Below the pieces are notes generated by a model. That model worked only from the letters and a program-made list of their open reading frames with translations. It had not been told where the DNA came from and did no database searches. Of a stretch of 64,000 bases of DNA, positions 1-64,000 are shown piece by piece. This stretch comes from a virus. A program made the position numbers and the translations under genes. Location of the stretch: IMG/VR virus record IMGVR_UViG_3300008267_007212; one strand, 5' to 3'. Positions within the stretch are counted from its first letter, which is position 1. Every line of letters begins with the position of its first letter.

Positions 1-201
1 CCCAGTCCAAGAACAAACAAATTCCACGACTGTATGAAACAGGCCGAATATTGGATTACCAGCGGTGATATCAATATTGACAAGTTTTGGACAAAAGGCT
101 ATAATAGAGACACTGAATGGCAACAAGCGTTCAGCGACAGCAACAACCGGCCCGCTGGGTACAGCAGAGGCTACATTTATTGGAAAAACAATGGCTCTTA
201 A
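1..201 (+). CDS. 3' end of an upstream gene cut by the window edge (possibly the C-terminus of a Zn-dependent/MDR dehydrogenase)
   Basis: Frame 1 is open from base 1 to TAA at 199-201 (PSPRTNKFHDCMKQAEYWITSGDINIDKFWTKGY...RGYIYWKNNGS*) and overlaps the ATG at 191. The product guess is weak. Confidence 0.55.
   Translation, partial: PSPRTNKFHDCMKQAEYWITSGDINIDKFWTKGYNRDTEWQQAFSDSNNRPAGYSRGYIYWKNNGS
77..105 (+). promoter_or_regulatory. sigma70-type promoter
   Basis: Perfect TTGACA (77-82), 17-nt spacer, TATAAT (100-105), upstream of ATG 191. Confidence 0.75.
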
Positions 202-709
202 TACAGATGCACGGCAACAAGTAGATTATTTTGTTGGTACAGAAGTAGAAAATACTACTATGAAGGGTGAAAAGACCTTGTTTGTAGTAGGTATTAAACC
301 CGCAGACGAAATTATCAGACTAGCAGAAGAACACAGTATTCGACACATTTATTTTGGCACTAGCCAAAGCTTTCATCCCGCCAATCCATATGATTGGGTA
401 TCGTGGGACGAAATGATTAAACCCTTGCTAATTAAAGACTATTTTGTTACACTAGACTTCGACGTACAATATTGTAAAGAAATTCACGAAGAATCGTGGT
501 GTGAATACAAAACTTTCATTCCCATGATCAGTGTTAAGATTCCTTACATTAAGTTATATAATTATCATGCCACAGTTAAAATTGATGATAACACTTGGGG
601 CGATACTAATACTGGAGTGTGGTGTCACCCACTCAATGAGTTACTAACACGCCAAGTGTATACCGACTGGAAAGACTACGTAGGTGATACTCCGGTTTTC
701 GTTAAATGA
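191..709 (+). CDS. phage hypothetical protein (start moved from 65 to ATG 191)
   Basis: ORF track. ATG 191 overlaps the end of the upstream gene, and the stop is coupled to the next gene (ATGA). Confidence 0.75.
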   Translation: MALNTDARQQVDYFVGTEVENTTMKGEKTLFVVGIKPADEIIRLAEEHSIRHIYFGTSQSFHPANPYDWVSWDEMIKPLLIKDYFVTLDFDVQYCKEIHEESWCEYKTFIPMISVKIPYIKLYNYHATVKIDDNTWGDTNTGVWCHPLNELLTRQVYTDWKDYVGDTPVFVK

Positions 710-1878
710 AGTTCGATAAACTCTGTCTTGCACCATGGGCGCATGGACTTGTGCATACTGATACAAAGCTAAGACCTTGTTGTCAGTATCCCACATCCAG
801 TAATTACAACTTTACCGAATATAAAGAATGGTGGAATAGCGGTCCGATGGTCGCATTGCGAAATGATTTGTTTAACGGTGTCGAACATAAGGGTTGTGCA
901 ACTTGTTGGAAAACAGAATCTGTAGGTAAAGAAAGTCTCAGACTGAGTTATAATAAGTTATTTAAAAAAACTATCAATTTAAAAAAAGTTGTAGAAAGTG
1001 AGAATGATAACTTTGTTCTTGATTACCTTCCCGTAACATGGGATCTAAGATTAGGAAATCTTTGTAACTTAAAATGCGTTATGTGTTCTCCTGTTTTTTC
1101 AGATAAGATAGCAGAAGAATATAAACTCAATGAAAATAAAATTCTTAAATTAAATTTAAAAAATTTTAATAATTCTGAAGACAAAGATATTGTACATAAT
1201 TGGACTGAAATTGAATCTGGTAAAGATTTTTTAAAAGAAATTCAAGCTGACGTCAAGTGGATTAAGTTTCAAGGTGGAGAGCCATTAAGTATTAAATCTA
1301 TTAGAGAGTTTTTAGAAAATTTAAATAAAGATTGCGTTGTTGATGTTTGCACTAATGGTACTATAGCCGATGATAATTTTTTAAATACTCTTAAAAAGTT
1401 TAAAAAAGTTACTGCTAGTATCAGTTTAGAATCAGTGTCCGCGGAAAATAATATCATAAGGTATGGATCCGACATTGAAAAAATTTTAAACAACATCGAA
1501 AAGTTTAAATTATTGCCCAACCTTGAAATACAACTTAATCATGTCATGCAGATTACCAGTATTTCTAATCTAGTAGATATTATTAAGTATGCTGAACAGA
1601 ATAAGTTTCATTTATCACTAATTCCATTGGAGCACCCATCTTTTTTATCACTTAACAGTTGTTCAAAAAAATTCGTAGACAAGTTAATAGACGATGTTAA
1701 CCAATTGGTTATCAGTCATCCAAAAAATCAGTATATTAAATCGTTTTTAATAAAACTTGCAGAACGACACCAATTTAGTTTACAACAAAATAAAAGTCTG
1801 TTAGAATATGCAGAATACTTAGATTCTATCAGACCGTTAAAGTTTAAACCACTAATTATATCATTTATTGAGGAATAA
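706..1878 (+). CDS. radical SAM protein with N-terminal twitch/SPASM-like domain
   Basis: CNLKCVMC (CxxxCxxC), GGEP, TNG, N-terminal CLAPW...PCC and CATCW motifs. Confidence 0.85.
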   Translation: MKFDKLCLAPWAHGLVHTDTKLRPCCQYPTSSNYNFTEYKEWWNSGPMVALRNDLFNGVEHKGCATCWKTESVGKESLRLSYNKLFKKTINLKKVVESENDNFVLDYLPVTWDLRLGNLCNLKCVMCSPVFSDKIAEEYKLNENKILKLNLKNFNNSEDKDIVHNWTEIESGKDFLKEIQADVKWIKFQGGEPLSIKSIREFLENLNKDCVVDVCTNGTIADDNFLNTLKKFKKVTASISLESVSAENNIIRYGSDIEKILNNIEKFKLLPNLEIQLNHVMQITSISNLVDIIKYAEQNKFHLSLIPLEHPSFLSLNSCSKKFVDKLIDDVNQLVISHPKNQYIKSFLIKLAERHQFSLQQNKSLLEYAEYLDSIRPLKFKPLIISFIEE

Positions 1879-1879
1879 T

Positions 1880-2323
1880 ATGAATCAAGAAAATCGTGAA
1901 CAAGCAAATTCTGTTATGAGTCATGCAGAAAGAAAGATTTGGGTAACTTTTCGCAAAGAAGGAATTCATTGTTATCCAGCGGCAGCAACTGATCCCATGC
2001 TAGCAACCGGAGACGAATATGATGTAAGTTTTCTGGGCTCTCCCCATCGACATATATTTCATTTCAAAGTTTGGATTGATGTGCTACATAATGATCGGGA
2101 CATAGAATTCATTCAATTTAAACGATGGTTAGAAAATCTTTACAAAGACGGAACTCTTAAACTTGATTACAAGTCCTGTGAAATGATGTCCGATGATCTT
2201 TATATTCAAATTACTGCAAAGCATCCAGGGAGAGCAGTCTGGATTGAAGTCTCCGAAGACGGTGAAAACGGAGCCCTCATCAAATACGAAACTCACCAAC
2301 CCATTCAACGTATTAAAATTTAA
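1880..2323 (+). CDS. QueD-paralogous T-fold protein, DpdL-like (putative CDG decarboxylase)
   Basis: LGSPHRHIF matches the LxxxHRHxF signature I recall for DpdL. Also DRDIEF and SCEM motifs, SD GAGGA, and folE/queD/queE nearby. Confidence 0.65.
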   Translation: MNQENREQANSVMSHAERKIWVTFRKEGIHCYPAAATDPMLATGDEYDVSFLGSPHRHIFHFKVWIDVLHNDRDIEFIQFKRWLENLYKDGTLKLDYKSCEMMSDDLYIQITAKHPGRAVWIEVSEDGENGALIKYETHQPIQRIKI

Positions 2324-2334
2324 GGAAAGTTATA

Positions 2335-2544
2335 ATGGCGCAGCCTAAATACATCGAAAAATATCTTCGCATGAAACCAGAAGTTGATAGAATTTTTGCC
2401 GATCTCGATGGTTATCGAGATTATTGCAGGTTTAATATGTTAAAATTTGACGAGAAGGATTTGTATAAATCTGAACAATATCGCAAATTTGAAAAACATC
2501 GTAACTGGCAAAATAGACAGCTCGACAGACAACTTGATGCTTAA
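2335..2544 (+). CDS. hypothetical protein
   Basis: ORF with SD AAGGA, packed in the operon. Confidence 0.7.
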   Translation: MAQPKYIEKYLRMKPEVDRIFADLDGYRDYCRFNMLKFDEKDLYKSEQYRKFEKHRNWQNRQLDRQLDA

Positions 2545-2546
2545 CG

Positions 2547-3641
2547 ATGTCAAACGTATTTCTAATAGACTTAGAATCTGTTGAAACTAGGTACACTGCT
2601 CAATGGAAAAAGCATGTACCTTCTCTTTTACGAAAGGCAGGACACAATGTTCAAGTTATTTCTGGCCCTACGGATATCCCTAGTGCAACCACTCCTGGTG
2701 CTTTTCTTAACTTTGGTGGGACTAATATCTATAAGTCTAGTCAAGTTGAACAAATTGGTCGACTATTTTGTGCTGGACGCATTCAAGCTGGCGACCATTT
2801 TCTTTTTACTGATGCTTGGCATCCGGGCATTATAAATCTAAAGTACATGAGTGAGCTGTTGAACATTCCAGTAGTTACACACGGACTATGGCATGCTGGA
2901 TCGTATGATCCTCAAGACTTCCTCGGACGTCTTGTTGGTGCTAAAAGATGGGTCAGACATGCTGAGAAGAGTTTCTTCTACGCATTCGATCACAACTACT
3001 TTGCCACAGACTTTCATGTAAAATTATTCTTTGACGAATTACTAGAAGATGGCTGGCCTACAGAAAATCCATGGTATGAAGAAGACTTTGCTGAACGCTA
3101 CGACAGTGGAAAGATTGTACGCTCAGGCTGGCCCATGGAATATATGGTTGATGTTCTGGAAAACTATAATACTAATCCCAAGCGTGATCTTATTGTGTTC
3201 CCGCATCGCATTGCACCTGAGAAACAAGTCGAGATCTTTCGTGACTTGGCTAAACAATTACCCCAGTATGAGTTTGTTGTCTGCCAGGATCAGCAATTAA
3301 GCAAACATGAATATCACAAGTTGTTAGGCCGTGCTAAGATTGTGTTTAGTTGCAGTCTTCAGGAAACTTTAGGTATAGGTTGTTACGAAGGTGCGCTAGT
3401 GGATGCCATTCCAATGGTGCCCGACAGGTTAAGCTATAAAGAAATGTATCCCGATATTTTTAAATATCCGTCGCACTGGACTGAAAGTTGGGATCAATAT
3501 ATCACTAATCGGTCTAATCTGTGTTTTGCTATTATGCAACATATGGATCATTATGAAAATCGATTGCCACAATTAAAAGTCTTGTCAAAGCATCTAACTG
3601 ATAATTTTTTTAGTGCAAATGAACTCCTTAAACGCATTTGA
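2547..3641 (+). CDS. GT-B (GT4-like) glycosyltransferase
   Basis: FPHRIAPEKQ and SLQETLGIGCYEG (ExxGxxxxE) motifs. Confidence 0.75.
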   Translation: MSNVFLIDLESVETRYTAQWKKHVPSLLRKAGHNVQVISGPTDIPSATTPGAFLNFGGTNIYKSSQVEQIGRLFCAGRIQAGDHFLFTDAWHPGIINLKYMSELLNIPVVTHGLWHAGSYDPQDFLGRLVGAKRWVRHAEKSFFYAFDHNYFATDFHVKLFFDELLEDGWPTENPWYEEDFAERYDSGKIVRSGWPMEYMVDVLENYNTNPKRDLIVFPHRIAPEKQVEIFRDLAKQLPQYEFVVCQDQQLSKHEYHKLLGRAKIVFSCSLQETLGIGCYEGALVDAIPMVPDRLSYKEMYPDIFKYPSHWTESWDQYITNRSNLCFAIMQHMDHYENRLPQLKVLSKHLTDNFFSANELLKRI

Positions 3642-4230
3642 TAGAATTTATCAATTTGAACAAGAATTAGCTGAGTTCACTGGAGCTCCGTACGCAATCA
3701 TGACTGATTGCTGCACCCACGCCATTGAGTTATGTTTACGGTATGACAAAGTAAAGACAGTTAGTTTTACGCCTTATACCTACATTAGTATACCCATGCT
3801 GATGCATAAACTTGGCATTAATTACACATACTTAAATCACGAATGGCAGCAGTGGGTCGGGGAATATCCTTTCATTAATACTAGAGTTTGGGATAGTGCC
3901 AGACGTCTCGAGGAAGGAATGTATCGTCCCGGAATGATGCAGTGTTTAAGCTTTGGTCATGACAAACCATTGCATATTGGCCGCGGCGGAGCTATTCTGT
4001 TAGATGACAAAGCTGCATATGATTCTATTATTTTAATGCGCTATGACGGCAGGGACCTAAATAATAGACCATGGACTACTCAAAAAGAGTTCAAGGTCGG
4101 CTATCACTACAAGCCAACTCCCGAAGAAGCAGAATGGGGATTGGCATTAATGAAGGGAATAAGAGTTGACAAACCTGTCCCTAAACATGTAGAATATGCT
4201 GATCTAAGGCAATTTACTATTACGGATTAA
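3619..4230 (+). CDS. shortened DegT/DnrJ/EryC1-family PLP-dependent protein
   Basis: FEQELAEFTGAPYA..DCCTHAIEL, WDSA, CLSFGHDKPL (PLP lysine), GGAIL; only ~203 aa. Confidence 0.7.
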   Translation: MNSLNAFDRIYQFEQELAEFTGAPYAIMTDCCTHAIELCLRYDKVKTVSFTPYTYISIPMLMHKLGINYTYLNHEWQQWVGEYPFINTRVWDSARRLEEGMYRPGMMQCLSFGHDKPLHIGRGGAILLDDKAAYDSIILMRYDGRDLNNRPWTTQKEFKVGYHYKPTPEEAEWGLALMKGIRVDKPVPKHVEYADLRQFTITD

Positions 4231-4231
4231 T

Positions 4232-4978
4232 ATGACACAAAAAGAAACAGGTTTAGATGCTATGGCAGGTGATGGCGGTTATCGAGAAGAAAAATATCTA
4301 GGTAACTATCTTCGAGCTAAAATGAAGCGAGACGGAAAACGATTCTGGGCCGGTGATAACATTAGTGACTATCTGCACGACAGCGACAAAGAGCACTTAA
4401 TTAACGAAGCAACAGAAGCTTTTGAACTAGTATTGGATCGGTTACTTATCGACCGTGAAACTGATCCTAATAGCAAAGGCACAGCAAGGCGACTTGCAAA
4501 AATGTATTTTAATGAAATAATGGCAGGCCGATATGAATCGCCTCCAGATTGTACAGCATTTCCAAATGACAGTGAGGATAGATATGAAGGCATGTTGGTT
4601 GTTCGTAGTGAGTTGCGTAGTATGTGTAGTCATCATCACCAACCCGTTGCTGGCGTTGCTTATATTGGCATTATTGCCGCTGAGAAACTTATTGGCTTAT
4701 CGAAGTACACACGTATCGCGCAGTGGTGTGCAAGACGAGGTACTCTCCAGGAGGAACTTTGTAATGATATTGCTAGGGAAATTCAAAAGGCCACGGGTGC
4801 AAAAGATGTAGGTGTTTACATACAAGCAACTCATGGTTGTTGCGAAAATCGTGGCATCATGGCACATAGCTCGCTGACTCAGACTACTGTGCTCAAAGGT
4901 GCTTTTAAGGACGATCCTGGCACTAAGAAAGAGTTTTTCGACAATATTAAACTACAACAGGACTTTGCACCCCGATAA
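4232..4978 (+). CDS. folE: GTP cyclohydrolase I
   Basis: TARRLAKMY, SMCSHHHQP, GLSKYTR, LQEEL, HGCCENRG. Confidence 0.95.
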   Translation: MTQKETGLDAMAGDGGYREEKYLGNYLRAKMKRDGKRFWAGDNISDYLHDSDKEHLINEATEAFELVLDRLLIDRETDPNSKGTARRLAKMYFNEIMAGRYESPPDCTAFPNDSEDRYEGMLVVRSELRSMCSHHHQPVAGVAYIGIIAAEKLIGLSKYTRIAQWCARRGTLQEELCNDIAREIQKATGAKDVGVYIQATHGCCENRGIMAHSSLTQTTVLKGAFKDDPGTKKEFFDNIKLQQDFAPR

Positions 4979-4995
4979 TTTTTAATAGTAAACAA

Positions 4996-5003
4996 GATAA
5001 ATA
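4996..5003 (+). promoter_or_regulatory. T4-like late promoter motif GATAAATA
   Basis: Intergenic, 21 nt before ATG 5025. Confidence 0.45.
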
Positions 5004-5024
5004 TCAGATATAAAGGTGATTGAT

Positions 5025-5366
5025 ATGCAATTTGAATGGAAAGTATTAACTGATGTTAGGGCAGAAAATGGTATTGTGCAGTCTGCGTTGTATGGCTGTT
5101 TTTGCAGGGACGGACAGTTTATGAAAGAGTCACTGAACACCATGACTTTTACACACGATCCAGCTAATTCAGTGCCCTACGATCAAGTAACTAGAGAACT
5201 AATTCTGGAATGGATCTTGGCTAACTTAGGCTCTGCAGAAGTAACTCGTGTGCAAAATTATGTGTCAGATCTAATTACTGCCGAACAAACTTTACATGCA
5301 GAACAATTGGCAGCTCGACAAGCAGCAGAGTCAGTGCCCGCTGAAGATCAAACTACCCAAGAATAA
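5025..5366 (+). CDS. hypothetical protein resembling tail-fibre-associated small proteins
   Basis: ORF with SD AAAGGTG and VPYDQVTRELILEW motif. Confidence 0.6.
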   Translation: MQFEWKVLTDVRAENGIVQSALYGCFCRDGQFMKESLNTMTFTHDPANSVPYDQVTRELILEWILANLGSAEVTRVQNYVSDLITAEQTLHAEQLAARQAAESVPAEDQTTQE

Positions 5367-5401
5367 AGTTATTTCAACTTTAACATCTGTCTTATCAAAA
5401 T

Positions 5402-5430
5402 TTGAGGATATCTAGCCTCAATTGAATTTT
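5402..5430 (+). terminator. possible intrinsic terminator or stabilising hairpin
   Basis: TTGAGG-N8-CCTCAA followed by TTGAATTTT, intergenic. Confidence 0.35.
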
Positions 5431-5448
5431 AATCAAAGGAACCTAATC

Positions 5449-5658
5449 ATGGCAACAAAAACAGTGAGCAAACTCGGCGATAAATTAACAAAAGTAAATG
5501 AATCATTTACAATTAATATGTATGACAATGGATTCATGGTAGAAGTTGGTGGACGCAATAAAAAAGGCGACTATGTCAATGCTAAAATTTTATGTAACAC
5601 ATTAGATGAAATGCTGGCATTGGTCAAAGAAGCTGGTGAAATGGACAGGGATAGTTAA
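5449..5658 (+). CDS. hypothetical protein
   Basis: ORF; SD AAAGGA before ATG 5449. Confidence 0.75.
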   Translation: MATKTVSKLGDKLTKVNESFTINMYDNGFMVEVGGRNKKGDYVNAKILCNTLDEMLALVKEAGEMDRDS

Positions 5659-5660
5659 TC

Positions 5661-6080
5661 ATGGCTGTTTGGAAAATCACTAACTTACATAAAAAGAATG
5701 CCGTCGAGCGTCAATTCTGGACTAAGGATGGTATCACTGTAACCAAAGACGAAGGGTTTCGATGGGGAACTTGGACCTGCGACAGCGACGAGCGTCCTGA
5801 CATTGACTTAACTAATCCAGAAGGGTACGATGTACTTTGTACAGATTACGATTGGGAAATGGAAGACATGAATGATGGTTGTTGGGTAGAATGGACATTT
5901 CCCGATGACATGGATGAAGAAGAACAAGAACGTATTCAGGCTCTATGGGACGAAGATTGGTACGAAGGCATGGAAAGCGATGGGTGGACTAACGATGACT
6001 CTGAACACTGGATTTATGGTCCTATCCAATTAACAAATGTAGACACAGGCGAAGAATTTTCCGGAGAAAAAGATGACTAA
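5661..6080 (+). CDS. acidic hypothetical protein
   Basis: ORF, D/E/W-rich. Confidence 0.75.
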   Translation: MAVWKITNLHKKNAVERQFWTKDGITVTKDEGFRWGTWTCDSDERPDIDLTNPEGYDVLCTDYDWEMEDMNDGCWVEWTFPDDMDEEEQERIQALWDEDWYEGMESDGWTNDDSEHWIYGPIQLTNVDTGEEFSGEKDD

Positions 6081-6354
6081 CTGGTTAAGAAAAAAACTTA
6101 AAAACTTTTTATATCCCGATAATGAAGCAGAATTAGTTCCTTCTAGACTGTCAGTAACCAGTGGCGATGACATTCAGGAAGATAACACTCTAAGATTCAC
6201 TGTAACTCCTGCCAGAGGAGGAATCATTGTATCTGTTCGAAATTATAATAGAAAAAGAGACACTTCGGAAAATACTGTTCACGTTATTCACGACGATGAA
6301 GATGTTGCAAAGCATGTGTCCGAAATTGTCAGTCTGAGTCTGTTACGTAATTGA
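6073..6354 (+). CDS. hypothetical protein
   Basis: ORF, SD GGAG. Confidence 0.7.
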   Translation: MTNWLRKKLKNFLYPDNEAELVPSRLSVTSGDDIQEDNTLRFTVTPARGGIIVSVRNYNRKRDTSENTVHVIHDDEDVAKHVSEIVSLSLLRN

Positions 6355-6379
6355 CAATAATTAAAATATTCAGTAAAAT
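6351..6379 (+). promoter_or_regulatory. sigma70-type promoter
   Basis: TTGACA-17-TAAAAT. Confidence 0.7.
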
Positions 6380-6410
6380 ATCACAGTAATGTTTTATTGA
6401 AGGATGCATC

Positions 6411-6860
6411 ATGCTACTTAAATTACTTGAACGTTTTGACCGAAAACGTATTGTAATGGATCGTGTTAACGACGAACCATATCTAGAACGATACTATTTG
6501 TTTCTTAAAGACCGAAAGCGTTTTCCTTTCAATGTATTTTTGCATAAATTTCTAAAGTCAGACCCTGATGATGTTCATGATCACCCTTGGCCTTACTTCA
6601 CTTTGATTCTTCGCGGTGGATATTGGGAATGGATTCCTCAGTTTAATTCAAAAGGCGAAAAAGTTGGAGAGCTGTCTGTATGGCGAGGACCAGGTCATTT
6701 CAGAATTTGTAAAGCAACTAGTTATCACAGAATCGAACTTGACCCAACTGTAACTTGCTGGACTTTATTTTGCCCGGGCCCACAACAAAAAGACTGGGGC
6801 TTTCTGAGCAAAGGTCAATGGGTGCAGTGGGAACAATACTTAGCCAGTAGAGCAAAATGA
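6411..6860 (+). CDS. cupin (RmlC-like) fold protein
   Basis: DVHDHPW...LRGGYWE...YHRIEL cupin metal-binding pattern. Confidence 0.65.
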   Translation: MLLKLLERFDRKRIVMDRVNDEPYLERYYLFLKDRKRFPFNVFLHKFLKSDPDDVHDHPWPYFTLILRGGYWEWIPQFNSKGEKVGELSVWRGPGHFRICKATSYHRIELDPTVTCWTLFCPGPQQKDWGFLSKGQWVQWEQYLASRAK

Positions 6861-7195
6861 TAGCATTACCTCCAGGTTGCACTGTAGTATATCCTATATG
6901 GATAGACATCAATAGTTTAACTAAAAATATAATTGATTGGTACGAACAAATTGGTGGTCGACAAAAAGTTGATACATATTGGAATCATCGCGGGCATGAA
7001 CATTCTAATGTATATGTAGCATACGGTCGTGGCAAATGGTGCCATCATCATCAAAACGGCGAAGGCGGCACCAGGTTGCATTTTAACGGAGAAGATGCTA
7101 GTATTGCATCTATGTTTATTATAAAATTTTTAGACAGCGTAATTAATCACAATCTTAAAGAACACATGGAAAGAATAGAAAATGAATATTACTAA
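6857..7195 (+). CDS. hypothetical protein (FxLKW-like family)
   Basis: ORF, ATGA coupling, HFNGEDASIASMFIIKF. Confidence 0.7.
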   Translation: MIALPPGCTVVYPIWIDINSLTKNIIDWYEQIGGRQKVDTYWNHRGHEHSNVYVAYGRGKWCHHHQNGEGGTRLHFNGEDASIASMFIIKFLDSVINHNLKEHMERIENEYY

Positions 7196-7703
7196 TAAAG
7201 AATATCAAGGTCTTGTTGCAAAGATTTGTAGAGATATTGCTAACAGTGGTTGGCGCCCAGATTACATTGTGGGCATGGTACAAGGTGGTATTGTACCGGC
7301 TGTAATGATTGGTAATTATTTTAATATTCCAGTGAACACTTTAAGCAAAAAAGAAAGTAACTTGTGGATGGCCGAGGATGCATTCGGTTACGTGACAGCA
7401 ACGACTACTCCGAGACCCACTGATGCAATTACCACAGATCCCAGTACACGCAAAAACATTTTGATTGTCAATGATATTAATGATACAGGCAGGACAATTA
7501 ATAATTTGATGGAAGACTGGCGTTCTGGATGTTTACCCAGCGACCCAGCCTGGAAAGACATTTGGAACAACAATGTTAAGTTTGCGGTGATTTATGATAA
7601 TGTCAGTAGCAAATCAAAAGTTACCGTAGATTTCTGCGGAGAAGAAATCTCTAAGAGCAAAAAAGAACGTATGGTATTTCCTTACGAGAATTGGTGGAGA
7701 TAA
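7182..7703 (+). CDS. type I phosphoribosyltransferase (Gpt/Hpt-like) with variant PRPP loop
   Basis: PDYIVGMVQGGIVPA, ILIVNDINDTGRT, VFPYE. Confidence 0.8.
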   Translation: MNITNKEYQGLVAKICRDIANSGWRPDYIVGMVQGGIVPAVMIGNYFNIPVNTLSKKESNLWMAEDAFGYVTATTTPRPTDAITTDPSTRKNILIVNDINDTGRTINNLMEDWRSGCLPSDPAWKDIWNNNVKFAVIYDNVSSKSKVTVDFCGEEISKSKKERMVFPYENWWR

Positions 7704-7706
7704 ATA
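7699..7706 (+). promoter_or_regulatory. T4-like late promoter motif GATAAATA
   Basis: 7 nt upstream of the structured queD leader. Confidence 0.5.
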
Positions 7707-7713
7707 CTTGCTC

Positions 7714-7783
7714 AGAGGACTTTAGGCATTCATCCCTCTATAAAAATTCTGCATGCCATCAAACTTGCTACCTAATAAAGGAG
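7714..7783 (+). ncRNA. candidate preQ1-class-I-like riboswitch (H-type pseudoknot) in the queD 5' UTR
   Basis: P1 AGAGG(7714-18)/CCTCT(7735-39) followed by A-rich ATAAAAA; loop GGCAT pairs with ATGCC (7753-57); directly upstream of queD. Confidence 0.6.
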
Positions 7784-7790
7784 ACTAGAG

Positions 7791-8297
7791 ATGGCAAATC
7801 TACAACCCGTACTTTACAAGTACACATCAACAAAAGAATATCACGACGCTTTTCCTTGTGCTTACAGACAATGGCGTGCGGATAGTCACTGTAATTTAAT
7901 TCACGGTTACAGTTTTTCAATGAAGTTTTATTTTGGCACCGACGATTTAGATGTCCGTAACTGGGCAGCGGACTACGGTGGATTAAAAGAACTTAAAAAG
8001 ACATTAGAAGATCAATTTGATCATACGCTTATCGTAGCACAAGATGACCCAGACATGGAGACATTTAAATTGTTACAGGAAAAGAATATGGCTAAGATTG
8101 TTGTATTACCCAAGCTAGGCTGTGAGGGACTTAGTGACATGCTCTACAAGTATGTCAATGGCGTTTATATCCCAGAGATGTGGGGACCAGGCGAAGCTGC
8201 ACGTTTGTGGTGCTATCGTGTTGAAGTTCGCGAAACACAAAGCAACATGGCGTATCGCGAAGGCCACCGTGAATGGAACGAAGACCTATTTGCATAA
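7791..8297 (+). CDS. queD: 6-carboxy-5,6,7,8-tetrahydropterin synthase
   Basis: HCNLIHGY (CxxxHG), DYGGLK, FDHTL, GCEGL, VRET; SD AAGGAG. Confidence 0.88.
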   Translation: MANLQPVLYKYTSTKEYHDAFPCAYRQWRADSHCNLIHGYSFSMKFYFGTDDLDVRNWAADYGGLKELKKTLEDQFDHTLIVAQDDPDMETFKLLQEKNMAKIVVLPKLGCEGLSDMLYKYVNGVYIPEMWGPGEAARLWCYRVEVRETQSNMAYREGHREWNEDLFA

Positions 8298-8464
8298 TCA
8301 AATTGAAAGAGTTATGGAGACTATGGGCTAAAGCCCTGGGCGAAAAAGCAGGTAGTACAGATCATGAAGCGGATCGTATTGCTTGCATTCGTACCGCAAT
8401 TGTGCTATCATATATTATAACAAACTGCTTTATTGTAGCAGGTGTAATTCGACATTGGAACTAG
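8273..8464 (+). CDS. small putative membrane protein (start uncertain)
   Basis: LWAKALGEKA...hydrophobic C-terminus. Confidence 0.6.
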   Translation: MERRPICIIKLKELWRLWAKALGEKAGSTDHEADRIACIRTAIVLSYIITNCFIVAGVIRHWN

Positions 8465-8465
8465 T

Positions 8466-8753
8466 ATGTTTAAATTAAATCCCGGTAGTCACGAAGAAGC
8501 TTTGGGAATTCTTCAAGAAGAATGTGCGGAAGTGATAGTCGAGGTCAGCAAAATTAGAAGATTTGGCATTGACAGTGTTCATTATAAAACTGGATATAAA
8601 CATGCTGAAATGTTAGAAATGGAAATCGGCGATGTGTTAGCTATGATAGATATTCTAATAGAACAGCAGATTATTAAACGAGAAAATTTAGAGTCGGCAA
8701 AAAATGCCAAAAAAGAAAAACTCAAAAAATGGTCAACTTTATATGTTAGCTGA
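8466..8753 (+). CDS. MazG-like all-alpha NTP pyrophosphohydrolase
   Basis: LQEECAEV...EMEIGDV (EExxE...ExxD). Confidence 0.75.
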   Translation: MFKLNPGSHEEALGILQEECAEVIVEVSKIRRFGIDSVHYKTGYKHAEMLEMEIGDVLAMIDILIEQQIIKRENLESAKNAKKEKLKKWSTLYVS

Positions 8754-9630
8754 AGATATCAGATGGTTACACGTAGAAGCTAGTAGTAAGTGCAATGCAT
8801 GGTGTCCATCTTGTCCGAGAAATGTTAGCGGACACGGATTGTATCCGAATCTAACAGAACAAGATTTAGATTTATCAGTATTAAAAAAAACTGTAGAAGC
8901 GTTGCCTAACTTATATGCAGTACAGTTTTGCGGAAATCATGGAGATCCGTGTGCTGCTAAATCATTCTTAGATATGATCGATATAGTTAAATTGCATGTT
9001 AAAAAAATTCAAATACATACCAACGGTAGTATTAGAAATCAGCAATGGTGGGAAAAGTTAGCGCATAAGCTAGCCGATATCGAACATGATGTATGGTTTG
9101 GCATAGACGGATTAGCGGGTACACACGAATTATATAGGCAAGGGACTAGCTGGAATAAGATCATCGAAAATGCTACAACATTTATCGATAATGGAGGTTT
9201 CGCTACATGGCAGTTTATAACATTTAAACACAACGAGCACCAAATAAAAGATTGCTTAAAGTTAAGTCAAAAATTAAAATTCAAAAAATTTAAATTAATA
9301 AAATCATTTAGACGAACAGAAGAAGCAAAAGATTATGTTTCAGGAAAATCATATATAACACTGGAGCCTTCCTCAGTGCTTATAAAATCAATTAAAAATC
9401 TTACTAAGAGCTCGTCGGTCAGGAAAGAAAATTGTATGCATATGAGTCAACCTAGTATATATTTAGATTCTATGGGATCCTATAGTTATTGTTGCTATTA
9501 TACTTCAAATTGGGCATCGAACAAAATAAAATTTGACTCTTTGAAAGATATTTTTTATAATACAGTAGATATAACAAGCAGTCAATGCGTTAACTCATGC
9601 GGATCATCATATGAAACTCAAAGTCAGTGA
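8743..9630 (+). CDS. radical SAM protein with C-terminal twitch-like cysteines
   Basis: CNAWCPSC, GNHGDP, HTNGS, C-terminal C...YCC...CVNSC. Confidence 0.85.
   Translation: MLAEDIRWLHVEASSKCNAWCPSCPRNVSGHGLYPNLTEQDLDLSVLKKTVEALPNLYAVQFCGNHGDPCAAKSFLDMIDIVKLHVKKIQIHTNGSIRNQQWWEKLAHKLADIEHDVWFGIDGLAGTHELYRQGTSWNKIIENATTFIDNGGFATWQFITFKHNEHQIKDCLKLSQKLKFKKFKLIKSFRRTEEAKDYVSGKSYITLEPSSVLIKSIKNLTKSSSVRKENCMHMSQPSIYLDSMGSYSYCCYYTSNWASNKIKFDSLKDIFYNTVDITSSQCVNSCGSSYETQSQ
9533..9561 (+). promoter_or_regulatory. sigma70-type promoter for queE, inside the upstream radical SAM gene
   Basis: TTGACT-17-TATAAT. Confidence 0.6.
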
Positions 9631-10498
9631 ACTTTTCTATTCAGCACAAGGCGAAGGACGTTTTGTCGGAGTCCCCAGTGTATTCCTTCGAACCTTCGGG
9701 TGCAATTTTACTTGCAGTGGGTTTGGGTGTGCTCCGGGAGTTAAAAGCACTGAAGCAGATGATGTTGCAAAAAATGTTCATTTATACAAAGATTTTAACA
9801 GTCTCCCGCTAGTCAATACTGGGTGTGACAGTTATGCAAGTTGGCATCCAGCTTTTAAAGAACTAAGCCCAACCATTGACACTAATCAACTAGTAGACAG
9901 TATGTTAAAACTTACACCCAATAACAAATGGATTCAAGATAACGGGAACGATGTACATCTTGTTATCACCGGAGGAGAACCTTTATTGGGATGGCAACGT
10001 GCCTACGAAGAATTATTAAGCAATCCTAATATGTTAGATTTGCAAAATTTAACATTTGAAACAAACGGTACTCAAAAACTACTGCCATCATTTAGACAAT
10101 ATTTACTTAATTGGACATTAAATTCTAAATTAAATTCTAAAGGTGATCGTAGAACTAGTAACAATCTTACGTTTAGTGTCAGTGCTAAGTTAAGTGCCAG
10201 CGGTGAACGATGGGAAGATGCTATTTGCCCTGATATTGTAGCCAGCTATCAAGAATTAGGATATACCTATCTCAAATTTGTTGTGGAAACAGATGAGCAT
10301 TTTGCCGAAGTAGATCGGGCAGTAAAAGAATTTAGAACTGGCGGATTTAAAGGTTCTGTATATGTAATGCCTCAAGGCGGTGTTGTTACTCCTTACGAAA
10401 AAAATCGTGTAAGAGTCGCCGATTGGGCTTGTAGTAAAGGTTACTATTACAGCCCGCGACTGCACGTCGATCTGTGGGGTAATGGGTGGGGCAAATGA
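9611..10498 (+). CDS. queE: 7-carboxy-7-deazaguanine synthase
   Basis: ELFYSAQGEG...FLRTFGCNFTC...GCDS, ITGGEP, ETNGT, PRLHVDLWG. Confidence 0.92.
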   Translation: MKLKVSELFYSAQGEGRFVGVPSVFLRTFGCNFTCSGFGCAPGVKSTEADDVAKNVHLYKDFNSLPLVNTGCDSYASWHPAFKELSPTIDTNQLVDSMLKLTPNNKWIQDNGNDVHLVITGGEPLLGWQRAYEELLSNPNMLDLQNLTFETNGTQKLLPSFRQYLLNWTLNSKLNSKGDRRTSNNLTFSVSAKLSASGERWEDAICPDIVASYQELGYTYLKFVVETDEHFAEVDRAVKEFRTGGFKGSVYVMPQGGVVTPYEKNRVRVADWACSKGYYYSPRLHVDLWGNGWGK

Positions 10499-10731
10499 TG
10501 GGCGTCGGTGCCGGATATGCCGATGAAGTTCAGTCGTACGATCCATTCGACGATCGTGCTGTATTCGAATATCGATACAGTTTAATTCCTAGGCGTTGCT
10601 ATACCACCAATCGCGTAGTGTGGGGACTAGCTATGAGAGCCCTAAGAATTATTGGCGGGCCCGGTGATCCGGTGATCGAAGTTCGATGGTATCATCGCGA
10701 TGAAGCTATTTTAAAAATGTTAAAAGGATAA
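10495..10731 (+). CDS. hypothetical protein
   Basis: ORF with ATGA coupling. Confidence 0.6.
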   Translation: MMGVGAGYADEVQSYDPFDDRAVFEYRYSLIPRRCYTTNRVVWGLAMRALRIIGGPGDPVIEVRWYHRDEAILKMLKG

Positions 10732-10734
10732 CCA

Positions 10735-11166
10735 ATGAGACTATTTAATAAATTATTCAGTAAAGACCAACCTCAAGTCGTAACACCGTCTGCGCCAGAA
10801 AAAAAAGAAACTCCGTCAACACCAAAAGCACCTAAGGCTAAAAAGCCCACGCAAGTCAAGAAAACACCTAAACAAGTTGCCACCGAAAAAGGCGAACCCT
10901 ATGTTAGTATAATCAGTGTAGAACTAGATCCAGAAAACATAGGTAACGGTGCATTTGAATTAGATTGGAATGATTTTTTTGTAGCCAAGCTAGTTCGTTC
11001 TGGTTATAAGGGCAAAGATGATTCTCAGATTGTGGATCAATGGTTCCAGGATGTTTGCCGTAATGTTGTTATGGAAACATTTGAACAATACGAAGCCAAT
11101 AACCCAAGGCCTGCATCCGGGATTCAACGTAAAGACTTAGGCAATGGTCGCAGCGAAATAAGTTAA
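10735..11166 (+). CDS. phage hypothetical protein
   Basis: ORF; K/P-rich linker then GAFELDWND...IVDQWF domain. Confidence 0.75.
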   Translation: MRLFNKLFSKDQPQVVTPSAPEKKETPSTPKAPKAKKPTQVKKTPKQVATEKGEPYVSIISVELDPENIGNGAFELDWNDFFVAKLVRSGYKGKDDSQIVDQWFQDVCRNVVMETFEQYEANNPRPASGIQRKDLGNGRSEIS

Positions 11167-11176
11167 GATCAAATAT

Positions 11177-11899
11177 ATGTTCAATCATTGGAAAAAGAAT
11201 ACTACTCCATATAGTTGGAATCCTAAAAAAATTCAAACAAAATGGTCCGGGACCGATAATGTAGATAGATTTAAACAGAATCCTGATTTTGCTAAATGGC
11301 AAGATATCGACATAACTTACGATTTTAGTAATGAAGGATTTAGAACTTACGATTTTGACTCATTGATGGGCAAAGAAATAGATGTAGCATTGGGATGTAG
11401 TCATACTATGGGAGTTGGGTTACCAATCGATTGGATTTGGCCTAGTCTAGTAGAAAAAAATAGACCATATCCTATGCTTAATTTAGGGCTAGGGGCAGGA
11501 ACATCTGACACTGTTGCTAGAATCTTAACTAACATTACTGGGTTATTTCAAATCAATACCGTATTCATTTTTTGGCCTAATTTCAGAAGGTTTGAAATTT
11601 ATAAAGATGAAAGAGCAGATTTTATAATACCAAACCACAGCGAATTATATCATATATGGAATATGAATCCTGATATTTCATTACAACGTTTTCATAAAAA
11701 CAAATTAATTGTAGAATTATTGCACGACCGTGTCGAGTCTATAGTCGGGCCGGTATATTCCGATGTTAAAAGTGAAGTAAAGAAACAGCTAACAGGCTAC
11801 GATATTTTAGATCATGCTCGTGATGGAATGCATTTTGGTCCTGAAACGCATAAATTAGTAGCAAAATTATTATTAGAGAAGTTGACAAATATCGAATAA
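11177..11899 (+). CDS. SGNH/GDSL-like hydrolase or acyltransferase
   Basis: ALGCSHTMG (block I), NLGLGAG, ARDGMHFG (DxxH). Confidence 0.65.
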   Translation: MFNHWKKNTTPYSWNPKKIQTKWSGTDNVDRFKQNPDFAKWQDIDITYDFSNEGFRTYDFDSLMGKEIDVALGCSHTMGVGLPIDWIWPSLVEKNRPYPMLNLGLGAGTSDTVARILTNITGLFQINTVFIFWPNFRRFEIYKDERADFIIPNHSELYHIWNMNPDISLQRFHKNKLIVELLHDRVESIVGPVYSDVKSEVKKQLTGYDILDHARDGMHFGPETHKLVAKLLLEKLTNIE

Positions 11900-11910
11900 A
11901 CTGCTATTAT
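11882..11910 (+). promoter_or_regulatory. sigma70-type promoter
   Basis: TTGACA-17-TATTAT with extended -10 TG. Confidence 0.7.
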
Positions 11911-11919
11911 TACTGCACT

Positions 11920-12909
11920 ATGCGATATCTAATTGTTGACACAGCCAATACATTCTTCCGTGCAAGACACAGTGCCCATCGCCAAAGCGACACATGGGAT
12001 AAACTAGGTTTTGCTATCCACGTAACCCTTGCCAGCGTAAACAAAGCATGGCGAGATCAAAAAGCGGATCATGTTGTATTCTGTCTCGAAGGCCGCAGCT
12101 GGCGCAAGGATTTCTATGAGCCTTACAAAAAGAACCGAGCAGTTGCACGAGCCGCGCTCACAGAAAAAGAAGCAGAAGAAGATAAATTGTTCTGGGAAGC
12201 TTTTGACGATCTTAAAACGTTCTTATCCGAACGCACCAATTGTACTGTTCTCCAGCACAACAGTCTGGAAGCAGATGACTTGGTGGCAGGATGGATTCAA
12301 GCACACCCTCAGGATCACCACACCATCGTAAGCAGCGACACAGACTTTCATCAGTTACTAGCCGACAATGTTAATCAGTATAATGGCGTAGCAGACGAAC
12401 TACATACACTGCAAGGAATTTTTGACAAAAAGGGCAAGATGGTCATTGATAAAAAGACCAAAGAGCCTAAGAAAATTCCCGATCCCAAATTTATACTATT
12501 CGAAAAATGTATGCGTGGTGATCCCACTGACAATGTGTTCAGTGCGTACCCCGGAGTCCGAACTAAAGGCAGTAAAAATAAAGTAGGTCTCGTTGAAGCT
12601 TATGCTGATATGGATAAAAAAGGATTCAATTGGAATAACATGATGTTGCAATCTTGGACCGACCATAATGGCGTAGAGCATAAAGTTCTCGATGATTATC
12701 AACGCAATCGTACACTAGTAGATTTGTCAGCCCAGCCCGACAATGTTAGAACATGGATCAATGAAACCATTGTTACTAACAGTATTACAAAAAATCGATC
12801 AATGGTGGGCGCTCAGTTTCTTAAATTTTGTGGCAAATATGATCTTGCTAAACTCAGCGAAAACGCTGCCGCTGTTGGCACAATTTTATCTGCAGGGTAT
12901 CCTGAATGA
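11920..12909 (+). CDS. rnh: T4 RNase H-like 5'-3' exonuclease / flap endonuclease
   Basis: LIVD, SWRKDFYEPYKKNR, LEADD, SSDTDF, GDPTDNV. Confidence 0.88.
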   Translation: MRYLIVDTANTFFRARHSAHRQSDTWDKLGFAIHVTLASVNKAWRDQKADHVVFCLEGRSWRKDFYEPYKKNRAVARAALTEKEAEEDKLFWEAFDDLKTFLSERTNCTVLQHNSLEADDLVAGWIQAHPQDHHTIVSSDTDFHQLLADNVNQYNGVADELHTLQGIFDKKGKMVIDKKTKEPKKIPDPKFILFEKCMRGDPTDNVFSAYPGVRTKGSKNKVGLVEAYADMDKKGFNWNNMMLQSWTDHNGVEHKVLDDYQRNRTLVDLSAQPDNVRTWINETIVTNSITKNRSMVGAQFLKFCGKYDLAKLSENAAAVGTILSAGYPE

Positions 12910-13103
12910 CAGAAATTCAAGATTTATTAAATCAAGAAGCAACATTGGCAAATAATGGAAAACAAGACAGTGAAGAACGACAATCGATTCATACTCTGAT
13001 TAGATTGAAACGACCACTGCCGGCGCCAACTTGTTTTGGCGAGGACGATTGTTCGACACATATATTAAGTATGTGCCCATGGCGCATTGACTGTGGAGAT
13101 TAA
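12906..13103 (+). CDS. hypothetical protein with Cys cluster
   Basis: ORF; CFGEDDCS...CPWRIDC. Confidence 0.6.
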   Translation: MTEIQDLLNQEATLANNGKQDSEERQSIHTLIRLKRPLPAPTCFGEDDCSTHILSMCPWRIDCGD

Positions 13104-13112
13104 AGGTAGACT

Positions 13113-13349
13113 ATGAACAAAGAATTAATTAAAAAGTTTCAATTACAAGCAGGCGGCAGTCATTATCCTGGCATCAATCCGGACATGCAATTATCTTTTG
13201 CAAAACAAATTATAGAAGAATGTATTGATGCTGTGCGTAACACAGACACCAGACATGCCTACACTACTTTCGACAAAGGGCTAATAGATGCCACTGTCGA
13301 ACGGTCTATCAAGTCAATTAAAGAAAGATTTGATTACCATGGGTTTTAA
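13113..13349 (+). CDS. hypothetical protein
   Basis: ORF with SD. Confidence 0.7.
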   Translation: MNKELIKKFQLQAGGSHYPGINPDMQLSFAKQIIEECIDAVRNTDTRHAYTTFDKGLIDATVERSIKSIKERFDYHGF

Positions 13350-13575
13350 AATGCATTCGAGTCGATTCAGGACTATTAGATCAAAAGATCCTAATTTTAA
13401 TTTAGTAGACGGAATGCTGGTTATTCCTCGGGCCGGATTTGAAGTTGTCAAAGAATGCCCCAGAGAATACAGACTTATTATTCAAGATTGTTTAGAGCGG
13501 GGATGGCTCAAGCCTGTGGCCACTGTGTATGATCATGAATTAACTTTTGACATGTTAAAGGATATAACTCAATGA
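13339..13575 (+). CDS. hypothetical protein
   Basis: ORF; start moved to ATG 13339. Confidence 0.65.
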   Translation: MGFKMHSSRFRTIRSKDPNFNLVDGMLVIPRAGFEVVKECPREYRLIIQDCLERGWLKPVATVYDHELTFDMLKDITQ

Positions 13576-13964
13576 AACTTATCGACGTAATTACTGCTGC
13601 CGAAGGTCGTGTATCTGGAGGAGACAAGTTTCAATGGAAATGTTGGGGAGACAATGCAAGATTTATGGAGTTTGCAGATATAAATGGATCCGAGTTTTGT
13701 AGTGTAGTATTCGACACTAAGACATATGACGTGTATGACATTGAAATTTTTATCCCGGACACTGATATCTGTTTTAGATGGTTTAATCCTACATTCATCG
13801 ACAGTTACATCAATGAAGCAAAAGCAAGAAACATAGATTATATGTTAGCATGGGACAGTATAAAATTTATCCCAGTGAATGATGCCCAAGTAATCATTGA
13901 ATATATTAAAGATGTCATGTCTTCATTCTACGAAGATCTTGCCATACCAGAAGAAATAGCATGA
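13572..13964 (+). CDS. hypothetical protein
   Basis: ORF, ATGA coupled. Confidence 0.7.
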   Translation: MKLIDVITAAEGRVSGGDKFQWKCWGDNARFMEFADINGSEFCSVVFDTKTYDVYDIEIFIPDTDICFRWFNPTFIDSYINEAKARNIDYMLAWDSIKFIPVNDAQVIIEYIKDVMSSFYEDLAIPEEIA

Positions 13965-14122
13965 ACACATCTTTTAGGCTTTGGTTATCTGAATTATGGA
14001 GAGAAAATTGTGAGGAACACGATCTGTGGAAACAACCCCGCTATTCTCTACAAGAGTACTTTGCTCGCTACAAATGGTGGCTTCGCCGAGAGTATAGATT
14101 TCAACAAAGGAATAACAAATGA
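13961..14122 (+). CDS. 53-aa hypothetical protein absent from the ORF track
   Basis: MNTSFRLWLSELWRENCEEHDLWKQPRYSLQEYFARYKWWLRREYRFQQRNNK*; ATGA-coupled at both ends. Confidence 0.75.
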   Translation: MNTSFRLWLSELWRENCEEHDLWKQPRYSLQEYFARYKWWLRREYRFQQRNNK

Positions 14123-14487
14123 TTGAAACTTTTATTTTTATTCTTGTTTTGTTACAAATCAAACACTGGTACATAGACTTTGTAAATCAAAATGAAGAAG
14201 AAGTAAAACATAAAGGTATATATTTTGACTGGTTAGGTATCAAACACAGCCTTAAGCATGGCATTGGAACGTTGGCTTGTTTATGGACCGTAACTGGATG
14301 GGCCAATATAGAGTTTGCATTTTTTATCGGCGTGATAGATTTTATCTTGCATTATCACATCGACTGGGCTAAGATGAACTATGGTAATCGAGATATTACC
14401 ACTCCTCAGTTTTGGAATCATCTAGGACTAGATCAAATGGCACATCAATTGTGCTACATTGCATTTGCAGGACTTACAGTATTATGA
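14119..14487 (+). CDS. DUF3307-like membrane protein
   Basis: KHWYIDF, HSLKH, HYHIDWAK, GLDQMAH. Confidence 0.75.
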   Translation: MIETFIFILVLLQIKHWYIDFVNQNEEEVKHKGIYFDWLGIKHSLKHGIGTLACLWTVTGWANIEFAFFIGVIDFILHYHIDWAKMNYGNRDITTPQFWNHLGLDQMAHQLCYIAFAGLTVL

Positions 14488-14954
14488 TTGAATTAATTGC
14501 ACGACCAGTTGTTAAAAACAAATATTGGATTGTTGAGTCTGACGGAAACAAAGTGGGAACTATTCAGGCCGTGGAAAAAGGCGGATTTGTTTATGTTCAC
14601 GAACAGTCTAGAGTTCAATATGCCAGTATCAAACTACTAAGTAAAGCACACAATGTGGTCTTCGACAGTACTGTAAAAAAAGAAAAACTTACACCAGAGT
14701 ATCATGAAGTATACGGTTACCCTGTAAGTAATAAACCATGGAATTTACTGTGGGACGTTAAGCACCAGTTTCCCATTTATACAAAAACTAACAAAAGTAA
14801 AAGTTATTATTGCGCTGGTTATTATATTATTAAATTTAATAATGGATGGGTTAAAAGTTATTGCCCAAAATTTATCACATTAAACCGATACGATTTCCAA
14901 GGTCCGTTTAAAACTAAAACAGACATGCAGGACGCACTAAAGGCGGTAAAATAA
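14484..14954 (+). CDS. phage hypothetical protein
   Basis: ORF; start moved to ATG 14484. Confidence 0.75.
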   Translation: MIELIARPVVKNKYWIVESDGNKVGTIQAVEKGGFVYVHEQSRVQYASIKLLSKAHNVVFDSTVKKEKLTPEYHEVYGYPVSNKPWNLLWDVKHQFPIYTKTNKSKSYYCAGYYIIKFNNGWVKSYCPKFITLNRYDFQGPFKTKTDMQDALKAVK

Positions 14955-15184
14955 TGAATGAAGCTAATCTAAGTCTGCATTTAAAAAATTTCAACGACAA
15001 AGTTAAACTAATGAATCAGACCGGTGGAAGAAATCTTATGCTAACTGCTAACGAAGCAAGAAGTCTTCATAATGATTTGTTTGATTTGCTAAATCATTGT
15101 TCTACATTAAGCAAACAACTTGCAGCAGCGAAATCGGGGGACTCGGTAATCAGTATTGCAGTAGATGGTGGGGGATTTAAATAA
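14954..15184 (+). CDS. hypothetical protein
   Basis: ORF, TAATG coupling. Confidence 0.7.
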   Translation: MNEANLSLHLKNFNDKVKLMNQTGGRNLMLTANEARSLHNDLFDLLNHCSTLSKQLAAAKSGDSVISIAVDGGGFK

Positions 15185-15200
15185 TCTACGTACATTAAGA

Positions 15201-15208
15201 GATAAATA
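15201..15208 (+). promoter_or_regulatory. T4-like late promoter motif GATAAATA
   Basis: Intergenic, before ATG 15227. Confidence 0.45.
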
Positions 15209-15226
15209 TTATTAGTTGATAAATCT

Positions 15227-15514
15227 ATGAGCAGACCTAAACCAAATGTATTAATCGAACATGTAAATAAATCTACCTATAAGAGTGAGCAAATTCTCAG
15301 TAGTGAAGGTATCTGGGCAGTGTTTTATGATAATCAACCAATCAATTTGAAAAGCGGTAACATGCTAGTCAATTATCCAGGCCCTAAATATAAAAAGACT
15401 TCGTTCTCAAATAAAGGGCATGCCATTAATCTTTGCAAAAAACTAAACATTTTGTTCAAAACAGATTTATTTTCTGTAGTTTTAATGAAAAGTGGTAACA
15501 AAATCTACCCCTAA
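15227..15514 (+). CDS. phage hypothetical protein
   Basis: ORF MSRPKP...YPGPKYKKTSFSN. Confidence 0.75.
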   Translation: MSRPKPNVLIEHVNKSTYKSEQILSSEGIWAVFYDNQPINLKSGNMLVNYPGPKYKKTSFSNKGHAINLCKKLNILFKTDLFSVVLMKSGNKIYP

Positions 15515-15866
15515 ACGGTTTACGCAAACTCAATTAACTCAGATGTTTGCTGAAATGTCAAAGCAACATCCCAGTAAGTTAAATTACATTATTTGGAATA
15601 ATCCCAAAGACCCCAGCAGTCTAAGATTAAGCCTTGCTGGATTTAAATTTCTCTCCGCAGATCTCAAATTAAAATCTTATAAATTTGAATTTGATCAACC
15701 TTTGGCCAATAAACATTTACTTCAACTTGAGCGATTCTTTCAAGGTATGTATTATCTTATCGGTGCCCATAAAATTGTAGTTTTTGACGAGCAAGAAGCT
15801 GCCATGTTAAGCCTTATGGACGGCGATCTCAAAAAATATCTAGCTAATCTAGAAAATAATACTTAA
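15492..15866 (+). CDS. hypothetical protein
   Basis: ORF. Confidence 0.7.
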   Translation: MVTKSTPKRFTQTQLTQMFAEMSKQHPSKLNYIIWNNPKDPSSLRLSLAGFKFLSADLKLKSYKFEFDQPLANKHLLQLERFFQGMYYLIGAHKIVVFDEQEAAMLSLMDGDLKKYLANLENNT

Positions 15867-15900
15867 TTAGTACTACAATTGTTGTAAAAATACAACAACA

Positions 15901-15937
15901 TTTTTGGTTGCTCGAAATTCCCAATTTTGCTATAATA
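15901..15937 (+). repeat. 37-bp direct repeat, copy 1, carrying a sigma70 promoter
   Basis: tttttggTTGCTCgaaattcccaattttgcTATAATa, identical at 16263-16299. Confidence 0.9.
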
Positions 15938-15975
15938 TTGATATTGTAGTTAACAAGGAGTTCAAATTGAACCAA

Positions 15976-16251
15976 ATGACCCAGATTCAGCAAGTTAATC
16001 AAGCTATCATGTTCGGTAATTTTACCGACACTGAACTGTCCAGCATCCTCAGTGCCGTGCAATTTGCCAAGTCCCAACTTCGTAAAGATAAAATCCGTTC
16101 TATCAAGTTGGGCGATAATGTTCGTTTTACTAGTACTAAACGCGGTATGACTATTACTGGCACCGTAGACAAGATTGCCATTAAATTTGTAACGGTTCGT
16201 AGTCCGCAGGGCCTGTGGAAAGTACCTGCTAACATGCTGGAAGTTGTATAA
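15976..16251 (+). CDS. small hypothetical protein (SH3/KOW-like beta barrel)
   Basis: SD AAGGAG upstream; IKLGDNVRF...GTVDKI..K.V.V..WKVP. Confidence 0.7.
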   Translation: MTQIQQVNQAIMFGNFTDTELSSILSAVQFAKSQLRKDKIRSIKLGDNVRFTSTKRGMTITGTVDKIAIKFVTVRSPQGLWKVPANMLEVV

Positions 16252-16262
16252 AAACAACACAT

Positions 16263-16299
16263 TTTTTGGTTGCTCGAAATTCCCAATTTTGCTATAATA
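16263..16299 (+). repeat. 37-bp direct repeat, copy 2, carrying a sigma70 promoter
   Basis: Identical to 15901-15937; TTGCTC-17-TATAAT. Confidence 0.9.
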
Positions 16300-16331
16300 A
16301 TGGCATACAGTAACAAAACGGAGTAAACGAA

Positions 16332-16757
16332 ATGGCTTATGTCTCTCAAGAACGTAAACAATCCCTGGCCCCTGCTATCAAGGCTGTCTTGAAAAAGTAC
16401 GGCGTCAAAGGTTCTTTGTCGATTCGGACTCATTCGTCTTTGGTTCTGACTATCAAGTCGGGAAAGATTGATTTTGTTGAAAATTTTATCGAGACTGACA
16501 GCAAAGTCCTGCATGGTCGCAAAATGTCTCAAGACCAAATTGATCACATCCGTAAGAATCAATCCGTGGATGTCAATCCTTATTGGTATCATGAACACTT
16601 TTCAGGCAAGGCCAAAGACTTCTTGAAAGAAGTGCTGGCTGCTATGAACAAAGGCAATCACAACAATTCAGACGCCATGACTGACTACTTCGATGTGGGC
16701 TGGTACGTGGACGTGAACATTGGTCGTTGGAACCAACCCTATGTCTATGTTGCATAA
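16332..16757 (+). CDS. hypothetical protein, LPD29-like
   Basis: SD GGAG; NSDAMTDYFDVGWY motif. Confidence 0.65.
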   Translation: MAYVSQERKQSLAPAIKAVLKKYGVKGSLSIRTHSSLVLTIKSGKIDFVENFIETDSKVLHGRKMSQDQIDHIRKNQSVDVNPYWYHEHFSGKAKDFLKEVLAAMNKGNHNNSDAMTDYFDVGWYVDVNIGRWNQPYVYVA

Positions 16758-16763
16758 TAACAA

Positions 16764-16792
16764 CAGACAATAATTCAAGTTTCAGATATAAT
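16764..16792 (+). promoter_or_regulatory. sigma70-type promoter
   Basis: CAGACA-17-TATAAT upstream of the AAA+ gene. Confidence 0.55.
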
Positions 16793-16821
16793 ATACTTTT
16801 ACATCACAAAGGAGTTTTTAA

Positions 16822-17931
16822 ATGGCTAAAGAGACTGTAACCGAAAGCCGCACTGTTACCAGCGATGGTGCTCGTCGTGCTATTCTTAAATGTTTCAAGA
16901 AAAAGCGTCCGGCTTTTCTTTGGGGCCCCCCAGGCATTGGCAAGTCTGAGGTGATTGAAGGTATTGCTCGCGATTTGGGCGGTGCATATATTGACCTTCG
17001 TCTTGCACAGATGGAGCCCACTGACCTGCGCGGTATTCCGTATTTCAACAAAGAGTTGGGTAAGATGGATTGGGCACCTCCCATCGATTTGCCTGACGAA
17101 GAGTTTGCTAAACAGTACCCTTATGTGGTCCTGTTTATGGATGAAATGAACAGTGCCGCTCCTAGTATTCAGGCAGCTGCCTACCAGCTGATTCTTAATC
17201 GCCGAATCGGCAAATACATTTTGCCTGACAATGTTGTCATGGTTGCCGCAGGTAACCGTGAAAGCGACAAGGGTGTTACCTTCCGCATGCCTGCTCCGTT
17301 GGCAAATCGTTTCATGCACTTTGAAATGCGTGTCGATCATGGCTCTTGGGAGACTTGGGCAGTTAACAACAAAATCCACAAAGACGTGGTGGGTTACATT
17401 GGTTTTGCTAAACAAGACCTCTATGACTTTGATCCTCGTTCTAGCTCGCGTTCGTTCGCGACTCCACGTAGCTGGACCTTTGTCAGTGAAATTCTTGAAG
17501 ATGAGGACACTTCAGACGCTGAACTGATTGATTTGGTTGCAGGTGCAGTTGGCGAAGGTGTTGCAGTTAAGTTTATGGCTCACCGCAAAGTTGCAGGTCA
17601 ATTGCCTAAGCCTGCAGACATTTTGTCTGGCAAAGTCACTGAACTTAAAGTTAAAGAGATCAGTGCCATGTACTCGCTGACTATTGCTATGTGCTACGAG
17701 CTTCAGGATGTTGCTAAGAAAGAAGGCGGTAAGCCTTCCGCAGAATGGCATAGTATGAGCGATAACTTCTTTAAGTTCATGATGGATAATTTTACCACTG
17801 AGCTTACTGTTATGGGTGCTCGTGTTGCGTTGACTACTTATAACCTGCCGTTTGTTCCTGGCAAGTTGAAGAACTTCGACGAATTCCATAAGCGTTTCGG
17901 CAAGTATATTGTGGCCGCAAGCCAGAAATAA
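16822..17931 (+). CDS. MoxR-like AAA+ ATPase
   Basis: Walker A GPPGIGKS, Walker B VLFMDE, AAGN, LANRF, TPRSW. Confidence 0.9.
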   Translation: MAKETVTESRTVTSDGARRAILKCFKKKRPAFLWGPPGIGKSEVIEGIARDLGGAYIDLRLAQMEPTDLRGIPYFNKELGKMDWAPPIDLPDEEFAKQYPYVVLFMDEMNSAAPSIQAAAYQLILNRRIGKYILPDNVVMVAAGNRESDKGVTFRMPAPLANRFMHFEMRVDHGSWETWAVNNKIHKDVVGYIGFAKQDLYDFDPRSSSRSFATPRSWTFVSEILEDEDTSDAELIDLVAGAVGEGVAVKFMAHRKVAGQLPKPADILSGKVTELKVKEISAMYSLTIAMCYELQDVAKKEGGKPSAEWHSMSDNFFKFMMDNFTTELTVMGARVALTTYNLPFVPGKLKNFDEFHKRFGKYIVAASQK

Positions 17932-17985
17932 AGTTAAAGGGAGGCAGGGCTTTACTCCTTTGACCGTAAGTCCTCCCGAATTATC

Positions 17986-18279
17986 ATGAAACTTTCCTTA
18001 GAAAAATTAGATGGCAGACACAAAGGGCTCAATCGTTTAAAATATAGAGTATTGGTAAACGGTACCCAACCAATAAAATTTCAAGATTTCTGTCAAGTGC
18101 GACAATGGTGTTGGGATACATGGGGTCCGAGCTGTGAAAGAGAAATCTTTTTATCACTTGGACAGGATAATACAGGGTCTATAGATTGGGCATGGCATTA
18201 CGATGAAAAGTTTAATTACTGCTACATTTACCTAGCAGGACCAAAGCAGTTGGAATTGTTTACATTAAAATGGTTATAA
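17986..18279 (+). CDS. hypothetical protein (FxLKW family)
   Basis: RQWCWDTWG...LELFTLKWL. Confidence 0.7.
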   Translation: MKLSLEKLDGRHKGLNRLKYRVLVNGTQPIKFQDFCQVRQWCWDTWGPSCEREIFLSLGQDNTGSIDWAWHYDEKFNYCYIYLAGPKQLELFTLKWL

Positions 18280-18288
18280 AAATTATTT

Positions 18289-18317
18289 TTGACAATAAAT
18301 CCATTTTCAATTATAAT
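18289..18317 (+). promoter_or_regulatory. sigma70-type promoter
   Basis: Perfect TTGACA-17-TATAAT. Confidence 0.85.
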
Positions 18318-18341
18318 ATACACATAAACAAGGAGCACTAA

Positions 18342-19640
18342 ATGGCTACTACTTCTAGCGAAAAGAAAACAGAACATAAACTTGCAGGTCGTCTGACAGA
18401 TAATACAGACCCTCGCTTGGACGCCACAGTGCGTGAAAAACTTGTTACGGCTCGAATTGGTCTACTTCTTCGTGCCCCATTTTTTGGCAATCTTGCAACT
18501 CGTTTGAAACTGGTTAATGCCGACGAGTGGCTGGGTACTGCGGCCACAGACGGTCGCAATTTCTATTACAATACTGAATTCGTAAACAAACTCAAGCCTA
18601 AAGAAGTTGAGTTTCTTTTCGGACATGAAGTGTTGCACAATGTTTACGATCACATCGGCCGTACTGGAGATTTCCGTGACCGCCGACTGTTTAACTGCGC
18701 CGCAGACTTTTGCGTAAACAGTGACCTTATCGAACAAAAGATTGGCGACAAGATTACTCCTTGCCTGTACGATCCAAAATACAAGGGTTGGAGTGCTGAA
18801 GAAGTCTACGACGACCTTTACGACAAAGCAGAAAAAATCGACATCAGCGACCTTCTTCAGCAAGTGTTGGACGAACACATGGACGGAGATGAGCAGTCCG
18901 ACGGAGATGGTGAAGGCAAAGACGGCGATAAAAAAGGCAAAGGTCGTCCTCGCTTGAGTGAAGAAGAAAAGCGACAGATCAAAGACGAAATTCGTGAAGC
19001 ACTGTTGCAGGCTGCTCAGGCTGTGGGCACAGGAAACTTGCCAGGTGGTGTCAAGCGTCTTATTAAAGATCTCACTAAACCCGTTGTGAACTGGCGTGAA
19101 CTGTTGCAACAACAAATTCAAAGCACTGTAAAAGACGACTTTAGCTGGATGCGTCCAAACCGTCGTGGCTGGCATATGGATGCTGTTATGCCAGGCATGA
19201 AGCCAGGTACTCAAATTGATGTCTGTGTTGCCATTGACACTTCGGGTTCTATCAGCGAAAAAGATCTTAAAGACTTCTTAAGCGAAGTTAAAGGTATTAT
19301 GGAGTCCTACGACGAATATAAGATTCGTGTTATTACTTGGGATACCTCAGTATATAACCCTGAAGAATTTACCAGTGATAACATGTCAGATATTACCAGC
19401 TATACTCCCGGTGGCGGTGGCGGTACTGATCCACATTGTGTTTGGGAATGGCTTAAAGATAATGACATCGAACCTAAGAAGTTGATTATGTTTACTGACT
19501 TCTGCTTCTTCGGTTGGGATCCTGCAAGTGTGCAAGACTACTGTGATACAGTTTGGGTTATTAAAGGCAACCCCGATGCCGAACCCGAGTTTGGTGTTTG
19601 GGCTCATTACGAAGAGGCAAAGAAACATGCTCATGCATAA
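18342..19640 (+). CDS. DUF2201-type metallopeptidase + VWA domain protein (MoxR partner)
   Basis: TAATDG, HEVLH (HExxH), MIDAS DTSGS, GGGGTD. Confidence 0.88.
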   Translation: MATTSSEKKTEHKLAGRLTDNTDPRLDATVREKLVTARIGLLLRAPFFGNLATRLKLVNADEWLGTAATDGRNFYYNTEFVNKLKPKEVEFLFGHEVLHNVYDHIGRTGDFRDRRLFNCAADFCVNSDLIEQKIGDKITPCLYDPKYKGWSAEEVYDDLYDKAEKIDISDLLQQVLDEHMDGDEQSDGDGEGKDGDKKGKGRPRLSEEEKRQIKDEIREALLQAAQAVGTGNLPGGVKRLIKDLTKPVVNWRELLQQQIQSTVKDDFSWMRPNRRGWHMDAVMPGMKPGTQIDVCVAIDTSGSISEKDLKDFLSEVKGIMESYDEYKIRVITWDTSVYNPEEFTSDNMSDITSYTPGGGGGTDPHCVWEWLKDNDIEPKKLIMFTDFCFFGWDPASVQDYCDTVWVIKGNPDAEPEFGVWAHYEEAKKHAHA

Positions 19641-19923
19641 AGATGTAGATGTTACTACGGTTCCAAAAGAACTAGTCAATGATATTATGGATGTAATGGT
19701 CAGTGACTTGGCCAAAGAAATTGACTTTGACATCATAGCAGAGCAGTTATCTAAATGCGGTTGGTCTAAGGTAGATCTTCCACCGTTTGACAATCGATAT
19801 AAATCTGTAGATATTGTTGATTGGGCTTTTCATCATTGTCAAGGCAGTTTCGAACACTTTGGTGTACGTTTTATTTTTGAAGATAAAAGGGATGCTACTT
19901 TATTTGCGTTAAAATGGTTATAA
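19627..19923 (+). CDS. hypothetical protein (FxLKW family)
   Basis: FIFEDKRDATLFALKWL. Confidence 0.7.
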   Translation: MLMHKDVDVTTVPKELVNDIMDVMVSDLAKEIDFDIIAEQLSKCGWSKVDLPPFDNRYKSVDIVDWAFHHCQGSFEHFGVRFIFEDKRDATLFALKWL

Positions 19924-19967
19924 CATCTTACTAAGACTTAAATATTGTTAGTGTGTCGAAGGTATAT

Positions 19968-20264
19968 ATGAGTCACGAACAAGACAAGCTCAAGAACAGT
20001 AAACGTAGATTTGAAGATGACAACGCTGTAAAAAAACAGACTAAGATTGCTAAAGAGCATGGTGCTCCAGTCACAGAGCCACACCGATTGCATAAAAAAC
20101 ATGCCATGGATTGTGGTAACCCAGAATGTTATCTTTGCGGCAATCCTCGAAAAACACATAAAGATAAATTAACAATTCAAGAGAAAAGATTCTATCAGGA
20201 CACAGACAAAGTCACTGACAAGCATAGTAACGGAATTCATCCAAATGAAAAGAATGAAGGTTGA
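19968..20264 (+). CDS. basic hypothetical protein with CxxxxCxxC motif
   Basis: DCGNPECYLCGNPR; CTTAAATA at 19937-19944 upstream. Confidence 0.7.
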   Translation: MSHEQDKLKNSKRRFEDDNAVKKQTKIAKEHGAPVTEPHRLHKKHAMDCGNPECYLCGNPRKTHKDKLTIQEKRFYQDTDKVTDKHSNGIHPNEKNEG

Positions 20265-20424
20265 TCTTAAAGACATTATGGACGAAGATGAGTTTTATAG
20301 CAAAAATCATCAAGTAACAGAAGACGACTTTTATAAAAAGTCAAACAAAAATCTAAACAATAAAAAATCAAACAAGAATCATCATTCTCGATATCGAGAC
20401 GAAGACGATAACGAGTTTCTATAA
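20245..20424 (+). CDS. 59-aa charged hypothetical protein absent from the ORF track
   Basis: MKRMKVDLKDIMDEDEFYSKNHQVTEDDFYKKSNKNLNNKKSNKNHHSRYRDEDDNEFL*; fills the gap between genes. Confidence 0.55.
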   Translation: MKRMKVDLKDIMDEDEFYSKNHQVTEDDFYKKSNKNLNNKKSNKNHHSRYRDEDDNEFL

Positions 20425-20444
20425 AACATCTCAGTGAGCATATT

Positions 20445-20675
20445 ATGAGCAAAAGAGTTGGACCTATTACCCTAGACAGCGATGCCGCTGATCGTATTAC
20501 GGTGTTAAACTTGATGGAGTGCAGAACGTACCTCAAAAAAGAACTCAGTGATTGGAAAAAGAATCCTCGGTCAGAAACCAATCCTGACGGATATTGGTTG
20601 CATCCCGAAGATGTAGCTGGTAACACTCGCTTGGTAGAAGCAATGAACACAGTTATCAAATACTTTGGCAAATGA
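20445..20675 (+). CDS. hypothetical protein
   Basis: ORF. Confidence 0.7.
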   Translation: MSKRVGPITLDSDAADRITVLNLMECRTYLKKELSDWKKNPRSETNPDGYWLHPEDVAGNTRLVEAMNTVIKYFGK

Positions 20676-21142
20676 AAAAGATTTTCTACGAAAAAGTTGG
20701 ACGCAGGTACAAACCTGTGTATGAATACGACCAGATGTTACTGGATGGTTTCCCAAAAGGTAATCATATTGTTATGTGTTACCCAGGTGGGCAGAGTCGT
20801 CGATATGATATTGATCCCAACTATGCGGCTTTGATTGCTGCCGCACGTATTGCTGAAGATGCGATGAGTCAAGCTGTACGTCAGGCAAGCGAAATGCGGC
20901 CACAACGAACGCCATTGACACCAGGTCAATTGAAGGCTTGGAAAAAGTTAGCAAAAGAGTTTGGTGATGACTTGGCTACACTAAACATGGGTAGTGCCAG
21001 AGACATAGCAGAAGCAGGACTAAAGGCACTGCAAGAAGAAGCCGACAAATTGATGAAACATGCAAGTGTGCGAGCAGCCTACGAACAGTTTCAATTAGTA
21101 TGTAAACTATGCGCGGATCAGACTGATGCTGAAGTACGGTGA
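20672..21142 (+). CDS. hypothetical protein
   Basis: ORF, ATGA coupled. Confidence 0.75.
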   Translation: MKKIFYEKVGRRYKPVYEYDQMLLDGFPKGNHIVMCYPGGQSRRYDIDPNYAALIAAARIAEDAMSQAVRQASEMRPQRTPLTPGQLKAWKKLAKEFGDDLATLNMGSARDIAEAGLKALQEEADKLMKHASVRAAYEQFQLVCKLCADQTDAEVR

Positions 21143-21398
21143 AATTAATCCTTTAAATGTATTTGGGCTGCGAAGGTTGGACCATTGTCCGCCGCATTTC
21201 GAAAAAGTGCATTTCGATTTACGTACTAGTGAAAAACATATCACTGATTGGGTTTATGAGAATCTAATCGGAAGATTTTGGTTTGGTGATTTTTACGACG
21301 ATAAAAATACTTTGTGTAAATGTGCTGCTTTTGAAACCAAAAGCGAAGCCAGTTATTTTATGCTGATGATAGACTCTTTTAACGTTTATCAACAATAA
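21126..21398 (+). CDS. hypothetical protein (FxLKW-like family)
   Basis: ITDWVYENLIGRFW...AFETKSEASYFML. Confidence 0.7.
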   Translation: MLKYGEINPLNVFGLRRLDHCPPHFEKVHFDLRTSEKHITDWVYENLIGRFWFGDFYDDKNTLCKCAAFETKSEASYFMLMIDSFNVYQQ

Positions 21399-21427
21399 AC
21401 ATATTCCCACTTAGATCTAAAAATTTT

Positions 21428-21469
21428 CTCCGATGATTTAACAGGTTAAATAACTGTATATCATCGGAG
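21428..21469 (+). promoter_or_regulatory. RBS-sequestering hairpin with a late promoter motif in its loop
   Basis: CTCCGATGAT(21428-37)/ATCATCGGAG(21460-69); GTTAAATA at 21445-52; SD GGAG lies in the 3' arm. Confidence 0.7.
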
Positions 21470-21474
21470 TAGTA

Positions 21475-21681
21475 ATGAGCACTGAGTCTAAACAAGTTCA
21501 GGTTCCTTCTAAGGAACTTCTTACAATTTTATCTAGTATGCAATTGGCCAGCAGCCGTGGTGCATTTAGGCCTGAAGAATTTACAGAAATTGGATCCGCA
21601 TATCAAGCATTATATGCTTTTTTAGCTGATCTGAATGTTATTGCACCAGCGCCAGCTGCTACAGAAACCCCCAATCAATAA
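21475..21681 (+). CDS. small hypothetical protein, probably late/virion-associated
   Basis: ORF with ASSRGAFRPEE motif. Confidence 0.75.
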   Translation: MSTESKQVQVPSKELLTILSSMQLASSRGAFRPEEFTEIGSAYQALYAFLADLNVIAPAPAATETPNQ

Positions 21682-21690
21682 GGATTTATT

Positions 21691-22377
21691 ATGATTAAAC
21701 ATGTAGGTAAACACAGCAACAAAAGATGTGTTATTTTATTTAAAACCGTACCAGGAGAAGAGCATATGTGTTTGGTCATATATCCTGATACATTACCCCG
21801 CCATATTCATGACGATGTAATGACTGCGCTGGAAAGCGATTCTGGACAACAAGCCAAAGAGTTCAGTGATTATCTATTCAGATACACACTACAGGATGGC
21901 AATAACGCATTAGAAACTTTACACAAAGAAGGCATGATTAAAAAAGTGCCAACTAATCAAGTTATCGTTACACCAAATGCTAAAAGCACTGTAAGATTAG
22001 ACGAACTTAATTCGATTTTATCAAAGTTGTCACAAGGTGAAGAAGCTGTCAAAGCATTGGCCGACTTAGACAAAAACTCAGGCATGATAAACAAACGTCG
22101 AGTGCGCGAAGGTTTAGAACCTGGCGAAGTGCGAGCACCGCGCGAATCTCGCAGTACTCCTGCTCAGATTACAAACAACATAAGTATTAATGATGTGCTG
22201 TCAGACGAAGACCTTGCCACGCAACGTCTAGCTCAAGCACAGAAACTGCAATCGGACGCCAAAGCATTATTAGCAGAAGCAGCTCGTTTGCAAGAAGAAG
22301 CATTAAAACTTAACGGGCCCGCAGCAAAAAATGGCACAGCAAAATCCAAAAAAACAGTCAAAGCCAAAGAAGCTTAA
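21691..22377 (+). CDS. phage hypothetical protein with C-terminal coiled coil
   Basis: ORF, SD AAGGA. Confidence 0.8.
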   Translation: MIKHVGKHSNKRCVILFKTVPGEEHMCLVIYPDTLPRHIHDDVMTALESDSGQQAKEFSDYLFRYTLQDGNNALETLHKEGMIKKVPTNQVIVTPNAKSTVRLDELNSILSKLSQGEEAVKALADLDKNSGMINKRRVREGLEPGEVRAPRESRSTPAQITNNISINDVLSDEDLATQRLAQAQKLQSDAKALLAEAARLQEEALKLNGPAAKNGTAKSKKTVKAKEA

Positions 22378-22669
22378 TTTAAATACAAAAACTGCTTGGA
22401 GAAATATACTAAAAGAAGTCGAGAAAAAAGAAGTACCTATACATGTTTTAGAAAAACTTATGGTACATCTTAAAGATGGCACCATGGTCACAGTGGATAT
22501 TAAAAGACTGTTGGCCGAAGGTGCAGATCCTGACGAAATAGAAAAACATGTTTCCAGCAGACTAGATGAATTAGATCTGTATATAGACAATGTAGATTTT
22601 TTTGTAGACATCGATCTAGTAGAAAAAACAGTACAACCAGAAACAGACAGGCTATTATCTAAACTATGA
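22331..22669 (+). CDS. hypothetical protein
   Basis: ORF, coupled to DHFR. Confidence 0.7.
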   Translation: MAQQNPKKQSKPKKLNLNTKTAWRNILKEVEKKEVPIHVLEKLMVHLKDGTMVTVDIKRLLAEGADPDEIEKHVSSRLDELDLYIDNVDFFVDIDLVEKTVQPETDRLLSKL

Positions 22670-23169
22670 TCAAGGCAATTTTTGCTGTAGATCACTGGGG
22701 AGGAATGGGGTTTAACGGATCATTGCCGTGGCCCCATCATCCCGAAGATTTACAATATTTCAAAGAACAAACCATGAGAGACATCGTCGTCATGGGAAGA
22801 AAAACTTGGGACGATCCCAAGATGCCAAAACCGTTGCCTGGACGCATAAATTATGTGGCAACAAACAAACCTATTTTTGGTTACGGTATTACCACTATTC
22901 GTGGAGACTTGCAGGAAAATATTCGTAAAATTCAAAACGCATATCCAACAAAAACAGTTTGGATTATTGGCGGACCTGACATTTTGATGGAAACTCGAGA
23001 TCTAGTAGATCAAGTTCATATCACCCATTTCAAAGGTCAATTTAAAACTGATCGACAAATCGATTTACGAAAATATTTAAGTTTATTCAGAGCTACCAGT
23101 GCTGCTACTAGTTTAGATAAAAAATGCAGTTGGATGACTTATAAAAACATTGACATATTTCGTCAATAA
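22666..23169 (+). CDS. folA: dihydrofolate reductase
   Basis: GSLPW, DLQYFK, VVMGRKTW, PLPGR, IIGG. Confidence 0.92.
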   Translation: MIKAIFAVDHWGGMGFNGSLPWPHHPEDLQYFKEQTMRDIVVMGRKTWDDPKMPKPLPGRINYVATNKPIFGYGITTIRGDLQENIRKIQNAYPTKTVWIIGGPDILMETRDLVDQVHITHFKGQFKTDRQIDLRKYLSLFRATSAATSLDKKCSWMTYKNIDIFRQ

Positions 23170-23178
23170 AATTATACT
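23150..23178 (+). promoter_or_regulatory. sigma70-type promoter for thyA
   Basis: TTGACA-17-TATACT. Confidence 0.65.
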
Positions 23179-23184
23179 TAATGC

Positions 23185-24090
23185 ATGGAACAACAATATT
23201 TAGATGCATTAAAATATGTGCTAGAAAATGGCACTAACAAATCCGATCGTACCGGCACTGGCACTATTAGCGTGTTTGGTATGCAACAACGCTACAACTT
23301 ACAATATGGATTTCCAGCTGTAACAACTAAGAAACTGGCATGGAAATCTGTGGTATCAGAATTGCTGTGGTTCATTGAAGGGTCAGGGGACGAAAACCGT
23401 TTGCGAGAGATTCTACATGGTAGCAAACATACAGAAAAAACAACCATCTGGTCTGCCAATGCCACAGCACCTTATTGGACTAATAGATACAAAAAGTTTC
23501 CCCCACGGGGGCCGCAATACGACGGTGACTTAGGTCGTGTTTATGGTGTACAATGGCGACACTGGCGTACCAGCGAACGAACTTTAAATTCAGACAATAA
23601 CGATCTAATTAACGTCGAAGTTGATCAACTTACTGAATTAATTAAGGGAATAAAAGCAGACCCTCACGGACGAAGACATATATTATCAGCATGGAATCCA
23701 GGCGAATTAGAAGCCATGGCCTTGCCACCGTGCCACTGCTTTGCTCAGTTTTATATTGCCGATGGTAAGCTATCTTGCCAAATGTATCAAAGAAGTTGCG
23801 ACATGTTTTTAGGTGTACCCTTTAATATCGCGAGTTACAGCCTGTTAACACATCTTGTAGCTCAAGTGTGCGGCCTAGAAGTAGGCGAGTTTGTTCATGT
23901 ACTGGGAGATGCACACATCTACATGAATCATGTAGACCAGGTAAAAAAACAATTATCACGTGAACCTTTGCCTGCCCCAACTCTTTTGCTAAGTCCGGGC
24001 ATAGACAAAATCACTGACTTTACCATGGGTGATATTGTGCTACACAACTATCAAAGTCACGGTGCCATCAAGGCAGACATGGCCGTATGA
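23185..24090 (+). CDS. thyA: thymidylate synthase
   Basis: DRTGTGT, ELLWF, YGVQWR, MALPPCH, YQRSCDMFLGVPFN (Asn indicates dUMP specificity). Confidence 0.96.
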   Translation: MEQQYLDALKYVLENGTNKSDRTGTGTISVFGMQQRYNLQYGFPAVTTKKLAWKSVVSELLWFIEGSGDENRLREILHGSKHTEKTTIWSANATAPYWTNRYKKFPPRGPQYDGDLGRVYGVQWRHWRTSERTLNSDNNDLINVEVDQLTELIKGIKADPHGRRHILSAWNPGELEAMALPPCHCFAQFYIADGKLSCQMYQRSCDMFLGVPFNIASYSLLTHLVAQVCGLEVGEFVHVLGDAHIYMNHVDQVKKQLSREPLPAPTLLLSPGIDKITDFTMGDIVLHNYQSHGAIKADMAV

Positions 24091-24329
24091 AGATCAAAGT
24101 ACATGAATTTTTGATGAGTGACGTAGATGACTTTGCAATCTACGCCGCTGAACCTTTATATAATTGGGAAAAAAGCGAACAAGGTCAGTGGGTCATGAAT
24201 AATGCTGTTGACAAACCTTCATGGCATTCAGGTTGGGACCATGTCACTTTTCAAAATAAAGTAACTATAATTGCAGATTTGGAAGAAAAAGATCTAACAT
24301 ATTTTAATCTTAAATGGGGTGTTAAATGA
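24087..24329 (+). CDS. hypothetical protein (FxLKW family)
   Basis: DLTYFNLKWG. Confidence 0.7.
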   Translation: MKIKVHEFLMSDVDDFAIYAAEPLYNWEKSEQGQWVMNNAVDKPSWHSGWDHVTFQNKVTIIADLEEKDLTYFNLKWGVK

Positions 24330-25300
24330 AATTCTTAGTAACAGGCGGTGCAGGCTTTATTGGGCACAATGTTGTCAGACAATTAGAGAGTCAGGGTCAC
24401 GAATGTTTTATTCTAGATAATTTAACTACATATGGGTTTGTACCTAAAGAAGAAATGGCGTATCTTTCAAAAGAAAGAACGAAAAGAATTCGAGCCAGCG
24501 TACATAGAGTAGATCTACGTGACGAAAAATATGTAAATGATTGGTTTCTAAATTTTTCAAATAACACCGATGCTATTATCCATCTTGCCAGTTTTCCCCG
24601 ACAGAAAGTAGTAAGTCAAAATCCAGTCTGGGGCAGTGAAGTTATGAGCACTGCATTAGTTCGATTGTTGGAATTAACAAAGTCTTATAAAATACCTAAG
24701 TTTGTTTATATCAGTAGCAGCATGGTCTATGGAGATTTTAACAATGACGTCACCGAAGACAGTGTATGTAATCCACAAGGGCAGTATGGTATAATGAAAT
24801 ACATGGGCGAACAATTGGTCAAAGATTATAACCGTCGCGGTTGTTTTGATTATTCTATCATCAGACCTAGCGCAGTGTACGGCGAATGGGACGTAGAAGA
24901 CAGGGTTGTTTCAAAATTCATGCTAAGTGCAATGAGAGACGAAACACTTAAAGTCAAAGGTGCCAGCGAAGTATTAGATTTTACTTATGTAGAAGACACT
25001 GCACAAGGCATTGTTCGTGCAGCTACTATGAAACAAGCCAACAGTGAGATATTTAATATAACTCGTGCAGACACCAAACTATATACACTTTTAGATGCAG
25101 CCAATATTGCAATTGAAATTGCCGGCAAAGGCAAAGTCGAAGTTCAAGGAAAAGATGCAGATTTTCCCAGTCGCGGGCGTTTAAGTATCGATAAGGCTGT
25201 TCGCTTACTAGGTTATAATCCAACTACCAGTGTTGAACAAGGATTTGAAAAATATCATAATTGGTTTAAGGCCAGTGAATTTTGGAAGTCAAAACTATAA
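24326..25300 (+). CDS. NAD-dependent NDP-sugar epimerase/dehydratase (extended SDR)
   Basis: TGGAGFIG, SSSMVYG, YGIMK (YxxxK), DFTYVED. Confidence 0.9.
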   Translation: MKFLVTGGAGFIGHNVVRQLESQGHECFILDNLTTYGFVPKEEMAYLSKERTKRIRASVHRVDLRDEKYVNDWFLNFSNNTDAIIHLASFPRQKVVSQNPVWGSEVMSTALVRLLELTKSYKIPKFVYISSSMVYGDFNNDVTEDSVCNPQGQYGIMKYMGEQLVKDYNRRGCFDYSIIRPSAVYGEWDVEDRVVSKFMLSAMRDETLKVKGASEVLDFTYVEDTAQGIVRAATMKQANSEIFNITRADTKLYTLLDAANIAIEIAGKGKVEVQGKDADFPSRGRLSIDKAVRLLGYNPTTSVEQGFEKYHNWFKASEFWKSKL

Positions 25301-26391
25301 TTCCGTTTTTTGGCGTAAAAAGACAATACGCTAATTTAAGAAAAGAAATACTAGATGCTGTGGATAAAGTTTACAGCACAGGACAAGTATTGGATGGACA
25401 TTATACTAAAGAGTTTGAAAAGCAAATCGCAAAAAGATGCCATCGCCGATATGCTGTTGCTGTTAATAGTTGTAGTCAAGGTTTGATATTTGCTCAGCAA
25501 GTTTTATTTTTAGAGAATACAAAAATCCTCATCCCTACTATTAGCTTTGTATCTACTATTAACAGTGTATTGCTAAATGGCAATGAACCAGTATTGTGCG
25601 ACACTGACGATCAAGCATTGATAAATTTAGAAAGTTTAGATTATGCTATTAAGGGAGCAGGGGTACAGGGTATTATGTATGTTAATCTGTTTGGCAACAC
25701 AGTTGACTGGAACAGATTTAAAATGACTACTGATTTCTTTAATCAAGATTTAAAAATAATCGAAGATGCAGCTCAAAGTTTTGGAGCTAGCTATAAAGGA
25801 ATGCCCAGTGGATCGTTGGGAGATATCAGCGTATTAAGCTTTGACCCTACAAAAAATTTACCTAACTACGGCAGCGGTGGTATGGTACTAACAGATGATT
25901 TAGAAATATACAATACTCTGAGAGACCTACGCGACAACGGCAAAACTAGTGGGCATGAAATTCCAGGCACTAATAGTAAAATGAACGAAGCAGACTGCGC
26001 TCAAATGCTGGTTAAACTTAATTATTTTGATTCTTGGCAACGTCGTCGTACACAGATTGCAGAATACTATAACGCTGAATTATGTAATCACGTTGACACG
26101 CCCAAGACTACAGAGGGCACTGTTCATGCTTGGCACAAATATGTAATAAAACTAAATGACAGAAATGGACTAAAACATCATTTAGCAATTAATGGAATAG
26201 AAACTAAAATACATTATGAATCTCCGTTATATGAACATCCAGTGGGCTATCCCTATATTAACTATGCAGCAGAGTTATACAGGGAAGCCAGTGCATTTTG
26301 CCAAGAGTGTTTGAGTTTGCCAATTTATCCAGAATTAACAGATTCAGAAGCTGAATCTATTGTCGATAACATTAAAAAGTTTTTTAACTAG
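25282..26391 (+). CDS. DegT/DnrJ/EryC1/StrS sugar aminotransferase
   Basis: IIEDAAQSFG, SFDPTKNL, GGMV, LSLPIYP. Confidence 0.9.
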   Translation: MEVKTIIPFFGVKRQYANLRKEILDAVDKVYSTGQVLDGHYTKEFEKQIAKRCHRRYAVAVNSCSQGLIFAQQVLFLENTKILIPTISFVSTINSVLLNGNEPVLCDTDDQALINLESLDYAIKGAGVQGIMYVNLFGNTVDWNRFKMTTDFFNQDLKIIEDAAQSFGASYKGMPSGSLGDISVLSFDPTKNLPNYGSGGMVLTDDLEIYNTLRDLRDNGKTSGHEIPGTNSKMNEADCAQMLVKLNYFDSWQRRRTQIAEYYNAELCNHVDTPKTTEGTVHAWHKYVIKLNDRNGLKHHLAINGIETKIHYESPLYEHPVGYPYINYAAELYREASAFCQECLSLPIYPELTDSEAESIVDNIKKFFN

Positions 26392-27637
26392 ATTTCCATT
26401 TATTCGCTAATGCTTCAACAAAATCTTTAATAGTTGTTAAATTATTTTGTTGCATAAATTTAATTATTCTAATAGCATTATTACGATCTGCGCCAGCACT
26501 GGGTTTACGGGCGTTACTTAAGTCAGAGTCCAAACTCCTAATCGCATCATCTTTATAGTATGAGTATTGTAGATTGTATCGTAGTTGTTCAGCACGTTTA
26601 CTTAATTGTGAGCTGTCTCTAGCTTGCAATAACTCCATCCAAGGTATTAAATATCCCCTGTGACGGCTTAGATACCCGCCAGTTTTTTCTTGTCCTGACA
26701 GCACAGAAACATCGCCTTGCTTACGAGTGTTAAAGTTTCTCCAAGCCTCTTTGTCTGTATAAAAATAAGCAGGAATATTTCTACGTTTGGCAGTAATTAA
26801 AGCTTGTCGAGTCCACGCTTTAACTTCCGGGTCAGCCTCGAGATCGCAATACATATGCACAGCAGATACACCTTCGATGGATATCATAGGTTCTTTACTG
26901 AATACTCGATCTTCGGCTTCGTGTTCTCTATGATGAGGTAAAGATGGATTTCTGTTTTCCCAGTAATCTATGGGTTTAGAAATGTAATGATTGTTAAACC
27001 AGTTACCGTCTAGTACAAACAACGTGGCTTGCTGACCTATCGTCGAATGGTAGCCACCTCGACGGGTTCTAGTAGTGCTTAAGAAATAAGGATGTCCCTT
27101 AGGTGCATATTGTTGCTCTATACTACCTAATGTACTGCTTAATTGAAAGACTCCGGAAGTTAAAATAGATAATGCTGTTCTGTTACTAGTGTAATGAAAT
27201 ACTATACGACTTAGACTTTCATCTAGTTGACCTGGTTCCCAAGACATATTTTTAGAACCTTTAATAGCAGGTTTAAATCCGTGCCCTTTATAAAACTTTG
27301 TTAGTTTACTCTGACTTACTTGTCCTTTATCCCATGGATACAATGTCAGGGCAATACCATCTTCTTTTGCAAGACTCTGCAATTCTTTCATTGCACGACT
27401 GCCGACTCCTTGACGCAATGGATATGCTTGAAACCATTTAACTTCTACAGCATCGCGCTTAGACAAGCTAGGTACTAATTCGAATATTGCAAATTGTTGT
27501 TCGTCACCTTGTCCTCCCATGGGCATAACGTGGTTGTTTTGCCATACCTGTGGATACTTTGTATATACTTTTTCAATCCAATCTTTTGCTCGTGTTTGAT
27601 CGGTATTAGATAATTTGATAACTTCGTCAATACGCAT
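26384..27637 (-). CDS. two-domain protein: GNAT acetyltransferase + ADP-ribosyltransferase-like domain (putative capsid-packaged effector)
   Basis: RQGVGS (motif A) and FYKGHGF; then VFHYT / FLSTT / EAE; MRIDE N-terminus and internal LDE-S. Confidence 0.6.
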   Translation of the reverse strand: MRIDEVIKLSNTDQTRAKDWIEKVYTKYPQVWQNNHVMPMGGQGDEQQFAIFELVPSLSKRDAVEVKWFQAYPLRQGVGSRAMKELQSLAKEDGIALTLYPWDKGQVSQSKLTKFYKGHGFKPAIKGSKNMSWEPGQLDESLSRIVFHYTSNRTALSILTSGVFQLSSTLGSIEQQYAPKGHPYFLSTTRTRRGGYHSTIGQQATLFVLDGNWFNNHYISKPIDYWENRNPSLPHHREHEAEDRVFSKEPMISIEGVSAVHMYCDLEADPEVKAWTRQALITAKRRNIPAYFYTDKEAWRNFNTRKQGDVSVLSGQEKTGGYLSRHRGYLIPWMELLQARDSSQLSKRAEQLRYNLQYSYYKDDAIRSLDSDLSNARKPSAGADRNNAIRIIKFMQQNNLTTIKDFVEALANKWKSS

Positions 27638-29299
27638 TCAGTATTTAGCGTCATAATACTGTCTTAGCCAAGCCCACTCATAACTGAGCATTAGTTTGTC
27701 ATACTCGCCGTTTACGGTGTCGTAGTACTCTATGGCATCTTGGGCTCCAAGAATACTCCAGTTACCAAACTGACCATTGCCCACTGCCAGCCACTTCTTA
27801 AGTCTGAACTCAGTTTCAATATTAGGTTGTGTAATACTGAAATATTTTAACTTAACAACTTCTCGGAACGCTGTTCTCCAGGTAGTCCAAGCATCTTGGT
27901 CATAATGGGCGGTGCCACTTAAAATGGGCACTACTTCATGAGCTTTACTTAAAGTAAAATCTAATCCACTTTCTATTGTTTCTAGTACCAAACGTTTATT
28001 GTAAGCAATCATTGCCTGATGTCCGTAGATCAATCCATTTACTGGATTCTTGGCATGAAAAATATAATGTTTGGGTTCCTGGAAGTAATCAGGTTGCCAA
28101 GACCAATCAAAATTAACGTCAACTTCTAATTTAGCAAACACTGCAAAAAACCACGGTGTATCACTACGTTCGGCCGCGGCTTTGTATGCTGCCATACGAC
28201 CATTTACATTTTGAACACGTTCGATTGTATTACTGAACTTTAGTGCAGGAAATCCAGAGTCTTCCTGGTCCAAAACTTTACACAAATGATTATACCAACG
28301 CTCTGCGTTTGGCTCACCATTACTGATATAGACTATGTCTAAACAGTCTTCTGTGTGTACAGATTCGCCCCTTTTCCCGACGTTTATGTAAGGATAATCG
28401 TAGATTTGTGTGCGTAAATGTGCTTTAATATCTCGTGGTACTACACATATACCGTTGCTTTCTATAAAACTCTCTACAGCCCTGTCTTTTTCAGTCCATA
28501 GGCAAATTTCACTGTTAAGTAAGATACCGGGACTATTTAAAAATGCTGCATAAGGAAATTTGAAATCATAATTACGAACTTCGTCTACTAGATTGTCGTG
28601 GTCATAGTAAACTTTCGGGCAGGCGTATCTATGTACTGTTTGATCTTGACAATAATCGATAACGTTAAACCAATCCAATAACTCCAAATCAACCATTTGT
28701 TTTTTAAATGATTCTACATGGATGTAAAAAGTATCTCCGCGCTTTTGATTACCGCTAGGGAAACAATGAATCATTTCTTCTTGCCACTGAGCAGGATGCC
28801 AAGTAAAATCAAAATCTCGATAATCACAGACACTGCTAATCACCCACACATATTCTGTAGTGGCCAAATTTACTATACGTTTCAGTACGTTTAAATGGTC
28901 CGATACATATCTAGTAGATTTAATATCTGGATATTGTAGTTTAAGAGCAGCAAGATGTGCCTTACTCTCGGGATTCATAAAATCCATGTAGAATATATCA
29001 GTGGACGTTACTCTTTTAATTTCAATATCATCACGCCAATGCCACTGATGTTCTTTGGTGCCTGTTGGAACTAAGTATGTGCCGCCATTTTTTTGCCATT
29101 GACTGGCCCAAACATGTGTATGCTCTGCTTCGTAACTGATAGGCCGCCAATAAAAGTCAAAATCTCTATAGTTATTGTGCCCGTCTATGTACCAAAAATA
29201 TGCTGTACGGCAAAGTGAATCAGCTTCTTCCAGACTAGATGCTGGTTGTTCAAAGTCAAACAAACCAGGCTTGGGTCCTTTGTAGAATACGTCAAACAT
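27638..29299 (-). CDS. multi-repeat GT-A-like (glycosyltransferase-related) protein
   Basis: Repeated DFxWxP units; the last unit is paralogous to 45086..46012 (AAYKAAA..SDT; WRTAFRE). Confidence 0.6.
   Translation of the reverse strand: MFDVFYKGPKPGLFDFEQPASSLEEADSLCRTAYFWYIDGHNNYRDFDFYWRPISYEAEHTHVWASQWQKNGGTYLVPTGTKEHQWHWRDDIEIKRVTSTDIFYMDFMNPESKAHLAALKLQYPDIKSTRYVSDHLNVLKRIVNLATTEYVWVISSVCDYRDFDFTWHPAQWQEEMIHCFPSGNQKRGDTFYIHVESFKKQMVDLELLDWFNVIDYCQDQTVHRYACPKVYYDHDNLVDEVRNYDFKFPYAAFLNSPGILLNSEICLWTEKDRAVESFIESNGICVVPRDIKAHLRTQIYDYPYINVGKRGESVHTEDCLDIVYISNGEPNAERWYNHLCKVLDQEDSGFPALKFSNTIERVQNVNGRMAAYKAAAERSDTPWFFAVFAKLEVDVNFDWSWQPDYFQEPKHYIFHAKNPVNGLIYGHQAMIAYNKRLVLETIESGLDFTLSKAHEVVPILSGTAHYDQDAWTTWRTAFREVVKLKYFSITQPNIETEFRLKKWLAVGNGQFGNWSILGAQDAIEYYDTVNGEYDKLMLSYEWAWLRQYYDAKY
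27642..27649 (-). promoter_or_regulatory. late promoter motif GCTAAATA, near-leaderless
   Basis: 4 nt upstream of ATG 27637; no SD. Confidence 0.45.
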
Positions 29300-29726
29300 C
29301 GATTTGTTCTACTGAAACTTTACATTTGTTTAAAAATTCAACGCCAGAAGTATCACGATAAGCTTGACCAAAATAAACTTTTTTTATTCCGCTTTGATAA
29401 ATCAGTTTAGAACATTCTATGCACGGTGCATGAGTAATAAACATTGTTGCTCCATCCCCGCTTTCACTACTTCGTGCTAATTTGCTGATGGCGTTCGATT
29501 CTGCGTGGATCACTTCGGGTTTTGTTTTTAATTCGTAGTCGCCTGTTTTATCCCAAACTTTGTTTTCACAGTTGTTATCCCATCCTGCAGGCATGCCGTT
29601 GTAGCCAATGCTGATAATTCTATCATCTTTAACTACAATTGCACCCACATGCAGTCGACGAGCATGGCTGAGTTCGGCAAATGTTTTTGCAGTCTGCATA
29701 TATGCTTGTATTAATTTTTGTTTCAT
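29292..29726 (-). CDS. dCMP deaminase
   Basis: VGAIVV, GYNG, HAESNA, PCIEC. Confidence 0.9.
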   Translation of the reverse strand: MKQKLIQAYMQTAKTFAELSHARRLHVGAIVVKDDRIISIGYNGMPAGWDNNCENKVWDKTGDYELKTKPEVIHAESNAISKLARSSESGDGATMFITHAPCIECSKLIYQSGIKKVYFGQAYRDTSGVEFLNKCKVSVEQIDV

Positions 29727-30400
29727 TTTCTTAGCCAACTTACTTCATCCCAATTATTACCTGTTGGATTAAATTTTGCCACTACTTGAGAATAAAGTTC
29801 GATATCTGCAGCCAAATAGTTTAGTACTTCTTGGTTAGGATTTTCTTCAAACATTTCTTTTATTTTTAATTCCAATGCTTTTTTCTTTTTACTTGATTCA
29901 TTTGTGTTATTGACATTTCTAAACATGTGTATGTTATATTTTTTTAATAACATGTCTGTTAATTGAATCACTTGGTCAGGAGAAATAATGTCTATGGGTA
30001 TCCAGTCAATTTGATTGCAGTATTTTCCTAAATTTTCTGAGATTGACACGGAATGAAAATCAAGTAACTTAGAATTTAACACTAACTGTTGTAAATTAGA
30101 ATCTATATAAAATTGATTTGCTAGACTGTTTTCATATAACCACTGTGTTATAGCCTTGTATCTTCTAGTCAATGGATCTGATATAAAAGAAAATACACAC
30201 CCTTCCCAATTAATTTCATTAAATGTAGTCGGCGGCCATCGATGATTAACTTTAAAAATTTCTCTGAAAAAAGTAGATGCGTTTTTCAACGTAACTATGT
30301 ACGTTAAAACATCACAAGAGTACGTCTCTACGTAAGATCCAGCCCTGGGTTCAAAAGAATTGAACTTGTTTATATCGACAATATAAGGAGTTATGTCCAT
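29723..30400 (-). CDS. sulfotransferase-like protein (Sulfotransfer_2-like)
   Basis: KNAST (5'-PSB-like), SDPLTRRY (3'-PB-like), YLAADIELY; next to the APS kinase. Confidence 0.55.
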   Translation of the reverse strand: MDITPYIVDINKFNSFEPRAGSYVETYSCDVLTYIVTLKNASTFFREIFKVNHRWPPTTFNEINWEGCVFSFISDPLTRRYKAITQWLYENSLANQFYIDSNLQQLVLNSKLLDFHSVSISENLGKYCNQIDWIPIDIISPDQVIQLTDMLLKKYNIHMFRNVNNTNESSKKKKALELKIKEMFEENPNQEVLNYLAADIELYSQVVAKFNPTGNNWDEVSWLRK

Positions 30401-30401
30401 A

Positions 30402-30617
30402 TTAATCTATAGATATTTGTTTACCCCATTTAATCAAATTCCATACTCTTTCGTGTAGAAAGTATAACAGGGTATTAACAGTTATTTGCAATAACGCAAT
30501 ACTACCAGCAATCGAAAAATCACCTGTAATAACGTATGATATTATAAACGTAGCTCCGCTACCAGTCAATCTCCAGCTAATCGTTTTAATAAAACTTCGC
30601 TGGATACTGTCTGTCAT
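30402..30617 (-). CDS. DUF2061-like small membrane protein
   Basis: RSFIKTISWR...YFLHERVW..I.WG. Confidence 0.8.
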   Translation of the reverse strand: MTDSIQRSFIKTISWRLTGSGATFIISYVITGDFSIAGSIALLQITVNTLLYFLHERVWNLIKWGKQISID

Positions 30618-31408
30618 TTTAAACCTAGTTCTTTTCTAATTTTAGTAGCACTAATATCAGTAATCGACTCATCGAATGTTTCTTCGCCCGCTGAATATCC
30701 CACGCCACGACCCCAACCTATATGCACAATATTTGGAACTACTTGTATGTCGTATTGCCCTTGGTATAGTGGATCTAAGTCTCGACGAATAAATGATTTT
30801 ACTTTTTCTACTTCAAAAGGGTTAGACCCTTGCCATCCCTGTACATCACGAACTTGAATCATAACTTGGCCTGTGCGCTGTAGCAGTCTTTCGAATAGTG
30901 CGCGGTGACCATCATGCCATGGTTGCCAGCGACCCAACATCTGTACTGTTTCTTTTTTCCAATCAAAAGTAGGACGGCGACGATCATCGACGATATGCTC
31001 AGCAATAAAATCTGCCCACTTGGCAGCGTTCTGTTCGGTAATCCGGAAATCATAAACTTCGGGCTCCACAAACATTTTATTAGTGTCGGCGTAACGACCT
31101 TCACGTATAGTGTCCATCCATACAGTCCAATCTGCTTTAAAATTGTTACGCATTTCGACTAAGGGTGCAACAAAGTCGCACAGTGCATAATCTGTATTAC
31201 AAGTAGCAGACAACTCGGACATACGCTTGCTTTGCCTAATACGCCCTGCTTCGCTGAAATCCCAATCATTGAATTGTTTACGTATTTCATCTGCGTTAAA
31301 CCAAGTTACAGTTTTGCCATTTGCTTCTAGCAACTTTTTTAATTCTGTTGCCAAATAAGTTTTTCCTGCACCGGGCAGGCCCATTATTAAAATCTTTGAT
31401 GCACTCAT
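30614..31408 (-). CDS. cysC: adenylyl-sulfate kinase-like domain fused to an HxGH nucleotidyltransferase domain
   Basis: GLPGAGKT, NADEIR, DFSEAGRIRQ; C-terminal GRWQPWHDGH, ISATKIR. Confidence 0.72.
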   Translation of the reverse strand: MSASKILIMGLPGAGKTYLATELKKLLEANGKTVTWFNADEIRKQFNDWDFSEAGRIRQSKRMSELSATCNTDYALCDFVAPLVEMRNNFKADWTVWMDTIREGRYADTNKMFVEPEVYDFRITEQNAAKWADFIAEHIVDDRRRPTFDWKKETVQMLGRWQPWHDGHRALFERLLQRTGQVMIQVRDVQGWQGSNPFEVEKVKSFIRRDLDPLYQGQYDIQVVPNIVHIGWGRGVGYSAGEETFDESITDISATKIRKELGLK

Positions 31409-32025
31409 TATGTTTCCTTTCTTAAGTTTTCAAATAATTCTATATCTTTTCTAAAATAGTCTAAAATATGTGTGTTGTTTTTATTGTCTGTGAATCTTTG
31501 TTTTATTTCTCTTGTTAAAGATTGGCTATCAACCCCTGCTATATTTTTAAATCCTCAATCAAAATTTGTCCATCTAAGTATTTTTTGTGATTGAAGAAAT
31601 TTGTCTGTGTTTTCTATAGTTTTATCATAATTGTCATAATCACAGATAATCCATTGAATTTTTGTAATCTTTTCACCTAACATTTCATGATAACTTGCGC
31701 TATGATTGTCGATATACGGAAGATTTATAATATAATCTCGGAATTCTGCATTTACTCTGAATTCTGTGTGTAAATTGTTACGAATCAACCAATGAGCAAT
31801 TCCTTTATGCCTACGTTCAATCGGATCGGCTAAGTGGCTAAAAATTAATTTATTTTCCCAATCTATATCTTTATATTCTATTGGCTCCCATTTCATACCA
31901 TTTATAAAATTGTTATAAAATAAAGAAGAAACACATCGATAGTTCCGTAAATAAATTAAATGAGCAGTAGTGCAAGCTTGCCCCAAATTTGAATTTGTTA
32001 CAACTATTTCAGCATTAAAGGTCAC
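31408..32025 (-). pseudogene. sulfotransferase-like gene interrupted by an in-frame TGA at 31555-31557
   Basis: Frame continues 48 codons past the TGA to a TAATG overlap with cysC; the tail YFRKDIELF matches the paralogue's YLAADIELY. Confidence 0.65.
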
Positions 32026-33503
32026 GACAATACTTTTACTCCGTATAATTGTTCAAATCTGTCAGCGTCGACCCGGTCATTGACCATAGGTTCACCCCTA
32101 ATGTTTAGACTAGTATTTAATAGCATAGGACAATCTGTGACAATAAACCATTTTTCTAAGAGTTCTCTGATTCCCGATCCGTCCTTGGGCACAGTCTGAA
32201 CACGACTAGTTCCATCATGATGCACAATAGCAGGAAATAAGTCAGGACTACGGCAACAAGCGACTGACTGCATATAAGGACTATGATCGAAGCCAGGGGG
32301 CATATCAAAATACTCGCTAGCGTATTCTGCCAGAATAACTGGCGCAAAAGGTCTGAACTTTTGTCTACGTTTGATTTCATTTACTCTATCCTTAATATCA
32401 TTTCCTCTGGGGTCAGCCAATAAACTACGATTGCCTAATGCTCGCGGGCCGAATTCTGCGCGGCCACTTGCCACACCAACAATACGATCACGCAAAAGAG
32501 TATCCAGGGCGTCATTAACAGGGTAAGAGCCAGGAATAAGATGACCCAGATAAGCATCATTCCAATTAATGCGGCCGCCATAAACAAGAGCAGCGGCACC
32601 AAGACTAGACCCTGCATCCCCGGGATTAGGCATAATCCAAATATTTTCAAAGTATCCTCCTACACAGCTATTAATACTACAGTTAAGAGCAACACCGCCC
32701 ATGTATACCAGATTAGAACTCCAGTTAAAATCTTTTGCTCTACGCATGATATTTAACACTAAATCTTGGGTCAGATCTTGTGCGCTGGCTGCAATGTCCA
32801 TATCTCCTACGTAGGACAAATACTTTTGTTCTATGCCCGTATGAAGATTTTCTTTAAATTTAATTTCCCATTCATTGTGCAAAAATTTGGACTTAAATAA
32901 ATCAGTGAACGCTGGCACACCATATGCTGCCATACCCATAAGAATATATTCTTCTTCATTGGGTTTAAGACCAACACGTTCTGTCATTGCACTGTAAAAC
33001 AGTCCTATACTATGCGGATATTTTTGACGCCATAATCTTTTATAAACGGCTTTTCCTTGAACGTATTCTGCTGCCCAAATGCTTATTGTATCCCATTCAC
33101 CAATGGCATCGATTACAACCACCGTGGCTTTGTCAAATGGGCTTGTCTGAAACCCTGCAGCCGCGTGGCATAGATGATGATTGTGCGTTGAAATCGGTCC
33201 TGGGAAATTAGAAAATTCTTTGCCTATTTGCCTATTAAGAATCTGTCGAACAGTTAATTTATTCCATTCAACACCTTGACCGCTGTACAGTTGTCTTAAC
33301 TGTTTATTCCATGGTCGTTCATAGTAAGCAACATGGTCAATTCTATAATTAATTATTTCTTTGATTATACCAGGACTTAAATTTGGATCGTTTTTAATTT
33401 TACTATAGCGTTCACTGTGACCCGCATATAATATATTTCCATGATAGTCAATGACACTTAATGCAGCATCATGGAATCCTGCAGATATTCCTAAAATATT
33501 CAT
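32022..33503 (-). CDS. O-carbamoyltransferase (NodU/CmcH/TobZ family)
   Basis: GFHDAA, ERYSKIK, HHLCHAA, DAIGE, MGMAAYG, GGVALNC, EFGPRALGNRS, FRPFAP, LLNTSLN. Confidence 0.95.
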   Translation of the reverse strand: MNILGISAGFHDAALSVIDYHGNILYAGHSERYSKIKNDPNLSPGIIKEIINYRIDHVAYYERPWNKQLRQLYSGQGVEWNKLTVRQILNRQIGKEFSNFPGPISTHNHHLCHAAAGFQTSPFDKATVVVIDAIGEWDTISIWAAEYVQGKAVYKRLWRQKYPHSIGLFYSAMTERVGLKPNEEEYILMGMAAYGVPAFTDLFKSKFLHNEWEIKFKENLHTGIEQKYLSYVGDMDIAASAQDLTQDLVLNIMRRAKDFNWSSNLVYMGGVALNCSINSCVGGYFENIWIMPNPGDAGSSLGAAALVYGGRINWNDAYLGHLIPGSYPVNDALDTLLRDRIVGVASGRAEFGPRALGNRSLLADPRGNDIKDRVNEIKRRQKFRPFAPVILAEYASEYFDMPPGFDHSPYMQSVACCRSPDLFPAIVHHDGTSRVQTVPKDGSGIRELLEKWFIVTDCPMLLNTSLNIRGEPMVNDRVDADRFEQLYGVKVLS

Positions 33504-33601
33504 TTATAGATAAAAGGATCTTGCTTTCGCAATTCTTTGAGTTTGCGACGATAAGTGATTTCTAATTTAATTCTGTAGTATAAATTTTTAAGCCATTTCA
33601 T
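33500..33601 (-). CDS. 33-aa basic microprotein ending DPFIYK, coupled to the carbamoyltransferase
   Basis: MKWLKNLYYRIKLEITYRRKLKELRKQDPFIYK*; ATGA overlap; absent from the ORF track. Confidence 0.7.
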   Translation of the reverse strand: MKWLKNLYYRIKLEITYRRKLKELRKQDPFIYK

Positions 33602-33605
33602 GATA

Positions 33606-34706
33606 TTATTTATTGAGTAAACTACTGCTGTAATCGTAACCAGGTTTTAATCTTTCGATTTGTTGATCATAGTAGTCTTTGTCCGACCAAGTATAAGAAT
33701 AGACAGAGCGTAAAATGTTTCCCGACCCATCATCGCATTGAATTGAATATATGTCTAAATAACTCGATAGTATGGGCCAAACTTCGCTGTATTTGATCGT
33801 ACCAAAACTTCTTTGTAAGTCAACTTGCCCCACTGAATGATATCCGAAATTATATTGATTATCTTCGGGATCGAATCCATTTCGTTCAAGCCATGATTTA
33901 AACCCAGACATTTCTTTGGTGTACCAAGGGTGAGGCCCATTATAACATACGTCCTGTGCCCATTCGATATCAAACTCGCCGCTGTAGTAACGTAGATGTG
34001 TAATAGCATCACAGGTTGTCTTGTCGACGTCAACTCCTTTTTCATCTCTATAAACTTCAAACAGTGTTTTGCCAATCTGTGTCCAATGTAAGTAGACTTC
34101 CCCGAATTTTCTATCATACCTTGATTCTTTAAAATTAGTTTTATATGTTGACGGAAATTCGTATCGCGAGGCATTTAGAAATGTAGTGATTTGACTAGGC
34201 CTAACCCACTCAGGCAATGTTGCTTGTTTACGTTGACTCAGCATTAAACTCTCTGCTTCGTGACATAGATTATTCAATTGTCTGATAGCGAATTTAGTTG
34301 TATAATCTGCTTGTTTATAATAATCACTGAGTCCCCACACAGTTCCTTGCAAAATTTCAAAATGGTTATGCAATTTGTTCATTAACTCTTGATTAGGATT
34401 TAATGTTTCAGGATTTCGTAGAGTAAAAGGGTAAAAGTTTTCTTCTATTTTATACTCGCCTTGGAAGAAATCATTTATTACATTCTTGACCCAGAATAGT
34501 TCTCTACAAATATATTCTAAATCTCTTTGACTGTCGGGAAATCCCAAGAAGCAAAAGTTTTTTTCCAGATATTTGTGTTGCTGTACAATTTCTTGTAATG
34601 CCGTAAACCATCGCTGAGCCATTTCATGCTCGTAGACATTGATAATATAGTCTAATGTTTTTGTTTTATCTAACGGATTTCGTAGTGTTATTATTACTTT
34701 ATTCAA
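33606..34706 (-). CDS. hypothetical protein in the modification operon
   Basis: 366-aa ORF; LHNHFE and LNNLCHEAE His/Glu motifs. Confidence 0.8.
   Translation of the reverse strand: MNKVIITLRNPLDKTKTLDYIINVYEHEMAQRWFTALQEIVQQHKYLEKNFCFLGFPDSQRDLEYICRELFWVKNVINDFFQGEYKIEENFYPFTLRNPETLNPNQELMNKLHNHFEILQGTVWGLSDYYKQADYTTKFAIRQLNNLCHEAESLMLSQRKQATLPEWVRPSQITTFLNASRYEFPSTYKTNFKESRYDRKFGEVYLHWTQIGKTLFEVYRDEKGVDVDKTTCDAITHLRYYSGEFDIEWAQDVCYNGPHPWYTKEMSGFKSWLERNGFDPEDNQYNFGYHSVGQVDLQRSFGTIKYSEVWPILSSYLDIYSIQCDDGSGNILRSVYSYTWSDKDYYDQQIERLKPGYDYSSSLLNK
33607..33614 (-). promoter_or_regulatory. late promoter motif AATAAATA, near-leaderless
   Basis: 5 nt upstream of ATG 33601. Confidence 0.4.
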
Positions 34707-35991
34707 TTGAATTCCACCATTTTAATACTTCAGGTTTTGTTGAGAGTATATCACGCATAGTATAACTATCATTTCGAATTTGTTCAAGTCTTTCGATTCT
34801 TGCTTTTCCTTTACGCAAACCAATTTGATATTCGTTGGGCCATTGTTCCTTAAAGGTGGGTCTAGTTTTTAGTTGGACAAGTATATCCTTTAACGGATTA
34901 TTACTAGTACCACTTATGATTTCGTCTGCCCAAGGATGTAATAATTCCCGGGGAAGAGATAAAGGTGACATAACTATGTCTGGACTAAAACTAAAAATTA
35001 CTTTCGCGAGAATATCGACTTTTTCTTCTTCTGCAAGTCGCTGGATATTAGCAATTTCGAACATGCCGGGCAAAGTGAGCGTAAAGTCAATTCGCATTTG
35101 ACGTCTGTGACTAGCGATTTTAACTCCTTCACGGAAGTTTGCAAGCCAAGAATTGTAGTCAAGGCCTGTTCTAATGTATTCTCCAATTTTTCCTGTGCCG
35201 TCGATACTTGCACAAATCTGCCAATCACGAAGCCCGCTGAGAATATCATTATAAAGATTGATACCTTTATAATTAATTCTTGATAAGTTTGTATTGTATC
35301 TAGCGTAAACATTTGGGCCGTCTCCTAATTCTATTATTCTCTGCATGTATCTCCAATGTTGCTCATACATGAGAGGCTCGCCCCCTACCCAATATACTTC
35401 TTCGACTCGATGCTCTTCGACGGCTTGACTAAACTCTGCCTCAATTTGTGTGTCTTGAAACTGTTCAATTTGTTTTTTGATTTCGGGCTGCATCCAATTA
35501 TTTTTTGGATCCGCCCAATTGATCATGTTGTGTTGTCGTTGCTCACTTTCCCAAGCACTGCTTAACATGTCTCCACACATTCGACATTTAAAATTACAAA
35601 GATTACTAAATCTGTAATCCCAGCTCACAGGCTTCATATCTGTTGAGCCGTCGTGGCAAGTTTTTTCCATTGCTTCATTGTACTTATGACCAAACAATTG
35701 ATTAAAATAGCTACGGTAAACATTGGTGTTTAGCAATTTGTCGTTGCATACTTCACACTCTGGCAGAGTTTCGCCGGCCATCATTCGACGCCGAACAGAT
35801 TTCATATGTTCACTATTCCAATGTTCATCTAAATTAATTGGTATATATTTTCCAGTACCAGACTTAGTATCTATGTACTGTTGAAAACTTTGTGCTGGTT
35901 CGCGACTTGCACAACACATTCTGCGTTCTGTTTGTGGACTCAGATATGTATGTGTCCACGGTGCAAGGCAAAGAGTAAGCGGTTTATTCAT
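34699..35991 (-). CDS. N-terminal-twitch radical SAM protein
   Basis: CLAPW...MCC, CEVC, CNFKCRMC, GGEP. Confidence 0.88.
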   Translation of the reverse strand: MNKPLTLCLAPWTHTYLSPQTERRMCCASREPAQSFQQYIDTKSGTGKYIPINLDEHWNSEHMKSVRRRMMAGETLPECEVCNDKLLNTNVYRSYFNQLFGHKYNEAMEKTCHDGSTDMKPVSWDYRFSNLCNFKCRMCGDMLSSAWESEQRQHNMINWADPKNNWMQPEIKKQIEQFQDTQIEAEFSQAVEEHRVEEVYWVGGEPLMYEQHWRYMQRIIELGDGPNVYARYNTNLSRINYKGINLYNDILSGLRDWQICASIDGTGKIGEYIRTGLDYNSWLANFREGVKIASHRRQMRIDFTLTLPGMFEIANIQRLAEEEKVDILAKVIFSFSPDIVMSPLSLPRELLHPWADEIISGTSNNPLKDILVQLKTRPTFKEQWPNEYQIGLRKGKARIERLEQIRNDSYTMRDILSTKPEVLKWWNSIE

Positions 35992-37189
35992 AGCCCATGG
36001 CCTTTGCTATTTCGGGATGTGTATCCATAAAATTTTGTTTTCGATAAGCATCTGTGCGCTTCATATTGTTTAAAAATATTTGCCCGTCGCTGCCTGCACC
36101 GTTTTCGATAAATTTAATTACATTTTCAATTTCTTGGTGATGTTCCTCTGTGTTCCAAAAAGTTGTTTTAAGTTTATTCAAAACTAATTCTTTGGCTGCA
36201 GGAGTTAACTGTTGAATACTCATATGGTCTGGGCTGTGCAACATATTAAAATAAATGCTGTCAAAAGGTTTGGTGCTTGCCCAGGCCAGTAATTCATCTA
36301 AGTAATATACATTTTGAATATTAATAGTGAAACAAAGTTGAGTAGTAATGTTAGGCGTGTCAACGTCACGGGCAAAATGAACTCCGTCGATTATTTCGTT
36401 GGCCTTATCCCAATCTGCCCCGTATCGTTCATATTCAAATCTTTCACCGACATTGTCGATGCTAAATGCAATATCTACACGACCAAAATTATTCCATAAA
36501 GCTGATTTTTGTATGCCTAACCCGTCGATAGTTGCATTGGTATTATAATGAATATCGATATGTTTACTATGGCCTGTTGCTACTGCATATCGTAGTAAAT
36601 CCCAGTGTTCTTCGATTAACCAAGGCTCGCCCCCGGTAAATTCAAAATACTTAATATTGGGTAGTAACGATTTTAAATTCTCCCAAAAATTAGGACTCTC
36701 CTCTGGCCACTTACCTTGTTTAAGCCAAGTATATGCAACATGTTTTTTCTTATCATGTCCTTGCGGCAAATACTCTAATTCTTCTGCCGCCCACTTACTA
36801 CTGCTCCAACTGCCGCATATCCTGCACTTTAAATTACAAATGTTGCCCAGCTTTAAATCAATGAACCATAATTGATCAGGAACATCGTTTTGCCAATCGA
36901 CCAATGGGTATAACTCTTTGAGTCTAACTTGACTGTGAATACGTTTACTAGTCCTGTTTGCGGCTTCCTCATCCCAGCATAATTTACAGGTATTTGGTTT
37001 TTCGCCGCGGCGGAATTGTCTACGTAAGTTTTGCATATACTCGCTAGTATATGCATCTTGTAATGTATGTCTTCTAAGATCAACACCAGTAATATCTTCT
37101 CTTGCAAGACAACAAGGTCTTGCAGTACCCATGGGGCTAGTCTCGATACTAATCCATGGCAACATACAAATACTATTAGGTAAAGTCAT
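35984..37189 (-). CDS. N-terminal-twitch radical SAM protein
   Basis: CMLPW...PCC, CKLCW, CNLKCRIC, GGEP. Confidence 0.88.
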   Translation of the reverse strand: MTLPNSICMLPWISIETSPMGTARPCCLAREDITGVDLRRHTLQDAYTSEYMQNLRRQFRRGEKPNTCKLCWDEEAANRTSKRIHSQVRLKELYPLVDWQNDVPDQLWFIDLKLGNICNLKCRICGSWSSSKWAAEELEYLPQGHDKKKHVAYTWLKQGKWPEESPNFWENLKSLLPNIKYFEFTGGEPWLIEEHWDLLRYAVATGHSKHIDIHYNTNATIDGLGIQKSALWNNFGRVDIAFSIDNVGERFEYERYGADWDKANEIIDGVHFARDVDTPNITTQLCFTINIQNVYYLDELLAWASTKPFDSIYFNMLHSPDHMSIQQLTPAAKELVLNKLKTTFWNTEEHHQEIENVIKFIENGAGSDGQIFLNNMKRTDAYRKQNFMDTHPEIAKAMGYE

Positions 37190-38523
37190 TTATTTTTTAA
37201 CTCGCTTAATTCAGGAAATGTGTTCCAAAAGTTTTCTCCCCTGAGATTATCAATTAAATTAATTTCTTGTTTAAATTTACCCCAGTGCTGTGAGCCGTCG
37301 GTGGACATTAGGAAATTAATGGCACTCTTGAATCCAGTTGTTGCTCGTTTTAATGGATCTTGCGGTTCTAACCATTCAATATGTCTTTCGTATGCTGGTT
37401 TAATTACTCGCTCTTTAAATTCTTGCGGGAACAAATCAATCCTATACCATTCAGGACTTTGACAAATATTCACATTAAAATCTTTAGGCTTAATAAATCC
37501 CATATCAACCCATTCTTTATGAAAATCTAAAACGTGCAATACATTCATAGCACTAATAGTAGATGCAATATAAAAATCTACGTGCGGTACTTCTTCCAAC
37601 ATACGTTCACGATTGCGAACTGTTTGTTTCCAGTCTGTGCCTTTTCGCATTAGTTCTGCTCTGGCTCCGCTGGCATCTAAGCTGGCTCCTACTCCTACAG
37701 TTCTAAAATGTTTCCAGTATTCGAATACATGTTTATCTTTAAAAGCTAATTCACTAAAATTTGTATTGTATTGAATACAAACGTCTGTTCGTCCTGCTTC
37801 AATAAGTTTTTCTAATAGATAATAGTGTTCCTTCATAATCAAAGGTTCACCGCCTGCAAAATAAACTTGTTCCAAGTAGGGAATATGTTCTTCCATTTGT
37901 GCAATCATATAATCTTCGTCGCCAGCAGCATATTCAATTCTGGCCAAATCTTTGCCGTTTACGTCAGGCACTCTATTGAATAATTTGACATGATCATTAT
38001 ACCAATTACTGCTAAAAACCGGGCCGCACGTTCTGCAACGAAAATTACACAAATTGCTAAACCTAACGTCCCAGTATCTGATTTTAAATTCTGGGTGTGT
38101 TCCGTCTGGCAGTGTTTTATCTACGTCTGCAATATTATGTCCGTAACTACGATTAGCATCATAACGCATACTAAAGAATCCGTTTTCTTCTTGTTCATAA
38201 CATTTGGTACATTGTTTAACTGGCTGATCTGCCATCATTAAACGTCTGATCTCTTTGTACCCTTCTTGGTTCCAAACTTCTTGCATTGAATTCTTTTTTA
38301 AATTTCCAATTGGATGAAAGTATTCTGCAAAGCAACAAGGATACACTCTGCCGTCTGGGTAAGCATGTTGGTGAACCCATGGTAACATACAAAAAGATTT
38401 ACTGTTCGTTAATCTGTTGATTTGAGTTTCTGTCAGCGTTGCAGGATCTGCAAATAATGGTTTCCTACTATTGTAATCGTAACCACGTTTATAAAATCTA
38501 TCAGTTTTTTTATCTTCGCTCAT
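37186..38523 (-). CDS. N-terminal-twitch radical SAM protein
   Basis: CMLPW...PCC, CTKC, CNFRCRTC, GGEP. Confidence 0.88.
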   Translation of the reverse strand: MSEDKKTDRFYKRGYDYNSRKPLFADPATLTETQINRLTNSKSFCMLPWVHQHAYPDGRVYPCCFAEYFHPIGNLKKNSMQEVWNQEGYKEIRRLMMADQPVKQCTKCYEQEENGFFSMRYDANRSYGHNIADVDKTLPDGTHPEFKIRYWDVRFSNLCNFRCRTCGPVFSSNWYNDHVKLFNRVPDVNGKDLARIEYAAGDEDYMIAQMEEHIPYLEQVYFAGGEPLIMKEHYYLLEKLIEAGRTDVCIQYNTNFSELAFKDKHVFEYWKHFRTVGVGASLDASGARAELMRKGTDWKQTVRNRERMLEEVPHVDFYIASTISAMNVLHVLDFHKEWVDMGFIKPKDFNVNICQSPEWYRIDLFPQEFKERVIKPAYERHIEWLEPQDPLKRATTGFKSAINFLMSTDGSQHWGKFKQEINLIDNLRGENFWNTFPELSELKNK

Positions 38524-39869
38524 AGTGTATTATACCAATCTGCCAGAGAAGGAAATGTTTTACAGAAGTCTTTACCTCTGCGCTGATCGTACTGTGTGTA
38601 AAATTGTTTGAAATCACTGCGTAATTTAGACAGCTCAAATGCATCGCTGTGTGGAGTTTTTACAACATCCAAGTAATCTATTAATCTCTGTAAATGATTT
38701 ATTTCATGCTCATGTAAATAGTTATGTCCTTTATGGCGAACAAGAAAATTAACCAATTGATCTTTGTATTTTGATTTAATATCATCAGGCAACACCAATG
38801 GACTCTGAAAACTAGGAAAACGTAAAATATTTAAAGTAAAATTAGGATAGTCTCGGCCGAATTCTTTCTTTAAGTCTATTAGAGTATCTAAGAAATCAGG
38901 CAATGTATCCAGGCATAATGCATTAATTGTACACATAATATGAAGCCCGCGAAACTTTTTACTGTTAACAAGCTTCATAATATTTTCTAACCACAGAGTA
39001 TAATTTAAACCATCTCGTATATATTCTGCTTGAATGTGATCACTTTCGTTGCTAGTATATAAGTCTATTTCTAAACCATCCACGCTGTCAATTAATCTAT
39101 CGATATCAACTTGATAACCTAAATTACTGTTAATAGCTAAACGTGTTTGGCTTTTACCTTTATTAGTTTTAAACCAATCGATTAGTTTCCAAGTTTCTCC
39201 ACTCATCAAAGGTTCTCCGCCCGTAATACGTAATTCCTTTAATGTGCGATGTAAGTCTGATTCCCACCATTTATGAAATGCTTCAACATAGGGATTAACT
39301 TCGCCAAATTTATATAGTTGACTATGATCATGAGTATGAGTAAAATGATTCCTGCCGTCACTAACCAATCCTGTATAAGGCCCGTTACGTTTGATGTCAT
39401 TGACCCATGTACTGCTAAAAGCAGGATTGCAATAACTACAAGCAAACTGACAAGTTCTGTCGAAAGCAATTTCAAGAGTTTGAAGATTGAAATCTTCTCT
39501 TGCTGGGGTTCTGTATGCATATGCCAAATCTTCATCATTGTAAATTACAGTTTTGTATACTCGATCGCTTATTGCATCTCGACCCATGTCTTCGATCTTC
39601 CAGCAGTACTCGCAACCTGACGGTCTTTCGCCCTTCTGCATCTGCTCTCGTTCCATTTTCTTTTTTTGAGTATTGTGCAATGCCCTAGGATTTCGTTCAA
39701 CATCGTCAATGTCTACTTTGTGCGGCAAGGGATGGTGGCAACTAGTAGTCATTCCGCTACCTAACCATATAGTAGCATTATACCATTTAGCTCCGCAAAA
39801 AGAATTTGATTTAATGTCGATTACTCTGCGTTTGTAATCTAAGTCTGTTTCATTGTTTATTCTTGGCAT
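38520..39869 (-). CDS. N-terminal-twitch radical SAM protein (CxAKW...SCH subtype)
   Basis: CGAKW...SCHHP, CEYCW, CQFACSYC, GGEP. Confidence 0.88.
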   Translation of the reverse strand: MPRINNETDLDYKRRVIDIKSNSFCGAKWYNATIWLGSGMTTSCHHPLPHKVDIDDVERNPRALHNTQKKKMEREQMQKGERPSGCEYCWKIEDMGRDAISDRVYKTVIYNDEDLAYAYRTPAREDFNLQTLEIAFDRTCQFACSYCNPAFSSTWVNDIKRNGPYTGLVSDGRNHFTHTHDHSQLYKFGEVNPYVEAFHKWWESDLHRTLKELRITGGEPLMSGETWKLIDWFKTNKGKSQTRLAINSNLGYQVDIDRLIDSVDGLEIDLYTSNESDHIQAEYIRDGLNYTLWLENIMKLVNSKKFRGLHIMCTINALCLDTLPDFLDTLIDLKKEFGRDYPNFTLNILRFPSFQSPLVLPDDIKSKYKDQLVNFLVRHKGHNYLHEHEINHLQRLIDYLDVVKTPHSDAFELSKLRSDFKQFYTQYDQRRGKDFCKTFPSLADWYNTL

Positions 39870-40890
39870 AGTTGTTAAATTTAGTTGTGAACTCGTCTAT
39901 TAAATTTTTATCCTCACCCGGTGGTTGTGTGGATATCATTACATTCCTATTGTGTCTACAAATATCTTCGGCTTCATTTAAAAATTCTTCTAAATTAGAA
40001 TTGCAAAGAAATTCTACCACATCCACTATTCGATCCAGTCGTTTATCGTTGTCGTCTATTAGATCAAACGATTCATCTATTAGATGACCAAACGTTTTAA
40101 ATCCCTGATTGTGTAAATCTCTATAGAATCCATAGTTTGCCACTGCTACAAATGGGTGCCCAATTTTAAGTGGCTTGTAAATTTTTTCTGTTCTAAAGCT
40201 ATAAGGCAAATAAAAATTTGTTTCAGTGACAACACTGAAATAAGAATCTTCAAAAATATTTGCAAATATTTGTCCGTCGGGCCAGTCGTTTAATTTATAT
40301 TTTCCGTTTATTACATTATCACTGTTGACTTGAAATTGGTAGTCTTTGGGCAAAAATTTATTGTCGTAGAGAGCAGACCATAAACTTCGGACTAACAAAT
40401 CTTTTTTATTTAATTTTTCTATTAGTAATGAACGATGCGATCTTTCTATTCCATTTAAAAAATTAAACAAAAATGTCTTATTCCTTTTTAAAAAAATTCG
40501 ATCAATTATCTTCGAATCTCTTTTTTCGAGCTCGGTTGTTGTACGTCCTAAAATATACCTAAATATGTCTACGGTTACATGTGCTATACCCGGGGGCAAA
40601 TCTCCCGACGACATTATAAACGGTAGACGCACAAAATCATTCCATCCTATTGCCTTTAATGTATCTAACACTGTATTGGTACCTTCGTGTAGCATACTTA
40701 GTATAAACAAATTTTTGCTGTCCAAGGAAATAATATTTTTTTTAATAATATCCCCCGTTAATAAAACAATACCATTGTTTGAAATTAAACTTTCTACGGT
40801 ATCGTGCTCCATTATTTCAAAGTAATCGGGGTACCAATTAAAGAATTCTAAATCGTCGTTTTTTAACGAGTTAATTTTAATCTTTTGCAT
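39850..40890 (-). CDS. GT-B-like protein (GT10/exostosin-like C-terminal motif)
   Basis: NGIERSHR, YFSVVTET, RTEKIYKP..HPF, GFKTF..IDESFD. Confidence 0.55.
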   Translation of the reverse strand: MQKIKINSLKNDDLEFFNWYPDYFEIMEHDTVESLISNNGIVLLTGDIIKKNIISLDSKNLFILSMLHEGTNTVLDTLKAIGWNDFVRLPFIMSSGDLPPGIAHVTVDIFRYILGRTTTELEKRDSKIIDRIFLKRNKTFLFNFLNGIERSHRSLLIEKLNKKDLLVRSLWSALYDNKFLPKDYQFQVNSDNVINGKYKLNDWPDGQIFANIFEDSYFSVVTETNFYLPYSFRTEKIYKPLKIGHPFVAVANYGFYRDLHNQGFKTFGHLIDESFDLIDDNDKRLDRIVDVVEFLCNSNLEEFLNEAEDICRHNRNVMISTQPPGEDKNLIDEFTTKFNNYAKNKQ

Positions 40891-42022
40891 TTAAAAGATC
40901 CTTAACTTTGTCAGGAAGAGTAATGTTTTTTCTATCTTCCCATTGTTTTAAAAAGTGTAAAAATTCTGAAAATAAAGTTTTATTAAATTTGGTTGAAGAC
41001 AATATACTTAAAACAACATCAACATTCTTTATATTTTTATTATCTAACAAAGTTAATAACACAGTTTCTGCTTGTTTTTTAATCTTATCCGGAGTTGCTT
41101 CAATGCTTTGAATTCTGGGATTTTGACCATATGACAATACCCAATGAAATTTATCTTTATATTTTTCTATTCTGGGCAGTATTACAGTAGATGAGAAGTT
41201 TTCAATATCGCAGAGAGTTAAATTAGTCATCAGACTTGATATATTAATTTTGATATTTTCTTCGCTGCGTTCTAATAGATAGTCCAAATTCTTCAAAAAT
41301 AAATCATAATCAAGACCATATCTAACAAATTCTGATATTTCATCACAAGAATCTAAACTGGCGTTTATTACAATGTATTTGAATTTATGTCTATTAGATA
41401 GTAGTTTATCTATTGCTTTTTTATCGACCATTAAATTTGAAGTTACATCTAAAATTCCTTTATGGTCTATCGTATCTAAGATATTAAAAAAATTTTTATT
41501 TATTAATGGTTCACCACCTATTATTCTCAAAGTTTCAAATTTCACAGTGTTTAACAATTCTAAATTTTCATCTATTAATTGCTTATTTTTAATATCTACA
41601 CTGTAGACATGTCGATCTGTAAACAATTGATATTTTTGATTTTGTATATCTTTTTCCCATTGACTGCTAAACTTTGGATTACAATACATGCATTGCATAT
41701 TGCAAGCATTGCCAACATTAATTTCAATTACCTTAGGCGATTTATTATTTTTATATTCATTAAATGTCGATATATCAAATTTTTTTAAGAATTGAATTCT
41801 GAGACTGGTGCCGTTTGTTTTTTCAGAATTCCAACAATAAGAACAACTTGGATCTTTTACATTGTTTAATAAATTTTGTTTTTGATGATCAATGATTTCA
41901 TTGTAATCGTTGACAAATTTTTCTGGCTTTGCTTTACAGCAACCATATACATAGTTATAACTAGTATTGATGATTAGCTCATCCCATTTAGCCGGACAAA
42001 AAGTGTCAGGTAGTTGTTGCAT
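40877..42022 (-). CDS. N-terminal-twitch radical SAM protein
   Basis: CPAKW...GCC, CSYCW, CNMQCMYC, GGEP. Confidence 0.88.
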   Translation of the reverse strand: MQQLPDTFCPAKWDELIINTSYNYVYGCCKAKPEKFVNDYNEIIDHQKQNLLNNVKDPSCSYCWNSEKTNGTSLRIQFLKKFDISTFNEYKNNKSPKVIEINVGNACNMQCMYCNPKFSSQWEKDIQNQKYQLFTDRHVYSVDIKNKQLIDENLELLNTVKFETLRIIGGEPLINKNFFNILDTIDHKGILDVTSNLMVDKKAIDKLLSNRHKFKYIVINASLDSCDEISEFVRYGLDYDLFLKNLDYLLERSEENIKINISSLMTNLTLCDIENFSSTVILPRIEKYKDKFHWVLSYGQNPRIQSIEATPDKIKKQAETVLLTLLDNKNIKNVDVVLSILSSTKFNKTLFSEFLHFLKQWEDRKNITLPDKVKDLLNAKD

Positions 42023-43397
42023 AATATTTGCATTCCTTCCAAAAATCTACCATTTCTGGAAATGCCAAAATAAAGTTAGTTCCCCTGCGTCGATCATGTT
42101 CATTAAAAAACTTATAAAAATTTGCTTTTTGCATTTTAACATAATCAGGATCCAACTTGCTACCTTCTCTCATCCAATCTATCACTCTTTGTAACCGCTG
42201 GACTTCATAGTCTTTGAATCCGTGAAATGGAGTTTCGGGCTGTTCCATTTTTGTAATCATAAAGCTCCACGATGTCTCTAGCTGATCGACATAGCTTTCA
42301 GGTAATAGTTGTAAACTTTGCCATTCTGGTTTACGTAGAATTGGAGTATCAAACCAGACACGCTGATATGTTTTGCTGTGTATTTGCCTAAGTCCCAGTA
42401 TGCAACCTAATAGATTTTGAAGTCCCATTACATTTAAATTATTCATAGTAATTATAAATGTTAGACTACTACGATTCGGAACTTCATATAAAAATCTGTT
42501 AACGTTATCCCAAAATCTTTCAAAATTTAATCCATGTCTGATATATTCAGCCTGCATAAAAGTAGCATCTATACTAACATACTGCATGAAATGCTCGATT
42601 TTTTTATTCTCATTGTCGCACAGTCTTTTTACATAATCCAGATACTTGTCAAATAATGCAGGCTCAACACTGAAATTAGAAGTTACGTTTAAATGTAGCT
42701 TGGGACTAGGATTTTCTAATACGTAATCAAAAACACGATACGTATTTTTATCCATTAGTGGTTCTCCACCAGTCATCCTAAAATGTTCTAGTTCAGGATA
42801 TAATTTTGGCCACCAAGACCAAAAGGCATCGACATAAGAATTATCTTCTCTTGCAGGGATAACTTTTCTATCTCCCGTAAAATGACTGGGATCATTGTGC
42901 GGAGGATTAGTAGGAAAAGCTCCGCTACGTTCTACGTCACTGGCCCAACTGCTAGAGTATTGGGGACTACAATAACTACAAGCCAGATTGCAAGCATTAT
43001 TAAAATTAACTTCTACATAGGAAGGAAGTACATCTTCATCCCCAGTAGAATTAGCTATTGTTTCAAAATCTTTTGCAGCCCATGGTTCCCCACTACGATA
43101 ATGTCGATCGCTTAAATTGCCCAAATCTTCTTGTGTCCAACAATAACTACATTCTTGTGGGCGCTCATTATGGAGCATAATCTTACGCTGCTCTTTTTTG
43201 TAAGGTGTATTATGTAATGCGCTGGGATTATTTTTTACTAGCGTTGAGTCAATTTTATGTAAAGGTGGATGATAACAACTGTTATTGAGACCCGTAGGCA
43301 AATGCAAGCTTACTTGTTTCCACTTTGCTAAACAAAGAGCAGGACCTAATTTAGATTTTGCTTCTTCAGCCGAGTTTAAAAAAACACTTTTAGACAT
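42006..43397 (-). CDS. N-terminal-twitch radical SAM protein (CxAKW...SCY subtype)
   Basis: CLAKW...SCYHP, CSYCW, CNLACSYC, GGEP. Confidence 0.88.
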   Translation of the reverse strand: MSKSVFLNSAEEAKSKLGPALCLAKWKQVSLHLPTGLNNSCYHPPLHKIDSTLVKNNPSALHNTPYKKEQRKIMLHNERPQECSYCWTQEDLGNLSDRHYRSGEPWAAKDFETIANSTGDEDVLPSYVEVNFNNACNLACSYCSPQYSSSWASDVERSGAFPTNPPHNDPSHFTGDRKVIPAREDNSYVDAFWSWWPKLYPELEHFRMTGGEPLMDKNTYRVFDYVLENPSPKLHLNVTSNFSVEPALFDKYLDYVKRLCDNENKKIEHFMQYVSIDATFMQAEYIRHGLNFERFWDNVNRFLYEVPNRSSLTFIITMNNLNVMGLQNLLGCILGLRQIHSKTYQRVWFDTPILRKPEWQSLQLLPESYVDQLETSWSFMITKMEQPETPFHGFKDYEVQRLQRVIDWMREGSKLDPDYVKMQKANFYKFFNEHDRRRGTNFILAFPEMVDFWKECKYYATTT

Positions 43398-44448
43398 TTA
43401 ATAATAACTTCTTTGAAAATTTGTGAAAGGGTAAAGAATCAAATAAATTTTCTTTTCTAATTTTATCTAGAAATAAAACATGTGAAATCGTATGGATTAT
43501 CAATGTTTTATTGTAATTATTTTGTATTCTTGATTCTATTGCGTCGTACATTGATTGTGTAATATAAGGCCTAATACCAGCCAAACACTCAATAGCTAAC
43601 GTTTGTAATTCATCTGGGATTGCATTTAAGTTTAAAAAGTCTGGACCATTTAATAAATTTAATTCAATTTGATAATCTTTAAAGTATGAAAGTAACTTTG
43701 GTAAATGCCAAAAATTCAATATACTAACAGTGGGAGAAATTTTTATACGTAAATTTGTAAGTTGTAACGATGCTAAAAGTTGTAGATTTTTGTTAACATC
43801 TTCCCAAGATGCACCAGATCTGATATATTCAAATTCTTTTTCTATTGCATCTATACTGCATGTTACATTGATTGATTTGAATTCTTTCCAAATATCAGTA
43901 ATTGACGCATCTTTATATTTTAGGGTTGTCAAATTTGTATTATACATTAATGCTATATTTTTTGCTTGACCAGATTCTATATATTTTTTTAAAATTGCCC
44001 AATGATCCCCATTTATAAATGGCTCTCCTCCAGTAAAATATGCATGTCGGACCGATGGAACCGTTATTATATCATAATAATCGTCCAAACTTTGATGTGT
44101 GATCGGTAATCCGAGCTCAGCAGCCCATTGGCTACTCGCATCTGCATTACAAGACCTGCATTTTAAATTACATAGGTTGGTATTTCTTATATCTAAGAAC
44201 TGTAGTTCATTATTATCTATTGCATTTTTATTAAAAAAAGTTCTATAACTTGGTATCTTTTCCTGCTCTGCATCGATACATGTTTTGCATTCTTGAGGTG
44301 GTACACCAGTTTGTAGATCTTCAAACAAGTTACGATTACCAATCTCTGTCATTGGTTTTCTATAGTTTGAATCTATTAGACAACACGGAGAAACTCCGTT
44401 TGAAAAAATTGTCAGACTATTTTTATATGCTGCACATTTCCAAGTCAT
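43390..44448 (-). CDS. N-terminal-twitch radical SAM protein
   Basis: WKC...PCC, CKTC, CNLKCRSC, GGEP. Confidence 0.88.
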   Translation of the reverse strand: MTWKCAAYKNSLTIFSNGVSPCCLIDSNYRKPMTEIGNRNLFEDLQTGVPPQECKTCIDAEQEKIPSYRTFFNKNAIDNNELQFLDIRNTNLCNLKCRSCNADASSQWAAELGLPITHQSLDDYYDIITVPSVRHAYFTGGEPFINGDHWAILKKYIESGQAKNIALMYNTNLTTLKYKDASITDIWKEFKSINVTCSIDAIEKEFEYIRSGASWEDVNKNLQLLASLQLTNLRIKISPTVSILNFWHLPKLLSYFKDYQIELNLLNGPDFLNLNAIPDELQTLAIECLAGIRPYITQSMYDAIESRIQNNYNKTLIIHTISHVLFLDKIRKENLFDSLPFHKFSKKLLLNV

Positions 44449-45092
44449 AGTTGTTGTATCAAAATTAAAGCAAACTTTTGCTGTTCGTTAGCAGTGGGAT
44501 GCCGAGTGGGTGTCATGATATCGTTAAATGAAACTGATAATTTTGTGTTGAACTCATGCCCAAACACAGAAAAATCGTAGTATTTTATGTGTTGCGAATC
44601 CATCCACAATCTAAACAAATTTATCAACATGCCTGCTGTATTAGTTTGATCAATGAAGTTGTTTTCTATCATGATCTTGTGTAACTTTGGCAGTGTTGAT
44701 AGATGTTGTTGATTGTGTTTGTCTGTGATAAATTTTACATTGTTTTTGTGTTCTACAAATACATCTGGATCGCTGTGATCACCTAGCAAAACGTAACTGG
44801 GGAGGATTTGCAACATAGAATCTTGTGTGTAAAAGCCTGCTCGGGCTGGATTGGTCCACCTTACAATTACTGTGTCAATATCCTGTTGATGGTGGGAAAG
44901 ATAATGATACCCGACCTCCACTGTTCTCTGTACAGAGCTTCCAGGTTCAGCCAAGTTTAAATAGTCTAGTTCTAGGTGATCAGCCACATAGTGACCAAAT
45001 GCATGTTCTGTGTTTTTTGGGTCTTTAAACACGCTTGCAGTGCCTATGCCGTGACAAAAACTATCTCCAAGAACCAGTAACTTTTTTACCAC
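44445..45092 (-). CDS. SGNH/GDSL-like hydrolase or acyltransferase
   Basis: LGDSFCHG, NLAEPGSS, TRHP. Confidence 0.7.
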   Translation of the reverse strand: MVKKLLVLGDSFCHGIGTASVFKDPKNTEHAFGHYVADHLELDYLNLAEPGSSVQRTVEVGYHYLSHHQQDIDTVIVRWTNPARAGFYTQDSMLQILPSYVLLGDHSDPDVFVEHKNNVKFITDKHNQQHLSTLPKLHKIMIENNFIDQTNTAGMLINLFRLWMDSQHIKYYDFSVFGHEFNTKLSVSFNDIMTPTRHPTANEQQKFALILIQQL

Positions 45093-46012
45093 CCTTCAAC
45101 TCGTCGAATAACATCTAACTCAGTTATTGTTGTTCCTATATTACGATGCACTGCTTTATAATGATGCTTGAAAAATGCGCTTTGATCTGCTGTCATATCA
45201 ACAATAGGTAGCCCTAGTCGTGTACGTAACGTTTGACCGATATTCTCACAAGCAGGCTCTGCATCTTTACTAAAGCTGTTCCATAAATATGCAAGATGAT
45301 CAAAATCTTGTACTTGTTTATAATCCCACTCTCTTAACATAGTCATGTACGTACCTAGGCGAGCACCGTATATGGCCCACCATCCATTTTCCACGTCTCG
45401 GCCGACACTTTGCCAAATACATAAATGATCATAGTTTCGAGCATGAACTTTTTGTTCAAACTCTTGCAGGCTGGGTTTCTTTCCTCGATCTAAACACATC
45501 TTAACACCTTCGCGGAATCCTGCTCGCCATGCTTGAAAAGGTGTTGCATTGGGAAATGTAGTACTATAGCAATCATGCATGGGAATATACTTAGGGTCAA
45601 AACAAAACTCTATCACGGTTTCGTCTCTGCCGTCAGTGGCTTCATGTGTTCGCATATTGTTAACGAACTCTTTGGTCCAGCAACTTATTCCGCCGTTGCC
45701 GTACATTAACCCATTGATATGATTGCGAGCCTTCCATCTAAACACACAATCTTGATTATTGTCGTCTAATTTAAGTTGGAGATTAAAAAACTCAGCGTCA
45801 GGTATATTGTCTCCGTCTATTAGCACGAACCTATCAGTATCGCTGGCCGCGGCGGCTGCTTTATGTGCAGCATCACTGCCTTTAACTCCATCCACACGTT
45901 TAGCCCACGGAATTAAATTTTGAATCTTAATCCAAAATTCTTCTTTTTTTGGTTCGTCGTAGGTTAAAAATATACAATCGAGATCTGCAATATCAACGAT
46001 TTTTGTAGTCAT
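45086..46012 (-). CDS. GT-A fold glycosyltransferase-like protein
   Basis: DCIFLTYDEP, AAHKAAA, VLIDGDN (DxD), YGNGG, AWRAGFREG. Confidence 0.7.
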   Translation of the reverse strand: MTTKIVDIADLDCIFLTYDEPKKEEFWIKIQNLIPWAKRVDGVKGSDAAHKAAAAASDTDRFVLIDGDNIPDAEFFNLQLKLDDNNQDCVFRWKARNHINGLMYGNGGISCWTKEFVNNMRTHEATDGRDETVIEFCFDPKYIPMHDCYSTTFPNATPFQAWRAGFREGVKMCLDRGKKPSLQEFEQKVHARNYDHLCIWQSVGRDVENGWWAIYGARLGTYMTMLREWDYKQVQDFDHLAYLWNSFSKDAEPACENIGQTLRTRLGLPIVDMTADQSAFFKHHYKAVHRNIGTTITELDVIRRVEGW

Positions 46013-46418
46013 AGTGTTCTGTGTCTTTAAAAGTTTCGCCATCTTCCAAAATTATGCCAGATAAATTTTTTACTGTTTTAAAACCAGTCTGACTTTTTTC
46101 AAGTTGAGGAGTTTGATTTAAGTTATCTTTTTTGATCGAAACTTTATCGTTTTGTATTCGATACTTGTAGCATTCCATATACACGGATTTATAAGTATTC
46201 TCATCTACTACAATATAATCACCAGAAAGGCCGTACATTTCTGCATCTTTTACTGTAGGGGATGTAGCCGTGATGTTTCCACTTTCATCGTAGTATATTC
46301 GATATTCGTATTCAATTAGTGCAGGTTTATCTATTAGCCCTAACTCGTCTAATTGTCGAATTATTTCTTCTAAGGTAGTATCTTCATTGACTGTTATGGT
46401 AGGTTCGTTCGTACTCAT
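45993..46418 (-). CDS. hypothetical protein
   Basis: ORF within the operon. Confidence 0.7.
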   Translation of the reverse strand: MSTNEPTITVNEDTTLEEIIRQLDELGLIDKPALIEYEYRIYYDESGNITATSPTVKDAEMYGLSGDYIVVDENTYKSVYMECYKYRIQNDKVSIKKDNLNQTPQLEKSQTGFKTVKNLSGIILEDGETFKDTEHYDYKNR

Positions 46419-47235
46419 TTAATAATTCCTCTGTTACATATGATTTATCATAATAATGCACTGGGTTGTATTGATTTAGATTGTGAATTTTAATCATGTG
46501 GTTATCTCGGTCATGCATTACTATGTCTTGCCAAGACTGATCGGTATTACCCCAACCATTGATACCAGGTTTCAAATGTATAAAATTAATGAAATCCATG
46601 GTAGGTATAGTGCATAGTTCTACTCCTATCGTCTTTGCTGTTACTGCATACAGTGCATCGGTGCTGGGTATATCTTCTCGACAATTTTTTAATATATTCT
46701 CTTTGAGATAATCCCAATTTCTTAAAATTCTTTGTGCTGTTAAAAAGAAATCACTGGCTGTTTTACTATATCTAAAATACATCAAACCATTATATATGTC
46801 CGGAAGATCATTATCATCAAAAAATTTTCTATAAAGTCTTGATGTAGATAATTCTTGTCTATAAGTTCTGCAGCCAGTGCTCAATACAACATCTCGCAGT
46901 CTAAAAGCATTCCACCAATGGTCAATATTCCGTGTAAATAATAAGTCACTTTCTAATTTAATAGTTTCTTTAAAAGGACTCAGTGAAAAAACTTGATATT
47001 CATTGGATAGCTTCCATGTACTACCTGTGTCGTTTTCGTCATAGGGAAGTTCGATAATGTGATCAAAAACTTTTGTGTGTTTATCTGTGATTTGATCGAT
47101 AGTATTTTTATCACAGATCACTGCATACTTAGCACCCGGGTGTAGGCTTTTTACATTCATTGCTTGGCAATACGCAAGTCTAAGATAATCTATCTTATCT
47201 GTATTCTGTGCAAATGTAAGAAAACCTTTACTCAT
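46384..47235 (-). CDS. GT-A (GT8-like) glycosyltransferase-like protein
   Basis: SPFKETIKLESDLLF, YNGLMYF, STD, HLK. Confidence 0.65.
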   Translation of the reverse strand: MSKGFLTFAQNTDKIDYLRLAYCQAMNVKSLHPGAKYAVICDKNTIDQITDKHTKVFDHIIELPYDENDTGSTWKLSNEYQVFSLSPFKETIKLESDLLFTRNIDHWWNAFRLRDVVLSTGCRTYRQELSTSRLYRKFFDDNDLPDIYNGLMYFRYSKTASDFFLTAQRILRNWDYLKENILKNCREDIPSTDALYAVTAKTIGVELCTIPTMDFINFIHLKPGINGWGNTDQSWQDIVMHDRDNHMIKIHNLNQYNPVHYYDKSYVTEELLNEYERTYHNSQ

Positions 47236-48049
47236 TACAAACAGCCTTTACAAAGCTATCAAATTGTTCTGACAATAGATAGTTCTTATCCATGATATGC
47301 AAATTTTGTCTGCTGATTACATCTGCCCGGTGTTTGTACTTAACAGTTAAAAATTTATTTTTGAGATCGATAGACTCAATGTTGTCTTCTATGGTCAACA
47401 TTAGCCAAGGTATACTTTGCTCAGGAGTCAGTGTATGGCCATTTAAAATGATATTGGCCATACTGAATGCAAAATCGTTTCTATAATTTGTTTCTCTAAC
47501 AGCAAACAAACTTCTATAATATCCATAGTTTCGTTGTATACGGCCCACTAAATCGAAAAACATTTTAGCTCTTGTAGTTTTTCGAAATAGTACTACAGTA
47601 GCCCAAACCATTGGCAAACTCGCAGGCCCCATTTCATCTGTGTTAAGTCCCAGTGGGGTCTGCATGTTATACATTAATCTATAGTCAAAGGGTTGGTCGA
47701 GTAACTTTATCAAGCTATTGTTGAGCATCAAATAATCAGTGTCTATTAAAATGGTTTCATCATATGGACTTAAATCGAATGCTCGATACCTATCAAAATT
47801 TTTCCATTCATATAATTGCTGATCTTTGGAAAATCTGACGTTGCCAGTTTTACTATCAACTCGAATTATTTGATCATAATCAAATTTTAATTCGGCATCT
47901 ATGTCTGTGACTATCGTTACAGGAAGGTTTGTATTTTTTTTGATTAATTTACTTGTTTGGTCTGCTATATCGGTATATTTGACTTTTCGACTGTTAAAAG
48001 CAAATACCAACACACCTTTAGATTTTTCTAATTCGCTTGAGTTCTTCAT
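47228..48049 (-). CDS. GT-A (GT8-like) glycosyltransferase-like protein
   Basis: SPYDETILIDTDY (DxD), WATVVLF, RNDFAFS, HIMDK; paralogue of the neighbouring gene. Confidence 0.68.
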   Translation of the reverse strand: MKNSSELEKSKGVLVFAFNSRKVKYTDIADQTSKLIKKNTNLPVTIVTDIDAELKFDYDQIIRVDSKTGNVRFSKDQQLYEWKNFDRYRAFDLSPYDETILIDTDYLMLNNSLIKLLDQPFDYRLMYNMQTPLGLNTDEMGPASLPMVWATVVLFRKTTRAKMFFDLVGRIQRNYGYYRSLFAVRETNYRNDFAFSMANIILNGHTLTPEQSIPWLMLTIEDNIESIDLKNKFLTVKYKHRADVISRQNLHIMDKNYLLSEQFDSFVKAVCNE

Positions 48050-48344
48050 GTTGTTGGTGCCACTCGTTCATTGCTGAATGATAGTGTTGTTGTGCTTTAA
48101 TTAAAAATTCTTGTTTATCTATTTCTATAGGATTTTGATAAACATCCTCAAGATAAAATCTGTCAATGGGCCAACTTGCAGCAAATGCCAATAGTTCTGG
48201 AGTTATTTTGAACAATCCGTTTTCATAAGGCATGTGTAAGTCTGTTAAAATACGTTCCCTTAGCAATCGTTTGTTAATTTGATAATCTGTAGCCAATTTT
48301 ATCTGATTGACTATTTCTTCGACAGTGCTGTTCATATTGGACAT
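48018..48344 (-). CDS. hypothetical protein, first gene of the modification operon
   Basis: ORF downstream of the promoter/hairpin. Confidence 0.7.
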   Translation of the reverse strand: MSNMNSTVEEIVNQIKLATDYQINKRLLRERILTDLHMPYENGLFKITPELLAFAASWPIDRFYLEDVYQNPIEIDKQEFLIKAQQHYHSAMNEWHQQHEELKRIRKI

Positions 48345-48349
48345 AAAAT

Positions 48350-48393
48350 GATAGGTATATACTATTATAATATATACCTATCTCATATGTCAA
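48350..48393 (-). promoter_or_regulatory. sigma70 promoter whose -10 box sits in the loop of a 12-bp inverted repeat (also terminator-like)
   Basis: TTGACA(48393-88)-18-TATAAT(48369-64); GATAGGTATATA/TATATACCTATC arms followed by ATTTT. Confidence 0.65.
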
Positions 48394-48402
48394 TCTTAAA
48401 AT

Positions 48403-49341
48403 TTAAGATATGGTAACTGTTCCCCAAGTATTTGTTAAGTTAGTTGTTTCTGGAAATTGAACTGTACAAATCATACCTAAACTAACATTTATCGAATCTG
48501 CGGGCTGAGTTGACCCTGTAGTAGCAGAAAATGCGTTAACTGTGATAGTAATAGTGTTTCCGTTTGCACTATATGAACCGGTAGTTCCATTAGTGGAATA
48601 GTTAACACTTAAAAAATCGCCTGTATAGTAGCTTGTACTAGTAACTTTGAATTTTTCAGTTGGGGTAGTAGTCAAACCGGTATAATATCCGCCGGTAGTA
48701 GTATCTGTGTTTAAAGTTCCACCTGAGCCTGCTCGGGCGCCGTAGGTTATGGCATTCAAACGTTTAGAAGAAAAATTAGTTTGAGCCAAAGTTTGTATAC
48801 TAGTACCACGGGAAGTTCCTCCAGTATTAGTGAAACTATTATACGCTAGGGTTATATATCCGCCAGAATTGAAAAAATATCGTGTTGCATCTACACCACT
48901 ACTGAAAGTAATTGTAAAGGTAATAATTCCAGTAACAGACGTGCCGGCTGAAGTATTCATAGTTGTAGCTTTTGAACTCGACGTTGTAGTTCCAACCGTT
49001 GCCGCACTAAGTCTGTTAGTGGCCGCAGTCGAAACAGCTGACGTTAGTGTGGATAAAAACGCTATCGATGTGCCAGCAGTGGGCGCACTTATACCAGATC
49101 CGCTACCACTTTGATGAACCCTTGCAGAATTTAATGTATTAACTAAACTTGCCCAGTTGGTTGCCGCTACAGTTCCCCCCACAGACACATTGCCCACTGC
49201 GGTTTGACCATATCCATAACTTCCTAGCCCAGTAGACCAAACTGGATTAAGTTGGGTTCCGCCTCCTTGTGTGCCGGCAGACCCGCCCACTATATTGTTA
49301 AAATCGCTTGCTTCAATTAATCCACCGGATGCGTATGTCAT
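48403..49341 (-). CDS. Ser/Thr/Gly-rich virion structural protein (tail/fibre-associated)
   Basis: Composition, GYGQTAV and RYFFNSGG motifs, position after the tail fibre gene. Confidence 0.65.
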   Translation of the reverse strand: MTYASGGLIEASDFNNIVGGSAGTQGGGTQLNPVWSTGLGSYGYGQTAVGNVSVGGTVAATNWASLVNTLNSARVHQSGSGSGISAPTAGTSIAFLSTLTSAVSTAATNRLSAATVGTTTSSSKATTMNTSAGTSVTGIITFTITFSSGVDATRYFFNSGGYITLAYNSFTNTGGTSRGTSIQTLAQTNFSSKRLNAITYGARAGSGGTLNTDTTTGGYYTGLTTTPTEKFKVTSTSYYTGDFLSVNYSTNGTTGSYSANGNTITITVNAFSATTGSTQPADSINVSLGMICTVQFPETTNLTNTWGTVTIS

Positions 49342-49353
49342 ATTTTGTTCCGT

Positions 49354-51006
49354 TTAACTATTTAATGTTACGATGGCGTATATAGTTCCTTCACCGTCGT
49401 CTAACTTATTTTCTAGTGCTCTACCAATTACATTGAACGGAGTAACTTCGGTTTTACTAGCAGCACGAGCCATTCCCCGACCAGCGCTGACTAATCTGTC
49501 CCCTTTACGTATCTCGCCAATTACTTTAACAGGAACTCGACCACTGACTGCAATGGGAGGATGAGTCTCATTAGATCCAGCCTGACTGTTCATTAGATAC
49601 GCTGCCCTTGTACTTACTACTCCGAATACTTCTTCACTGAGTTCTTCATTGGCTAATGTAACTTCTTTTTCGCCGCCCATGGTCAATACTGTACCAGGCT
49701 GATAATACGCATCTGCCTCAAATCGTTCTGCCAAGTCAGCGTACAGTGCATTAATTGCAACACCGTTAAAGAATGCTCCATTCACATTACCTTGTGCAAA
49801 TATTGCCCCAGTTAAACTCATTCCGCCTGATACACGAACAGCACCTGTTACGTTACTTGTAGCATTTTCGCCGCCGGTCACCAACAGATATGCAGCCGTT
49901 GATACATTTCCAGTAGCTTGGACACGCCCGCTGGCAACCACATTCCCAGAAGTTATAACACTGTTTGATGTAAACAGATTTCCGGTTAGACCAATGCCGC
50001 CTGTAACCCTAATAGCTCCAGTAACATTACTGGTGGCGTTATCTCCTTGAGTTGTTTGTATATAACCTGAAGTGACAAATGCGCCGGTTGTGCTTAAGTT
50101 TGCAATATTGGTTACACCAGTTTGACCATTTACTGTTAATACTGGGGAAAGGGTACCTAAAACATTAGCTACAACTTGTAAGTTTCCGCCATTTGTATTG
50201 TTTATAAGTTGAGTTGTGTTACCTGTTATAGAAACTGTAAAATTATTGCCCGACCCAACAGTTAAACCGCTGTTATTGTTTATATTAATTGTATTAGCAA
50301 ATGTAGTAGCAATATCTGTTCTAGCATAACTACTAGCAGGCTGACTACCTAAATTATTAGAATTAGTTGCATTTCCTACGAATGCAATGTTTCCAACTAC
50401 GGTGGTAGATGCTAAATTAAATCCTGGTTTAATTGTGGTAAATCCAGTGGGGCTATCTGCAGGAGTATATTCTTGATCTCTACTAATAATGCCAATTAAC
50501 GTTGTTCCAACAAATACATTAACTGCTACGTGATCTGCTACTAACGGATTGCTGTCTGCGATTTGTCCTACACTGACACCAGACTGACCGACGTTACTGG
50601 TAAATGCAGGCCCAATTAAAACCCAGCTTGAACCATTATAAATATTCAGCTGCTGGGCAGTTGTATCCCACCATGCATTTCCTGTTTTAGATCCAGTAGG
50701 TTGTGTATTACTGGAAGTCATCGTTCCCATTGTTCGCCAAGTAGACCCTGTATAAACTTTTAAGTTTCCAGCAAGATCCCACCATAACTGACCTGTCAAC
50801 GGATTAGGAATAGCTGAACTATCACCTCCACTGGTAGACAAACTGGCAAAATTTTCCAGCATGTGTACTAAGTCTGAGTTCAAAAATGTTCCGTAACCTG
50901 CATAGTTTTTACCTATCAAGGCTAAACTGGTACTGGTTTGATTAACTGTACCATCTTGAATTGTAGTTAAAAGTGTACCGTTACTTAAAGTTATTGTATA
51001 GGCCAT
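49354..51006 (-). CDS. tail fibre protein with C-terminal intramolecular-chaperone-like domain
   Basis: LIGKNYAGYG N-terminus, GQLWWD repeats, NATSNVTGA.RV.GG repeats, YADLAERF...GRVPVKV.G.I.KGD.LV. Confidence 0.8.
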   Translation of the reverse strand: MAYTITLSNGTLLTTIQDGTVNQTSTSLALIGKNYAGYGTFLNSDLVHMLENFASLSTSGGDSSAIPNPLTGQLWWDLAGNLKVYTGSTWRTMGTMTSSNTQPTGSKTGNAWWDTTAQQLNIYNGSSWVLIGPAFTSNVGQSGVSVGQIADSNPLVADHVAVNVFVGTTLIGIISRDQEYTPADSPTGFTTIKPGFNLASTTVVGNIAFVGNATNSNNLGSQPASSYARTDIATTFANTININNNSGLTVGSGNNFTVSITGNTTQLINNTNGGNLQVVANVLGTLSPVLTVNGQTGVTNIANLSTTGAFVTSGYIQTTQGDNATSNVTGAIRVTGGIGLTGNLFTSNSVITSGNVVASGRVQATGNVSTAAYLLVTGGENATSNVTGAVRVSGGMSLTGAIFAQGNVNGAFFNGVAINALYADLAERFEADAYYQPGTVLTMGGEKEVTLANEELSEEVFGVVSTRAAYLMNSQAGSNETHPPIAVSGRVPVKVIGEIRKGDRLVSAGRGMARAASKTEVTPFNVIGRALENKLDDGEGTIYAIVTLNS

Positions 51007-51027
51007 CGTTCATGTATCCATTTAATA

Positions 51028-51035
51028 TATTTATA
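51028..51035 (-). promoter_or_regulatory. canonical T4-type late promoter TATAAATA
   Basis: Exact match in the intergenic gap before the tail fibre ATG. Confidence 0.7.
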
Positions 51036-51046
51036 TTTCTTTTTAA

Positions 51047-51640
51047 TTACAAATTCGTACTTAAATTAGTTAAAGTTTGAATTCGAATAGTATAATCGAT
51101 TTGAATAAGTCTATTAAGTGCTTTTTGCACAGGGTGGAAAATTACGTGAGTCAGCAATTTTCCACTTTCGCTGATTAACCCTAGCTCATCAAATACATAA
51201 GTTCCAGACATTGTTGCACTGTTGTCAAATGCTTGTTGCCCAGCTGGTTCTGTGTAATCTAATAGACAACTTACAAAAATATCAGTATAGATCAAACCTG
51301 GAGTATGTCTTACTTCGATATAATTTCTAGCTGGATCTGTGTTTAATGCACTGGTATTATCAACTATTTTGCTGTAAGTTTGATTATACAAACTAGCATT
51401 CTGCCCAAAAGTGTTAGTAGGCAAGTACGTAATAACACCTGTGCTATCTACTGCGGTAGCGCCGTTTCCGAAAGCCATGCTTTGTATGTAACCAATACCT
51501 TTATTTGCAATACTTTGTGCCAACGCTTCACTCATATTTTCGTAATGAATAGCATTGGGTTTATCAATGATTATTTCTCCGGACGCAGGATCCCAAATTT
51601 TAATATGGCCTTGTATCATTGTATTTGTTTTATCTAGCAT
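51047..51640 (-). CDS. baseplate/tail structural protein
   Basis: MAFGNGA...FDELGL...LLTHVIFHPVQK...IDYTIR; structural context. Confidence 0.65.
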   Translation of the reverse strand: MLDKTNTMIQGHIKIWDPASGEIIIDKPNAIHYENMSEALAQSIANKGIGYIQSMAFGNGATAVDSTGVITYLPTNTFGQNASLYNQTYSKIVDNTSALNTDPARNYIEVRHTPGLIYTDIFVSCLLDYTEPAGQQAFDNSATMSGTYVFDELGLISESGKLLTHVIFHPVQKALNRLIQIDYTIRIQTLTNLSTNL

Positions 51641-51650
51641 AAGTGATCCA

Positions 51651-51803
51651 TTAATTTCCAGTTTCTACTATTACTTCACCAGACTCTGGATCTGTAATTT
51701 TTACAAAACCACGTACATAAATTCCCGTAGACTCGTTTGGTTTTTCTGGAACAGGTTTTTCAAGTTTTTGTTCCAAATCAGTGTTTGTATGGTTATTTAT
51801 CAT
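51651..51803 (-). CDS. 50-aa microprotein absent from the ORF track
   Basis: MINNHTNTDLEQKLEKPVPEKPNESTGIYVRGFVKITDPESGEVIVETGN*; AATAAATA at 51828-35 upstream. Confidence 0.65.
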   Translation of the reverse strand: MINNHTNTDLEQKLEKPVPEKPNESTGIYVRGFVKITDPESGEVIVETGN

Positions 51804-51842
51804 GGTATTCTATGTGCTTGTTGTTAATATTTATTTGTATCT

Positions 51843-54800
51843 TTACCCTTGCAATCCTTGTTTTAAGAAACTTACCTGTAAAGTATTAGCATTAAATAGT
51901 CCCTGTCCGTTGGAAGCTGTGGTATTTCCCAGGACTCCATTGGCATTTGCTTGGGCAGAATTACCTAAATTGTACCAAATATTAGTTTGGGCAAAAGCAA
52001 CATTGGATTCAAAAGTATAATACGTAGTAAACCGTTCATCTGTCAGATTCACCAAAGAATTATTACTAATATAAGCAGAAGTATTGCTAATTACGTTACT
52101 GATAGTTCCTACTATATTTCCGCCATTGTCGTATAAATCATTGCCAACATTCAATTCGGCCAAGAATATAGTACCATTTCCAGTAATAATATTGCTGCTG
52201 GTATTTGCTGTAATATTTCCTGTATATCGAACGGTAACATTAGATATATTTGCAGCTACAAAATACGGTGTATTATTCGCAGAAATATATGCCCATTCGA
52301 CGGGATTTCCTTCTGGTACATCTGGATTTCTCTTTGTAACTGCTAATATCGCAACTGTATCACTTACCACATTGTCGATAGTGCCTATCAATTGTTGGCG
52401 AGTAAAAGTAGAACTTGTACTAGAATTTCCTAGAGTCGACTCTACTGCATTTTCGTCCTTTACACCTGCAAATATTTGTGTTCCCGGAGTTAATGTGGTA
52501 AATGTGGTGCCCACACCTTCTAATGTGCTGCTGTAAACATTTACATTAATTGTTCCAGGACCTTGGGATCTGGCGTACCATACACTATCCCCCGAATTAG
52601 GTATAATTTGATTTTGACTTCCATCTAGTACTATGTTGCCAACAAAATGATTTTTAGCGCCAGTTCCGCCAGTTCCTCTACGAATTCTTCCTAATATATT
52701 AGTTGTGTTATCCTTAGAGTAATAGGTAATTCTTTCACCATTAATATACACAACTCCAGGTTGGCCCCCGTTAGAAGACGGAGTAGCTAATTTACTGGCA
52801 TCTACTACTTGAATTGTAGTGTCTGTCAAACTTAAATTTGCAGCCAATGTAGTGGTACTTGCGCCATCCTCTCTAAGATATGTAAAGTTATCATTCATAT
52901 CTTTAAAGATTCTATAAGACATCATTGGCCAAGCATTTCCGCTGGGAGAAATGCTTAGTTTCATTATGGCCGTAGCAATAATTGGCGACGTGTTTGCGCC
53001 AGTGATAACCACCTGTGGCGTAGTATCATACCCCCCACCATTATTGACAACTTGGAATGATGTTGCAGATCCGTTTGAATTTAATATTACTTGTGCTTGC
53101 CCTTGTGTAAAATATCCGCCGCCTACTATAGTTACACCAATGTCAGCAGGAGAATATCCACTGCCTGGGTCAATAATTTGTATATAATCAAGTTGAATTC
53201 CGCTACCTGTTGACCAGTTAGTATAATAGCTAACAGTGGGATCTGTTGCTATGGTACTAATCGTCATATCCAGTGTGTCATATACTCTTCCGGGCACCAT
53301 TTCTTCAGGAGCATGGCTTGCATATGGTCCTACATTATAAATGGTCAAGTTGGCTGTAGAAAATACATTTCCTGTTGTGGTCGGGGTAACCACATACCAT
53401 ACTTTATCGTTGTAAGAAATTAAATCGCCTTTGTCATAATATCTATTGGCTTTCCACTCAGTGAAGTAACTATAAACAAAAGGTCCCCCGTCAACAATGA
53501 TGTCTTCGGGTTTTGTTCCTAAAGTAATATCATTGAAAGTACTGGTTATTTTAGCATCTAAAATGGCATCACTTAAAATAGGAATTCCGTTTTCGTCAAA
53601 TTCCAATGGATCAAATAGAGTGGCGTCGAATCCGTCGGCAGCACTGATTCCCTCCAATGGGGGTTCAGGACCCGATCCGCCAAATCCTCCGTTGTCACTG
53701 AACGTTGGGCCTTGTACTTTTACCCCGGGATAGTCGATGCCCGATTGTAACAATGACAAATCTTTTCCAGGTTGTCCTAATTCAGGTTGATAATATGCTT
53801 GAATTCTGTCATTTGCATTATTAATATTATCAATAGGATAAACTGTTAAGTTGACAAGAACATTCGAATTGAATGTTGTGGGTGAAGTAAACGTTTGATT
53901 TACAATGTAAGCAACCCCGTTGTAATCAATGATAGTTCCTTGAGTAAACGTAGTATCTGGTTTCCAATCTACAATTGTAGTAGAATATGTATATCTATCA
54001 TAAACTAGAGTAGTTTTAATGTTTCTGACTAATCCGTTGACTAAATTAGCGCGAGCTATCGCGCCTGAACCATTGCCACCTGTTATAGTGATAACCGGGG
54101 TAGTAACATAATCACTTCCAGGATATAATAATACTATTTTTGTTAGAACTCCGTCAGTGATCAAAGCTCTTGCTACTGCATCATTGCCGTTTCTACTACC
54201 TGTAATAGTTATTATTGGGGGCAAGGTATAGCCAGAGCCGCCATCTATAATATCTATAGAAGCAATACTATAAGCATAATTAGATAACCAGTTGGCATAT
54301 TCAGGTTGCTGTAAAAATCTTGCATCTTGAATAAATTCGCCGCTAGGACTTCTTGTAGTTTTTAATACACTATCGTAAGTTGGTGGAACATCAAAATCAG
54401 ACACATAACTGTTATAATTGTCGTACCCTAGATAATCTACTACATATTCTCGGAGTGTAGTTTTATAAGGTTTAACTTCTTCTATGTATTGTTTATAGAA
54501 TTCTTGATTTTCTTTGATGTAGATTGCAGGTTGGTTTAGTCCTTGTATCTTTTGTAATACATTAATGAAGCTGGTCTTAAATAACCAATCTACATACTTT
54601 TGTTCATCTAGTATATAGTTAATGAATACAAAAAACAGATTTAAGAATTTAGAATCAAGTTGATCAATAAAAATATCATCTCTAAGAGTTTGTAGAATTT
54701 GTCTAGTTTCTATTCCAGGATTTTGATCAAATCTTATAGTATCAAAATTATCTGCATCAAACCCGAGACCGAATTCTTCTAGTGCGTAAAGATTTTTCTT

Positions 54801-57800
54801 AAGTTCAATGGTGCCATCTTGAATTCCGACAGTGATCACTGTATTAGGGAATACTTGAATCATGAACCATTTGCCTTGACCATTGTTGTTAATTTTAACC
54901 AGATCCTGCGATCGCAAAGTTAAATCATTCAATTGAGCACTAGTTTCGATAGTATATGTCGGTTTTACTGTTCTATCAAACCCCCGAGCATACCAATCTT
55001 TATATTGCCAGTATTCACTGGTTGCATAACTCTGTACTCTATTTAAATTCCATTCATTTTGTACTTGATAATAGGTATAGTCGTCAATATTAAATGTTGC
55101 ACCGGTTGTAATAGTTTGATTTACAGTATATGTGATGCTGTTATATCTGACGATTGTATTTGTTAAATACCGAGTATTTGGTTGCCACTCGTCGATCACT
55201 CCGTCTTTAATATAGATAGTCCATAAATTATCTACAGAACTGTCATTCTGTACTAATACCTTGTAGCCCATCGGAAGGATTGCGATATTTATGTAGCTTA
55301 ATTCTTCAAGATTAGTTACGACTAAATCATACGCACCAGAATTAGGCACAGGTTCAGGTTCGCCTTCACTTAGTCTGGTTAAATCATATCCTTGACTAAT
55401 AACATTTAAATCGAATATAGAATTAACATAAAGAACCATTTCTCGAATAGCTTCGTTTCTATCGATAAACATGCTTTGTCGAGGTCTGATATCAATTCCG
55501 TATCTATTTTGCACTGCAAGAGTTGGGTCTGGCACAGGATTACCAAATCTGTCAATTCCGCTGGCACTGTCTAATAGCTTATTGTATATGTTCTCTGGAA
55601 TGTCAGCCGATTTATTATTGGTATCTGACAGCAGTGCATATTCATTATGGATAATGTTACTGTTTAATAGTGTTGCATAATCTAAATGAAATATAATATC
55701 TCTACCCACTGCTTCGTTGACCATATTATAAAAAGCAATCGAATCGTCTCTTACTGCGGCAAAGTATTTCACTCCACTGTTCTTAGGAGATGCAATATAA
55801 CTTGCAACAGTTGTGGTAGGAATAGTTCTTCCAAATTGATTGGCAGAAACGGTTGTTTTATTTTTTACCCAGAAATAGTATTTTACTGTGGCAAAATTTG
55901 TAGCAGGATCTATGTAGGTTAATGTTACATATGCACCATTTCCACTGTATTTGGGTTCTCCGTCACCGCCGTTTGCAACATACTGACTAGGAGGATATAA
56001 ACTTTCTACCCATTCGTAGACGTCAATACTGCTGCTAGGGAATACTCGCCCCCAGTTTGTGGTTCTATATTTAATACTACCTTGCTCATAATCAATATAC
56101 CTGACAGTGCTTAAATCCCACCACAATTGTCCTACTTGTTGATCAGTCCAATAAAGATTATTATTAACGCTTACATCGTCGGCACTAGCATTATTATAGA
56201 TAGCAGGATCATAATCAATTTTATAAGTAAGTTCCTGTTCAGCCAGTCCAAGAATTTTACCTTTTGCTGGATCGATATAATCTAAGTTATATTGAACTGT
56301 TTGTGTTAATGCATTATAGGTATATGCTTTAATAATACCATTAATATCAACCTTAGGTTCTTGACTTCTGAGTACGTCCCATCCTAATAGATTTGTCGGA
56401 TTAGCAAACTTATAAACTCTTCCACCATTGAATGCTAATTGTTTATTATTCTTAGATCCAACAATTAATTCGTATTTGCTAATAGATATGGCACTACCAA
56501 ATCCATCATTTGTTTTTAATCCATCATTTGTAGTTGTAGGAGTTAGCTGTTGTATGAAAGTAAATATACCAGGAGTTTCTATGGTTGATAAGTTATTTGG
56601 CAAGTATGAATAAATCCAGACTGCGCCGCTATCGTCTACTGGTTCGCTGAAGATTGTCAATTCCCCGTCAAACGTTGTAGGATTTGGTGTATATATTTTA
56701 GAGTTATCAAAAACAGTAGATTGTAGTGTTGCTGCAATATCGCTGGCCACCACTAGTATATCACTGTTGTTGTTTATTTTAACAAGTTTTCCAAAGTAGT
56801 CGTATGATTTAGTTGAATTATTGTAGATAATATCCACTTCTGGAAAAATATCTAGTCCTAAATCTGTAATTGCTGTGCCTACGCCAGGTAACACATTTAA
56901 TTTATTAAATGTAACTTCTGAGTCACTAACCAATTTCAATTTATTATTTTCGATACTTGCAGTGACACCAGGAATCTTAGGACCAATGGGTTCACCGAGT
57001 GCATTTACATTATTGATAGCATTAACTACACTTGACAATGAGGTGTCAGTGAATTGTACGGCATAGTTATTAATTCTAATAGAATCTCCGCTATTTACAG
57101 TAGCGTTAGCTTTAGTTCCTACTATTTCACCGTATACTTTTCCTTGATTCAGGAATCGATATACGGCCCCGTTATATAAATTAACTTCGGACTGATAAGG
57201 AGCTCCTATATAAAGACTACAACTATTTGTGCATATATCCAAACTATAACCAAATTGTTGATCCGTGAATGGTTGTGCTGGCACTGTCGTTTGTATCGGA
57301 TGGAATACATTGGTTTCTATAGTTAATATTTTACTTTGCCCAGGTGGATTGTAAAATGTTATTAGATTTAGCGTACTATTACTGACATACCAATCTACTC
57401 CAACAAATTTTTCTATATTGTCGACGTACACTCTTGTGTATTGTGTGACTGTGGCTACTGCATTAAAAGTAACAGTAAGATTATCTTGTACAATAAAATT
57501 ATTAATCGATCTATTCCACAAATGCACTGCGCCGGAATCTGTATATGTTGTAATATTACCACCGATATTAGCAGTTACATCTTCCAATGGTGCACCAATC
57601 ATAATCTGTGATCCGTCAACTGTTGCACTCAAACTATAACCAAATTGACTACCCGCATTACCTGCTATTGTTCCTACTAAATTATATCCTGGTCTTTGTG
57701 AAATAACTATAGTTCCTGCAGGTGGAGGCAATGTGAATGAAATCGTTGAAGAGCTTAAAGTATAATCTCTATAAGGAACATATGTGGCCGAAGATCCCTG

Positions 57801-60800
57801 AACATAAATGGTTTCTGCACTCACTGGGACATACGGTAGAGTAAATGAACTAACTGATCCGTTCGGAGTTAATGTTACCACTTCTTGTTCAGGCACGGTA
57901 TTATCGTACCCATATATGTAAACAATGTCATCATCTGGCGCGCCAATATATAACCAGTTATCATCTGCGCTAATAGCAATACTAGTTCCAAAACTTCCTA
58001 CGTTAGCACTAATCGGCGATAATATTTGTGTGTCAGATAATGTTCCGACATTTTCTCTATTATATACAAAAACATAACCAATACCGTTACTACTCTCCGG
58101 AGCTCCAGTTATTACTTTGGTGTTTCCGCTTTCGATAACAGAACCCATCTTAACTGTGGCATTTGCACTAGAAGTAAGAGTCACATCCTCTACTAATACT
58201 CCATTAAAATTAATAACGTAGTTAGTAATAGCACCAACATTGCCATTATATCCGGGTTGTCCAATCACTGCAAAATTATCATCAGTTGCAAGATTTACCG
58301 CGGCACCAAATTGGAAATTATTTTCCAAAGTTCCTTTTTGTAATGCTGTGGTCAATCTCCACGGATCTGTCTTGTTGTAAACGGCCCAGTCTCCTGCAGA
58401 GTTATAGGAATTTACCCATACTTTATTGTTAACACTCCATCCAAGTCTAGGAGTCAAATTTGTGATCCCAAGAGGACTATCAACTTTCATGCTGATCAAT
58501 TTATATAATTGACCAGTCTGATTAAACGTACTAAATCCACGAAGATCTCCGGTAAATTCAACTATAAAACTAGTTAATCCGGTAACATTTTGTACTTTAT
58601 AAAATCCAGTAAATTTGTCTACTCCGGTTAATAAAATAGTATCATTTTTTACCAACCCGTGAGATTTATTTGTGTTTATTTTAACCTTTGTATTCAGGTC
58701 ATTACTTAAACTTATAACACTGCACTCAGAGTCTGACACTCTGTATACGTTCCAATTTTGTTGATAATCTTTTGCTATCCAAATTGTTGATCCGGCAGTT
58801 ATATTAGATATGTCTGCATTTAATGTAGAAACGTTGGTTAAATCAAATAACGTAAAGTCAATATCATCAATGCTAACATAACCCGCAGTTCGAATATCAT
58901 CGCTATAATCGCTGTCAACGGTTCTGTTTATTAAAAAAGGCGATGACCACGGAACTGAACTGGTTTTATACAATCCCTGATTGTCAGTGTACAGAGAACT
59001 AAACAACACAGAATTATTAGATCGAACTTCTAAGCTAGTTGGGTTACTCAATAAATATTTTTCCTCAAGCACCAGTTCTAAAAATTGGTTAGTTCCAGTG
59101 CTACCATAAGAACCAACTCTAAACGCCCAGTCTTCACTGACTGTTACATCGCTGGGACGTCCGCTAAAGCTAACTTTACCCAACGCATTAATTGCATTTA
59201 ATGTTCCTTTTTCTTTAATGAACCCTTGATAAAATTTAACTTGACTGGTATCATCTAGTCCCAAATCATTTAAATAACTTCTATCTCTGTAACCAATTAA
59301 TCCCAATGCGTATCGATCAAATTCGCTTTCTAAGTTAACTTTATCAACATTATAAAATGTCTCGCCTATTCCTGCGTTACGTGCAAAATTATTCAAAAGA
59401 CCTGTTTTAATTTTATTTCTATCGACTGGCAACCAATCACTGAATTTGAATTCAGTTGTGCCCGGTAAATTTTTACTGGCTGTGTAATAAAAGCTCTTAT
59501 ACTCGACCAAGTCTCCTTGTAAATAATCTTTATTCGGTCTCCAAGCAGCAACACCTGGTTGATTATAAACGAATCCCAGTGCAGATAATGTCCCGGTCCA
59601 CTCACCCGTCTTAGAACCTATAAGTTTTAACCGATATTGACGTTGCCCCATTATGGGATCGTAAATAATATCATTAAACTGTGTTCTATTATCAAAAATT
59701 AAAACATGTTCATATTGTACTAAATTAAGATCTACATATCCTATTAGGTCTGTGGTGCTAGTCAAAGATAAAACAAATGTATTGTTATCCCGGGCTACGG
59801 TATAGTTGTCTGTATTCAAAACTTTATAATTTTGATTTAATACTTTTGTGCCATAAAATGAATTATTGATTCCGTCAACTACGGCAGTAGTATTAAATAA
59901 TTTTAAATTATTAGAAGCAGGACTTAGAACAATAACACTGTTAATTGTCCACCCCTGTTGCGTCCAAAATAAAAATTCTTTAGTGCTTAATTGCCAATTT
60001 TTAATTTGAGCCAACGTTTCGTCATAGTAATCAAATTTAAATCCTTGTAATTGAAGGTATCGTTCATATCCACTGATAAAGTTTGCAACTTGTTGTAGTG
60101 TAGTTAATTCGGTGCCGTAAGGGATATTAATTTTAAAATTTGTAAACTCAGTGTAGTAATTTACAGTTCGCTTTTCTGACTTAACTAATTGATACTCTCC
60201 AGTCTGGGCAGGTGGCACAATTGTAAAATACGGTCTCTCATTGTCGTAGCCTGAGATAGTAAAACCATTTCCAGTTTTTTCTATTATTACTGCACTATAT
60301 CTAGAATTAAACACTGGAGTAGATTTATGTAGCGTTAGATTATAGTTGTCATCGGGGACAATAATAGTTTCGTTGGTGCTATTTGGACTATTTTGTTCAG
60401 CTAATATCTTTAAATAATTTTTGCCGCTGAACCCTGCCATTCTATAAGACAATTGAATAGAATAGTCCCTAACAAAATTTAACAATGGAGTTTTGTCTGT
60501 TGCTCCACGAGTTACTTGATAATCACTGATCCAGTTCAAATATCCTGAAGCTCTAGATATATCTCCTGACAAGTTTACATATCCATTGACATCAATGTCT
60601 TCTTGTGTAATTCTATTATTTGTGCCCGTTATTAAATATTGATCTAAATCGACATTATATCTATATTTGCTTGTTGTAATACCGTAAGCAAAATATTTTC
60701 CAGGATTAATTATTGCAGAGGTGTATTGCACTGCAAAAGGATACTCACTACTATTTCTCCAAGCAGTTTCAACTGGGCTGAACTGACCCATATTCCAATT

Positions 60801-63800
60801 ATCATTGAACTGTGTGGAATCATACTTATTGGTTAAAAGACCAATAGGCGGCAGTAATTGTCCGTTTTCATTTACTGGAATAAAGTTACTTAATCCAGGT
60901 CTTGCAAATTTAGTGTCAATGCCTACCCTGCTACCAGCTGCAATGTAACCAGCTTCTAAATCGTCCCATAAAATTTTATTACCAGAAGTATACGGAGCAG
61001 GACCATATGTAGATCTCCACCAGTCTGGTTCTTCACTGAATCCCAGCATTTCCCATGGTGCAGTATTAGGTCTCTGAGTATCATAAAAATACTGAAAACA
61101 TGCACGCCATGAACCAGGCAGTGCTTGACCATTGACTACATCTAATGCAGTGCTATAATTATAACTAAAAGCTGCATCATTTTGATATGTAGTATTCTCT
61201 ACATAATTCAAATTATTAACGCTAGCCCATTGCAAATAAAAACGAGATAATAAATTATTATACTGAGATATAGTATAGCCAGAGTCTCTGAATTTACCAG
61301 GAATCGAATCGTAAGGGGACACTAGTTTATCACTGTATTGAACTTTAATGTTATTGTAAATTCGTTTTTCTAATTCTAAAACAATATTATCTCTGAAATC
61401 GCCAAAACTAGGTGTTAAGCTGCCGTCGTGCCCCCTTATCATAACTTGGGGATTTGTATATGTTATGTCAGTATAAATTGCTGGTGTAAATTTTGGATAT
61501 AATCCTAATTTCGAAGGCGTTTCGGGAACCCAATTACCATCCGTGTCTTGATACTCAACAATTGTAAGAATGTTGCCAACTGCTAATGTTATATTGTTTT
61601 TTATACTGACCCCAGGGCCTGTTACTAAAAATTCATAATCACGTCCGTATAATAATTGACTACCGTTCAAATAAATTAAAATAGACCGATTACTTAATGT
61701 TTCATTTGAAAAAATGGTTGTAAGTTCATAATTACGTTGTTGCGGATTAAAGATATTGTAAGTTATTACATTTTTGTTATCTCCATATGGCACCATATCA
61801 CTGTAGTACCACGGAAAAGTCTTATCCTTAACTGAATTTATTTGTTTAATAATATAGTCCACTGCGCCAACAGGATCACTTGGATTGATCTGACTGCTGT
61901 TGCTTGCAATGTTTATAAACTTATTTTTAAATCTTATATATTCTTGCTGAGCATTAATTAATCCAGATGCAAAATTATATTTTTCGTCGCTCAAGAACAT
62001 AGAAGCAAAGCTAACAGGTGCGCTCTGCTGTAACATAGTACCAGACTGATTTTCGATATATAAATCTCTTAGATTGCTTACTCCTGGATAATTTCCAATA
62101 AAATATAAACTATTTTTACTCAATGAACCTATATGATTTCGTAATTCTCCTAACGTTGGAGTCCCTAAAATTCTATTTTGTGCATTTAAATTTAAATTAT
62201 CAGGGATCTGATAAAATCCAAGACTGCTGATATTTTTACTATAAACAAGAATATCTACTCTGTCATTGATTTGTAATTTAGCTTTCTTTATTACAATTAA
62301 AATTCCGTCTGGCACATTATACGCAAAATAATCATTGATTGATATTTCTTTAAAATTAACGTATATTAATATATTAGGTTTAACTGTTGCTACTTCTGGA
62401 ATAATATCAATTTTGAATGAATTGTCTACCCCATCATAGGTAAACGGTATATCTTGCATTTGCCTGGTAGTAGTATTAACATTGGTCCATACATTAAGTT
62501 TTGTAATACTACCATCTGTATTATTTTTATATAGTAATCCTGAATCTATTTTTTTAGTATAAACAACTTTGTCTATACCATAACTAAATGATTCAACATC
62601 AAAATTATTGTCAAACTGTATATCACCTATATTATTAAAATTTTTATAACTTAAAGGAAAACCTAAGATAGGATCAGCTGTTCCAGTGCCTGTCTTATAG
62701 CTAAAAATTTTAGTACCATTAAATTGTGTAGCAGAATTGATTACTGGATATTTTACACTATCAGAAAAACTAACGCCTTCATTGTCGAAAACATCAAATA
62801 AGGGAGGCTGATTTATACCAGTCTTACTTTGTCCTTCGATCCAAATTTTATCCAAAAAGTAAAAACTTTTACCGTTGTTAACCACTCCATTAAAAACACT
62901 AACAGTATTAAAATCTGATATGTCGTCAACAGGTATTAAATGTATTACTTCATTGGCCAACGGATCTCCCGACACATTTTCAAATGTTACTTGCCAGATT
63001 TTATCTCTAACTCCAGCATCGTTGTCAGCAGAAAAAATTACACGCATTCCTTGAACCAAACTGATACCGTCAACGAAAATAGAAGTTTTACCTTCAACTG
63101 ACAAAAATGCATTTGTGTATACTGTGTCAAATATATCAACAGGTGACTTGGCTGTTTTTCCAAAATTAATTAATTGCAAGTCTGCATCAAATTCTATAAT
63201 AGGGCGTTTTGCTCGTTGATTTGAGTCGAAAACTTGCGGAGTATTGTTATATAAACTGGTTAATTCAATTATATCTTTATGAAACCAACGATTTCTTCGA
63301 GTCCATGGATTAAGGTCTCTACTGGCTCTGCTAATAATAATGTAATCAGGATCAGACAAACTAGTATTAGTGTCTATATTTGTACTTCCGTAATACGCTC
63401 TTCCGATTATGTAAGGATAAATCGGAGTTCCATCACTGGCTTGTGTTGTAAAATATGCATATGTGCCATTGGGAAATTCTGGTGTTACACAAAAACGTCC
63501 ATTGTATTGATCTAGCGTACCGCTGTCTTGTACATAAGAGTAGTCTTCGATAAATGCTCCTGCCAGAAATTCGAATGTAATAGTTACCCCAGCTGATAGT
63601 GTAACACTGCTACTAAGTTGTATCTGACTTGCAGTACCTAAAAATGGTGGCAGTCCTACTGCTGTTTTTAATCCGTTATTAATTATCCACACACTGCCAG
63701 ATTCTAACCCGGCAGAATTAACCGTTATTCTCATACCAGGATTTAATCCATTGGTACTAGACACAGTAATTAAATTGCTATTAACAACATCAGCAGTAAC

Positions 63801-64000
63801 GGTAACAGTTTGTGCTACCGGTCTAAACAGTCCATCGTTAGATGATTCGTATGAACTTATCATACGAATAATAGAACTACTTGAATTTAACGGATTTGAA
63901 TACCCAAACGGTCCGTAAATAGGATATCCGTCTGCTGCAAATCCTATAAGTTTACTATGATTTGTTGCAGGATCTAAATATCCATTAGTAAATCCTGATA
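51843..64000 (-). CDS. giant (>4050 aa) virion structural protein, baseplate wedge-like; 5' end lies outside the window
   Basis: Frame stays open past ATG 63863 to the window edge (HSKLIGFAADGYPIYGPFGY, YHYH-like); FG-GAP-like propeller repeats; CBM5/12-like modules; GSGY repeats. Confidence 0.85.
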   Translation of the reverse strand, partial: SGFTNGYLDPATNHSKLIGFAADGYPIYGPFGYSNPLNSSSSIIRMISSYESSNDGLFRPVAQTVTVTADVVNSNLITVSSTNGLNPGMRITVNSAGLESGSVWIINNGLKTAVGLPPFLGTASQIQLSSSVTLSAGVTITFEFLAGAFIEDYSYVQDSGTLDQYNGRFCVTPEFPNGTYAYFTTQASDGTPIYPYIIGRAYYGSTNIDTNTSLSDPDYIIISRASRDLNPWTRRNRWFHKDIIELTSLYNNTPQVFDSNQRAKRPIIEFDADLQLINFGKTAKSPVDIFDTVYTNAFLSVEGKTSIFVDGISLVQGMRVIFSADNDAGVRDKIWQVTFENVSGDPLANEVIHLIPVDDISDFNTVSVFNGVVNNGKSFYFLDKIWIEGQSKTGINQPPLFDVFDNEGVSFSDSVKYPVINSATQFNGTKIFSYKTGTGTADPILGFPLSYKNFNNIGDIQFDNNFDVESFSYGIDKVVYTKKIDSGLLYKNNTDGSITKLNVWTNVNTTTRQMQDIPFTYDGVDNSFKIDIIPEVATVKPNILIYVNFKEISINDYFAYNVPDGILIVIKKAKLQINDRVDILVYSKNISSLGFYQIPDNLNLNAQNRILGTPTLGELRNHIGSLSKNSLYFIGNYPGVSNLRDLYIENQSGTMLQQSAPVSFASMFLSDEKYNFASGLINAQQEYIRFKNKFINIASNSSQINPSDPVGAVDYIIKQINSVKDKTFPWYYSDMVPYGDNKNVITYNIFNPQQRNYELTTIFSNETLSNRSILIYLNGSQLLYGRDYEFLVTGPGVSIKNNITLAVGNILTIVEYQDTDGNWVPETPSKLGLYPKFTPAIYTDITYTNPQVMIRGHDGSLTPSFGDFRDNIVLELEKRIYNNIKVQYSDKLVSPYDSIPGKFRDSGYTISQYNNLLSRFYLQWASVNNLNYVENTTYQNDAAFSYNYSTALDVVNGQALPGSWRACFQYFYDTQRPNTAPWEMLGFSEEPDWWRSTYGPAPYTSGNKILWDDLEAGYIAAGSRVGIDTKFARPGLSNFIPVNENGQLLPPIGLLTNKYDSTQFNDNWNMGQFSPVETAWRNSSEYPFAVQYTSAIINPGKYFAYGITTSKYRYNVDLDQYLITGTNNRITQEDIDVNGYVNLSGDISRASGYLNWISDYQVTRGATDKTPLLNFVRDYSIQLSYRMAGFSGKNYLKILAEQNSPNSTNETIIVPDDNYNLTLHKSTPVFNSRYSAVIIEKTGNGFTISGYDNERPYFTIVPPAQTGEYQLVKSEKRTVNYYTEFTNFKINIPYGTELTTLQQVANFISGYERYLQLQGFKFDYYDETLAQIKNWQLSTKEFLFWTQQGWTINSVIVLSPASNNLKLFNTTAVVDGINNSFYGTKVLNQNYKVLNTDNYTVARDNNTFVLSLTSTTDLIGYVDLNLVQYEHVLIFDNRTQFNDIIYDPIMGQRQYRLKLIGSKTGEWTGTLSALGFVYNQPGVAAWRPNKDYLQGDLVEYKSFYYTASKNLPGTTEFKFSDWLPVDRNKIKTGLLNNFARNAGIGETFYNVDKVNLESEFDRYALGLIGYRDRSYLNDLGLDDTSQVKFYQGFIKEKGTLNAINALGKVSFSGRPSDVTVSEDWAFRVGSYGSTGTNQFLELVLEEKYLLSNPTSLEVRSNNSVLFSSLYTDNQGLYKTSSVPWSSPFLINRTVDSDYSDDIRTAGYVSIDDIDFTLFDLTNVSTLNADISNITAGSTIWIAKDYQQNWNVYRVSDSECSVISLSNDLNTKVKINTNKSHGLVKNDTILLTGVDKFTGFYKVQNVTGLTSFIVEFTGDLRGFSTFNQTGQLYKLISMKVDSPLGITNLTPRLGWSVNNKVWVNSYNSAGDWAVYNKTDPWRLTTALQKGTLENNFQFGAAVNLATDDNFAVIGQPGYNGNVGAITNYVINFNGVLVEDVTLTSSANATVKMGSVIESGNTKVITGAPESSNGIGYVFVYNRENVGTLSDTQILSPISANVGSFGTSIAISADDNWLYIGAPDDDIVYIYGYDNTVPEQEVVTLTPNGSVSSFTLPYVPVSAETIYVQGSSATYVPYRDYTLSSSTISFTLPPPAGTIVISQRPGYNLVGTIAGNAGSQFGYSLSATVDGSQIMIGAPLEDVTANIGGNITTYTDSGAVHLWNRSINNFIVQDNLTVTFNAVATVTQYTRVYVDNIEKFVGVDWYVSNSTLNLITFYNPPGQSKILTIETNVFHPIQTTVPAQPFTDQQFGYSLDICTNSCSLYIGAPYQSEVNLYNGAVYRFLNQGKVYGEIVGTKANATVNSGDSIRINNYAVQFTDTSLSSVVNAINNVNALGEPIGPKIPGVTASIENNKLKLVSDSEVTFNKLNVLPGVGTAITDLGLDIFPEVDIIYNNSTKSYDYFGKLVKINNNSDILVVASDIAATLQSTVFDNSKIYTPNPTTFDGELTIFSEPVDDSGAVWIYSYLPNNLSTIETPGIFTFIQQLTPTTTNDGLKTNDGFGSAISISKYELIVGSKNNKQLAFNGGRVYKFANPTNLLGWDVLRSQEPKVDINGIIKAYTYNALTQTVQYNLDYIDPAKGKILGLAEQELTYKIDYDPAIYNNASADDVSVNNNLYWTDQQVGQLWWDLSTVRYIDYEQGSIKYRTTNWGRVFPSSSIDVYEWVESLYPPSQYVANGGDGEPKYSGNGAYVTLTYIDPATNFATVKYYFWVKNKTTVSANQFGRTIPTTTVASYIASPKNSGVKYFAAVRDDSIAFYNMVNEAVGRDIIFHLDYATLLNSNIIHNEYALLSDTNNKSADIPENIYNKLLDSASGIDRFGNPVPDPTLAVQNRYGIDIRPRQSMFIDRNEAIREMVLYVNSIFDLNVISQGYDLTRLSEGEPEPVPNSGAYDLVVTNLEELSYINIAILPMGYKVLVQNDSSVDNLWTIYIKDGVIDEWQPNTRYLTNTIVRYNSITYTVNQTITTGATFNIDDYTYYQVQNEWNLNRVQSYATSEYWQYKDWYARGFDRTVKPTYTIETSAQLNDLTLRSQDLVKINNNGQGKWFMIQVFPNTVITVGIQDGTIELKKNLYALEEFGLGFDADNFDTIRFDQNPGIETRQILQTLRDDIFIDQLDSKFLNLFFVFINYILDEQKYVDWLFKTSFINVLQKIQGLNQPAIYIKENQEFYKQYIEEVKPYKTTLREYVVDYLGYDNYNSYVSDFDVPPTYDSVLKTTRSPSGEFIQDARFLQQPEYANWLSNYAYSIASIDIIDGGSGYTLPPIITITGSRNGNDAVARALITDGVLTKIVLLYPGSDYVTTPVITITGGNGSGAIARANLVNGLVRNIKTTLVYDRYTYSTTIVDWKPDTTFTQGTIIDYNGVAYIVNQTFTSPTTFNSNVLVNLTVYPIDNINNANDRIQAYYQPELGQPGKDLSLLQSGIDYPGVKVQGPTFSDNGGFGGSGPEPPLEGISAADGFDATLFDPLEFDENGIPILSDAILDAKITSTFNDITLGTKPEDIIVDGGPFVYSYFTEWKANRYYDKGDLISYNDKVWYVVTPTTTGNVFSTANLTIYNVGPYASHAPEEMVPGRVYDTLDMTISTIATDPTVSYYTNWSTGSGIQLDYIQIIDPGSGYSPADIGVTIVGGGYFTQGQAQVILNSNGSATSFQVVNNGGGYDTTPQVVITGANTSPIIATAIMKLSISPSGNAWPMMSYRIFKDMNDNFTYLREDGASTTTLAANLSLTDTTIQVVDASKLATPSSNGGQPGVVYINGERITYYSKDNTTNILGRIRRGTGGTGAKNHFVGNIVLDGSQNQIIPNSGDSVWYARSQGPGTINVNVYSSTLEGVGTTFTTLTPGTQIFAGVKDENAVESTLGNSSTSSTFTRQQLIGTIDNVVSDTVAILAVTKRNPDVPEGNPVEWAYISANNTPYFVAANISNVTVRYTGNITANTSSNIITGNGTIFLAELNVGNDLYDNGGNIVGTISNVISNTSAYISNNSLVNLTDERFTTYYTFESNVAFAQTNIWYNLGNSAQANANGVLGNTTASNGQGLFNANTLQVSFLKQGLQG

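Follow-up and report, generated by a model that had tools for sequence, protein, structure and literature searches.

The window analysed here, a 64,000-nt stretch of DNA from an uncultured freshwater phage (IMG/VR record IMGVR_UViG_3300008267_007212), contains a run of genes in which neighbors overlap or abut. However, the open reading frame (ORF) with a PRTase domain ends at position 7703, and the next gene, queD, starts only at 7791. The 87-nt gap between them raised the question of whether this leader encodes an RNA switch, and if so, whether this is the class I preQ1 riboswitch (preQ1-I) that controls genes of the same pathway in bacteria. The original prediction proposed a variant preQ1-I aptamer that would sense CDG, 7-deazaguanine or preQ0 and provide feedback control of a phage base-modification pathway from a late-type promoter. 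The observation on which it rested, a preQ1-I-like fold in the gap upstream of queD, was confirmed. Its interpretation was supported only in part, because membership of preQ1-I and feedback control were not supported.

Gene context and promoter of the queD leader

The gene downstream of the gap (7791-8297, + strand, as are the promoter candidate and the RNA features described below) encodes a 168-aa protein of the QueD/PTPS family (Pfam PF01242, 7.3e-15; phrog_2389, 2.9e-35). FolE is located at 4232-4978 and a QueE-like gene at 9611-10498. No QueC, QueF or TGT was found among the 20 ORFs annotated between 65 and 12909, and QueC and TGT were also lacking in a relative that is 100% complete. This agrees with the original prediction, which stated that the visible pathway lacks QueC and QueF, as far as the annotated part of the window is concerned.

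The sequence GATAAATA (7699-7706) is a plausible late-type promoter (T4-like NATAAATA), as the original prediction proposed. It overlaps the stop codon (7701-7703) of the PRTase-domain ORF and ends 7 nt before the first helix of the RNA. The ATAAATA motif is depleted in the window (12 sites, against 34.6 expected), and by our reading of the ORF list about half of the sites lie just upstream of the start of an ORF on the same strand. In the relatives, TAAATA or TAAGTA ends 3-16 nt before P1 in 92 of 147 distinct upstream regions, and 27 have a sigma70-like promoter there, so that the element would be located at the 5′ end of the transcript. The promoter function is inferred from sequence. No terminator was found in the leader, which suggests that control is translational. 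The stretch occurs in freshwater and lake metagenomes, but when one metatranscriptome, one run of uncertain type (guessed to be RNA, but flagged as probably DNA) and two DNA runs were analyzed, only contigs were obtained, which showed no transcript start or end and no evidence of expression.

The leader folds into a conserved H-type pseudoknot

The motif AGAGG-N16-CCTCTATAAAAA occurs once in the window and in none of 100 dinucleotide shuffles. The region 7714-7757 is predicted to form an H-type pseudoknot, in which P1 is formed by AGAGG (7714-7718) and CCUCU (7735-7739), and P2 by GGCAU-U-CA (7725-7732) and UG-C-AUGCC (7750-7757). The P2 of the original prediction (GGCAU 7725-7729 with AUGCC 7753-7757) was therefore confirmed, and it was extended through a conserved U.C mismatch (U7730.C7752) by two further pairs, CA (7731-7732) with UG (7750-7751); in three unique sequences the A-U of these becomes G-C. 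A single-sequence minimum free energy (MFE) z-score for the leader was unremarkable (-0.95), so the evidence for the fold is comparative and not thermodynamic.

Covariation in homologous leaders had been named beforehand as a test of the fold, and both helices covary strongly. In P1, 99.7% of the cells are paired across 59 distinct sequences, against 32-58% in slid controls, and 3 of the 5 pairs change on both sides (A-U/U-A, G-C/C-G and C-G/A-U/U-A), whereas the GG/CC at the top of P1 is invariant. In P2, 84.8% of the cells are paired against 21-40% in slid controls, 6 of the 7 pairs change on both sides (in 112 cells), and the covariation score was 0.426 against 0.183 in shuffles. The sequences are related, and therefore the shuffle controls overstate their independence. 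The many G.U pairs in P2 fix the strand as +.

The loops are also conserved. L1 (7719-7724, ACUUUA) consists of N-C-U followed by a U-rich spacer of variable length; it is 3-9 nt long in the relatives and shows no 3-nt periodicity, so it is not coding. The CU at positions 2-3 is conserved, and the first base is U in 57, C in 43 and A in 24 of 124 distinct aptamers. L2 (7733-7734, UC) is 2-3 nt long and ends in a C immediately 5′ of the P1 3′ strand that is invariant in the queD-anchored alignment; the last two bases before P1 are UC in 98, CC in 18 and AC in 8 of the 124 distinct aptamers. L3 (7740-7749, AUAAAAAUUC) is an A-rich loop with a nearly fixed length of 10 nt, in which A at positions 3, 5 and 7 and the terminal UC are invariant. 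Its docking in the minor groove of P1 is inferred only by analogy with other H-type pseudoknots.

The element is linked to queD in phages

All 75 queD-anchored viral loci that include upstream sequence carry the element. In an RNA-anchored scan, 117 of 120 instances were followed by QueD within 900 nt, at 34-96% identity. The other three are a contig end and two loci with an inserted ORF, and in one of the latter PTPS was confirmed behind the insertion. Each phage record tested contains one copy, at 50-62 bits, with the next hit at 12.8 bits or less, and in the window the element scores 64.2 bits and the next hit 8.1 bits. The element is abundant: more than 590 QueD relatives are present in IMG/VR, so that the covariation data are already rich enough to guide mutagenesis.

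We then analyzed whether the element is present outside uncultured phages. A degenerate pattern scan of 185,579 species genomes gave at least 120 hits, and of 120 filtered for P1 complementarity only one was a full instance, on a 5.9-kb MAG contig that looks like phage DNA; this says little about absence from cellular genomes. A blastn search with 7100-8400 found only a short match, in the small ORF downstream of queD, in the phages Syn9 and Syn10. The best QueD relatives in GenBank phages are 51% identical or less, and the five that were checked (ACP17, X1, PhiXhv-15, Motura and Phosso) lack the element, so that no cultured carrier was found. In these scans the element appeared only in uncultured phage contigs. 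Literature searches for a phage queD, PTPS or 7-deazaguanine riboswitch found no description of it.

The element resembles preQ1-I but is not recognized by its model

In order to test whether the element belongs to preQ1-I, the Rfam RF00522 covariance model was used, which has a gathering threshold of 39 bits. No hit was obtained at the gathering score or at E<=1 on the whole window, and no PreQ1 hit at E<=10 on 301 nt or on 61 nt of the leader. In the genomes of three relatives the queD leaders were not among the hits, and the best hit elsewhere was 21.4 bits. Reciprocally, a Lachnospiraceae preQ1-I that scores 51.4 bits with RF00522 scored only 4.2 bits (E 0.57) with a model of the phage motif (R1), and only P1 and the AUAAAAA tail aligned. 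The other families among the 4227 of Rfam 15, including preQ1-II, preQ1-III, SAM-II, fluoride and guanidine-III, gave no match at E<=1 over the window, and only chance-level hits (E about 1-9) to unrelated families appeared in the leader.

Despite this, several features are shared with preQ1-I (types I-III, e.g., B. subtilis queC, T. tengcongensis, C. antarcticum and E. coli): the H-type topology with a 5-bp P1 and a P2 formed between the P1 loop and the 3′ tail, the A-rich L3 that runs AUAxAAA, and the location in the leader of a 7-deazaguanine pathway gene. The original prediction was thus right about the resemblance of P1, of the cytosine before the P1 3′ strand and of the A-rich tail. In preQ1-I this cytosine is the specificity base, within UC in type I and AC in types II and III, and the closing G-C pair of P1 is conserved (PMC11625349). 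Both features are present here, but they show a position in the sequence and not a ligand contact. Other features differ. The L1 of preQ1-I has 2-3 nt and starts with a conserved U (U6, or the UU motif) that reads the ligand, whereas the conserved bases of the phage L1 are C-U at positions 2-3, and L1 of the window starts with A. The P2 of preQ1-I has 3-4 bp (4 bp in PMC10639078) and directly follows the A-rich L3, whereas in the phage element P2 has 7 pairs plus the U.C mismatch, and L3 has three extra bases that end in the invariant UC. In addition, the ligand-bound pseudoknot of preQ1-I hides the Shine-Dalgarno (SD) sequence or favors a terminator (OFF switch), whereas here the SD is not in P2, but 20-30 nt downstream (21 nt in the window).

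An alternative helix would sequester the queD start codon

The distal P2 3′ strand together with three further bases (UGCCAUC, 7754-7760, which shares 7754-7757 with P2) can instead pair with GAUGGCA (7790-7796), which contains the queD start codon (7791-7793). This helix closes a long hairpin that includes the SD sequence AAGGAG (7778-7783), and an inner CCU/AGG stem joins 7771-7773 with 7779-7781. The helix is also present in the MFE fold of the window. An RNAalifold consensus over 35 distinct leaders with type A or C expression platforms, the types to which the window belongs, gave 7 pairs that were kept in all of them and broken only at the terminal pair, in 3 sequences; one pair is compensatory (C-G to U-A in 8 sequences) and the other changes are wobble-compatible. 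Of 145 distinct leaders, 119 have at least 6 contiguous pairs between the 16 nt starting at the P2 3′ strand and the start-codon region, whereas shuffles gave a mean of 25.5 and a maximum of 39. The 3′ strand of this helix is constrained by coding (AUG GCN), so its conservation is weaker evidence than that for P1 and P2. The energies are of switch-like size: the platform hairpin is -13.8 kcal/mol, or -5.4 when the P2 strand is blocked, and the P2 duplex is about -6.8.

In the commonest platform type (B, 95 of the 145 distinct leaders), P2 shares only its last two C's with an SD-proximal hairpin, and a second possible pairing (UAUGCU with AGCAUG, or UGCUAU with AUGGCA) makes the direction of the switch ambiguous. 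In this type, L3 and the loop of the platform hairpin coincide with a -35 (TTTACA or TATACA) and an extended -10 promoter, so part of the L3 conservation may reflect an embedded promoter.

The original prediction also proposed that CUUUA in L1 (7720-7724) pairs with UAAAG (7776-7780), which overlaps the SD. This pairing exists in the window, but across the 145 leaders the complementarity between the pyrimidine-rich L1 and the SD only modestly exceeded that of composition-matched shuffles (120 against a mean of 98.7 with at least 4 bp), and it was absent in the sub-type with AGGAGG SDs. It remains a weak possibility and not a conserved helix.

A model for the queD leader and its alternatives

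In our preferred model, with a probability of about 0.55, the region 7714-7757 is the aptamer-like domain of a phage-specific cis-regulatory RNA at the 5′ end of the queD mRNA. The pseudoknot and the alternative helix exclude each other, so that whatever stabilizes the pseudoknot would free the SD and the start codon and turn queD translation ON. The most likely stabilizer would be a small molecule bound at the P1/P2 junction that pairs with the L2 cytosine, and hence it should have a guanine-like face (a 7-deazaguanine, a pterin intermediate or a guanine compound). The fold with its conservation and covariation, the alternative helix and the exclusive link to queD are results of this analysis, whereas ligand binding, the identity of the ligand (including the CDG, 7-deazaguanine or preQ0 of the original prediction) and the ON direction are inferred. 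Feedback control implies an OFF switch, which is not what the platform of the window predicts; on the other hand, all known preQ1-family switches are OFF switches, which speaks against the model.

The strategy would resemble that of translational ON riboswitches such as the Vibrio vulnificus add adenine riboswitch and guanidine-III, in which an aptamer strand doubles as the sequestor of the translation start region, so that aptamer folding releases the SD and the AUG. Guanidine-III is also a small H-type pseudoknot. No sequence or model similarity to them was detected in the Rfam searches, and the gene context here is biosynthetic rather than salvage or detoxification.

The main alternative, which we consider less likely than the preferred model, is a ligand-independent element. 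The pseudoknot could be an operator for a phage or host protein, in the manner of the T4 gene 32 or RegA translational operators, or a constitutive fold that keeps the start site open, stabilizes the 5′ end of the mRNA, or responds to temperature or Mg2+. T4-like phages use protein translational repressors, RNA operators and RBS-sequestering hairpins (gene e, soc), and A-rich L3 loops and conserved junctions also occur in pseudoknots that bind no ligand. The queD leader shares with the T4 gene 32 leader pseudoknot and these hairpins that a T4-like phage mRNA leader has a 5′ pseudoknot or a hairpin that hides the start site. In type B leaders the embedded sigma70-type promoter would produce an unsequestered transcript without the aptamer, as in T4 gene e, which suggests timing control through the choice of transcript. 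However, the T4 elements work through a protein (gp32) or through promoter choice, have no conserved junction resembling a metabolite pocket, and are not tied to a metabolic gene. In the phage element the invariant unpaired bases cluster at the P1/P2 junction, as in ligand pockets, the link is exclusive to one metabolic gene across QueD proteins as divergent as 34% identity, and the element resembles a known aptamer for that very pathway. Furthermore, no conserved partner gene accompanies it, since PRTase is upstream in 13 of 94 loci and MazG downstream in 9 of 73.

It is still less likely that the element is a true, divergent preQ1-I that binds preQ1 or preQ0 and represses queD. The shared features described above favor this view, as does the match of P1 and tail to the B. 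subtilis aptamer as given in the original prediction. Against it are the failure of each covariance model to detect the other family, the differences in L1, P2, L3 and SD position, the ON direction predicted by the wiring in types A and C, and the absence of QueC, QueF and TGT from the genes examined, which suggests that preQ1 is not the product of these phages. Finally, a chance resemblance or a purely DNA-level signal, for which only the coincidence of type B leaders with a promoter speaks, is contradicted by the compensatory changes in both helices with strand-specific G.U pairs, and by type A and C leaders, including the window, which lack the embedded promoter yet keep the fold.

A more far-reaching reading remains possible, but is tentative: this would be a new riboswitch class, so far seen only in uncultured (mainly freshwater) phages, that reuses the pocket architecture of preQ1-I but senses a different guanine-faced metabolite, either a pathway precursor such as dihydroneopterin triphosphate or GTP, or a 7-deazapurine such as CDG or preQ0. 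The metabolite would turn ON queD translation, gating a FolE-QueD-QueE pathway that lacks QueC and DpdA and probably feeds a nucleotide-level deazapurine route. Riboswitch classes known only from viruses are essentially undescribed. A validated phage-borne ON switch built on the preQ1-I scaffold would show how a minimal aptamer fold is re-tuned through a longer P2, a new L1 and an extended L3, and would provide a compact ON-type part of about 85 nt for synthetic biology. It would also give a handle on when and why phages switch on 7-deazaguanine synthesis, here by a pathway that has no QueC or DpdA.

Conservation of the queD leader element

The leader reads as described in the original prediction. 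The upstream ORF (7182-7703) carries a phosphoribosyltransferase (PRTase) domain (PF00156, 2.8e-8) and ends at 7703, and queD starts at 7791 (PF01242 at 7.3e-15; phrog_2389 at 2.9e-35), which leaves 87 nt in a region where the genes otherwise overlap or abut. The string AGAGG-N16-CCTCTATAAAAA occurs once in the window and in none of 100 shuffles. Neither a terminator-like site nor a sigma70-like promoter was found in the leader. The observation itself is confirmed.

We then analyzed whether the element is conserved. A QueD-anchored search of IMG/VR found 590 relatives, of which 80 loci were kept, and all 75 loci that include upstream sequence carry the same element directly before queD, although in one of them (locus L028) P1 has 4 pairs plus a U.U. 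An independent RNA-anchored scan with the pattern CCCGCTWTAYAAAYTCTGC found at least 120 loci. In 117 of these 120, a QueD homologue lies within 900 nt, usually starting 40-70 nt after the pattern, and identity to the window's QueD ranges from 34% to 96%. The other three are a contig end (locus L279) and two loci (L300 and L308) with the same inserted 293-aa ORF. In L300 this ORF (4922-5803) has no Pfam match, lies between the conserved leader and a PTPS gene (5805-6302), whose presence was confirmed, and has its own ATAAATA-like sequence upstream, so that it may be a mobile gene. In some other relatives (loci L257, L268, L245, L329 and L242) another ORF or an N-terminal extension lies between the leader and the conserved QueD core, the ORF in L257 appearing cupin-like by eye only; the RNA would therefore control whatever is first in the operon. 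A covariance model built from 60 distinct sequences (R1) scored the window at 64.2 bits, with the next hit at 8.1, and found exactly one copy, at queD, in each of five large phage records (50-62 bits, next hit 12.8 or less).

Near-identical DNA occurs in freshwater and lake metagenomes, whereas no cultured phage carrier was found. A pattern scan of species genomes gave at least one full instance, on a small MAG contig. In public runs X6, X13 and X20 the summed contig depth over window 7737-7803 peaks over the 3' half of the leader and the queD start, a conserved stretch that many related phages in the same samples share, and the natural variants 7758 A>G and 7776 T>C match sequence types seen in IMG/VR relatives. 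Literature searches found no description of the element.

Both helices of the pseudoknot covary

P1 is formed by 7714-18 with 7735-39, and it is paired in 99.7% of cells over 59 distinct sequences, against 32-58% in slid controls. Three of its five pairs change on both sides, the variants being AGAGG/CCUCU, AGCGG/CCGCU, AGUGG/CCACU, ACCGG/CCGGU and UGCGG/CCGCA. The P2 helix of the original prediction (GGCAU/AUGCC) is real and longer than proposed. Counting from the junction, CA (7731-32) pairs with UG (7750-51), and in three unique sequences from two P1 types the A-U of these becomes G-C; next comes a conserved U.C mismatch (7730 and 7752), and then 4-5 variable pairs. When P2 was tested on 91 distinct sequences in a register-preserving alignment, 84.8% of cells were paired, against 21-40% in slid controls, six of 7 pairs showed changes on both sides (in 112 cells), and the covariation score was 0.426 against 0.183 in shuffles. 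Abundant G.U pairs place the structure on the + strand, and L1 lengths of 3-9 nt rule out coding.

The anatomy is therefore that of an H-type pseudoknot, with a 5-bp P1, an L1 that reads N-C-U plus a U-rich spacer, a P2 of 7 pairs plus U.C, and an L2 of 2-3 nt ending in an invariant C. L3 is 10 nt in 190 of the 191 instances seen (WUAYAAAYUC, with A3, A5, A7 and the terminal UC invariant), and 11 nt in the remaining one (locus L055).

An alternative helix could sequester the start site

In the window's platform type (A) and in a shorter type (C), the distal P2 3' strand plus three or four bases (UGYCRUC or UGYCAUUG) is complementary to the start region (GAUGGCR or CAAUGGCA). RNAalifold on 35 distinct platforms returned exactly this 7-bp helix, in which pairing is kept in every sequence apart from the terminal pair in three. 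One pair is compensatory (C-G to U-A in 8 sequences) and the other changes are wobble-compatible, although the 3' strand is also constrained by coding. In the window this helix (7754-60 with 7790-96) closes a hairpin that also covers the SD. The platform folds at -13.8 kcal/mol, which falls to -5.4 when the P2 strand is blocked, and the P2 duplex is worth about -6.8 before tertiary contacts. The two states are thus comparable in energy, and they exclude each other over 7754-57, so that pseudoknot formation should expose SD and AUG. In a crude partition-function test, the mean unpaired probability of SD to AUG rose from 0.30 to 0.49 in the group that contains the window's type.

Over all 145 distinct leaders, 119 have at least 6 contiguous pairs between the 16 nt starting at the P2 3' strand and the start region, whereas shuffles give a mean of 25.5 and a maximum of 39. 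In the commonest type (B, 95 leaders) the link is weaker; P2 shares only its terminal CC with a CCUAUG/CAUAGG hairpin that covers part of the SD. In addition, the segment UAUGCUAU could alternatively pair with AGCAUG or AUGGCA, so the direction of the putative switch could not be fixed for this type.

Promoter candidates upstream of and within the leader

TAAATA or TAAGTA ends 3-16 nt before P1 in 92 of 147 distinct upstream regions, including the window (GATAAATA, 7699-7706). In 27, mostly type A/C, a sigma70-like promoter has its -10 element ending mostly 6-9 nt before P1. The element therefore begins at or near the 5' end of the inferred transcript. ATAAATA is three-fold depleted in the window, with 12 sites (e.g., 4997-5003, 7700-7706, 15202-15208, and on the - strand 51028-51034 and 51794-51800) against 34.6 expected. 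By our reading of the ORF list, about half the sites lie shortly upstream of same-strand ORF starts, which fits a T4-type late promoter. The window's - strand also holds a single ORF of 4006 aa (51843-63863; 4051 aa if read to the window's end).

In type B leaders, an extended -10 (TGnTAnnnT) sits in the loop of the platform hairpin in 92 of 95 distinct leaders (e.g., L001:2954-2982, in a relative), with exact TATAAT in 56. The -35 is TTTACA or TATACA, formed by the aptamer loop L3, at mostly 17-18 nt spacing. This promoter would produce an aptamer-less queD transcript starting at the SD, in loci that mostly have a late-type promoter upstream of P1. It may also explain why L3 position 4 is C in type B but U or A in types A and C. 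The window's leader lacks this promoter.

The element resembles preQ1-I riboswitches but is not recognized as one

The preQ1-I riboswitch is described (JBC 2024 review, PMC11625349; PMC10639078) as an H-type pseudoknot with a 5-bp P1, a 2-nt L1 that starts with a conserved U, a 4-bp P2, a conserved G-C closing pair on P1, a specificity cytosine just before the P1 3' strand (as UC in type I and AC in types II and III), an A-rich L3, and OFF regulation by SD occlusion or by termination. The phage element shares the topology, the 5-bp P1 with a GG/CC top, the cytosine (mostly as UC) and the AUAxAAA tail. However, RF00522 gave no hit even at E<=10 on 61 nt, nor at the queD leaders of three relatives. 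In the reciprocal test, R1 scored a genuine preQ1-I (ACUGG-UUCGAGAACCUC-CCAGU-AUAAAAAA-CUAGG) at 4.2 bits, whereas RF00522 scored the same RNA at 51.4 bits. Furthermore, L1 lacks the conserved U, P2 is twice as long, L3 has an extra invariant UC, the SD is outside P2, and the predicted wiring is reversed. We therefore regard the element as working, by inference, like a preQ1-I-type pseudoknot aptamer, but not as a member of that family. A sub-threshold RF00522 hit (21.4 bits, E 0.005) was found in one relative's record (G003), about 11 kb downstream of its queD (L081:1501-1576). It has a GAGGU/ACCUC stem, UUC after the stem, a loop with a roughly 40-nt insertion, and an ACUAAAAAACUAA tail, and may be coding sequence or a degenerate preQ1-I-like element.

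The interpretation that this is a preQ1-I-like riboswitch exerting feedback control is therefore only partly right. The analysis establishes a real, conserved and covarying riboswitch-like pseudoknot that resembles preQ1-I, whereas the binding of a ligand is inferred, and the element is probably an ON switch rather than a feedback OFF switch. We put the probability of this main explanation at about 0.55. Its chief rival, a protein-bound or ligand-free element, appears less likely, although it is not excluded; membership in the preQ1-I family is not supported by the comparisons above.

The RNA lies in a FolE-QueD-QueE module

The window encodes FolE (4232-4978), QueD, a QueE-like radical SAM enzyme (9611-10498), two further radical SAM proteins, a MazG-like protein and the PRTase, and no QueC, QueF or TGT was seen in the annotated part. 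FolE, QueD and a QueE-like enzyme are also present in five relatives (G001-G005). In the records of these five, one of them a 383-kb genome rated 100% complete, there is no TGT/DpdA match, and QueC matches are only weak and partial, the strongest being a C-terminal match in G004 (30.3 bits with its neighbours in the frame), about 3 kb downstream of its queD. This suggests a nucleotide-level 7-deazapurine route rather than DpdA-type DNA modification. Across the RNA-anchored loci the constant partners are FolE, which lies upstream on the same strand in 64 of 120 loci, and QueE, which lies downstream in 41 of 73 loci with enough sequence, while PRTase (13 of 94) and MazG (9 of 73) are occasional. 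This context does not discriminate between product sensing and feed-forward control by a precursor, the latter of which would need an ON switch, but it fits both, and the RNA would gate the step after FolE in a FolE-QueD-QueE (CDG-forming) module.

Follow-up and report, generated by a model that had tools for sequence, protein, structure and literature searches.

A block of about 21 kb on the minus strand of the 64,000-nucleotide stretch of uncultured jumbo-phage DNA analyzed here (IMG/VR record IMGVR_UViG_3300008267_007212; hereafter, the window) runs from position 48344 to 27638 and contains 23 co-oriented genes, comprising 22 ORFs of 71–553 aa and one of 33 aa. Our reading of this block, which we put forward tentatively, is that g04 through g25 are a single operon whose soluble products carry out glycan assembly and chemical editing in the cytoplasm. 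An earlier note on the same DNA had delimited the block at these coordinates, which hold, and had taken its product to be a heavily decorated glycan. Judged from sequence, glycan building and tailoring remains the best reading and is partly supported, because g08 is predicted to adopt a GT-A fold and its DGD motif is invariant, g19 has the solved relatives NovN, GdmN, and TobZ, and the end of the operon has syntenic neighbours encoding an NDP-sugar dehydratase and an aminotransferase; a glycan substrate for the radical SAM enzymes is further suggested by the O-polysaccharide contexts of bacterial relatives (loci L111, L114, and L113). The sulfation and acylation proposed in the note rest on labels that our searches did not support. 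The pathway would be cytoplasmic because a hydropathy scan found hydrophobic segments in one operon product only, the DUF2061 protein g22, and no transporter or flippase gene was found in the operon by domain and hydropathy scans.

Most genes of the block abut or overlap, and sizeable intergenic gaps occur only at 31409–31554 and 33504–33605, the second of which holds the 33-aa gene. The operon is separated by 58 nt from two late fibre-like genes on the same strand, g02 (550 aa) and the Ser/Thr/Gly-rich g03 (312 aa), at 48403–51035; g02 weakly matches a tail-fibre PHROG (E 2e-5). A promoter scan of the g03/g04 gap identified a promoter and upstream terminator (48350–48393, minus strand), in which TTGACA, an 18-nt spacer, and TATAAT score 12/12 and are overlapped by a perfect 15-bp hairpin followed by a T-run. 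Among 56 distinct upstream sequences of relatives, a sigma-70 match scoring 10/12 or better precedes g04 in 34 and the hairpin with T-run in 22; such sigma-70 matches number 0–5 per gene before the other operon genes, where the hairpin is never seen. Conversely, a T4-type late motif, TATAAATA, lies at 51035–51028, 22 nt 5′ of the g02 start, and occurs before g02 in 10 of 30 relatives and before g04–g19 in none. The operon is thus predicted to be a transcription unit separate from the fibre genes and, by analogy with T4, of early or middle class given its own sigma-70-type promoter. That the two sets of genes share no transcript, with promoter and terminator between them, is a prediction new to this work. 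The earlier note placed the block correctly, immediately after the tail fibre genes, but the linkage would be one of adjacency rather than co-expression. An early-type promoter would be no less expected if the operon acted on the host or on nucleotides than if it decorated the virion.

Assignment of g08 (45086–46042; minus strand, like all operon genes below) to the GT-A fold is partly supported. All top Foldseek matches of its AlphaFold model (mean pLDDT 84) are GT-A glycosyltransferases (B4GalT, E 6e-4), and D76-G-D78 is invariant among g08 and its relatives, although VIA-align scores are middling, with Z up to 8.4 (BcsA, ThuS/SunS, and GpgS). Gene g25 (27638–29299), previously called a multi-repeat GT-A, does begin with two repeats of ~63 aa each but continues into a single g08-like GT-A domain, recognized by paralogy with g08; in the more distant loci L092–L096 it follows g19. 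The paralogues g05 (47228–48049) and g06 (46384–47235) are related to each other at E 4e-9, and their GT8-like label draws on a joint profile whose only PDB match, glycogenin, is weak (E 0.028); g05 has no match in Pfam, and g06 matches phrog_1903, a PHROG without assigned function. Interleaved with the radical SAM genes is g13 (39850–40890), one of a multi-copy family varying in copy number and position among loci. It had been labelled GT-B-like, but matched nothing in Pfam, NCBIfam, or PDB, and its nearest named Atlas clusters are Glyco_transf_10 (score 0.80), so that a GT10-like identity is only a lead.

Several further genes are small or sparsely annotated. The gene list of the earlier note omitted g04 (48018–48344; 108 aa), the first operon gene, with relatives in ~66 loci, and g07 (45993–46418; 141 aa), which is poorly conserved (relatives 25–83% identical); neither has a Pfam or PHROG match. 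Accessory gene g09 (44445–45092), with weak relatives in only 6 loci, had been read as an SGNH protein, a label that failed to gain support, as its N-terminal GDSF motif is recognized by eye only and no sequence match was found in Pfam, NCBIfam, or PDB. The same applies to the sulfotransferase-like label of the paralogues g20 (31555–32025) and g23 (29723–30400), for which Pfam and PDB searches gave no sulfotransferase match; g20 seems C-terminally truncated relative to its copy in locus L014. The proposed APS kinase fusion, by contrast, was recovered in g21 (30614–31408), which joins an APS-kinase-family P-loop domain (Pfam APS_kinase, 42.9 bits against a cut-off of 21.1; PDB 2yvu, an APS kinase, 3.6e-6; PHROG 10255, “kinase”) to an HxGH nucleotidyltransferase-like tail that is NMNAT-like in NCBIfam. 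Pfam likewise confirmed DUF2061 in the small membrane protein g22 (30402–30617; E 7e-22). Counting against the pathway reading as a whole are the GT8, GT10, SGNH, and sulfotransferase labels, which are weak or without support, and the middling structural match scores of g08 and g18 (Z no higher than 8.4).

The seven radical SAM genes counted in the note all belong to NF033640 (N_Twi_rSAM, NCBIfam), scoring 199–406 bits against a cut-off of 170 bits. Five are core orthologues, each at least 40% identical in 80–89 of 89 loci: g11 (42006–43397; 325.6 bits; 86 of 89 loci), g14 (38520–39869; 288.4 bits), g15 (37186–38523; 405.6 bits), g16 (35984–37189; 333.6 bits), and g17 (34699–35991; 294.5 bits). 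The accessory paralogues g10 (43390–44448; 237.8 bits; also Pfam Radical_SAM) and g12 (40877–42022; 199.3 bits) reach 40% identity or more in only 4 and 10 loci, respectively. In g15, SPASM (residues 45–109) precedes Radical_SAM (154–318) in Pfam, and in g16 SPASM is also N-terminal to the radical SAM core. Searches of IMG/VR with g14 returned 551 matching stretches, the best 80 of which are 69–95% identical, and g15 has at least 5894 homologues at E values up to 1e-5. The paralogues are only 19–31% identical to one another, a divergence that, together with the conservation of each, suggests non-redundant roles. To our knowledge, no N_Twi_rSAM enzyme has a known reaction.

The core gene order recurs in ~80 IMG/VR jumbo-phage contigs, in line with the synteny survey across large phages that had been suggested as a check, and the core enzymes are 60–95% identical among many environmental phages. 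A reduced version of the operon is carried by the cultured Ralstonia phage RsoM2USA, in which RsoM2USA_354 is 35% identical to g04, RsoM2USA_349 is 35% identical to g11, and the match of g14 at RsoM2USA_202 is 52% identical. In every case, RsoM2USA included, the operon adjoins fibre-like genes. The strong conservation of the core across ~80 loci from many samples and this constant adjacency both point to a conserved, probably phage-made acceptor. In bacteria, contigs L111 and L114 carry four tandem N_Twi_rSAM genes after RmlC, RmlD, and Wzm, the first being fused to Wzt (ABC_tran and Wzt_C), followed by TylF, another methyltransferase, and a WbsX glycosyltransferase; L113 carries an N_Twi_rSAM-methyltransferase fusion between Wzt/TylF and WbsX/Wzm/Wzt. 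This occurrence of N_Twi_rSAM genes within ABC-transporter O-polysaccharide clusters is reported here for the first time and is not universal, since three of the five bacterial contexts examined are orphan genes amid housekeeping genes. The earlier statement that no characterized phage system has this enzyme set appears correct; uncharacterized cassettes of radical SAM and GT8 genes lie beside fibre genes in pelagimyophages (PMC7029224).

A possible but unlikely alternative is that the same chemistry acts on a host envelope glycan (LPS core/O-chain or capsule), remodelled at the cytoplasmic face early after infection, a role already proposed for cassettes of glycosyltransferase and radical SAM genes from the host recognition clusters of pelagimyophages (PMC7029224) and for the polysaccharide clusters of jumbo cyanophages (PMC7824862). 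A sigma-70 promoter of early type in place of a late motif would suit this role, as would the bacterial family members that work alongside Wzm and Wzt in pathways for Und-PP-linked O-polysaccharide. GT8, moreover, is the family of LPS-core transferases. Host O-antigens, however, are hypervariable, to which core enzymes so similar across many phages are a poor fit; domain and hydropathy scans of the operon found no priming transferase, flippase, Wzm/Wzt, or Gtr-type membrane component, and the adjacency to fibre genes persists even in the distant RsoM2USA.

Downstream of the radical SAM genes lie g18 (33606–34706) and a 33-aa basic microprotein ending in DPFIYK (33500–33601), the latter already recognized in the note. 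The AlphaFold model of g18 (mean pLDDT 90) has a helical bundle inserted into a cyclophilin-like barrel; it has no structural match in Foldseek, and VIA-align gives cyclophilins with middling scores (Z 7–8). Its homologues form 667 representative clusters, and one protein (P0344) fuses a g18-like domain to N_Twi_rSAM. This fusion, newly observed here, suggests that g18 probably works together with the radical SAM enzymes, and the fusion's position among Laminin_G_3 proteins again hints at a phage-made acceptor. The near-invariant microprotein is conserved in 71 loci with 13 invariant alignment columns, and its stop overlaps the g19 start (ATGA).

These features bear on whether the radical SAM substrate is a peptide or protein instead of a sugar, either the 33-aa peptide, giving a RiPP-like or cofactor-like product for later glycosylation and carbamoylation, or the fibre proteins, which would be cross-linked or epimerized. 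Characterized SPASM and twitch radical SAM enzymes are for the most part peptide maturases, and the secondary NCBIfam matches of the operon's radical SAM genes are to sactipeptide, ranthipeptide, mycofactocin, and PqqE maturases. The peptide lies inside the operon and its aromatic C-terminus (YRKKLKELRKRDPFIYK) is near-invariant, g08 has structural matches to the peptide S-glycosyltransferases ThuS and SunS, and the Laminin_G_3 flanks of the g18 fusion would suit a protein substrate. We nevertheless consider a peptide substrate improbable. The peptide tracks g19 rather than radical SAM genes, preceding g19 in all of 50 loci (abutting in 26) and, in L097 and L098, accompanying a g19-like gene with no detectable radical SAM neighbours; the bacterial radical SAM clusters, in turn, have no homologue of the microprotein, g18, or the carbamoyltransferase. 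Conservation spans the whole peptide with no leader-plus-core pattern, and domain searches of the operon found no RRE domain, protease, or exporter.

The O-carbamoyltransferase g19 (32022–33503), correctly named in the note, belongs to the NodU/CmcH/TobZ family, with both Pfam domains (Carbam_trans_N and Carbam_trans_C, E 1e-40 and 1e-46), PHROG 1601 (E 1e-91), and PDB matches to NovN (1.4e-51), then GdmN and TobZ. Since these closest solved relatives are natural-product enzymes, the operon could make a free diffusible small molecule (aminoglycoside-, Nod-factor-, or nucleoside-like) acting on the host or competitors, and secondary metabolites have been predicted as products of carbamoyltransferase-bearing jumbo cyanophage clusters (PMC7824862). 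The solubility of the enzymes and the lack of an obvious acceptor gene in the block agree with such a product. It is a decidedly improbable one, given that the block has no scaffold-forming enzyme (cyclitol synthase, PKS, or NRPS), exporter, or self-resistance gene, that the presence of four glycosyltransferase-like genes speaks for an acceptor-bound oligosaccharide, and that fibre adjacency and the bacterial O-polysaccharide contexts point to polymer- or protein-bound sugars.

The dCMP deaminase g24 (29292–29738; Pfam dCMP_cyt_deam_1, E 2e-24) was also rightly identified, but had been counted with the tailoring genes; it is found in closer relatives only, is better grouped with its neighbours for thymidylate synthase and DHFR than with sugar chemistry, and, though in line with the operon, probably serves nucleotide metabolism. 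The thymidylate-synthase homologue passes the NCBIfam equivalog cut-offs and has PCH and PFNIASY, placing Asn at the equivalent of E. coli position 177. The operon might instead hypermodify the phage's DNA or its nucleotides, for instance to 5-carbamoyloxymethylcytosine that may also be glycosylated, but no DNA-modification pathway known to us combines GT-A and GT8 enzymes with five to seven of the radical SAM type. Carbamoylation of 5hmC has been demonstrated for one phage carbamoyltransferase of the NodU/TobZ family, and in the same study such genes are found together with those for thymidylate-synthase homologues and dCMP deaminase (PMC8670742), families all present in the window beside an early-type promoter and nucleotide-metabolism genes; yet Asn at that thymidylate-synthase position goes with unmodified DNA, modified contigs having Asp, and carbamoyltransferases of unmodified contigs adjoin glycosyltransferases (PMC8670742), as here, making this, on the genes of the window, the least probable reading by our estimate. 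The use of the Asn residue as an argument against carbamoyl-hydroxymethylcytosine DNA is new here.

Returning to the glycan pathway, we infer its substrates, order of steps, timing, and acceptor from gene families, synteny, promoter and terminator signals, and fusions. Host RNA polymerase would transcribe g04–g25 from the operon's own sigma-70-type promoter, presumably at early or middle times. Sugars would be transferred by the GT-A-fold proteins g08 and g25 and the GT8-like g05 and g06, with substrates probably including a 4-amino-4,6-dideoxyhexose made by the products of the convergent NDP-sugar genes (24326–26391, plus strand), an SDR 4,6-dehydratase/epimerase and a DegT/PseC-like aminotransferase (Pfam and NCBIfam) that are syntenic in the six closest relatives. 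The five anciently diverged N_Twi_rSAM enzymes (g11 and g14–g17) and accessory g10 and g12 may each carry out a different radical reaction on these sugars, with g18 as dedicated partner. The TobZ/NovN-type g19, translationally coupled to the 33-aa peptide, would add an O-carbamoyl group, and attachment of a phosphate- or sulfate-linked group may fall to g21 with g22, perhaps also to g20 and g23. The acceptor would most likely be a protein made by the phage itself, the candidates being the fibre or adhesin proteins encoded next to the operon; were the host envelope the target instead, the modification would serve to block superinfection or to keep progeny from re-adsorbing to lysed cells.

Between 48344 and 27638 on the minus strand, 22 ORFs and one ORF of 33 aa, nearly all abutting or overlapping, form an operon whose genes are designated g04 to g25 in the order of transcription. 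The earlier note had counted seven radical SAM genes here (g10-g12 and g14-g17), and all seven exceed the curated, full-length cut-off of 170 bits of the NCBIfam model NF033640 (N_Twi_rSAM, "twitch domain-containing radical SAM protein"), with scores of 199-406 bits (g10, 237.8; g11, 325.6; g12, 199.3; g14, 288.4; g15, 405.6; g16, 333.6; g17, 294.5). Their matches span the full length of the model, as does that of an eighth member. The CX3CX2C motif and the GGEP motif involved in SAM binding are readable in all seven operon translations, and a Cys-rich auxiliary-cluster domain lies N-terminal to both motifs in the N_Twi_rSAM proteins of the window; in g15, g16, and g17, Pfam places SPASM ahead of Radical_SAM. 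The eighth member (246.2 bits) is encoded at 706-1878 on the plus strand, 40 kb from the operon and opposite to it in orientation. With two genes in its vicinity, a short ORF resembling DegT and one for GTP cyclohydrolase I (3613-4230 and 4232-4978), it could form a second pathway, for a sugar or a deazapurine. The total of nine radical SAM genes in 64 kb is reached with a protein of 308 aa and of another radical SAM type (8704-9630, plus strand), which falls under the NF033640 cut-off and finds its best match, a weak one, in TIGR04317 (tungsten-cofactor oxidoreductase maturase).

NF033640 is a family catalogued without an assigned reaction. In the operon it takes the form of a conserved array of five orthologous lineages (the core genes g11 and g14-g17) together with accessory copies. 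Four to seven radical SAM genes lie between g08 and g19 across loci, five being the commonest number and seven the number in the window. Identity between the paralogues is 19-31%, yet each core paralogue is at least 40% identical in 80-89 of 89 loci, with g14 reaching 69-95% among its 80 best matches, and this combination of mutual divergence with conservation across loci argues that the paralogues are old duplicates with distinct roles. At least 5894 homologues of g15 are present in public data at E-values up to 1e-5, the best 120 of which are 68-98% identical.

At the DNA level no cultured phage matched: megablast with the entire block found nothing among 50,697 phage records. Searched with g14 alone, IMG/VR returned 551 matching stretches, from which 88 loci were fetched. 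The core is syntenic in these relatives: the order g02-g03-g04-g05-g06-(g07)-g08-g11-g14-g15-g16-g17-g18-peptide-g19 is held in nearly all 88 loci, and the only variable members are g09, g10, g12, g13, g20, and g23. The same operon is carried by the peptide-bearing MAG contigs L090-L099, and those of 148-335 kb look like mis-binned phage and not bacterial contexts. The cultured Ralstonia jumbo phage RsoM2USA has a reduced module in which _354, _353, _352, _350, _349, and _348 correspond to g04, g05, g06, g08, a g11-like radical SAM gene, and a gene resembling g08 and g25; it lies downstream of a giant protein, and at a second site a g14-like radical SAM gene is found near a carbamoyltransferase. 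The giant protein is related to the 4006-aa product of g00 in the window. Elsewhere in the window, an AAA ATPase gene is paired with one for a DUF2201 metallopeptidase/VWA protein at 16822-19640 (plus strand), and this ATPase shares 47% identity with its counterparts in PA5oct-like Pseudomonas jumbo phages.

The N_Twi_rSAM family is rare in cells: proteins above the NF033640 cut-off were absent from 14 control genomes and turned up in 2 of a further 400 sampled within one phylum. Two bacterial contigs (L111 and L114) share the order RmlC, RmlD, Wzm, a Wzt-N_Twi_rSAM fusion, three N_Twi_rSAM genes, TylF, a methyltransferase, and WbsX. The fusion (L111:8579-11143, minus strand; L114:4871-7381, plus strand) joins the ABC_tran and Wzt_C domains of Wzt, the ATPase of the O-antigen ABC transporter, to N_Twi_rSAM in one frame over 836-854 aa, an architecture of which no description was found in the literature searched. 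A third contig, L113, labelled Burkholderiaceae, carries Wzt, TylF, an N_Twi_rSAM-methyltransferase fusion, WbsX, Wzm, Wzt, methyltransferases, and an epimerase. Further fusions of the family involve methyltransferase domains and other Pfam domains, and three bacterial contexts (around the homologues P0143, P0183, and P0166) are uninformative orphans. Bacterial N_Twi_rSAM genes lie in ABC-type O-polysaccharide clusters, beside RmlC/RmlD, TylF methyltransferases, and WbsX, one being fused to Wzt and another to a methyltransferase. Wzm, Wzt, TylF, and WbsX are absent from the phage operon; conversely, the bacterial clusters have no g18, peptide, or carbamoyltransferase. These contexts suggest that the family edits the sugars of a cytoplasmically assembled glycan, and they are evidence independent of the phage operon that ties it to cytoplasmic glycan tailoring.

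The conserved protein encoded by g18, downstream of the array, has a confident predicted model (pLDDT 90) for which Foldseek found no match in the PDB and an Atlas feature search returned nothing. VIA-align suggests a barrel resembling that of cyclophilins, into which a helical bundle is inserted; the Z scores of 7-8 are common for the tool and serve as a description of fold only. A profile search with g18 recovered 667 representative clusters. In one homologous protein, P0344, a g18-like domain is fused to an N_Twi_rSAM domain 36% identical to g15; a further radical SAM gene and three Laminin_G_3 proteins are encoded on the same contig. Because of this fusion, g18 is a predicted partner of radical SAM enzymes. 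A g18-like domain also forms the C-terminal half of proteins of 712-775 aa (loci L118 and L119; P0296, 770 aa), whose N-terminal ~400 aa have no match within the window; next after the gene for one of them comes an SNase-domain gene, with an FG-GAP gene two places beyond.

The assignment of g19 as an O-carbamoyltransferase holds: both Pfam domains are present (Carbam_trans_N and Carbam_trans_C, at 139.1 and 158.3 bits, with cut-offs of 24 and 27), and the solved relatives retrieved from PDB sequences are NovN (1.4e-51), followed by GdmN and TobZ. Tested as an orthologue of NodU, g19 scores 123.7 bits against an NCBIfam equivalog cut-off of 1000 bits, and it is best classed by sequence as a member of the family and not as a NodU orthologue. 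Both domains are shared with TobZ, NovN, GdmN, and NodU, and the HHxxH segment aligns with that of NovN; these four are 576-702 aa long, whereas g19 has 493 aa and is translationally coupled to an invariant peptide of 33 aa. Peptide coupling of this kind is not known for TobZ, NovN, GdmN, or NodU. The ORF for the peptide, MKWLKNLYYRIKLEITYRRKLKELRKQDPFIYK (33500-33601), is the microprotein of the earlier note and is real: it is found in 71 loci with 13 invariant columns and, in 50 of 50 loci, precedes g19, which it abuts in 26. No homologue of the peptide was found in RsoM2USA, where a weak tblastn match translates with stop codons.

The predicted model of g08 (mean pLDDT 84) has top structural matches that are all of the GT-A type, including B4GalT, cellulose and hyaluronan synthases, ThuS/SunS, GpgS, and PBCV-1 A64R, with moderate scores (Foldseek E of 6e-4; VIA-align Z up to 8.4), and residues D76-G-D78 are invariant among 30 aligned sequences. 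The gene product is modelled as a GT-A fold with a DxD motif; it had no Pfam match, and a profile built from the alignment found no match among PDB sequences. In g25, two N-terminal repeats precede a g08-like domain. The paralogous g05 and g06 have no Pfam match, and their joint profile retrieved glycogenins alone from the PDB, weakly, over positions 8-111 (best E of 0.028).

Other labels given to the operon fared unevenly. Those of an SGNH enzyme (g09), sulfotransferases (g20 and g23), and a GT-B enzyme (g13) found no support in searches of Pfam, NCBIfam, and PDB sequences. For g09, none of the three returned an SGNH/GDSL match, and block I (GDSF) is all that is visible; for the g20/g23 family, Pfam searches of eight members at E-values up to 5 returned no sulfotransferase, nor did PDB sequences searched with the family profile. 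Per-member Pfam searches of the g13 and g20/g23 families at E-values up to 5 gave only scattered chance matches, and profile searches of PDB sequences with g08, g18, g13, and g20/g23 gave nothing meaningful. The sole lead for g13 came from an Atlas search, to GT10 with a score of 0.80. Compared with its orthologue in locus L014, the product of g20 (31555-32025) lacks ~50 C-terminal residues, and a non-coding gap of 146 nt (31409-31554) comes next; g20 may be truncated in this phage. The proposed APS kinase fusion is borne out in g21, which combines an APS-kinase-family P-loop domain with an HxGH nucleotidyltransferase-like domain: APS_kinase scores 42.9 bits against a cut-off of 21.1 over profile positions 4-94 of 152, and the top PDB sequence matches are exclusively APS kinases or PAPS synthases. 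The NCBIfam equivalog and subfamily cut-offs for adenylyl-sulfate kinase are not reached (42 against 127 bits and 33.6 against 138.7 bits). The DUF2061 and dCMP deaminase families, also named earlier, were both matched, and by hydropathy the DUF2061 protein is the sole non-soluble product of the operon, all others being soluble.

Upstream of the operon, a fibre-like block is headed by g00 (51843-63863, minus strand), which encodes a protein of 4006 aa with CBM_5_12, YHYH, and FG-GAP matches; g01 follows, then g02 (550 aa), with a weak tail-fibre PHROG match, and g03 (312 aa), a Ser-, Thr-, and Gly-rich protein between g02 and g04. Within the 58 nt that separate g03 from g04 is a perfect promoter, TTGACA-18-TATAAT (48393-48364, minus strand), overlapping a 15-bp hairpin with a T-run. 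Sigma-70 matches of at least 10/12 occur within 80 nt 5′ of g04 in 34 of 56 distinct sequences from relatives, as against 0-5 for other operon genes, and a perfect hairpin with a T-run precedes g04 in 22 of 56 and no other gene. The T4-type late motif TATAAATA occurs twice in the whole 64-kb window, where shuffles predict 9.8; one copy lies 22 nt upstream of g02. Among relatives, the motif is found ahead of g02 in 10 of 30 and ahead of g04 to g19 in none. Its scarcity is consistent with selection against stray late promoters. From the pattern of promoter, hairpin, and late motif, transcription of the enzyme genes is predicted to be separate from that of the late fibre genes that they adjoin. 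"Tail-linked", as the earlier note called the operon, accordingly comes down to adjacency, and co-transcription with the fibre genes was rejected on the promoter and terminator signals between g03 and g04. By analogy with T4, the unit would belong to the early or middle class. Inside g22, ~140 nt upstream of g23, an 11/12 sigma-70-like site (TTGACT-17-TATAAT) with a small hairpin at 30541-30569 (minus strand) may drive g23 to g26 from within the operon. The last of these, g26 (26384-27637, minus strand), encodes 417 aa with a weak match to DUF5768; it comes straight after g25, shows synteny in the closest relatives, and overlaps a DegT gene tail-to-tail by 8 nt.

Virus-encoded glycosyltransferases are known to glycosylate the capsid and tail of mycobacteriophages. 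Virion glycosylation of this kind shares with the operon soluble glycosyltransferase genes near structural genes, and the capsid glycosyltransferase of PBCV-1, A64R, is itself among the structural matches of g08, but these systems have no radical SAM, carbamoyl, or kinase module. Phage clusters that modify glycans have precedents, as do radical SAM cassettes next to fibre genes: the host recognition cluster of pelagimyophages and cyanomyophages comprises tail-fibre genes, glycosyltransferases (mostly GT8), and radical SAM cassettes (PMC7029224). That cluster likewise sits in the structural region of large T4-like aquatic phages, and the window has its combination of fibre, glycosyltransferase, and radical SAM genes. 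It is, however, described as hypervariable and non-syntenic, with enzymes that were not dissected, whereas the operon core is syntenic across ~80 loci; hypervariable gene content was not found, the core order being kept in nearly all of the loci fetched. The operon further adds its own promoter, carbamoyltransferase, peptide, and g18. A T4-like genome with 12 radical SAM genes has also been reported (PMC5332604). Literature searches on jumbo-phage radical SAM with carbamoyltransferase, on N-terminal SPASM, and on radical SAM with Wzt and O-antigen found nothing relevant. Four features appear not to have been described in the literature searched: the N_Twi_rSAM array of five conserved lineages with g18, the coupling of a carbamoyltransferase to a peptide, the promoter that belongs to the operon itself, and the link to Wzt-fused bacterial homologues.

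The best-supported reading is a cytoplasmic pathway in which a glycan is assembled and is edited through carbamoylation and radical reactions; an amino-deoxy sugar would probably be supplied by the dehydratase and aminotransferase whose syntenic genes lie adjacent. A phage-made protein is a candidate acceptor, since the core is highly conserved across many environmental phages, adjoins fibre-like genes in RsoM2USA as well, and is not accompanied by membrane or export components. The host envelope is also a candidate target, in keeping with the early-type promoter, the bacterial relatives in O-polysaccharide clusters, and the role proposed for similar cassettes (PMC7029224; PMC7824862). A peptide or protein is a less likely substrate for the radical SAM enzymes. 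Examined as a candidate RiPP precursor, the 33-aa peptide is present but tracks g19, and Pfam found no RRE, protease, or exporter domains. Release of the product as a free metabolite is also less likely.

Modification of DNA is again less likely, and here the comparison is with a phage carbamoyltransferase of the same Pfam families that makes 5-carbamoyloxymethylcytosine, whose genes co-occur with thymidylate-synthase homologues and dCMP deaminase, and for which Asp instead of Asn at E. coli position 177 is diagnostic (PMC8670742). All three families occur in the window too, but its thymidylate synthase has Asn, not Asp, at the equivalent of position 177 (LGVPFNIASY, with PCH) and passes NCBIfam equivalog cut-offs, and its carbamoyltransferase, unlike that system's, sits among glycosyltransferase-like and radical SAM genes. 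With a DHFR gene next door, the Asn-type enzyme looks like ordinary dTMP synthesis within the 64-kb window, a pathway that the dCMP deaminase g24 would fit. A role for g24 in the sugar pathway was rejected, given its thymidylate synthase and DHFR neighbours and its retention only in closer relatives.

The cytoplasmic glycan-editing pathway can be extended into a joint reading that we offer tentatively and consider rather doubtful as a whole: N_Twi_rSAM proteins would be a previously unrecognised class of radical enzymes that edit glycans, with sugars that are already part of a polymer or glycoconjugate as their substrates, serving in bacteria to tailor or cap O-polysaccharide before Wzm/Wzt export, and expanded in a very abundant jumbo-phage clade into an assembly line of five to seven steps with an obligate g18 and a peptide-dependent carbamoyltransferase. 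If true, this would mean a phage-made glycoconjugate without known counterpart. The bacterial Wzt fusions and the reduced module of RsoM2USA provide two tractable systems that do not require these phages to be cultured. The operon comes from a very abundant, uncultured group of giant phages and encodes five to seven enzymes from a radical SAM family without a known reaction; if they do edit sugars, this would signify new carbohydrate radical chemistry and a new layer of phage biology, whether particles coated with glycan or remodelling of the host surface, that could shape host range and competition between phages in lakes and oceans.

Follow-up and report, generated by a model that had tools for sequence, protein, structure and literature searches.

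Why does a phage carry a run of radical SAM genes, and what might the enzymes do together? We analyzed a window of 64,000 nucleotides (virus record IMGVR_UViG_3300008267_007212) from an uncultured, freshwater, T4-like phage. Seven intact genes of the N_Twi radical SAM type form an array (r7 to r1), and an eighth (r8) lies elsewhere in the window (Table 1). The array consists of minus-strand open reading frames (ORFs) spanning 34699–44448, with neighbors overlapping by 4–20 nt at each junction. The initial annotation had described these genes as near-tandem, which is accurate: a single non-radical SAM ORF, x5, interrupts the run, between r5 and r4. Its observation of at least two subtypes also holds, since an SC[HY]HP motif is present in r4 and r6 (31% identical to each other) and CC in the others, as does that of two AT-rich copies, the GC content being 0.269 in r5 and 0.300 in r7 vs. 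0.36–0.39 in the other five.

Table 1. Features of the radical SAM array, its surrounding cassette and r8, with positions in the 64,000-nucleotide window (bits, score against NF033640)
Feature	Position	Strand	Description
Promoter	48350..48393	-	perfect sigma-70-type promoter; -10 box in loop of hairpin, then T-run
s108	48018..48344	-	small conserved first gene of operon; 26 loci, median identity 66%
GTc	47228..48049	-	weakly GT8-like, DTD motif; in 31 loci
GTb	46384..47235	-	weakly GT8-like; GTc paralog
GTa	45086..46042	-	DGD motif, tentatively glycosyltransferase-like; 31 loci, median identity 74%
GDS-motif ORF	44445..45092	-	accessory; LLVLGDSFCHG near N-terminus, SGNH-like by eye
r7	43390..44448	-	accessory N_Twi radical SAM enzyme, 352 aa, GC 0.30, 237.8 bits
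r6	42006..43397	-	core N_Twi radical SAM enzyme, 463 aa, SCYHP subtype, 325.6 bits
r5	40877..42022	-	accessory N_Twi radical SAM enzyme, 381 aa, GC 0.27, 199.3 bits
x5	39850..40890	-	accessory non-radical SAM gene breaking up the array, 346 aa
r4	38520..39869	-	core N_Twi radical SAM enzyme, 449 aa, SCHHP subtype, 288.4 bits
r3	37186..38523	-	core N_Twi radical SAM enzyme, 445 aa, 405.6 bits
r2	35984..37189	-	core N_Twi radical SAM enzyme, 401 aa, 333.6 bits
r1	34699..35991	-	core N_Twi radical SAM enzyme, 430 aa, 294.5 bits
u366	33606..34706	-	conserved protein, 366 aa; directly after r1
33-aa basic peptide ORF	33500..33601	-	stop overlaps carbamoyltransferase start (ATGA)
Carbamoyltransferase	32022..33503	-	NodU/CmcH-type; Pfam Carbam_trans_N E 3e-40, Carbam_trans_C E 2e-46
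Kinase-nucleotidyltransferase	30614..31408	-	P-loop kinase (APS-kinase-like; Pfam APS_kinase E 7e-11) with nucleotidyltransferase-like C-terminal part
GTd	27638..29299	-	553 aa; closes cassette; C-terminal half is a GTa paralog
r8	706..1878	+	eighth N_Twi radical SAM gene, outside array, 246.2 bits

All eight proteins match the NF033640 (N_Twi_rSAM) model end to end and above its curated cut-off of 170 bits, and nothing sets them apart from other members. Within r1–r7, the invariant columns comprise four N-terminal cysteines (C-x~18-C ... C-x2-C), CxxxCxxC, SSxW, and GGEP; CxxxCxxC and GGEP are kept in 153 of 153 distinct orthologs. A C-terminal D..R motif noticed earlier is real as well, with D425 and R428 conserved at 90% or more across 72 family members. 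The Pfam SPASM model matches the N-termini of r1–r3 (in r3, residues 45–109, E 5e-14) and misses the domain in r4–r7, though its aligned cysteines are there; in weak NCBIfam matches, r3 residues 45–123 align to the C-terminal parts of canonical SPASM enzymes. Each copy has four to six cysteines before the core, and the seven-cysteine motif of two-cluster canonical SPASM domains is not found, so that the four invariant residues fit one auxiliary cluster, i.e., a twitch-like domain. After the core, there are one to three nonconserved cysteines and no canonical C-terminal auxiliary domain. These features bear out the earlier view of seven paralogs with an N-terminal auxiliary domain. As read from the profile match, however, the reversed domain order is the defining trait of the catalogued family NF033640 and no new architecture.

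This family is large, with 6,791 clusters at 50% identity matching at E<=1e-30 and 5,894 homologs of r3 at E<=1e-5. It is also uncharacterized: our literature searches, which also covered N-terminal twitch or SPASM domains and the gene combination, found no paper on NF033640, and a PDB search found no solved structure of a member. None of 14 control (model) genomes had a member above the cut-off, and no copy in the window is degenerate; a housekeeping role or a decayed array, either of which would have spoken against the initial interpretation, thus finds no counterpart here.

We then compared the array enzymes with known systems. The closest solved structures to the r3 AF2 model (pLDDT 94.6) include anSME, CteB, SkfB, and SuiB, of which the core barrel alone aligns (TM 0.3–0.4). 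The best Foldseek match, the SPASM enzyme anSMEcpe (PDB 4K36–4K39; E 7e-6, ~260 core columns), reaches a TM of only 0.33–0.38; anSME has a protein substrate, and its SPASM domain, which is C-terminal, holds two auxiliary clusters. Searching the PDB with the single sequence of the r3 N-terminal domain gave nothing useful. BtrN, a 2-deoxy-scyllo-inosamine dehydrogenase (PDB 4M7T/4M7S), acts on a sugar-like substrate and carries its single auxiliary cluster in a half-SPASM "twitch" domain; its residues 164–245 align weakly with positions 7–85 of a seven-copy profile (E 0.08). Its twitch domain is C-terminal, whereas that of the phage copies is N-terminal, sequence likeness is marginal, and a shared chemistry is conjectural. 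The strongest nonfamily profile matches were to MoaA (GTP 3',8-cyclase), viperin, QueE, and ArsS (E 1e-7 to 1e-12), those to MoaA and viperin falling in the core domain; the scores of the phage copies lie far below the respective family cut-offs (24–44 bits vs. 284 for MoaA). The auxiliary cluster of MoaA is C-terminal and has three cysteine ligands.

The array separates into two classes of genes. Five of them, r6-r4-r3-r2-r1, occur in identical order in 39 of 39 related viral loci, and the order r6-r4-r3-r2-r1-u366 is maintained as far as the DNA of each locus extends. Median ortholog identity over the 39 loci is 69.5% for r6, 73.5% for r4, 73.6% for r2, and 77.9% for r1; r6, r4, and r2 have best matches in all 39 loci, and for r6, 33 loci pass a stricter ortholog filter. 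The same order is found in colinear fusions elsewhere (r6+r4, r3+r2, and r2+r1), where the r2 module is joined to r3-like and r1-like modules with array order preserved. Thus, r6, r4, r3, r2, and r1 are an ancient, fixed, colinear core, and r5 and r7 are accessory insertions in slots between core genes, to which variation between the core genes is confined.

This core is embedded in a conserved cassette of fiber genes, weakly GT8-like proteins, the radical SAM genes, the 366-aa protein u366, a NodU-type carbamoyltransferase, and a kinase-nucleotidyltransferase, and across related loci, the fiber genes always precede it. The operon promoter is sigma-70-type and early-looking, not TATAAATA, and its promoter-hairpin layout recurs in most of 21 distinct related upstream regions, where stem sequences differ yet pair. 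Of the 39 loci, 34 encode the carbamoyltransferase, which also adjoins N_Twi genes in bacterial loci. The kinase-nucleotidyltransferase occurs in 26 loci, with weak NCBIfam matches to NMN-adenylyltransferase at residues 154–225. A 33-aa peptide ORF with a ...YRKKLKELRKRDPFIYK tail is conserved in 11 distinct loci (about half); in the others, it is absent or replaced by an SGNH-like gene. The u366 gene is present in 36 loci, always immediately preceded by r1. Its AF2 model (pLDDT 87) found no match with Foldseek and no usable match in the ESM Atlas, and VIA-align returned borderline cyclophilin-like rows (Z 8–9), a range that the tool calls common for unmatched models.

The glycosyltransferase-like proteins were examined individually. 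For GTa, GTb, and GTc, neither Pfam, NCBIfam, nor PHROGs supported a glycosyltransferase assignment, and single searches of these proteins and x5 against PDB sequences returned nothing; a GTa profile gave chance-level matches only. A joint GTb/GTc profile had its best PDB matches to glycogenin-1, a GT8 enzyme, weakly (E 0.08–0.4) but with the DxD motif aligned. The Atlas cluster ranked third for GTa (score 0.99) bears the automatic name "Glycosyltransferase 2-like"; both clusters ranked above it are labeled "hypothetical protein". GTa resembles the C-terminal half of GTd (26% identity, E 2e-11), which is the final cassette gene in many loci. Past the cassette end, at 1–3 kb and on the opposite strand, lie an SDR epimerase/dehydratase gene and a DegT aminotransferase gene.

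Elsewhere in the family, fusions with GT2 domains occur (P0156, E 6e-17, and P0214), and arrays of the Bdellovibrionota type contain a nested conserved protein whose best PDB match is a GtrB-like GT2 enzyme (weak, E 0.065). Three contigs from metagenome-assembled genomes (MAGs; L041, L044, and L045) had been considered as bacterial homes of the five-gene core and were rejected, because they carry the whole phage cassette, including the fiber genes. In marine pelagimyophages, glycosyltransferases and "radical SAM cassettes" have been assigned to the host recognition cluster (Zaragoza-Solas et al. 2020, PMC7029224). That work on pelagimyophages and cyanomyophages gives the cassettes one sentence; neither the family nor the five-gene core is identified there, nor is the link to a carbamoyltransferase.

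Together, these observations lead us to favor, tentatively and with somewhat less than even confidence, a reading in which the array enzymes tailor a glycoconjugate step by step, the cassette editing a sugar-bearing molecule. This is suggested by the carbamoyltransferase in the cassette and beside bacterial N_Twi genes, the GT2 fusions, the kinase-nucleotidyltransferase, the nested GT2-like protein and the glycogenin matches of GTb/GTc (both weak), the SDR and DegT genes, and the pelagimyophage precedent. In such a scheme, each copy would bind a SAM-cleaving [4Fe-4S] cluster through CxxxCxxC and, judging from the four invariant cysteines only, one fully Cys-ligated auxiliary [4Fe-4S] cluster in the N-terminal twitch-like domain. 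The glycosyltransferase-like proteins, fed by the kinase-nucleotidyltransferase, would build the substrate, on which the core enzymes may act in series, each paralog abstracting a different hydrogen atom. The auxiliary cluster could accept an electron, with oxidation, epimerization, dehydration, or cross-linking as possible outcomes (compare BtrN and anSME), and the NodU-type enzyme would O-carbamoylate the same sugar-bearing substrate. Because the cassette is fixed behind tail-fiber genes, the product probably decorates a fiber protein or the host envelope, and accessory genes may vary the decoration among phage lineages.

We further consider, as a doubtful extension, that the five fixed paralogs constitute a dedicated multistep radical pathway for an undescribed modification, with several C-H functionalizations on a glycan or glycosylated fiber used by phages to set or vary host recognition. 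If true, this would be new radical SAM chemistry across thousands of aquatic phages and predatory bacteria. The cassette is a candidate route by which large aquatic phages build or vary surface decoration beside their fibers, and new chemistry would matter for several bacterial phyla as well as for uncultured phages in the hundreds. For enzymologists, the five enzymes of the core are a defined set for co-expression, being strictly conserved and encoded in a transferable phage operon that is compact and has few partner genes.

Several observations weigh against a sugar substrate. For GTa, GTb, GTc, and x5, assignment as glycosyltransferases is weak or motif-based, and a Bacteriovoracaceae array of eight copies between obg and rplU has no recognized sugar gene. 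Among the closest solved structures, enzymes working on proteins or peptides (anSME, CteB, and SkfB) are as prominent as those working on sugars or nucleotides, and TPR or Sel1 repeats, usually protein-binding, are present in many members of the family. It is conceivable, if rather unlikely, that the enzymes are maturases of a phage protein, introducing cross-links, epimerizations, or side-chain oxidations while the sugar enzymes act separately. Candidate targets would be the Gly/Ser/Thr-rich fiber protein (48403–49341), a second fiber protein (49354–51006), a 4006-aa protein, s108, s141, and the 33-aa peptide. The nearest structural neighbors include anSMEcpe, CteB, SkfB, and SuiB, all protein or peptide modifiers, an Elusimicrobia MAG has numerous fusions to TPR and Sel1 repeats, one Peptidase_S8 fusion exists in the family, the fiber genes always lie ahead of the cassette, and the operon holds the conserved 33-aa peptide. 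However, no precursor-like peptide is conserved with the core throughout the loci; no more than about half of the distinct loci have the 33-aa ORF, whose coupling is to the carbamoyltransferase rather than to a radical SAM gene. Neither a RiPP recognition element nor a leader-like repeat was seen, and the GT2 fusions and nested GT2-like genes indicate sugars.

Also weighing against a sugar substrate, one paralog lineage lies near GTP cyclohydrolase I, hinting at nucleotide chemistry. Here, r8 overlaps neighboring ORFs on both sides, the GTP cyclohydrolase I gene follows ~2.4 kb downstream, and the same three-gene layout is seen in a complete relative of 357 kb. With a dCMP-deaminase-like gene and a kinase in the cassette, the early-looking promoter, and the profile matches to MoaA, viperin, QueE, and ArsS, this would be compatible with enzymes acting on nucleotides or DNA bases, as part of a route of hypermodification connected with the genome's 7-deazaguanine and pyrimidine genes. 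We consider this improbable: the four profile matches span the common radical SAM core only, bacterial arrays sit in ordinary chromosomal contexts with members fused to TPR or GT2 domains, the position of the cassette is tied to the fiber genes, and the cassette showed no enzyme for DNA binding or base exchange (DpdA/TGT-like).

How old the paralogs are bears on whether the array is diversifying, as the initial annotation had proposed, with each copy acting on a different position or substrate. Orthologs of the core genes are 69–78% identical, vs. 20–31% between paralogs. In a FastTree analysis, every core paralog formed its own clade with local support of 96–100, and each clade contained one member from every sampled viral locus (for r6, from 11 of the 12). 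Since bacterial sequences are nested within each of these clades, the core paralogs are older than the phage lineage. The dN/dS relative to the closest relative is 0.02–0.10 in core genes (r6 0.034, r4 0.05, r1 0.098), which are thus under strong purifying selection, and 0.12 in r5. Recent duplication within the phage under diversifying selection, or an array with decaying copies, is very improbable and was dropped, because the tandem arrangement and two AT-rich copies that would suit it are contradicted by the low identity between paralogs, the orthologous clade for each, bacteria included, the low dN/dS throughout (0.02–0.12), and motifs intact in all orthologs. What stands of the proposal is a set of distinct, intact enzymes, for which different positions or substrates per copy are the natural reading; the term diversifying is not supported, given the fixed order in all 39 loci and the low dN/dS of the core.

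The accessory genes have narrower distributions. Orthologs of r5 were found in only nine loci, and r5 falls in a virus-only clade. None of the 39 related loci has an r7 ortholog (best identity 30%); r7 relatives at 45–55% identity lie on other large phage contigs, and identical pieces of r7 occur in independent freshwater runs. Among the related loci compared, r7 and the GDS-motif ORF, which had no profile match, were seen in the slot between GTa and r6 solely in this window. The x5 gene, without a match in Pfam, NCBIfam, PHROG, or PDB, occupies differing slots from locus to locus, and a complete relative has x5 paralogs close to other N_Twi genes.

We also looked for the array beyond the related loci. 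A megablast search against isolated phages gave no match, and tblastn with r3 returned four records only, at 22–26% identity. The genome scan used an r3-clade alignment, the seven-copy alignment being too divergent. Contigs from four sequencing runs cover the array in fragments; contig joints in these runs have short sides and low likeness, probably reflecting cross-mapping of paralogs, and were left out of copy-number claims. Among sequencing runs containing the array, no RNA run was listed.

In complete relatives of 354 kb and 357 kb, 11 and 12 NF033640 members, respectively, score above the cut-off. For the window itself, ten radical SAM genes had been counted. Eight N_Twi members are solid; the QueE-like ORF (9611–10498) matches QueE models at its N-terminus only and below their cut-off, and the ORF at 8704–9630 carries CxxxCxxC and a 55-bit match to a tungsten-cofactor radical SAM maturase model.

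All seven open reading frames (ORFs) of the array, which are transcribed in the order r7, r6, r5, r4, r3, r2 and r1, gave end-to-end matches of 199–406 bits to NF033640, the NCBIfam family "N_Twi_rSAM, twitch domain-containing radical SAM protein" (curated cut-off, 170 bits). In the seven-copy alignment, four cysteines before the core were invariant (C-x~18-C ... C-x2-C), as were CxxxCxxC, SSxW and GGEP. Pfam SPASM matched r1–r3 at the N-terminus (r3 residues 45–109, E 5e-14), and r3 residues 45–123 resembled, in weak NCBIfam matches, the C-terminal parts of PqqE, NirJ, StsB and similar proteins. The family matches, the cysteines and the SPASM placement thus bear out the initial annotation of seven radical SAM paralogues whose auxiliary domain really is N-terminal. 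Since the four invariant cysteines leave room for one cluster, this domain is predicted to be twitch-like rather than a full SPASM. The C-terminal D..R motif also noted at that stage proved to be a family feature (at least 90% conserved among 72 members), and the two copies picked out as AT-rich are so, with a GC content of 0.269 for r5 and 0.300 for r7 vs 0.36–0.39 for the other array copies. The SC[HY]HP subtype comprised r4 and r6, which share 31% identity, while the remaining array pairs share 20–30%. Genes overlapped by 4–20 nt at every array junction and so look translationally coupled. A QueE-like ORF elsewhere in the window was matched by QueE models over the first ~50 residues only, below cut-off, and carried neither a CxxxCxxC nor a Cx14CxxC motif, with CNFTCSGFGC instead.

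Coordinates of the array, its cassette and other features of the window
Feature	Position	Strand	Remark
r7, r6, r5, r4, r3, r2, r1	34699-44448	minus	seven array ORFs
x5	39850-40890		unrelated ORF between r5 and r4
u366	33606-34706		366-aa protein
33-aa ORF	33500-33601	minus	basic
GTa	45086-46042		tentatively glycosyltransferase-like
GTb	46384-47235		weakly GT8-like
GTc	47228-48049		weakly GT8-like
GTd	27638-29299		553-aa protein, closes the cassette
Operon promoter	48393-48364	minus	sigma-70 type
Hairpin and T-run	48345-48402	minus	terminator-like
Fibre gene	49354-51006
4006-aa ORF	51843-63863	minus	frame open on to window end 63998
First ORF of r8 arrangement	65-709		function not recognized
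r8	706-1878		eighth family member, NF033640 at 246 bits
Third ORF of r8 arrangement	1868-2323		function not recognized
GTP cyclohydrolase I	4232-4978
QueE-like ORF	9611-10498

The finding itself is real, and the architecture belongs to a catalogued family; because the array enzymes are members of NF033640, of which the reversed domain order is the defining trait, it is not new. Searched against 1.84 billion representatives, the seven-copy profile matched 6791 clusters (50% identity) at E≤1e-30, and r3 alone had 5894 homologues at E≤1e-5. No member over the cut-off was present in 14 well-known control genomes, a literature search found no paper on the family, and a PDB profile search with the seven copies found no solved structure. 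The AlphaFold model of r3 was confident (pLDDT 94.6), and its best Foldseek matches (anSMEcpe, GDGT-MAS, CteB, SkfB, viperin, MoaA, DesII and BlsE) covered the core barrel only, with a TM of 0.3–0.4.

What is left of interest is the core of five radical SAM enzymes, strictly conserved and widespread among large aquatic phages. An IMG/VR scan with r3 yielded 39 loci (50–98% identity), all 39 of which held four to seven family members. When each gene was labelled with its best window match, one order was read throughout, namely fibre, Gly/Ser/Thr-rich fibre, s108 (a small conserved protein), GTc, GTb, s141 (another), GTa, r6, r4, r3, r2, r1, u366, carbamoyltransferase, kinase/nucleotidyltransferase, dCMP-deaminase-like protein and GTd. 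A variable slot preceded each of the five core genes and the carbamoyltransferase, and the slots contained r5, x5, SGNH-like ORFs, more N_Twi genes and unknowns. Over the 39 loci, best matches to the core genes had a median identity of 69–78%. In a FastTree phylogeny of 181 family members, r1, r2, r3, r4 and r6 formed separate clades (local support 96–100), every one having a single member per sampled viral locus (12/12; 11/12 for r6), with bacterial sequences inside too. CxxxCxxC and GGEP were kept in 153/153 distinct orthologues, and dN/dS against the closest relative was 0.02–0.10 in the core genes, with a value of 0.12 in r5. The clades, the motif retention and the low dN/dS indicate that the array is not recently diversifying, and the diversifying reading proposed initially is right only in part. 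The core is old, constrained and fixed in order, and it is the accessory genes in the slots around it that are gained and lost. All of the array enzymes are intact. Fusion proteins elsewhere join core paralogues in operon order (r6+r4 in P0122, r3+r2 in P0121, r2+r1 in P0126), which argues that these paralogues work together.

Among the accessory copies, r5 had orthologues in nine loci only, in a virus-only clade, and r7 had none in the 39 related loci, its relatives (45–55% identity) lying on other 340–360 kb phage contigs. The slot between GTa and r6 is occupied in the window by r7 together with an SGNH-like ORF, neither of which is present there in any related locus. Freshwater runs from 2019 and 2024–25 contained identical pieces of r7 and of its junction, which ruled out an assembly artefact.

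Judging from gene context, we tentatively take the tailoring of a glycoconjugate to be the most likely role of the core, and the evidence leans to a sugar-bearing substrate molecule. Characterized carbamoyltransferases of the NodU/CmcH type O-carbamoylate hydroxyl groups on sugars and antibiotics; such an enzyme was found in the cassette of 34 of the 39 loci, and carbamoyltransferases recurred beside N_Twi genes in bacterial loci. N_Twi modules were fused to GT2 domains in P0156 (E 6e-17) and P0214. Bdellovibrionota-type MAG arrays had a conserved 230-aa protein nested between radical SAM genes (two examples, 41% identical), the best PDB match of which was the GtrB-like GT2 enzyme Sll0501, at only E 0.065. 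GTb and GTc are paralogous, and 10 of the 11 PDB matches listed for their joint profile, including the best, were to the GT8 enzyme glycogenin, in alignments that bring the DxD motifs together (E 0.08–0.4); this likeness is weak evidence for a sugar. The cassette P-loop kinase was fused to a nucleotidyltransferase-like part, and an SDR epimerase/dehydratase and a DegT aminotransferase lay just past the cassette on the opposite strand. The families seen most often in 130 bacterial neighbour ORFs were further radical SAM proteins (9), PhyH dioxygenases (8), methyltransferases (6), carbamoyltransferases (3) and GT1 (3), and this neighbourhood looks like a tailoring context. In pelagimyophages, glycosyltransferases and "radical SAM cassettes" occur in the host recognition cluster, beside fibres (PMC7029224).

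Several observations run counter to a sugar, starting with the phage glycosyltransferase labels, which were weak in profile and PDB searches. Direct modification of a protein by the core enzymes, a less likely but live alternative, would suit the protein and peptide maturases among the nearest structures of r3 and the repeat fusions in Elusimicrobia. One MAG (CAIRTQ01; L080, L087, L097, L098, L103, L104, L107) carried dozens of tandem 560–1160 aa genes, each a long TPR array plus one N_Twi radical SAM module, and other Elusimicrobia MAGs had Sel1-repeat fusions; such arrays suggest protein partners. On a Bacteriovoracaceae chromosome, eight copies lay between obg and rplU, with no recognized sugar genes. 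Nucleotide chemistry is considerably less probable still, and r8, which overlaps both flanking ORFs and has the GTP cyclohydrolase I gene ~2.4 kb downstream, likewise counts against a sugar.

Cluster-binding and SAM-binding motifs are intact in the array enzymes, and each protein would bind two [4Fe-4S] clusters. The auxiliary cluster would be fully ligated, acting as electron acceptor once hydrogen has been abstracted. BtrN and anSME perform two-electron oxidations by such chemistry, and related enzymes bring about epimerization, dehydration and cross-links. The five fixed paralogues and their colinear fusions are consistent with five steps on a single substrate, taken in succession or each specific to a position, to which accessory copies would add lineage-specific steps.

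PHROG matches to exonuclease, thymidylate synthase and tail fibre were consistent with a T4-like phage. Of two complete relatives, one of 354 kb (CheckV 98%) held 11 members scoring above the cut-off and one of 357 kb (CheckV 100%) held 12, in each case the core plus scattered copies. Scattered copies inspected in the 357-kb relative (L198, L200) sit amid core genes for replication and recombination: one was flanked by an SbcC-like and an SbcD-like gene, and others lay on either side of a RecA/UvsX-like gene. Contigs assigned to MAGs of Legionellales, Haliscomenobacter and Polynucleobacter (L041, L044, L045, L040) also carried the phage cassette, in full or in part, and are either mis-binned phage DNA or pointers to hosts.

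The T4-type late motif TATAAATA was depleted in the window (2 found vs 9.8 expected), one copy lying 22 nt ahead of the fibre gene at 49354-51006. At the array operon start, we found a perfect TTGACA-18-TATAAT promoter, the -10 box of which lies in the loop of a 13–15 bp hairpin followed by a T-run; this terminator-like element overlaps the promoter. The layout recurred in most of 21 distinct related upstream regions, where the stems differ in sequence and still pair. Given this promoter and its conserved layout, the cassette may be transcribed by unmodified host polymerase, before the fibres.

The 4006-aa ORF, which lies immediately upstream of the fibre genes, may be a VrlC-like giant protein of pelagimyophage host recognition clusters. 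x5 contains FEDSYFSVVTET ... TEKIYKPL, reminiscent of the FENS...TEK motif of GT10 fucosyltransferases, an assignment for which profile and PDB searches gave no support. u366 was found in 36 loci, always after r1; its confident model (pLDDT 87) had no Foldseek match and may show a cyclophilin-like barrel into which a four-helix bundle is inserted (Z 8–9, borderline). The 33-aa ORF (MKWLKNLYYRIKLEITYRRKLKELRKQDPFIYK) was conserved in 11 distinct related loci and its stop overlaps the carbamoyltransferase start (ATGA), its place being taken in other loci by an SGNH-like gene ending ...GGHPLELGHQRIAEKINEHI. GTd (553 aa), which closes the cassette, has a C-terminal half paralogous to GTa (26% identity, E 2e-11) and an N-terminal half with a repeated YRDFDF(Y/T)W(R/H)P motif. 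The three-gene arrangement of r8 was kept in the complete 357-kb relative (L201:4764-6827), where the flanking ORFs were 43% and 66% identical to those of the window and the radical SAM proteins only 25%.
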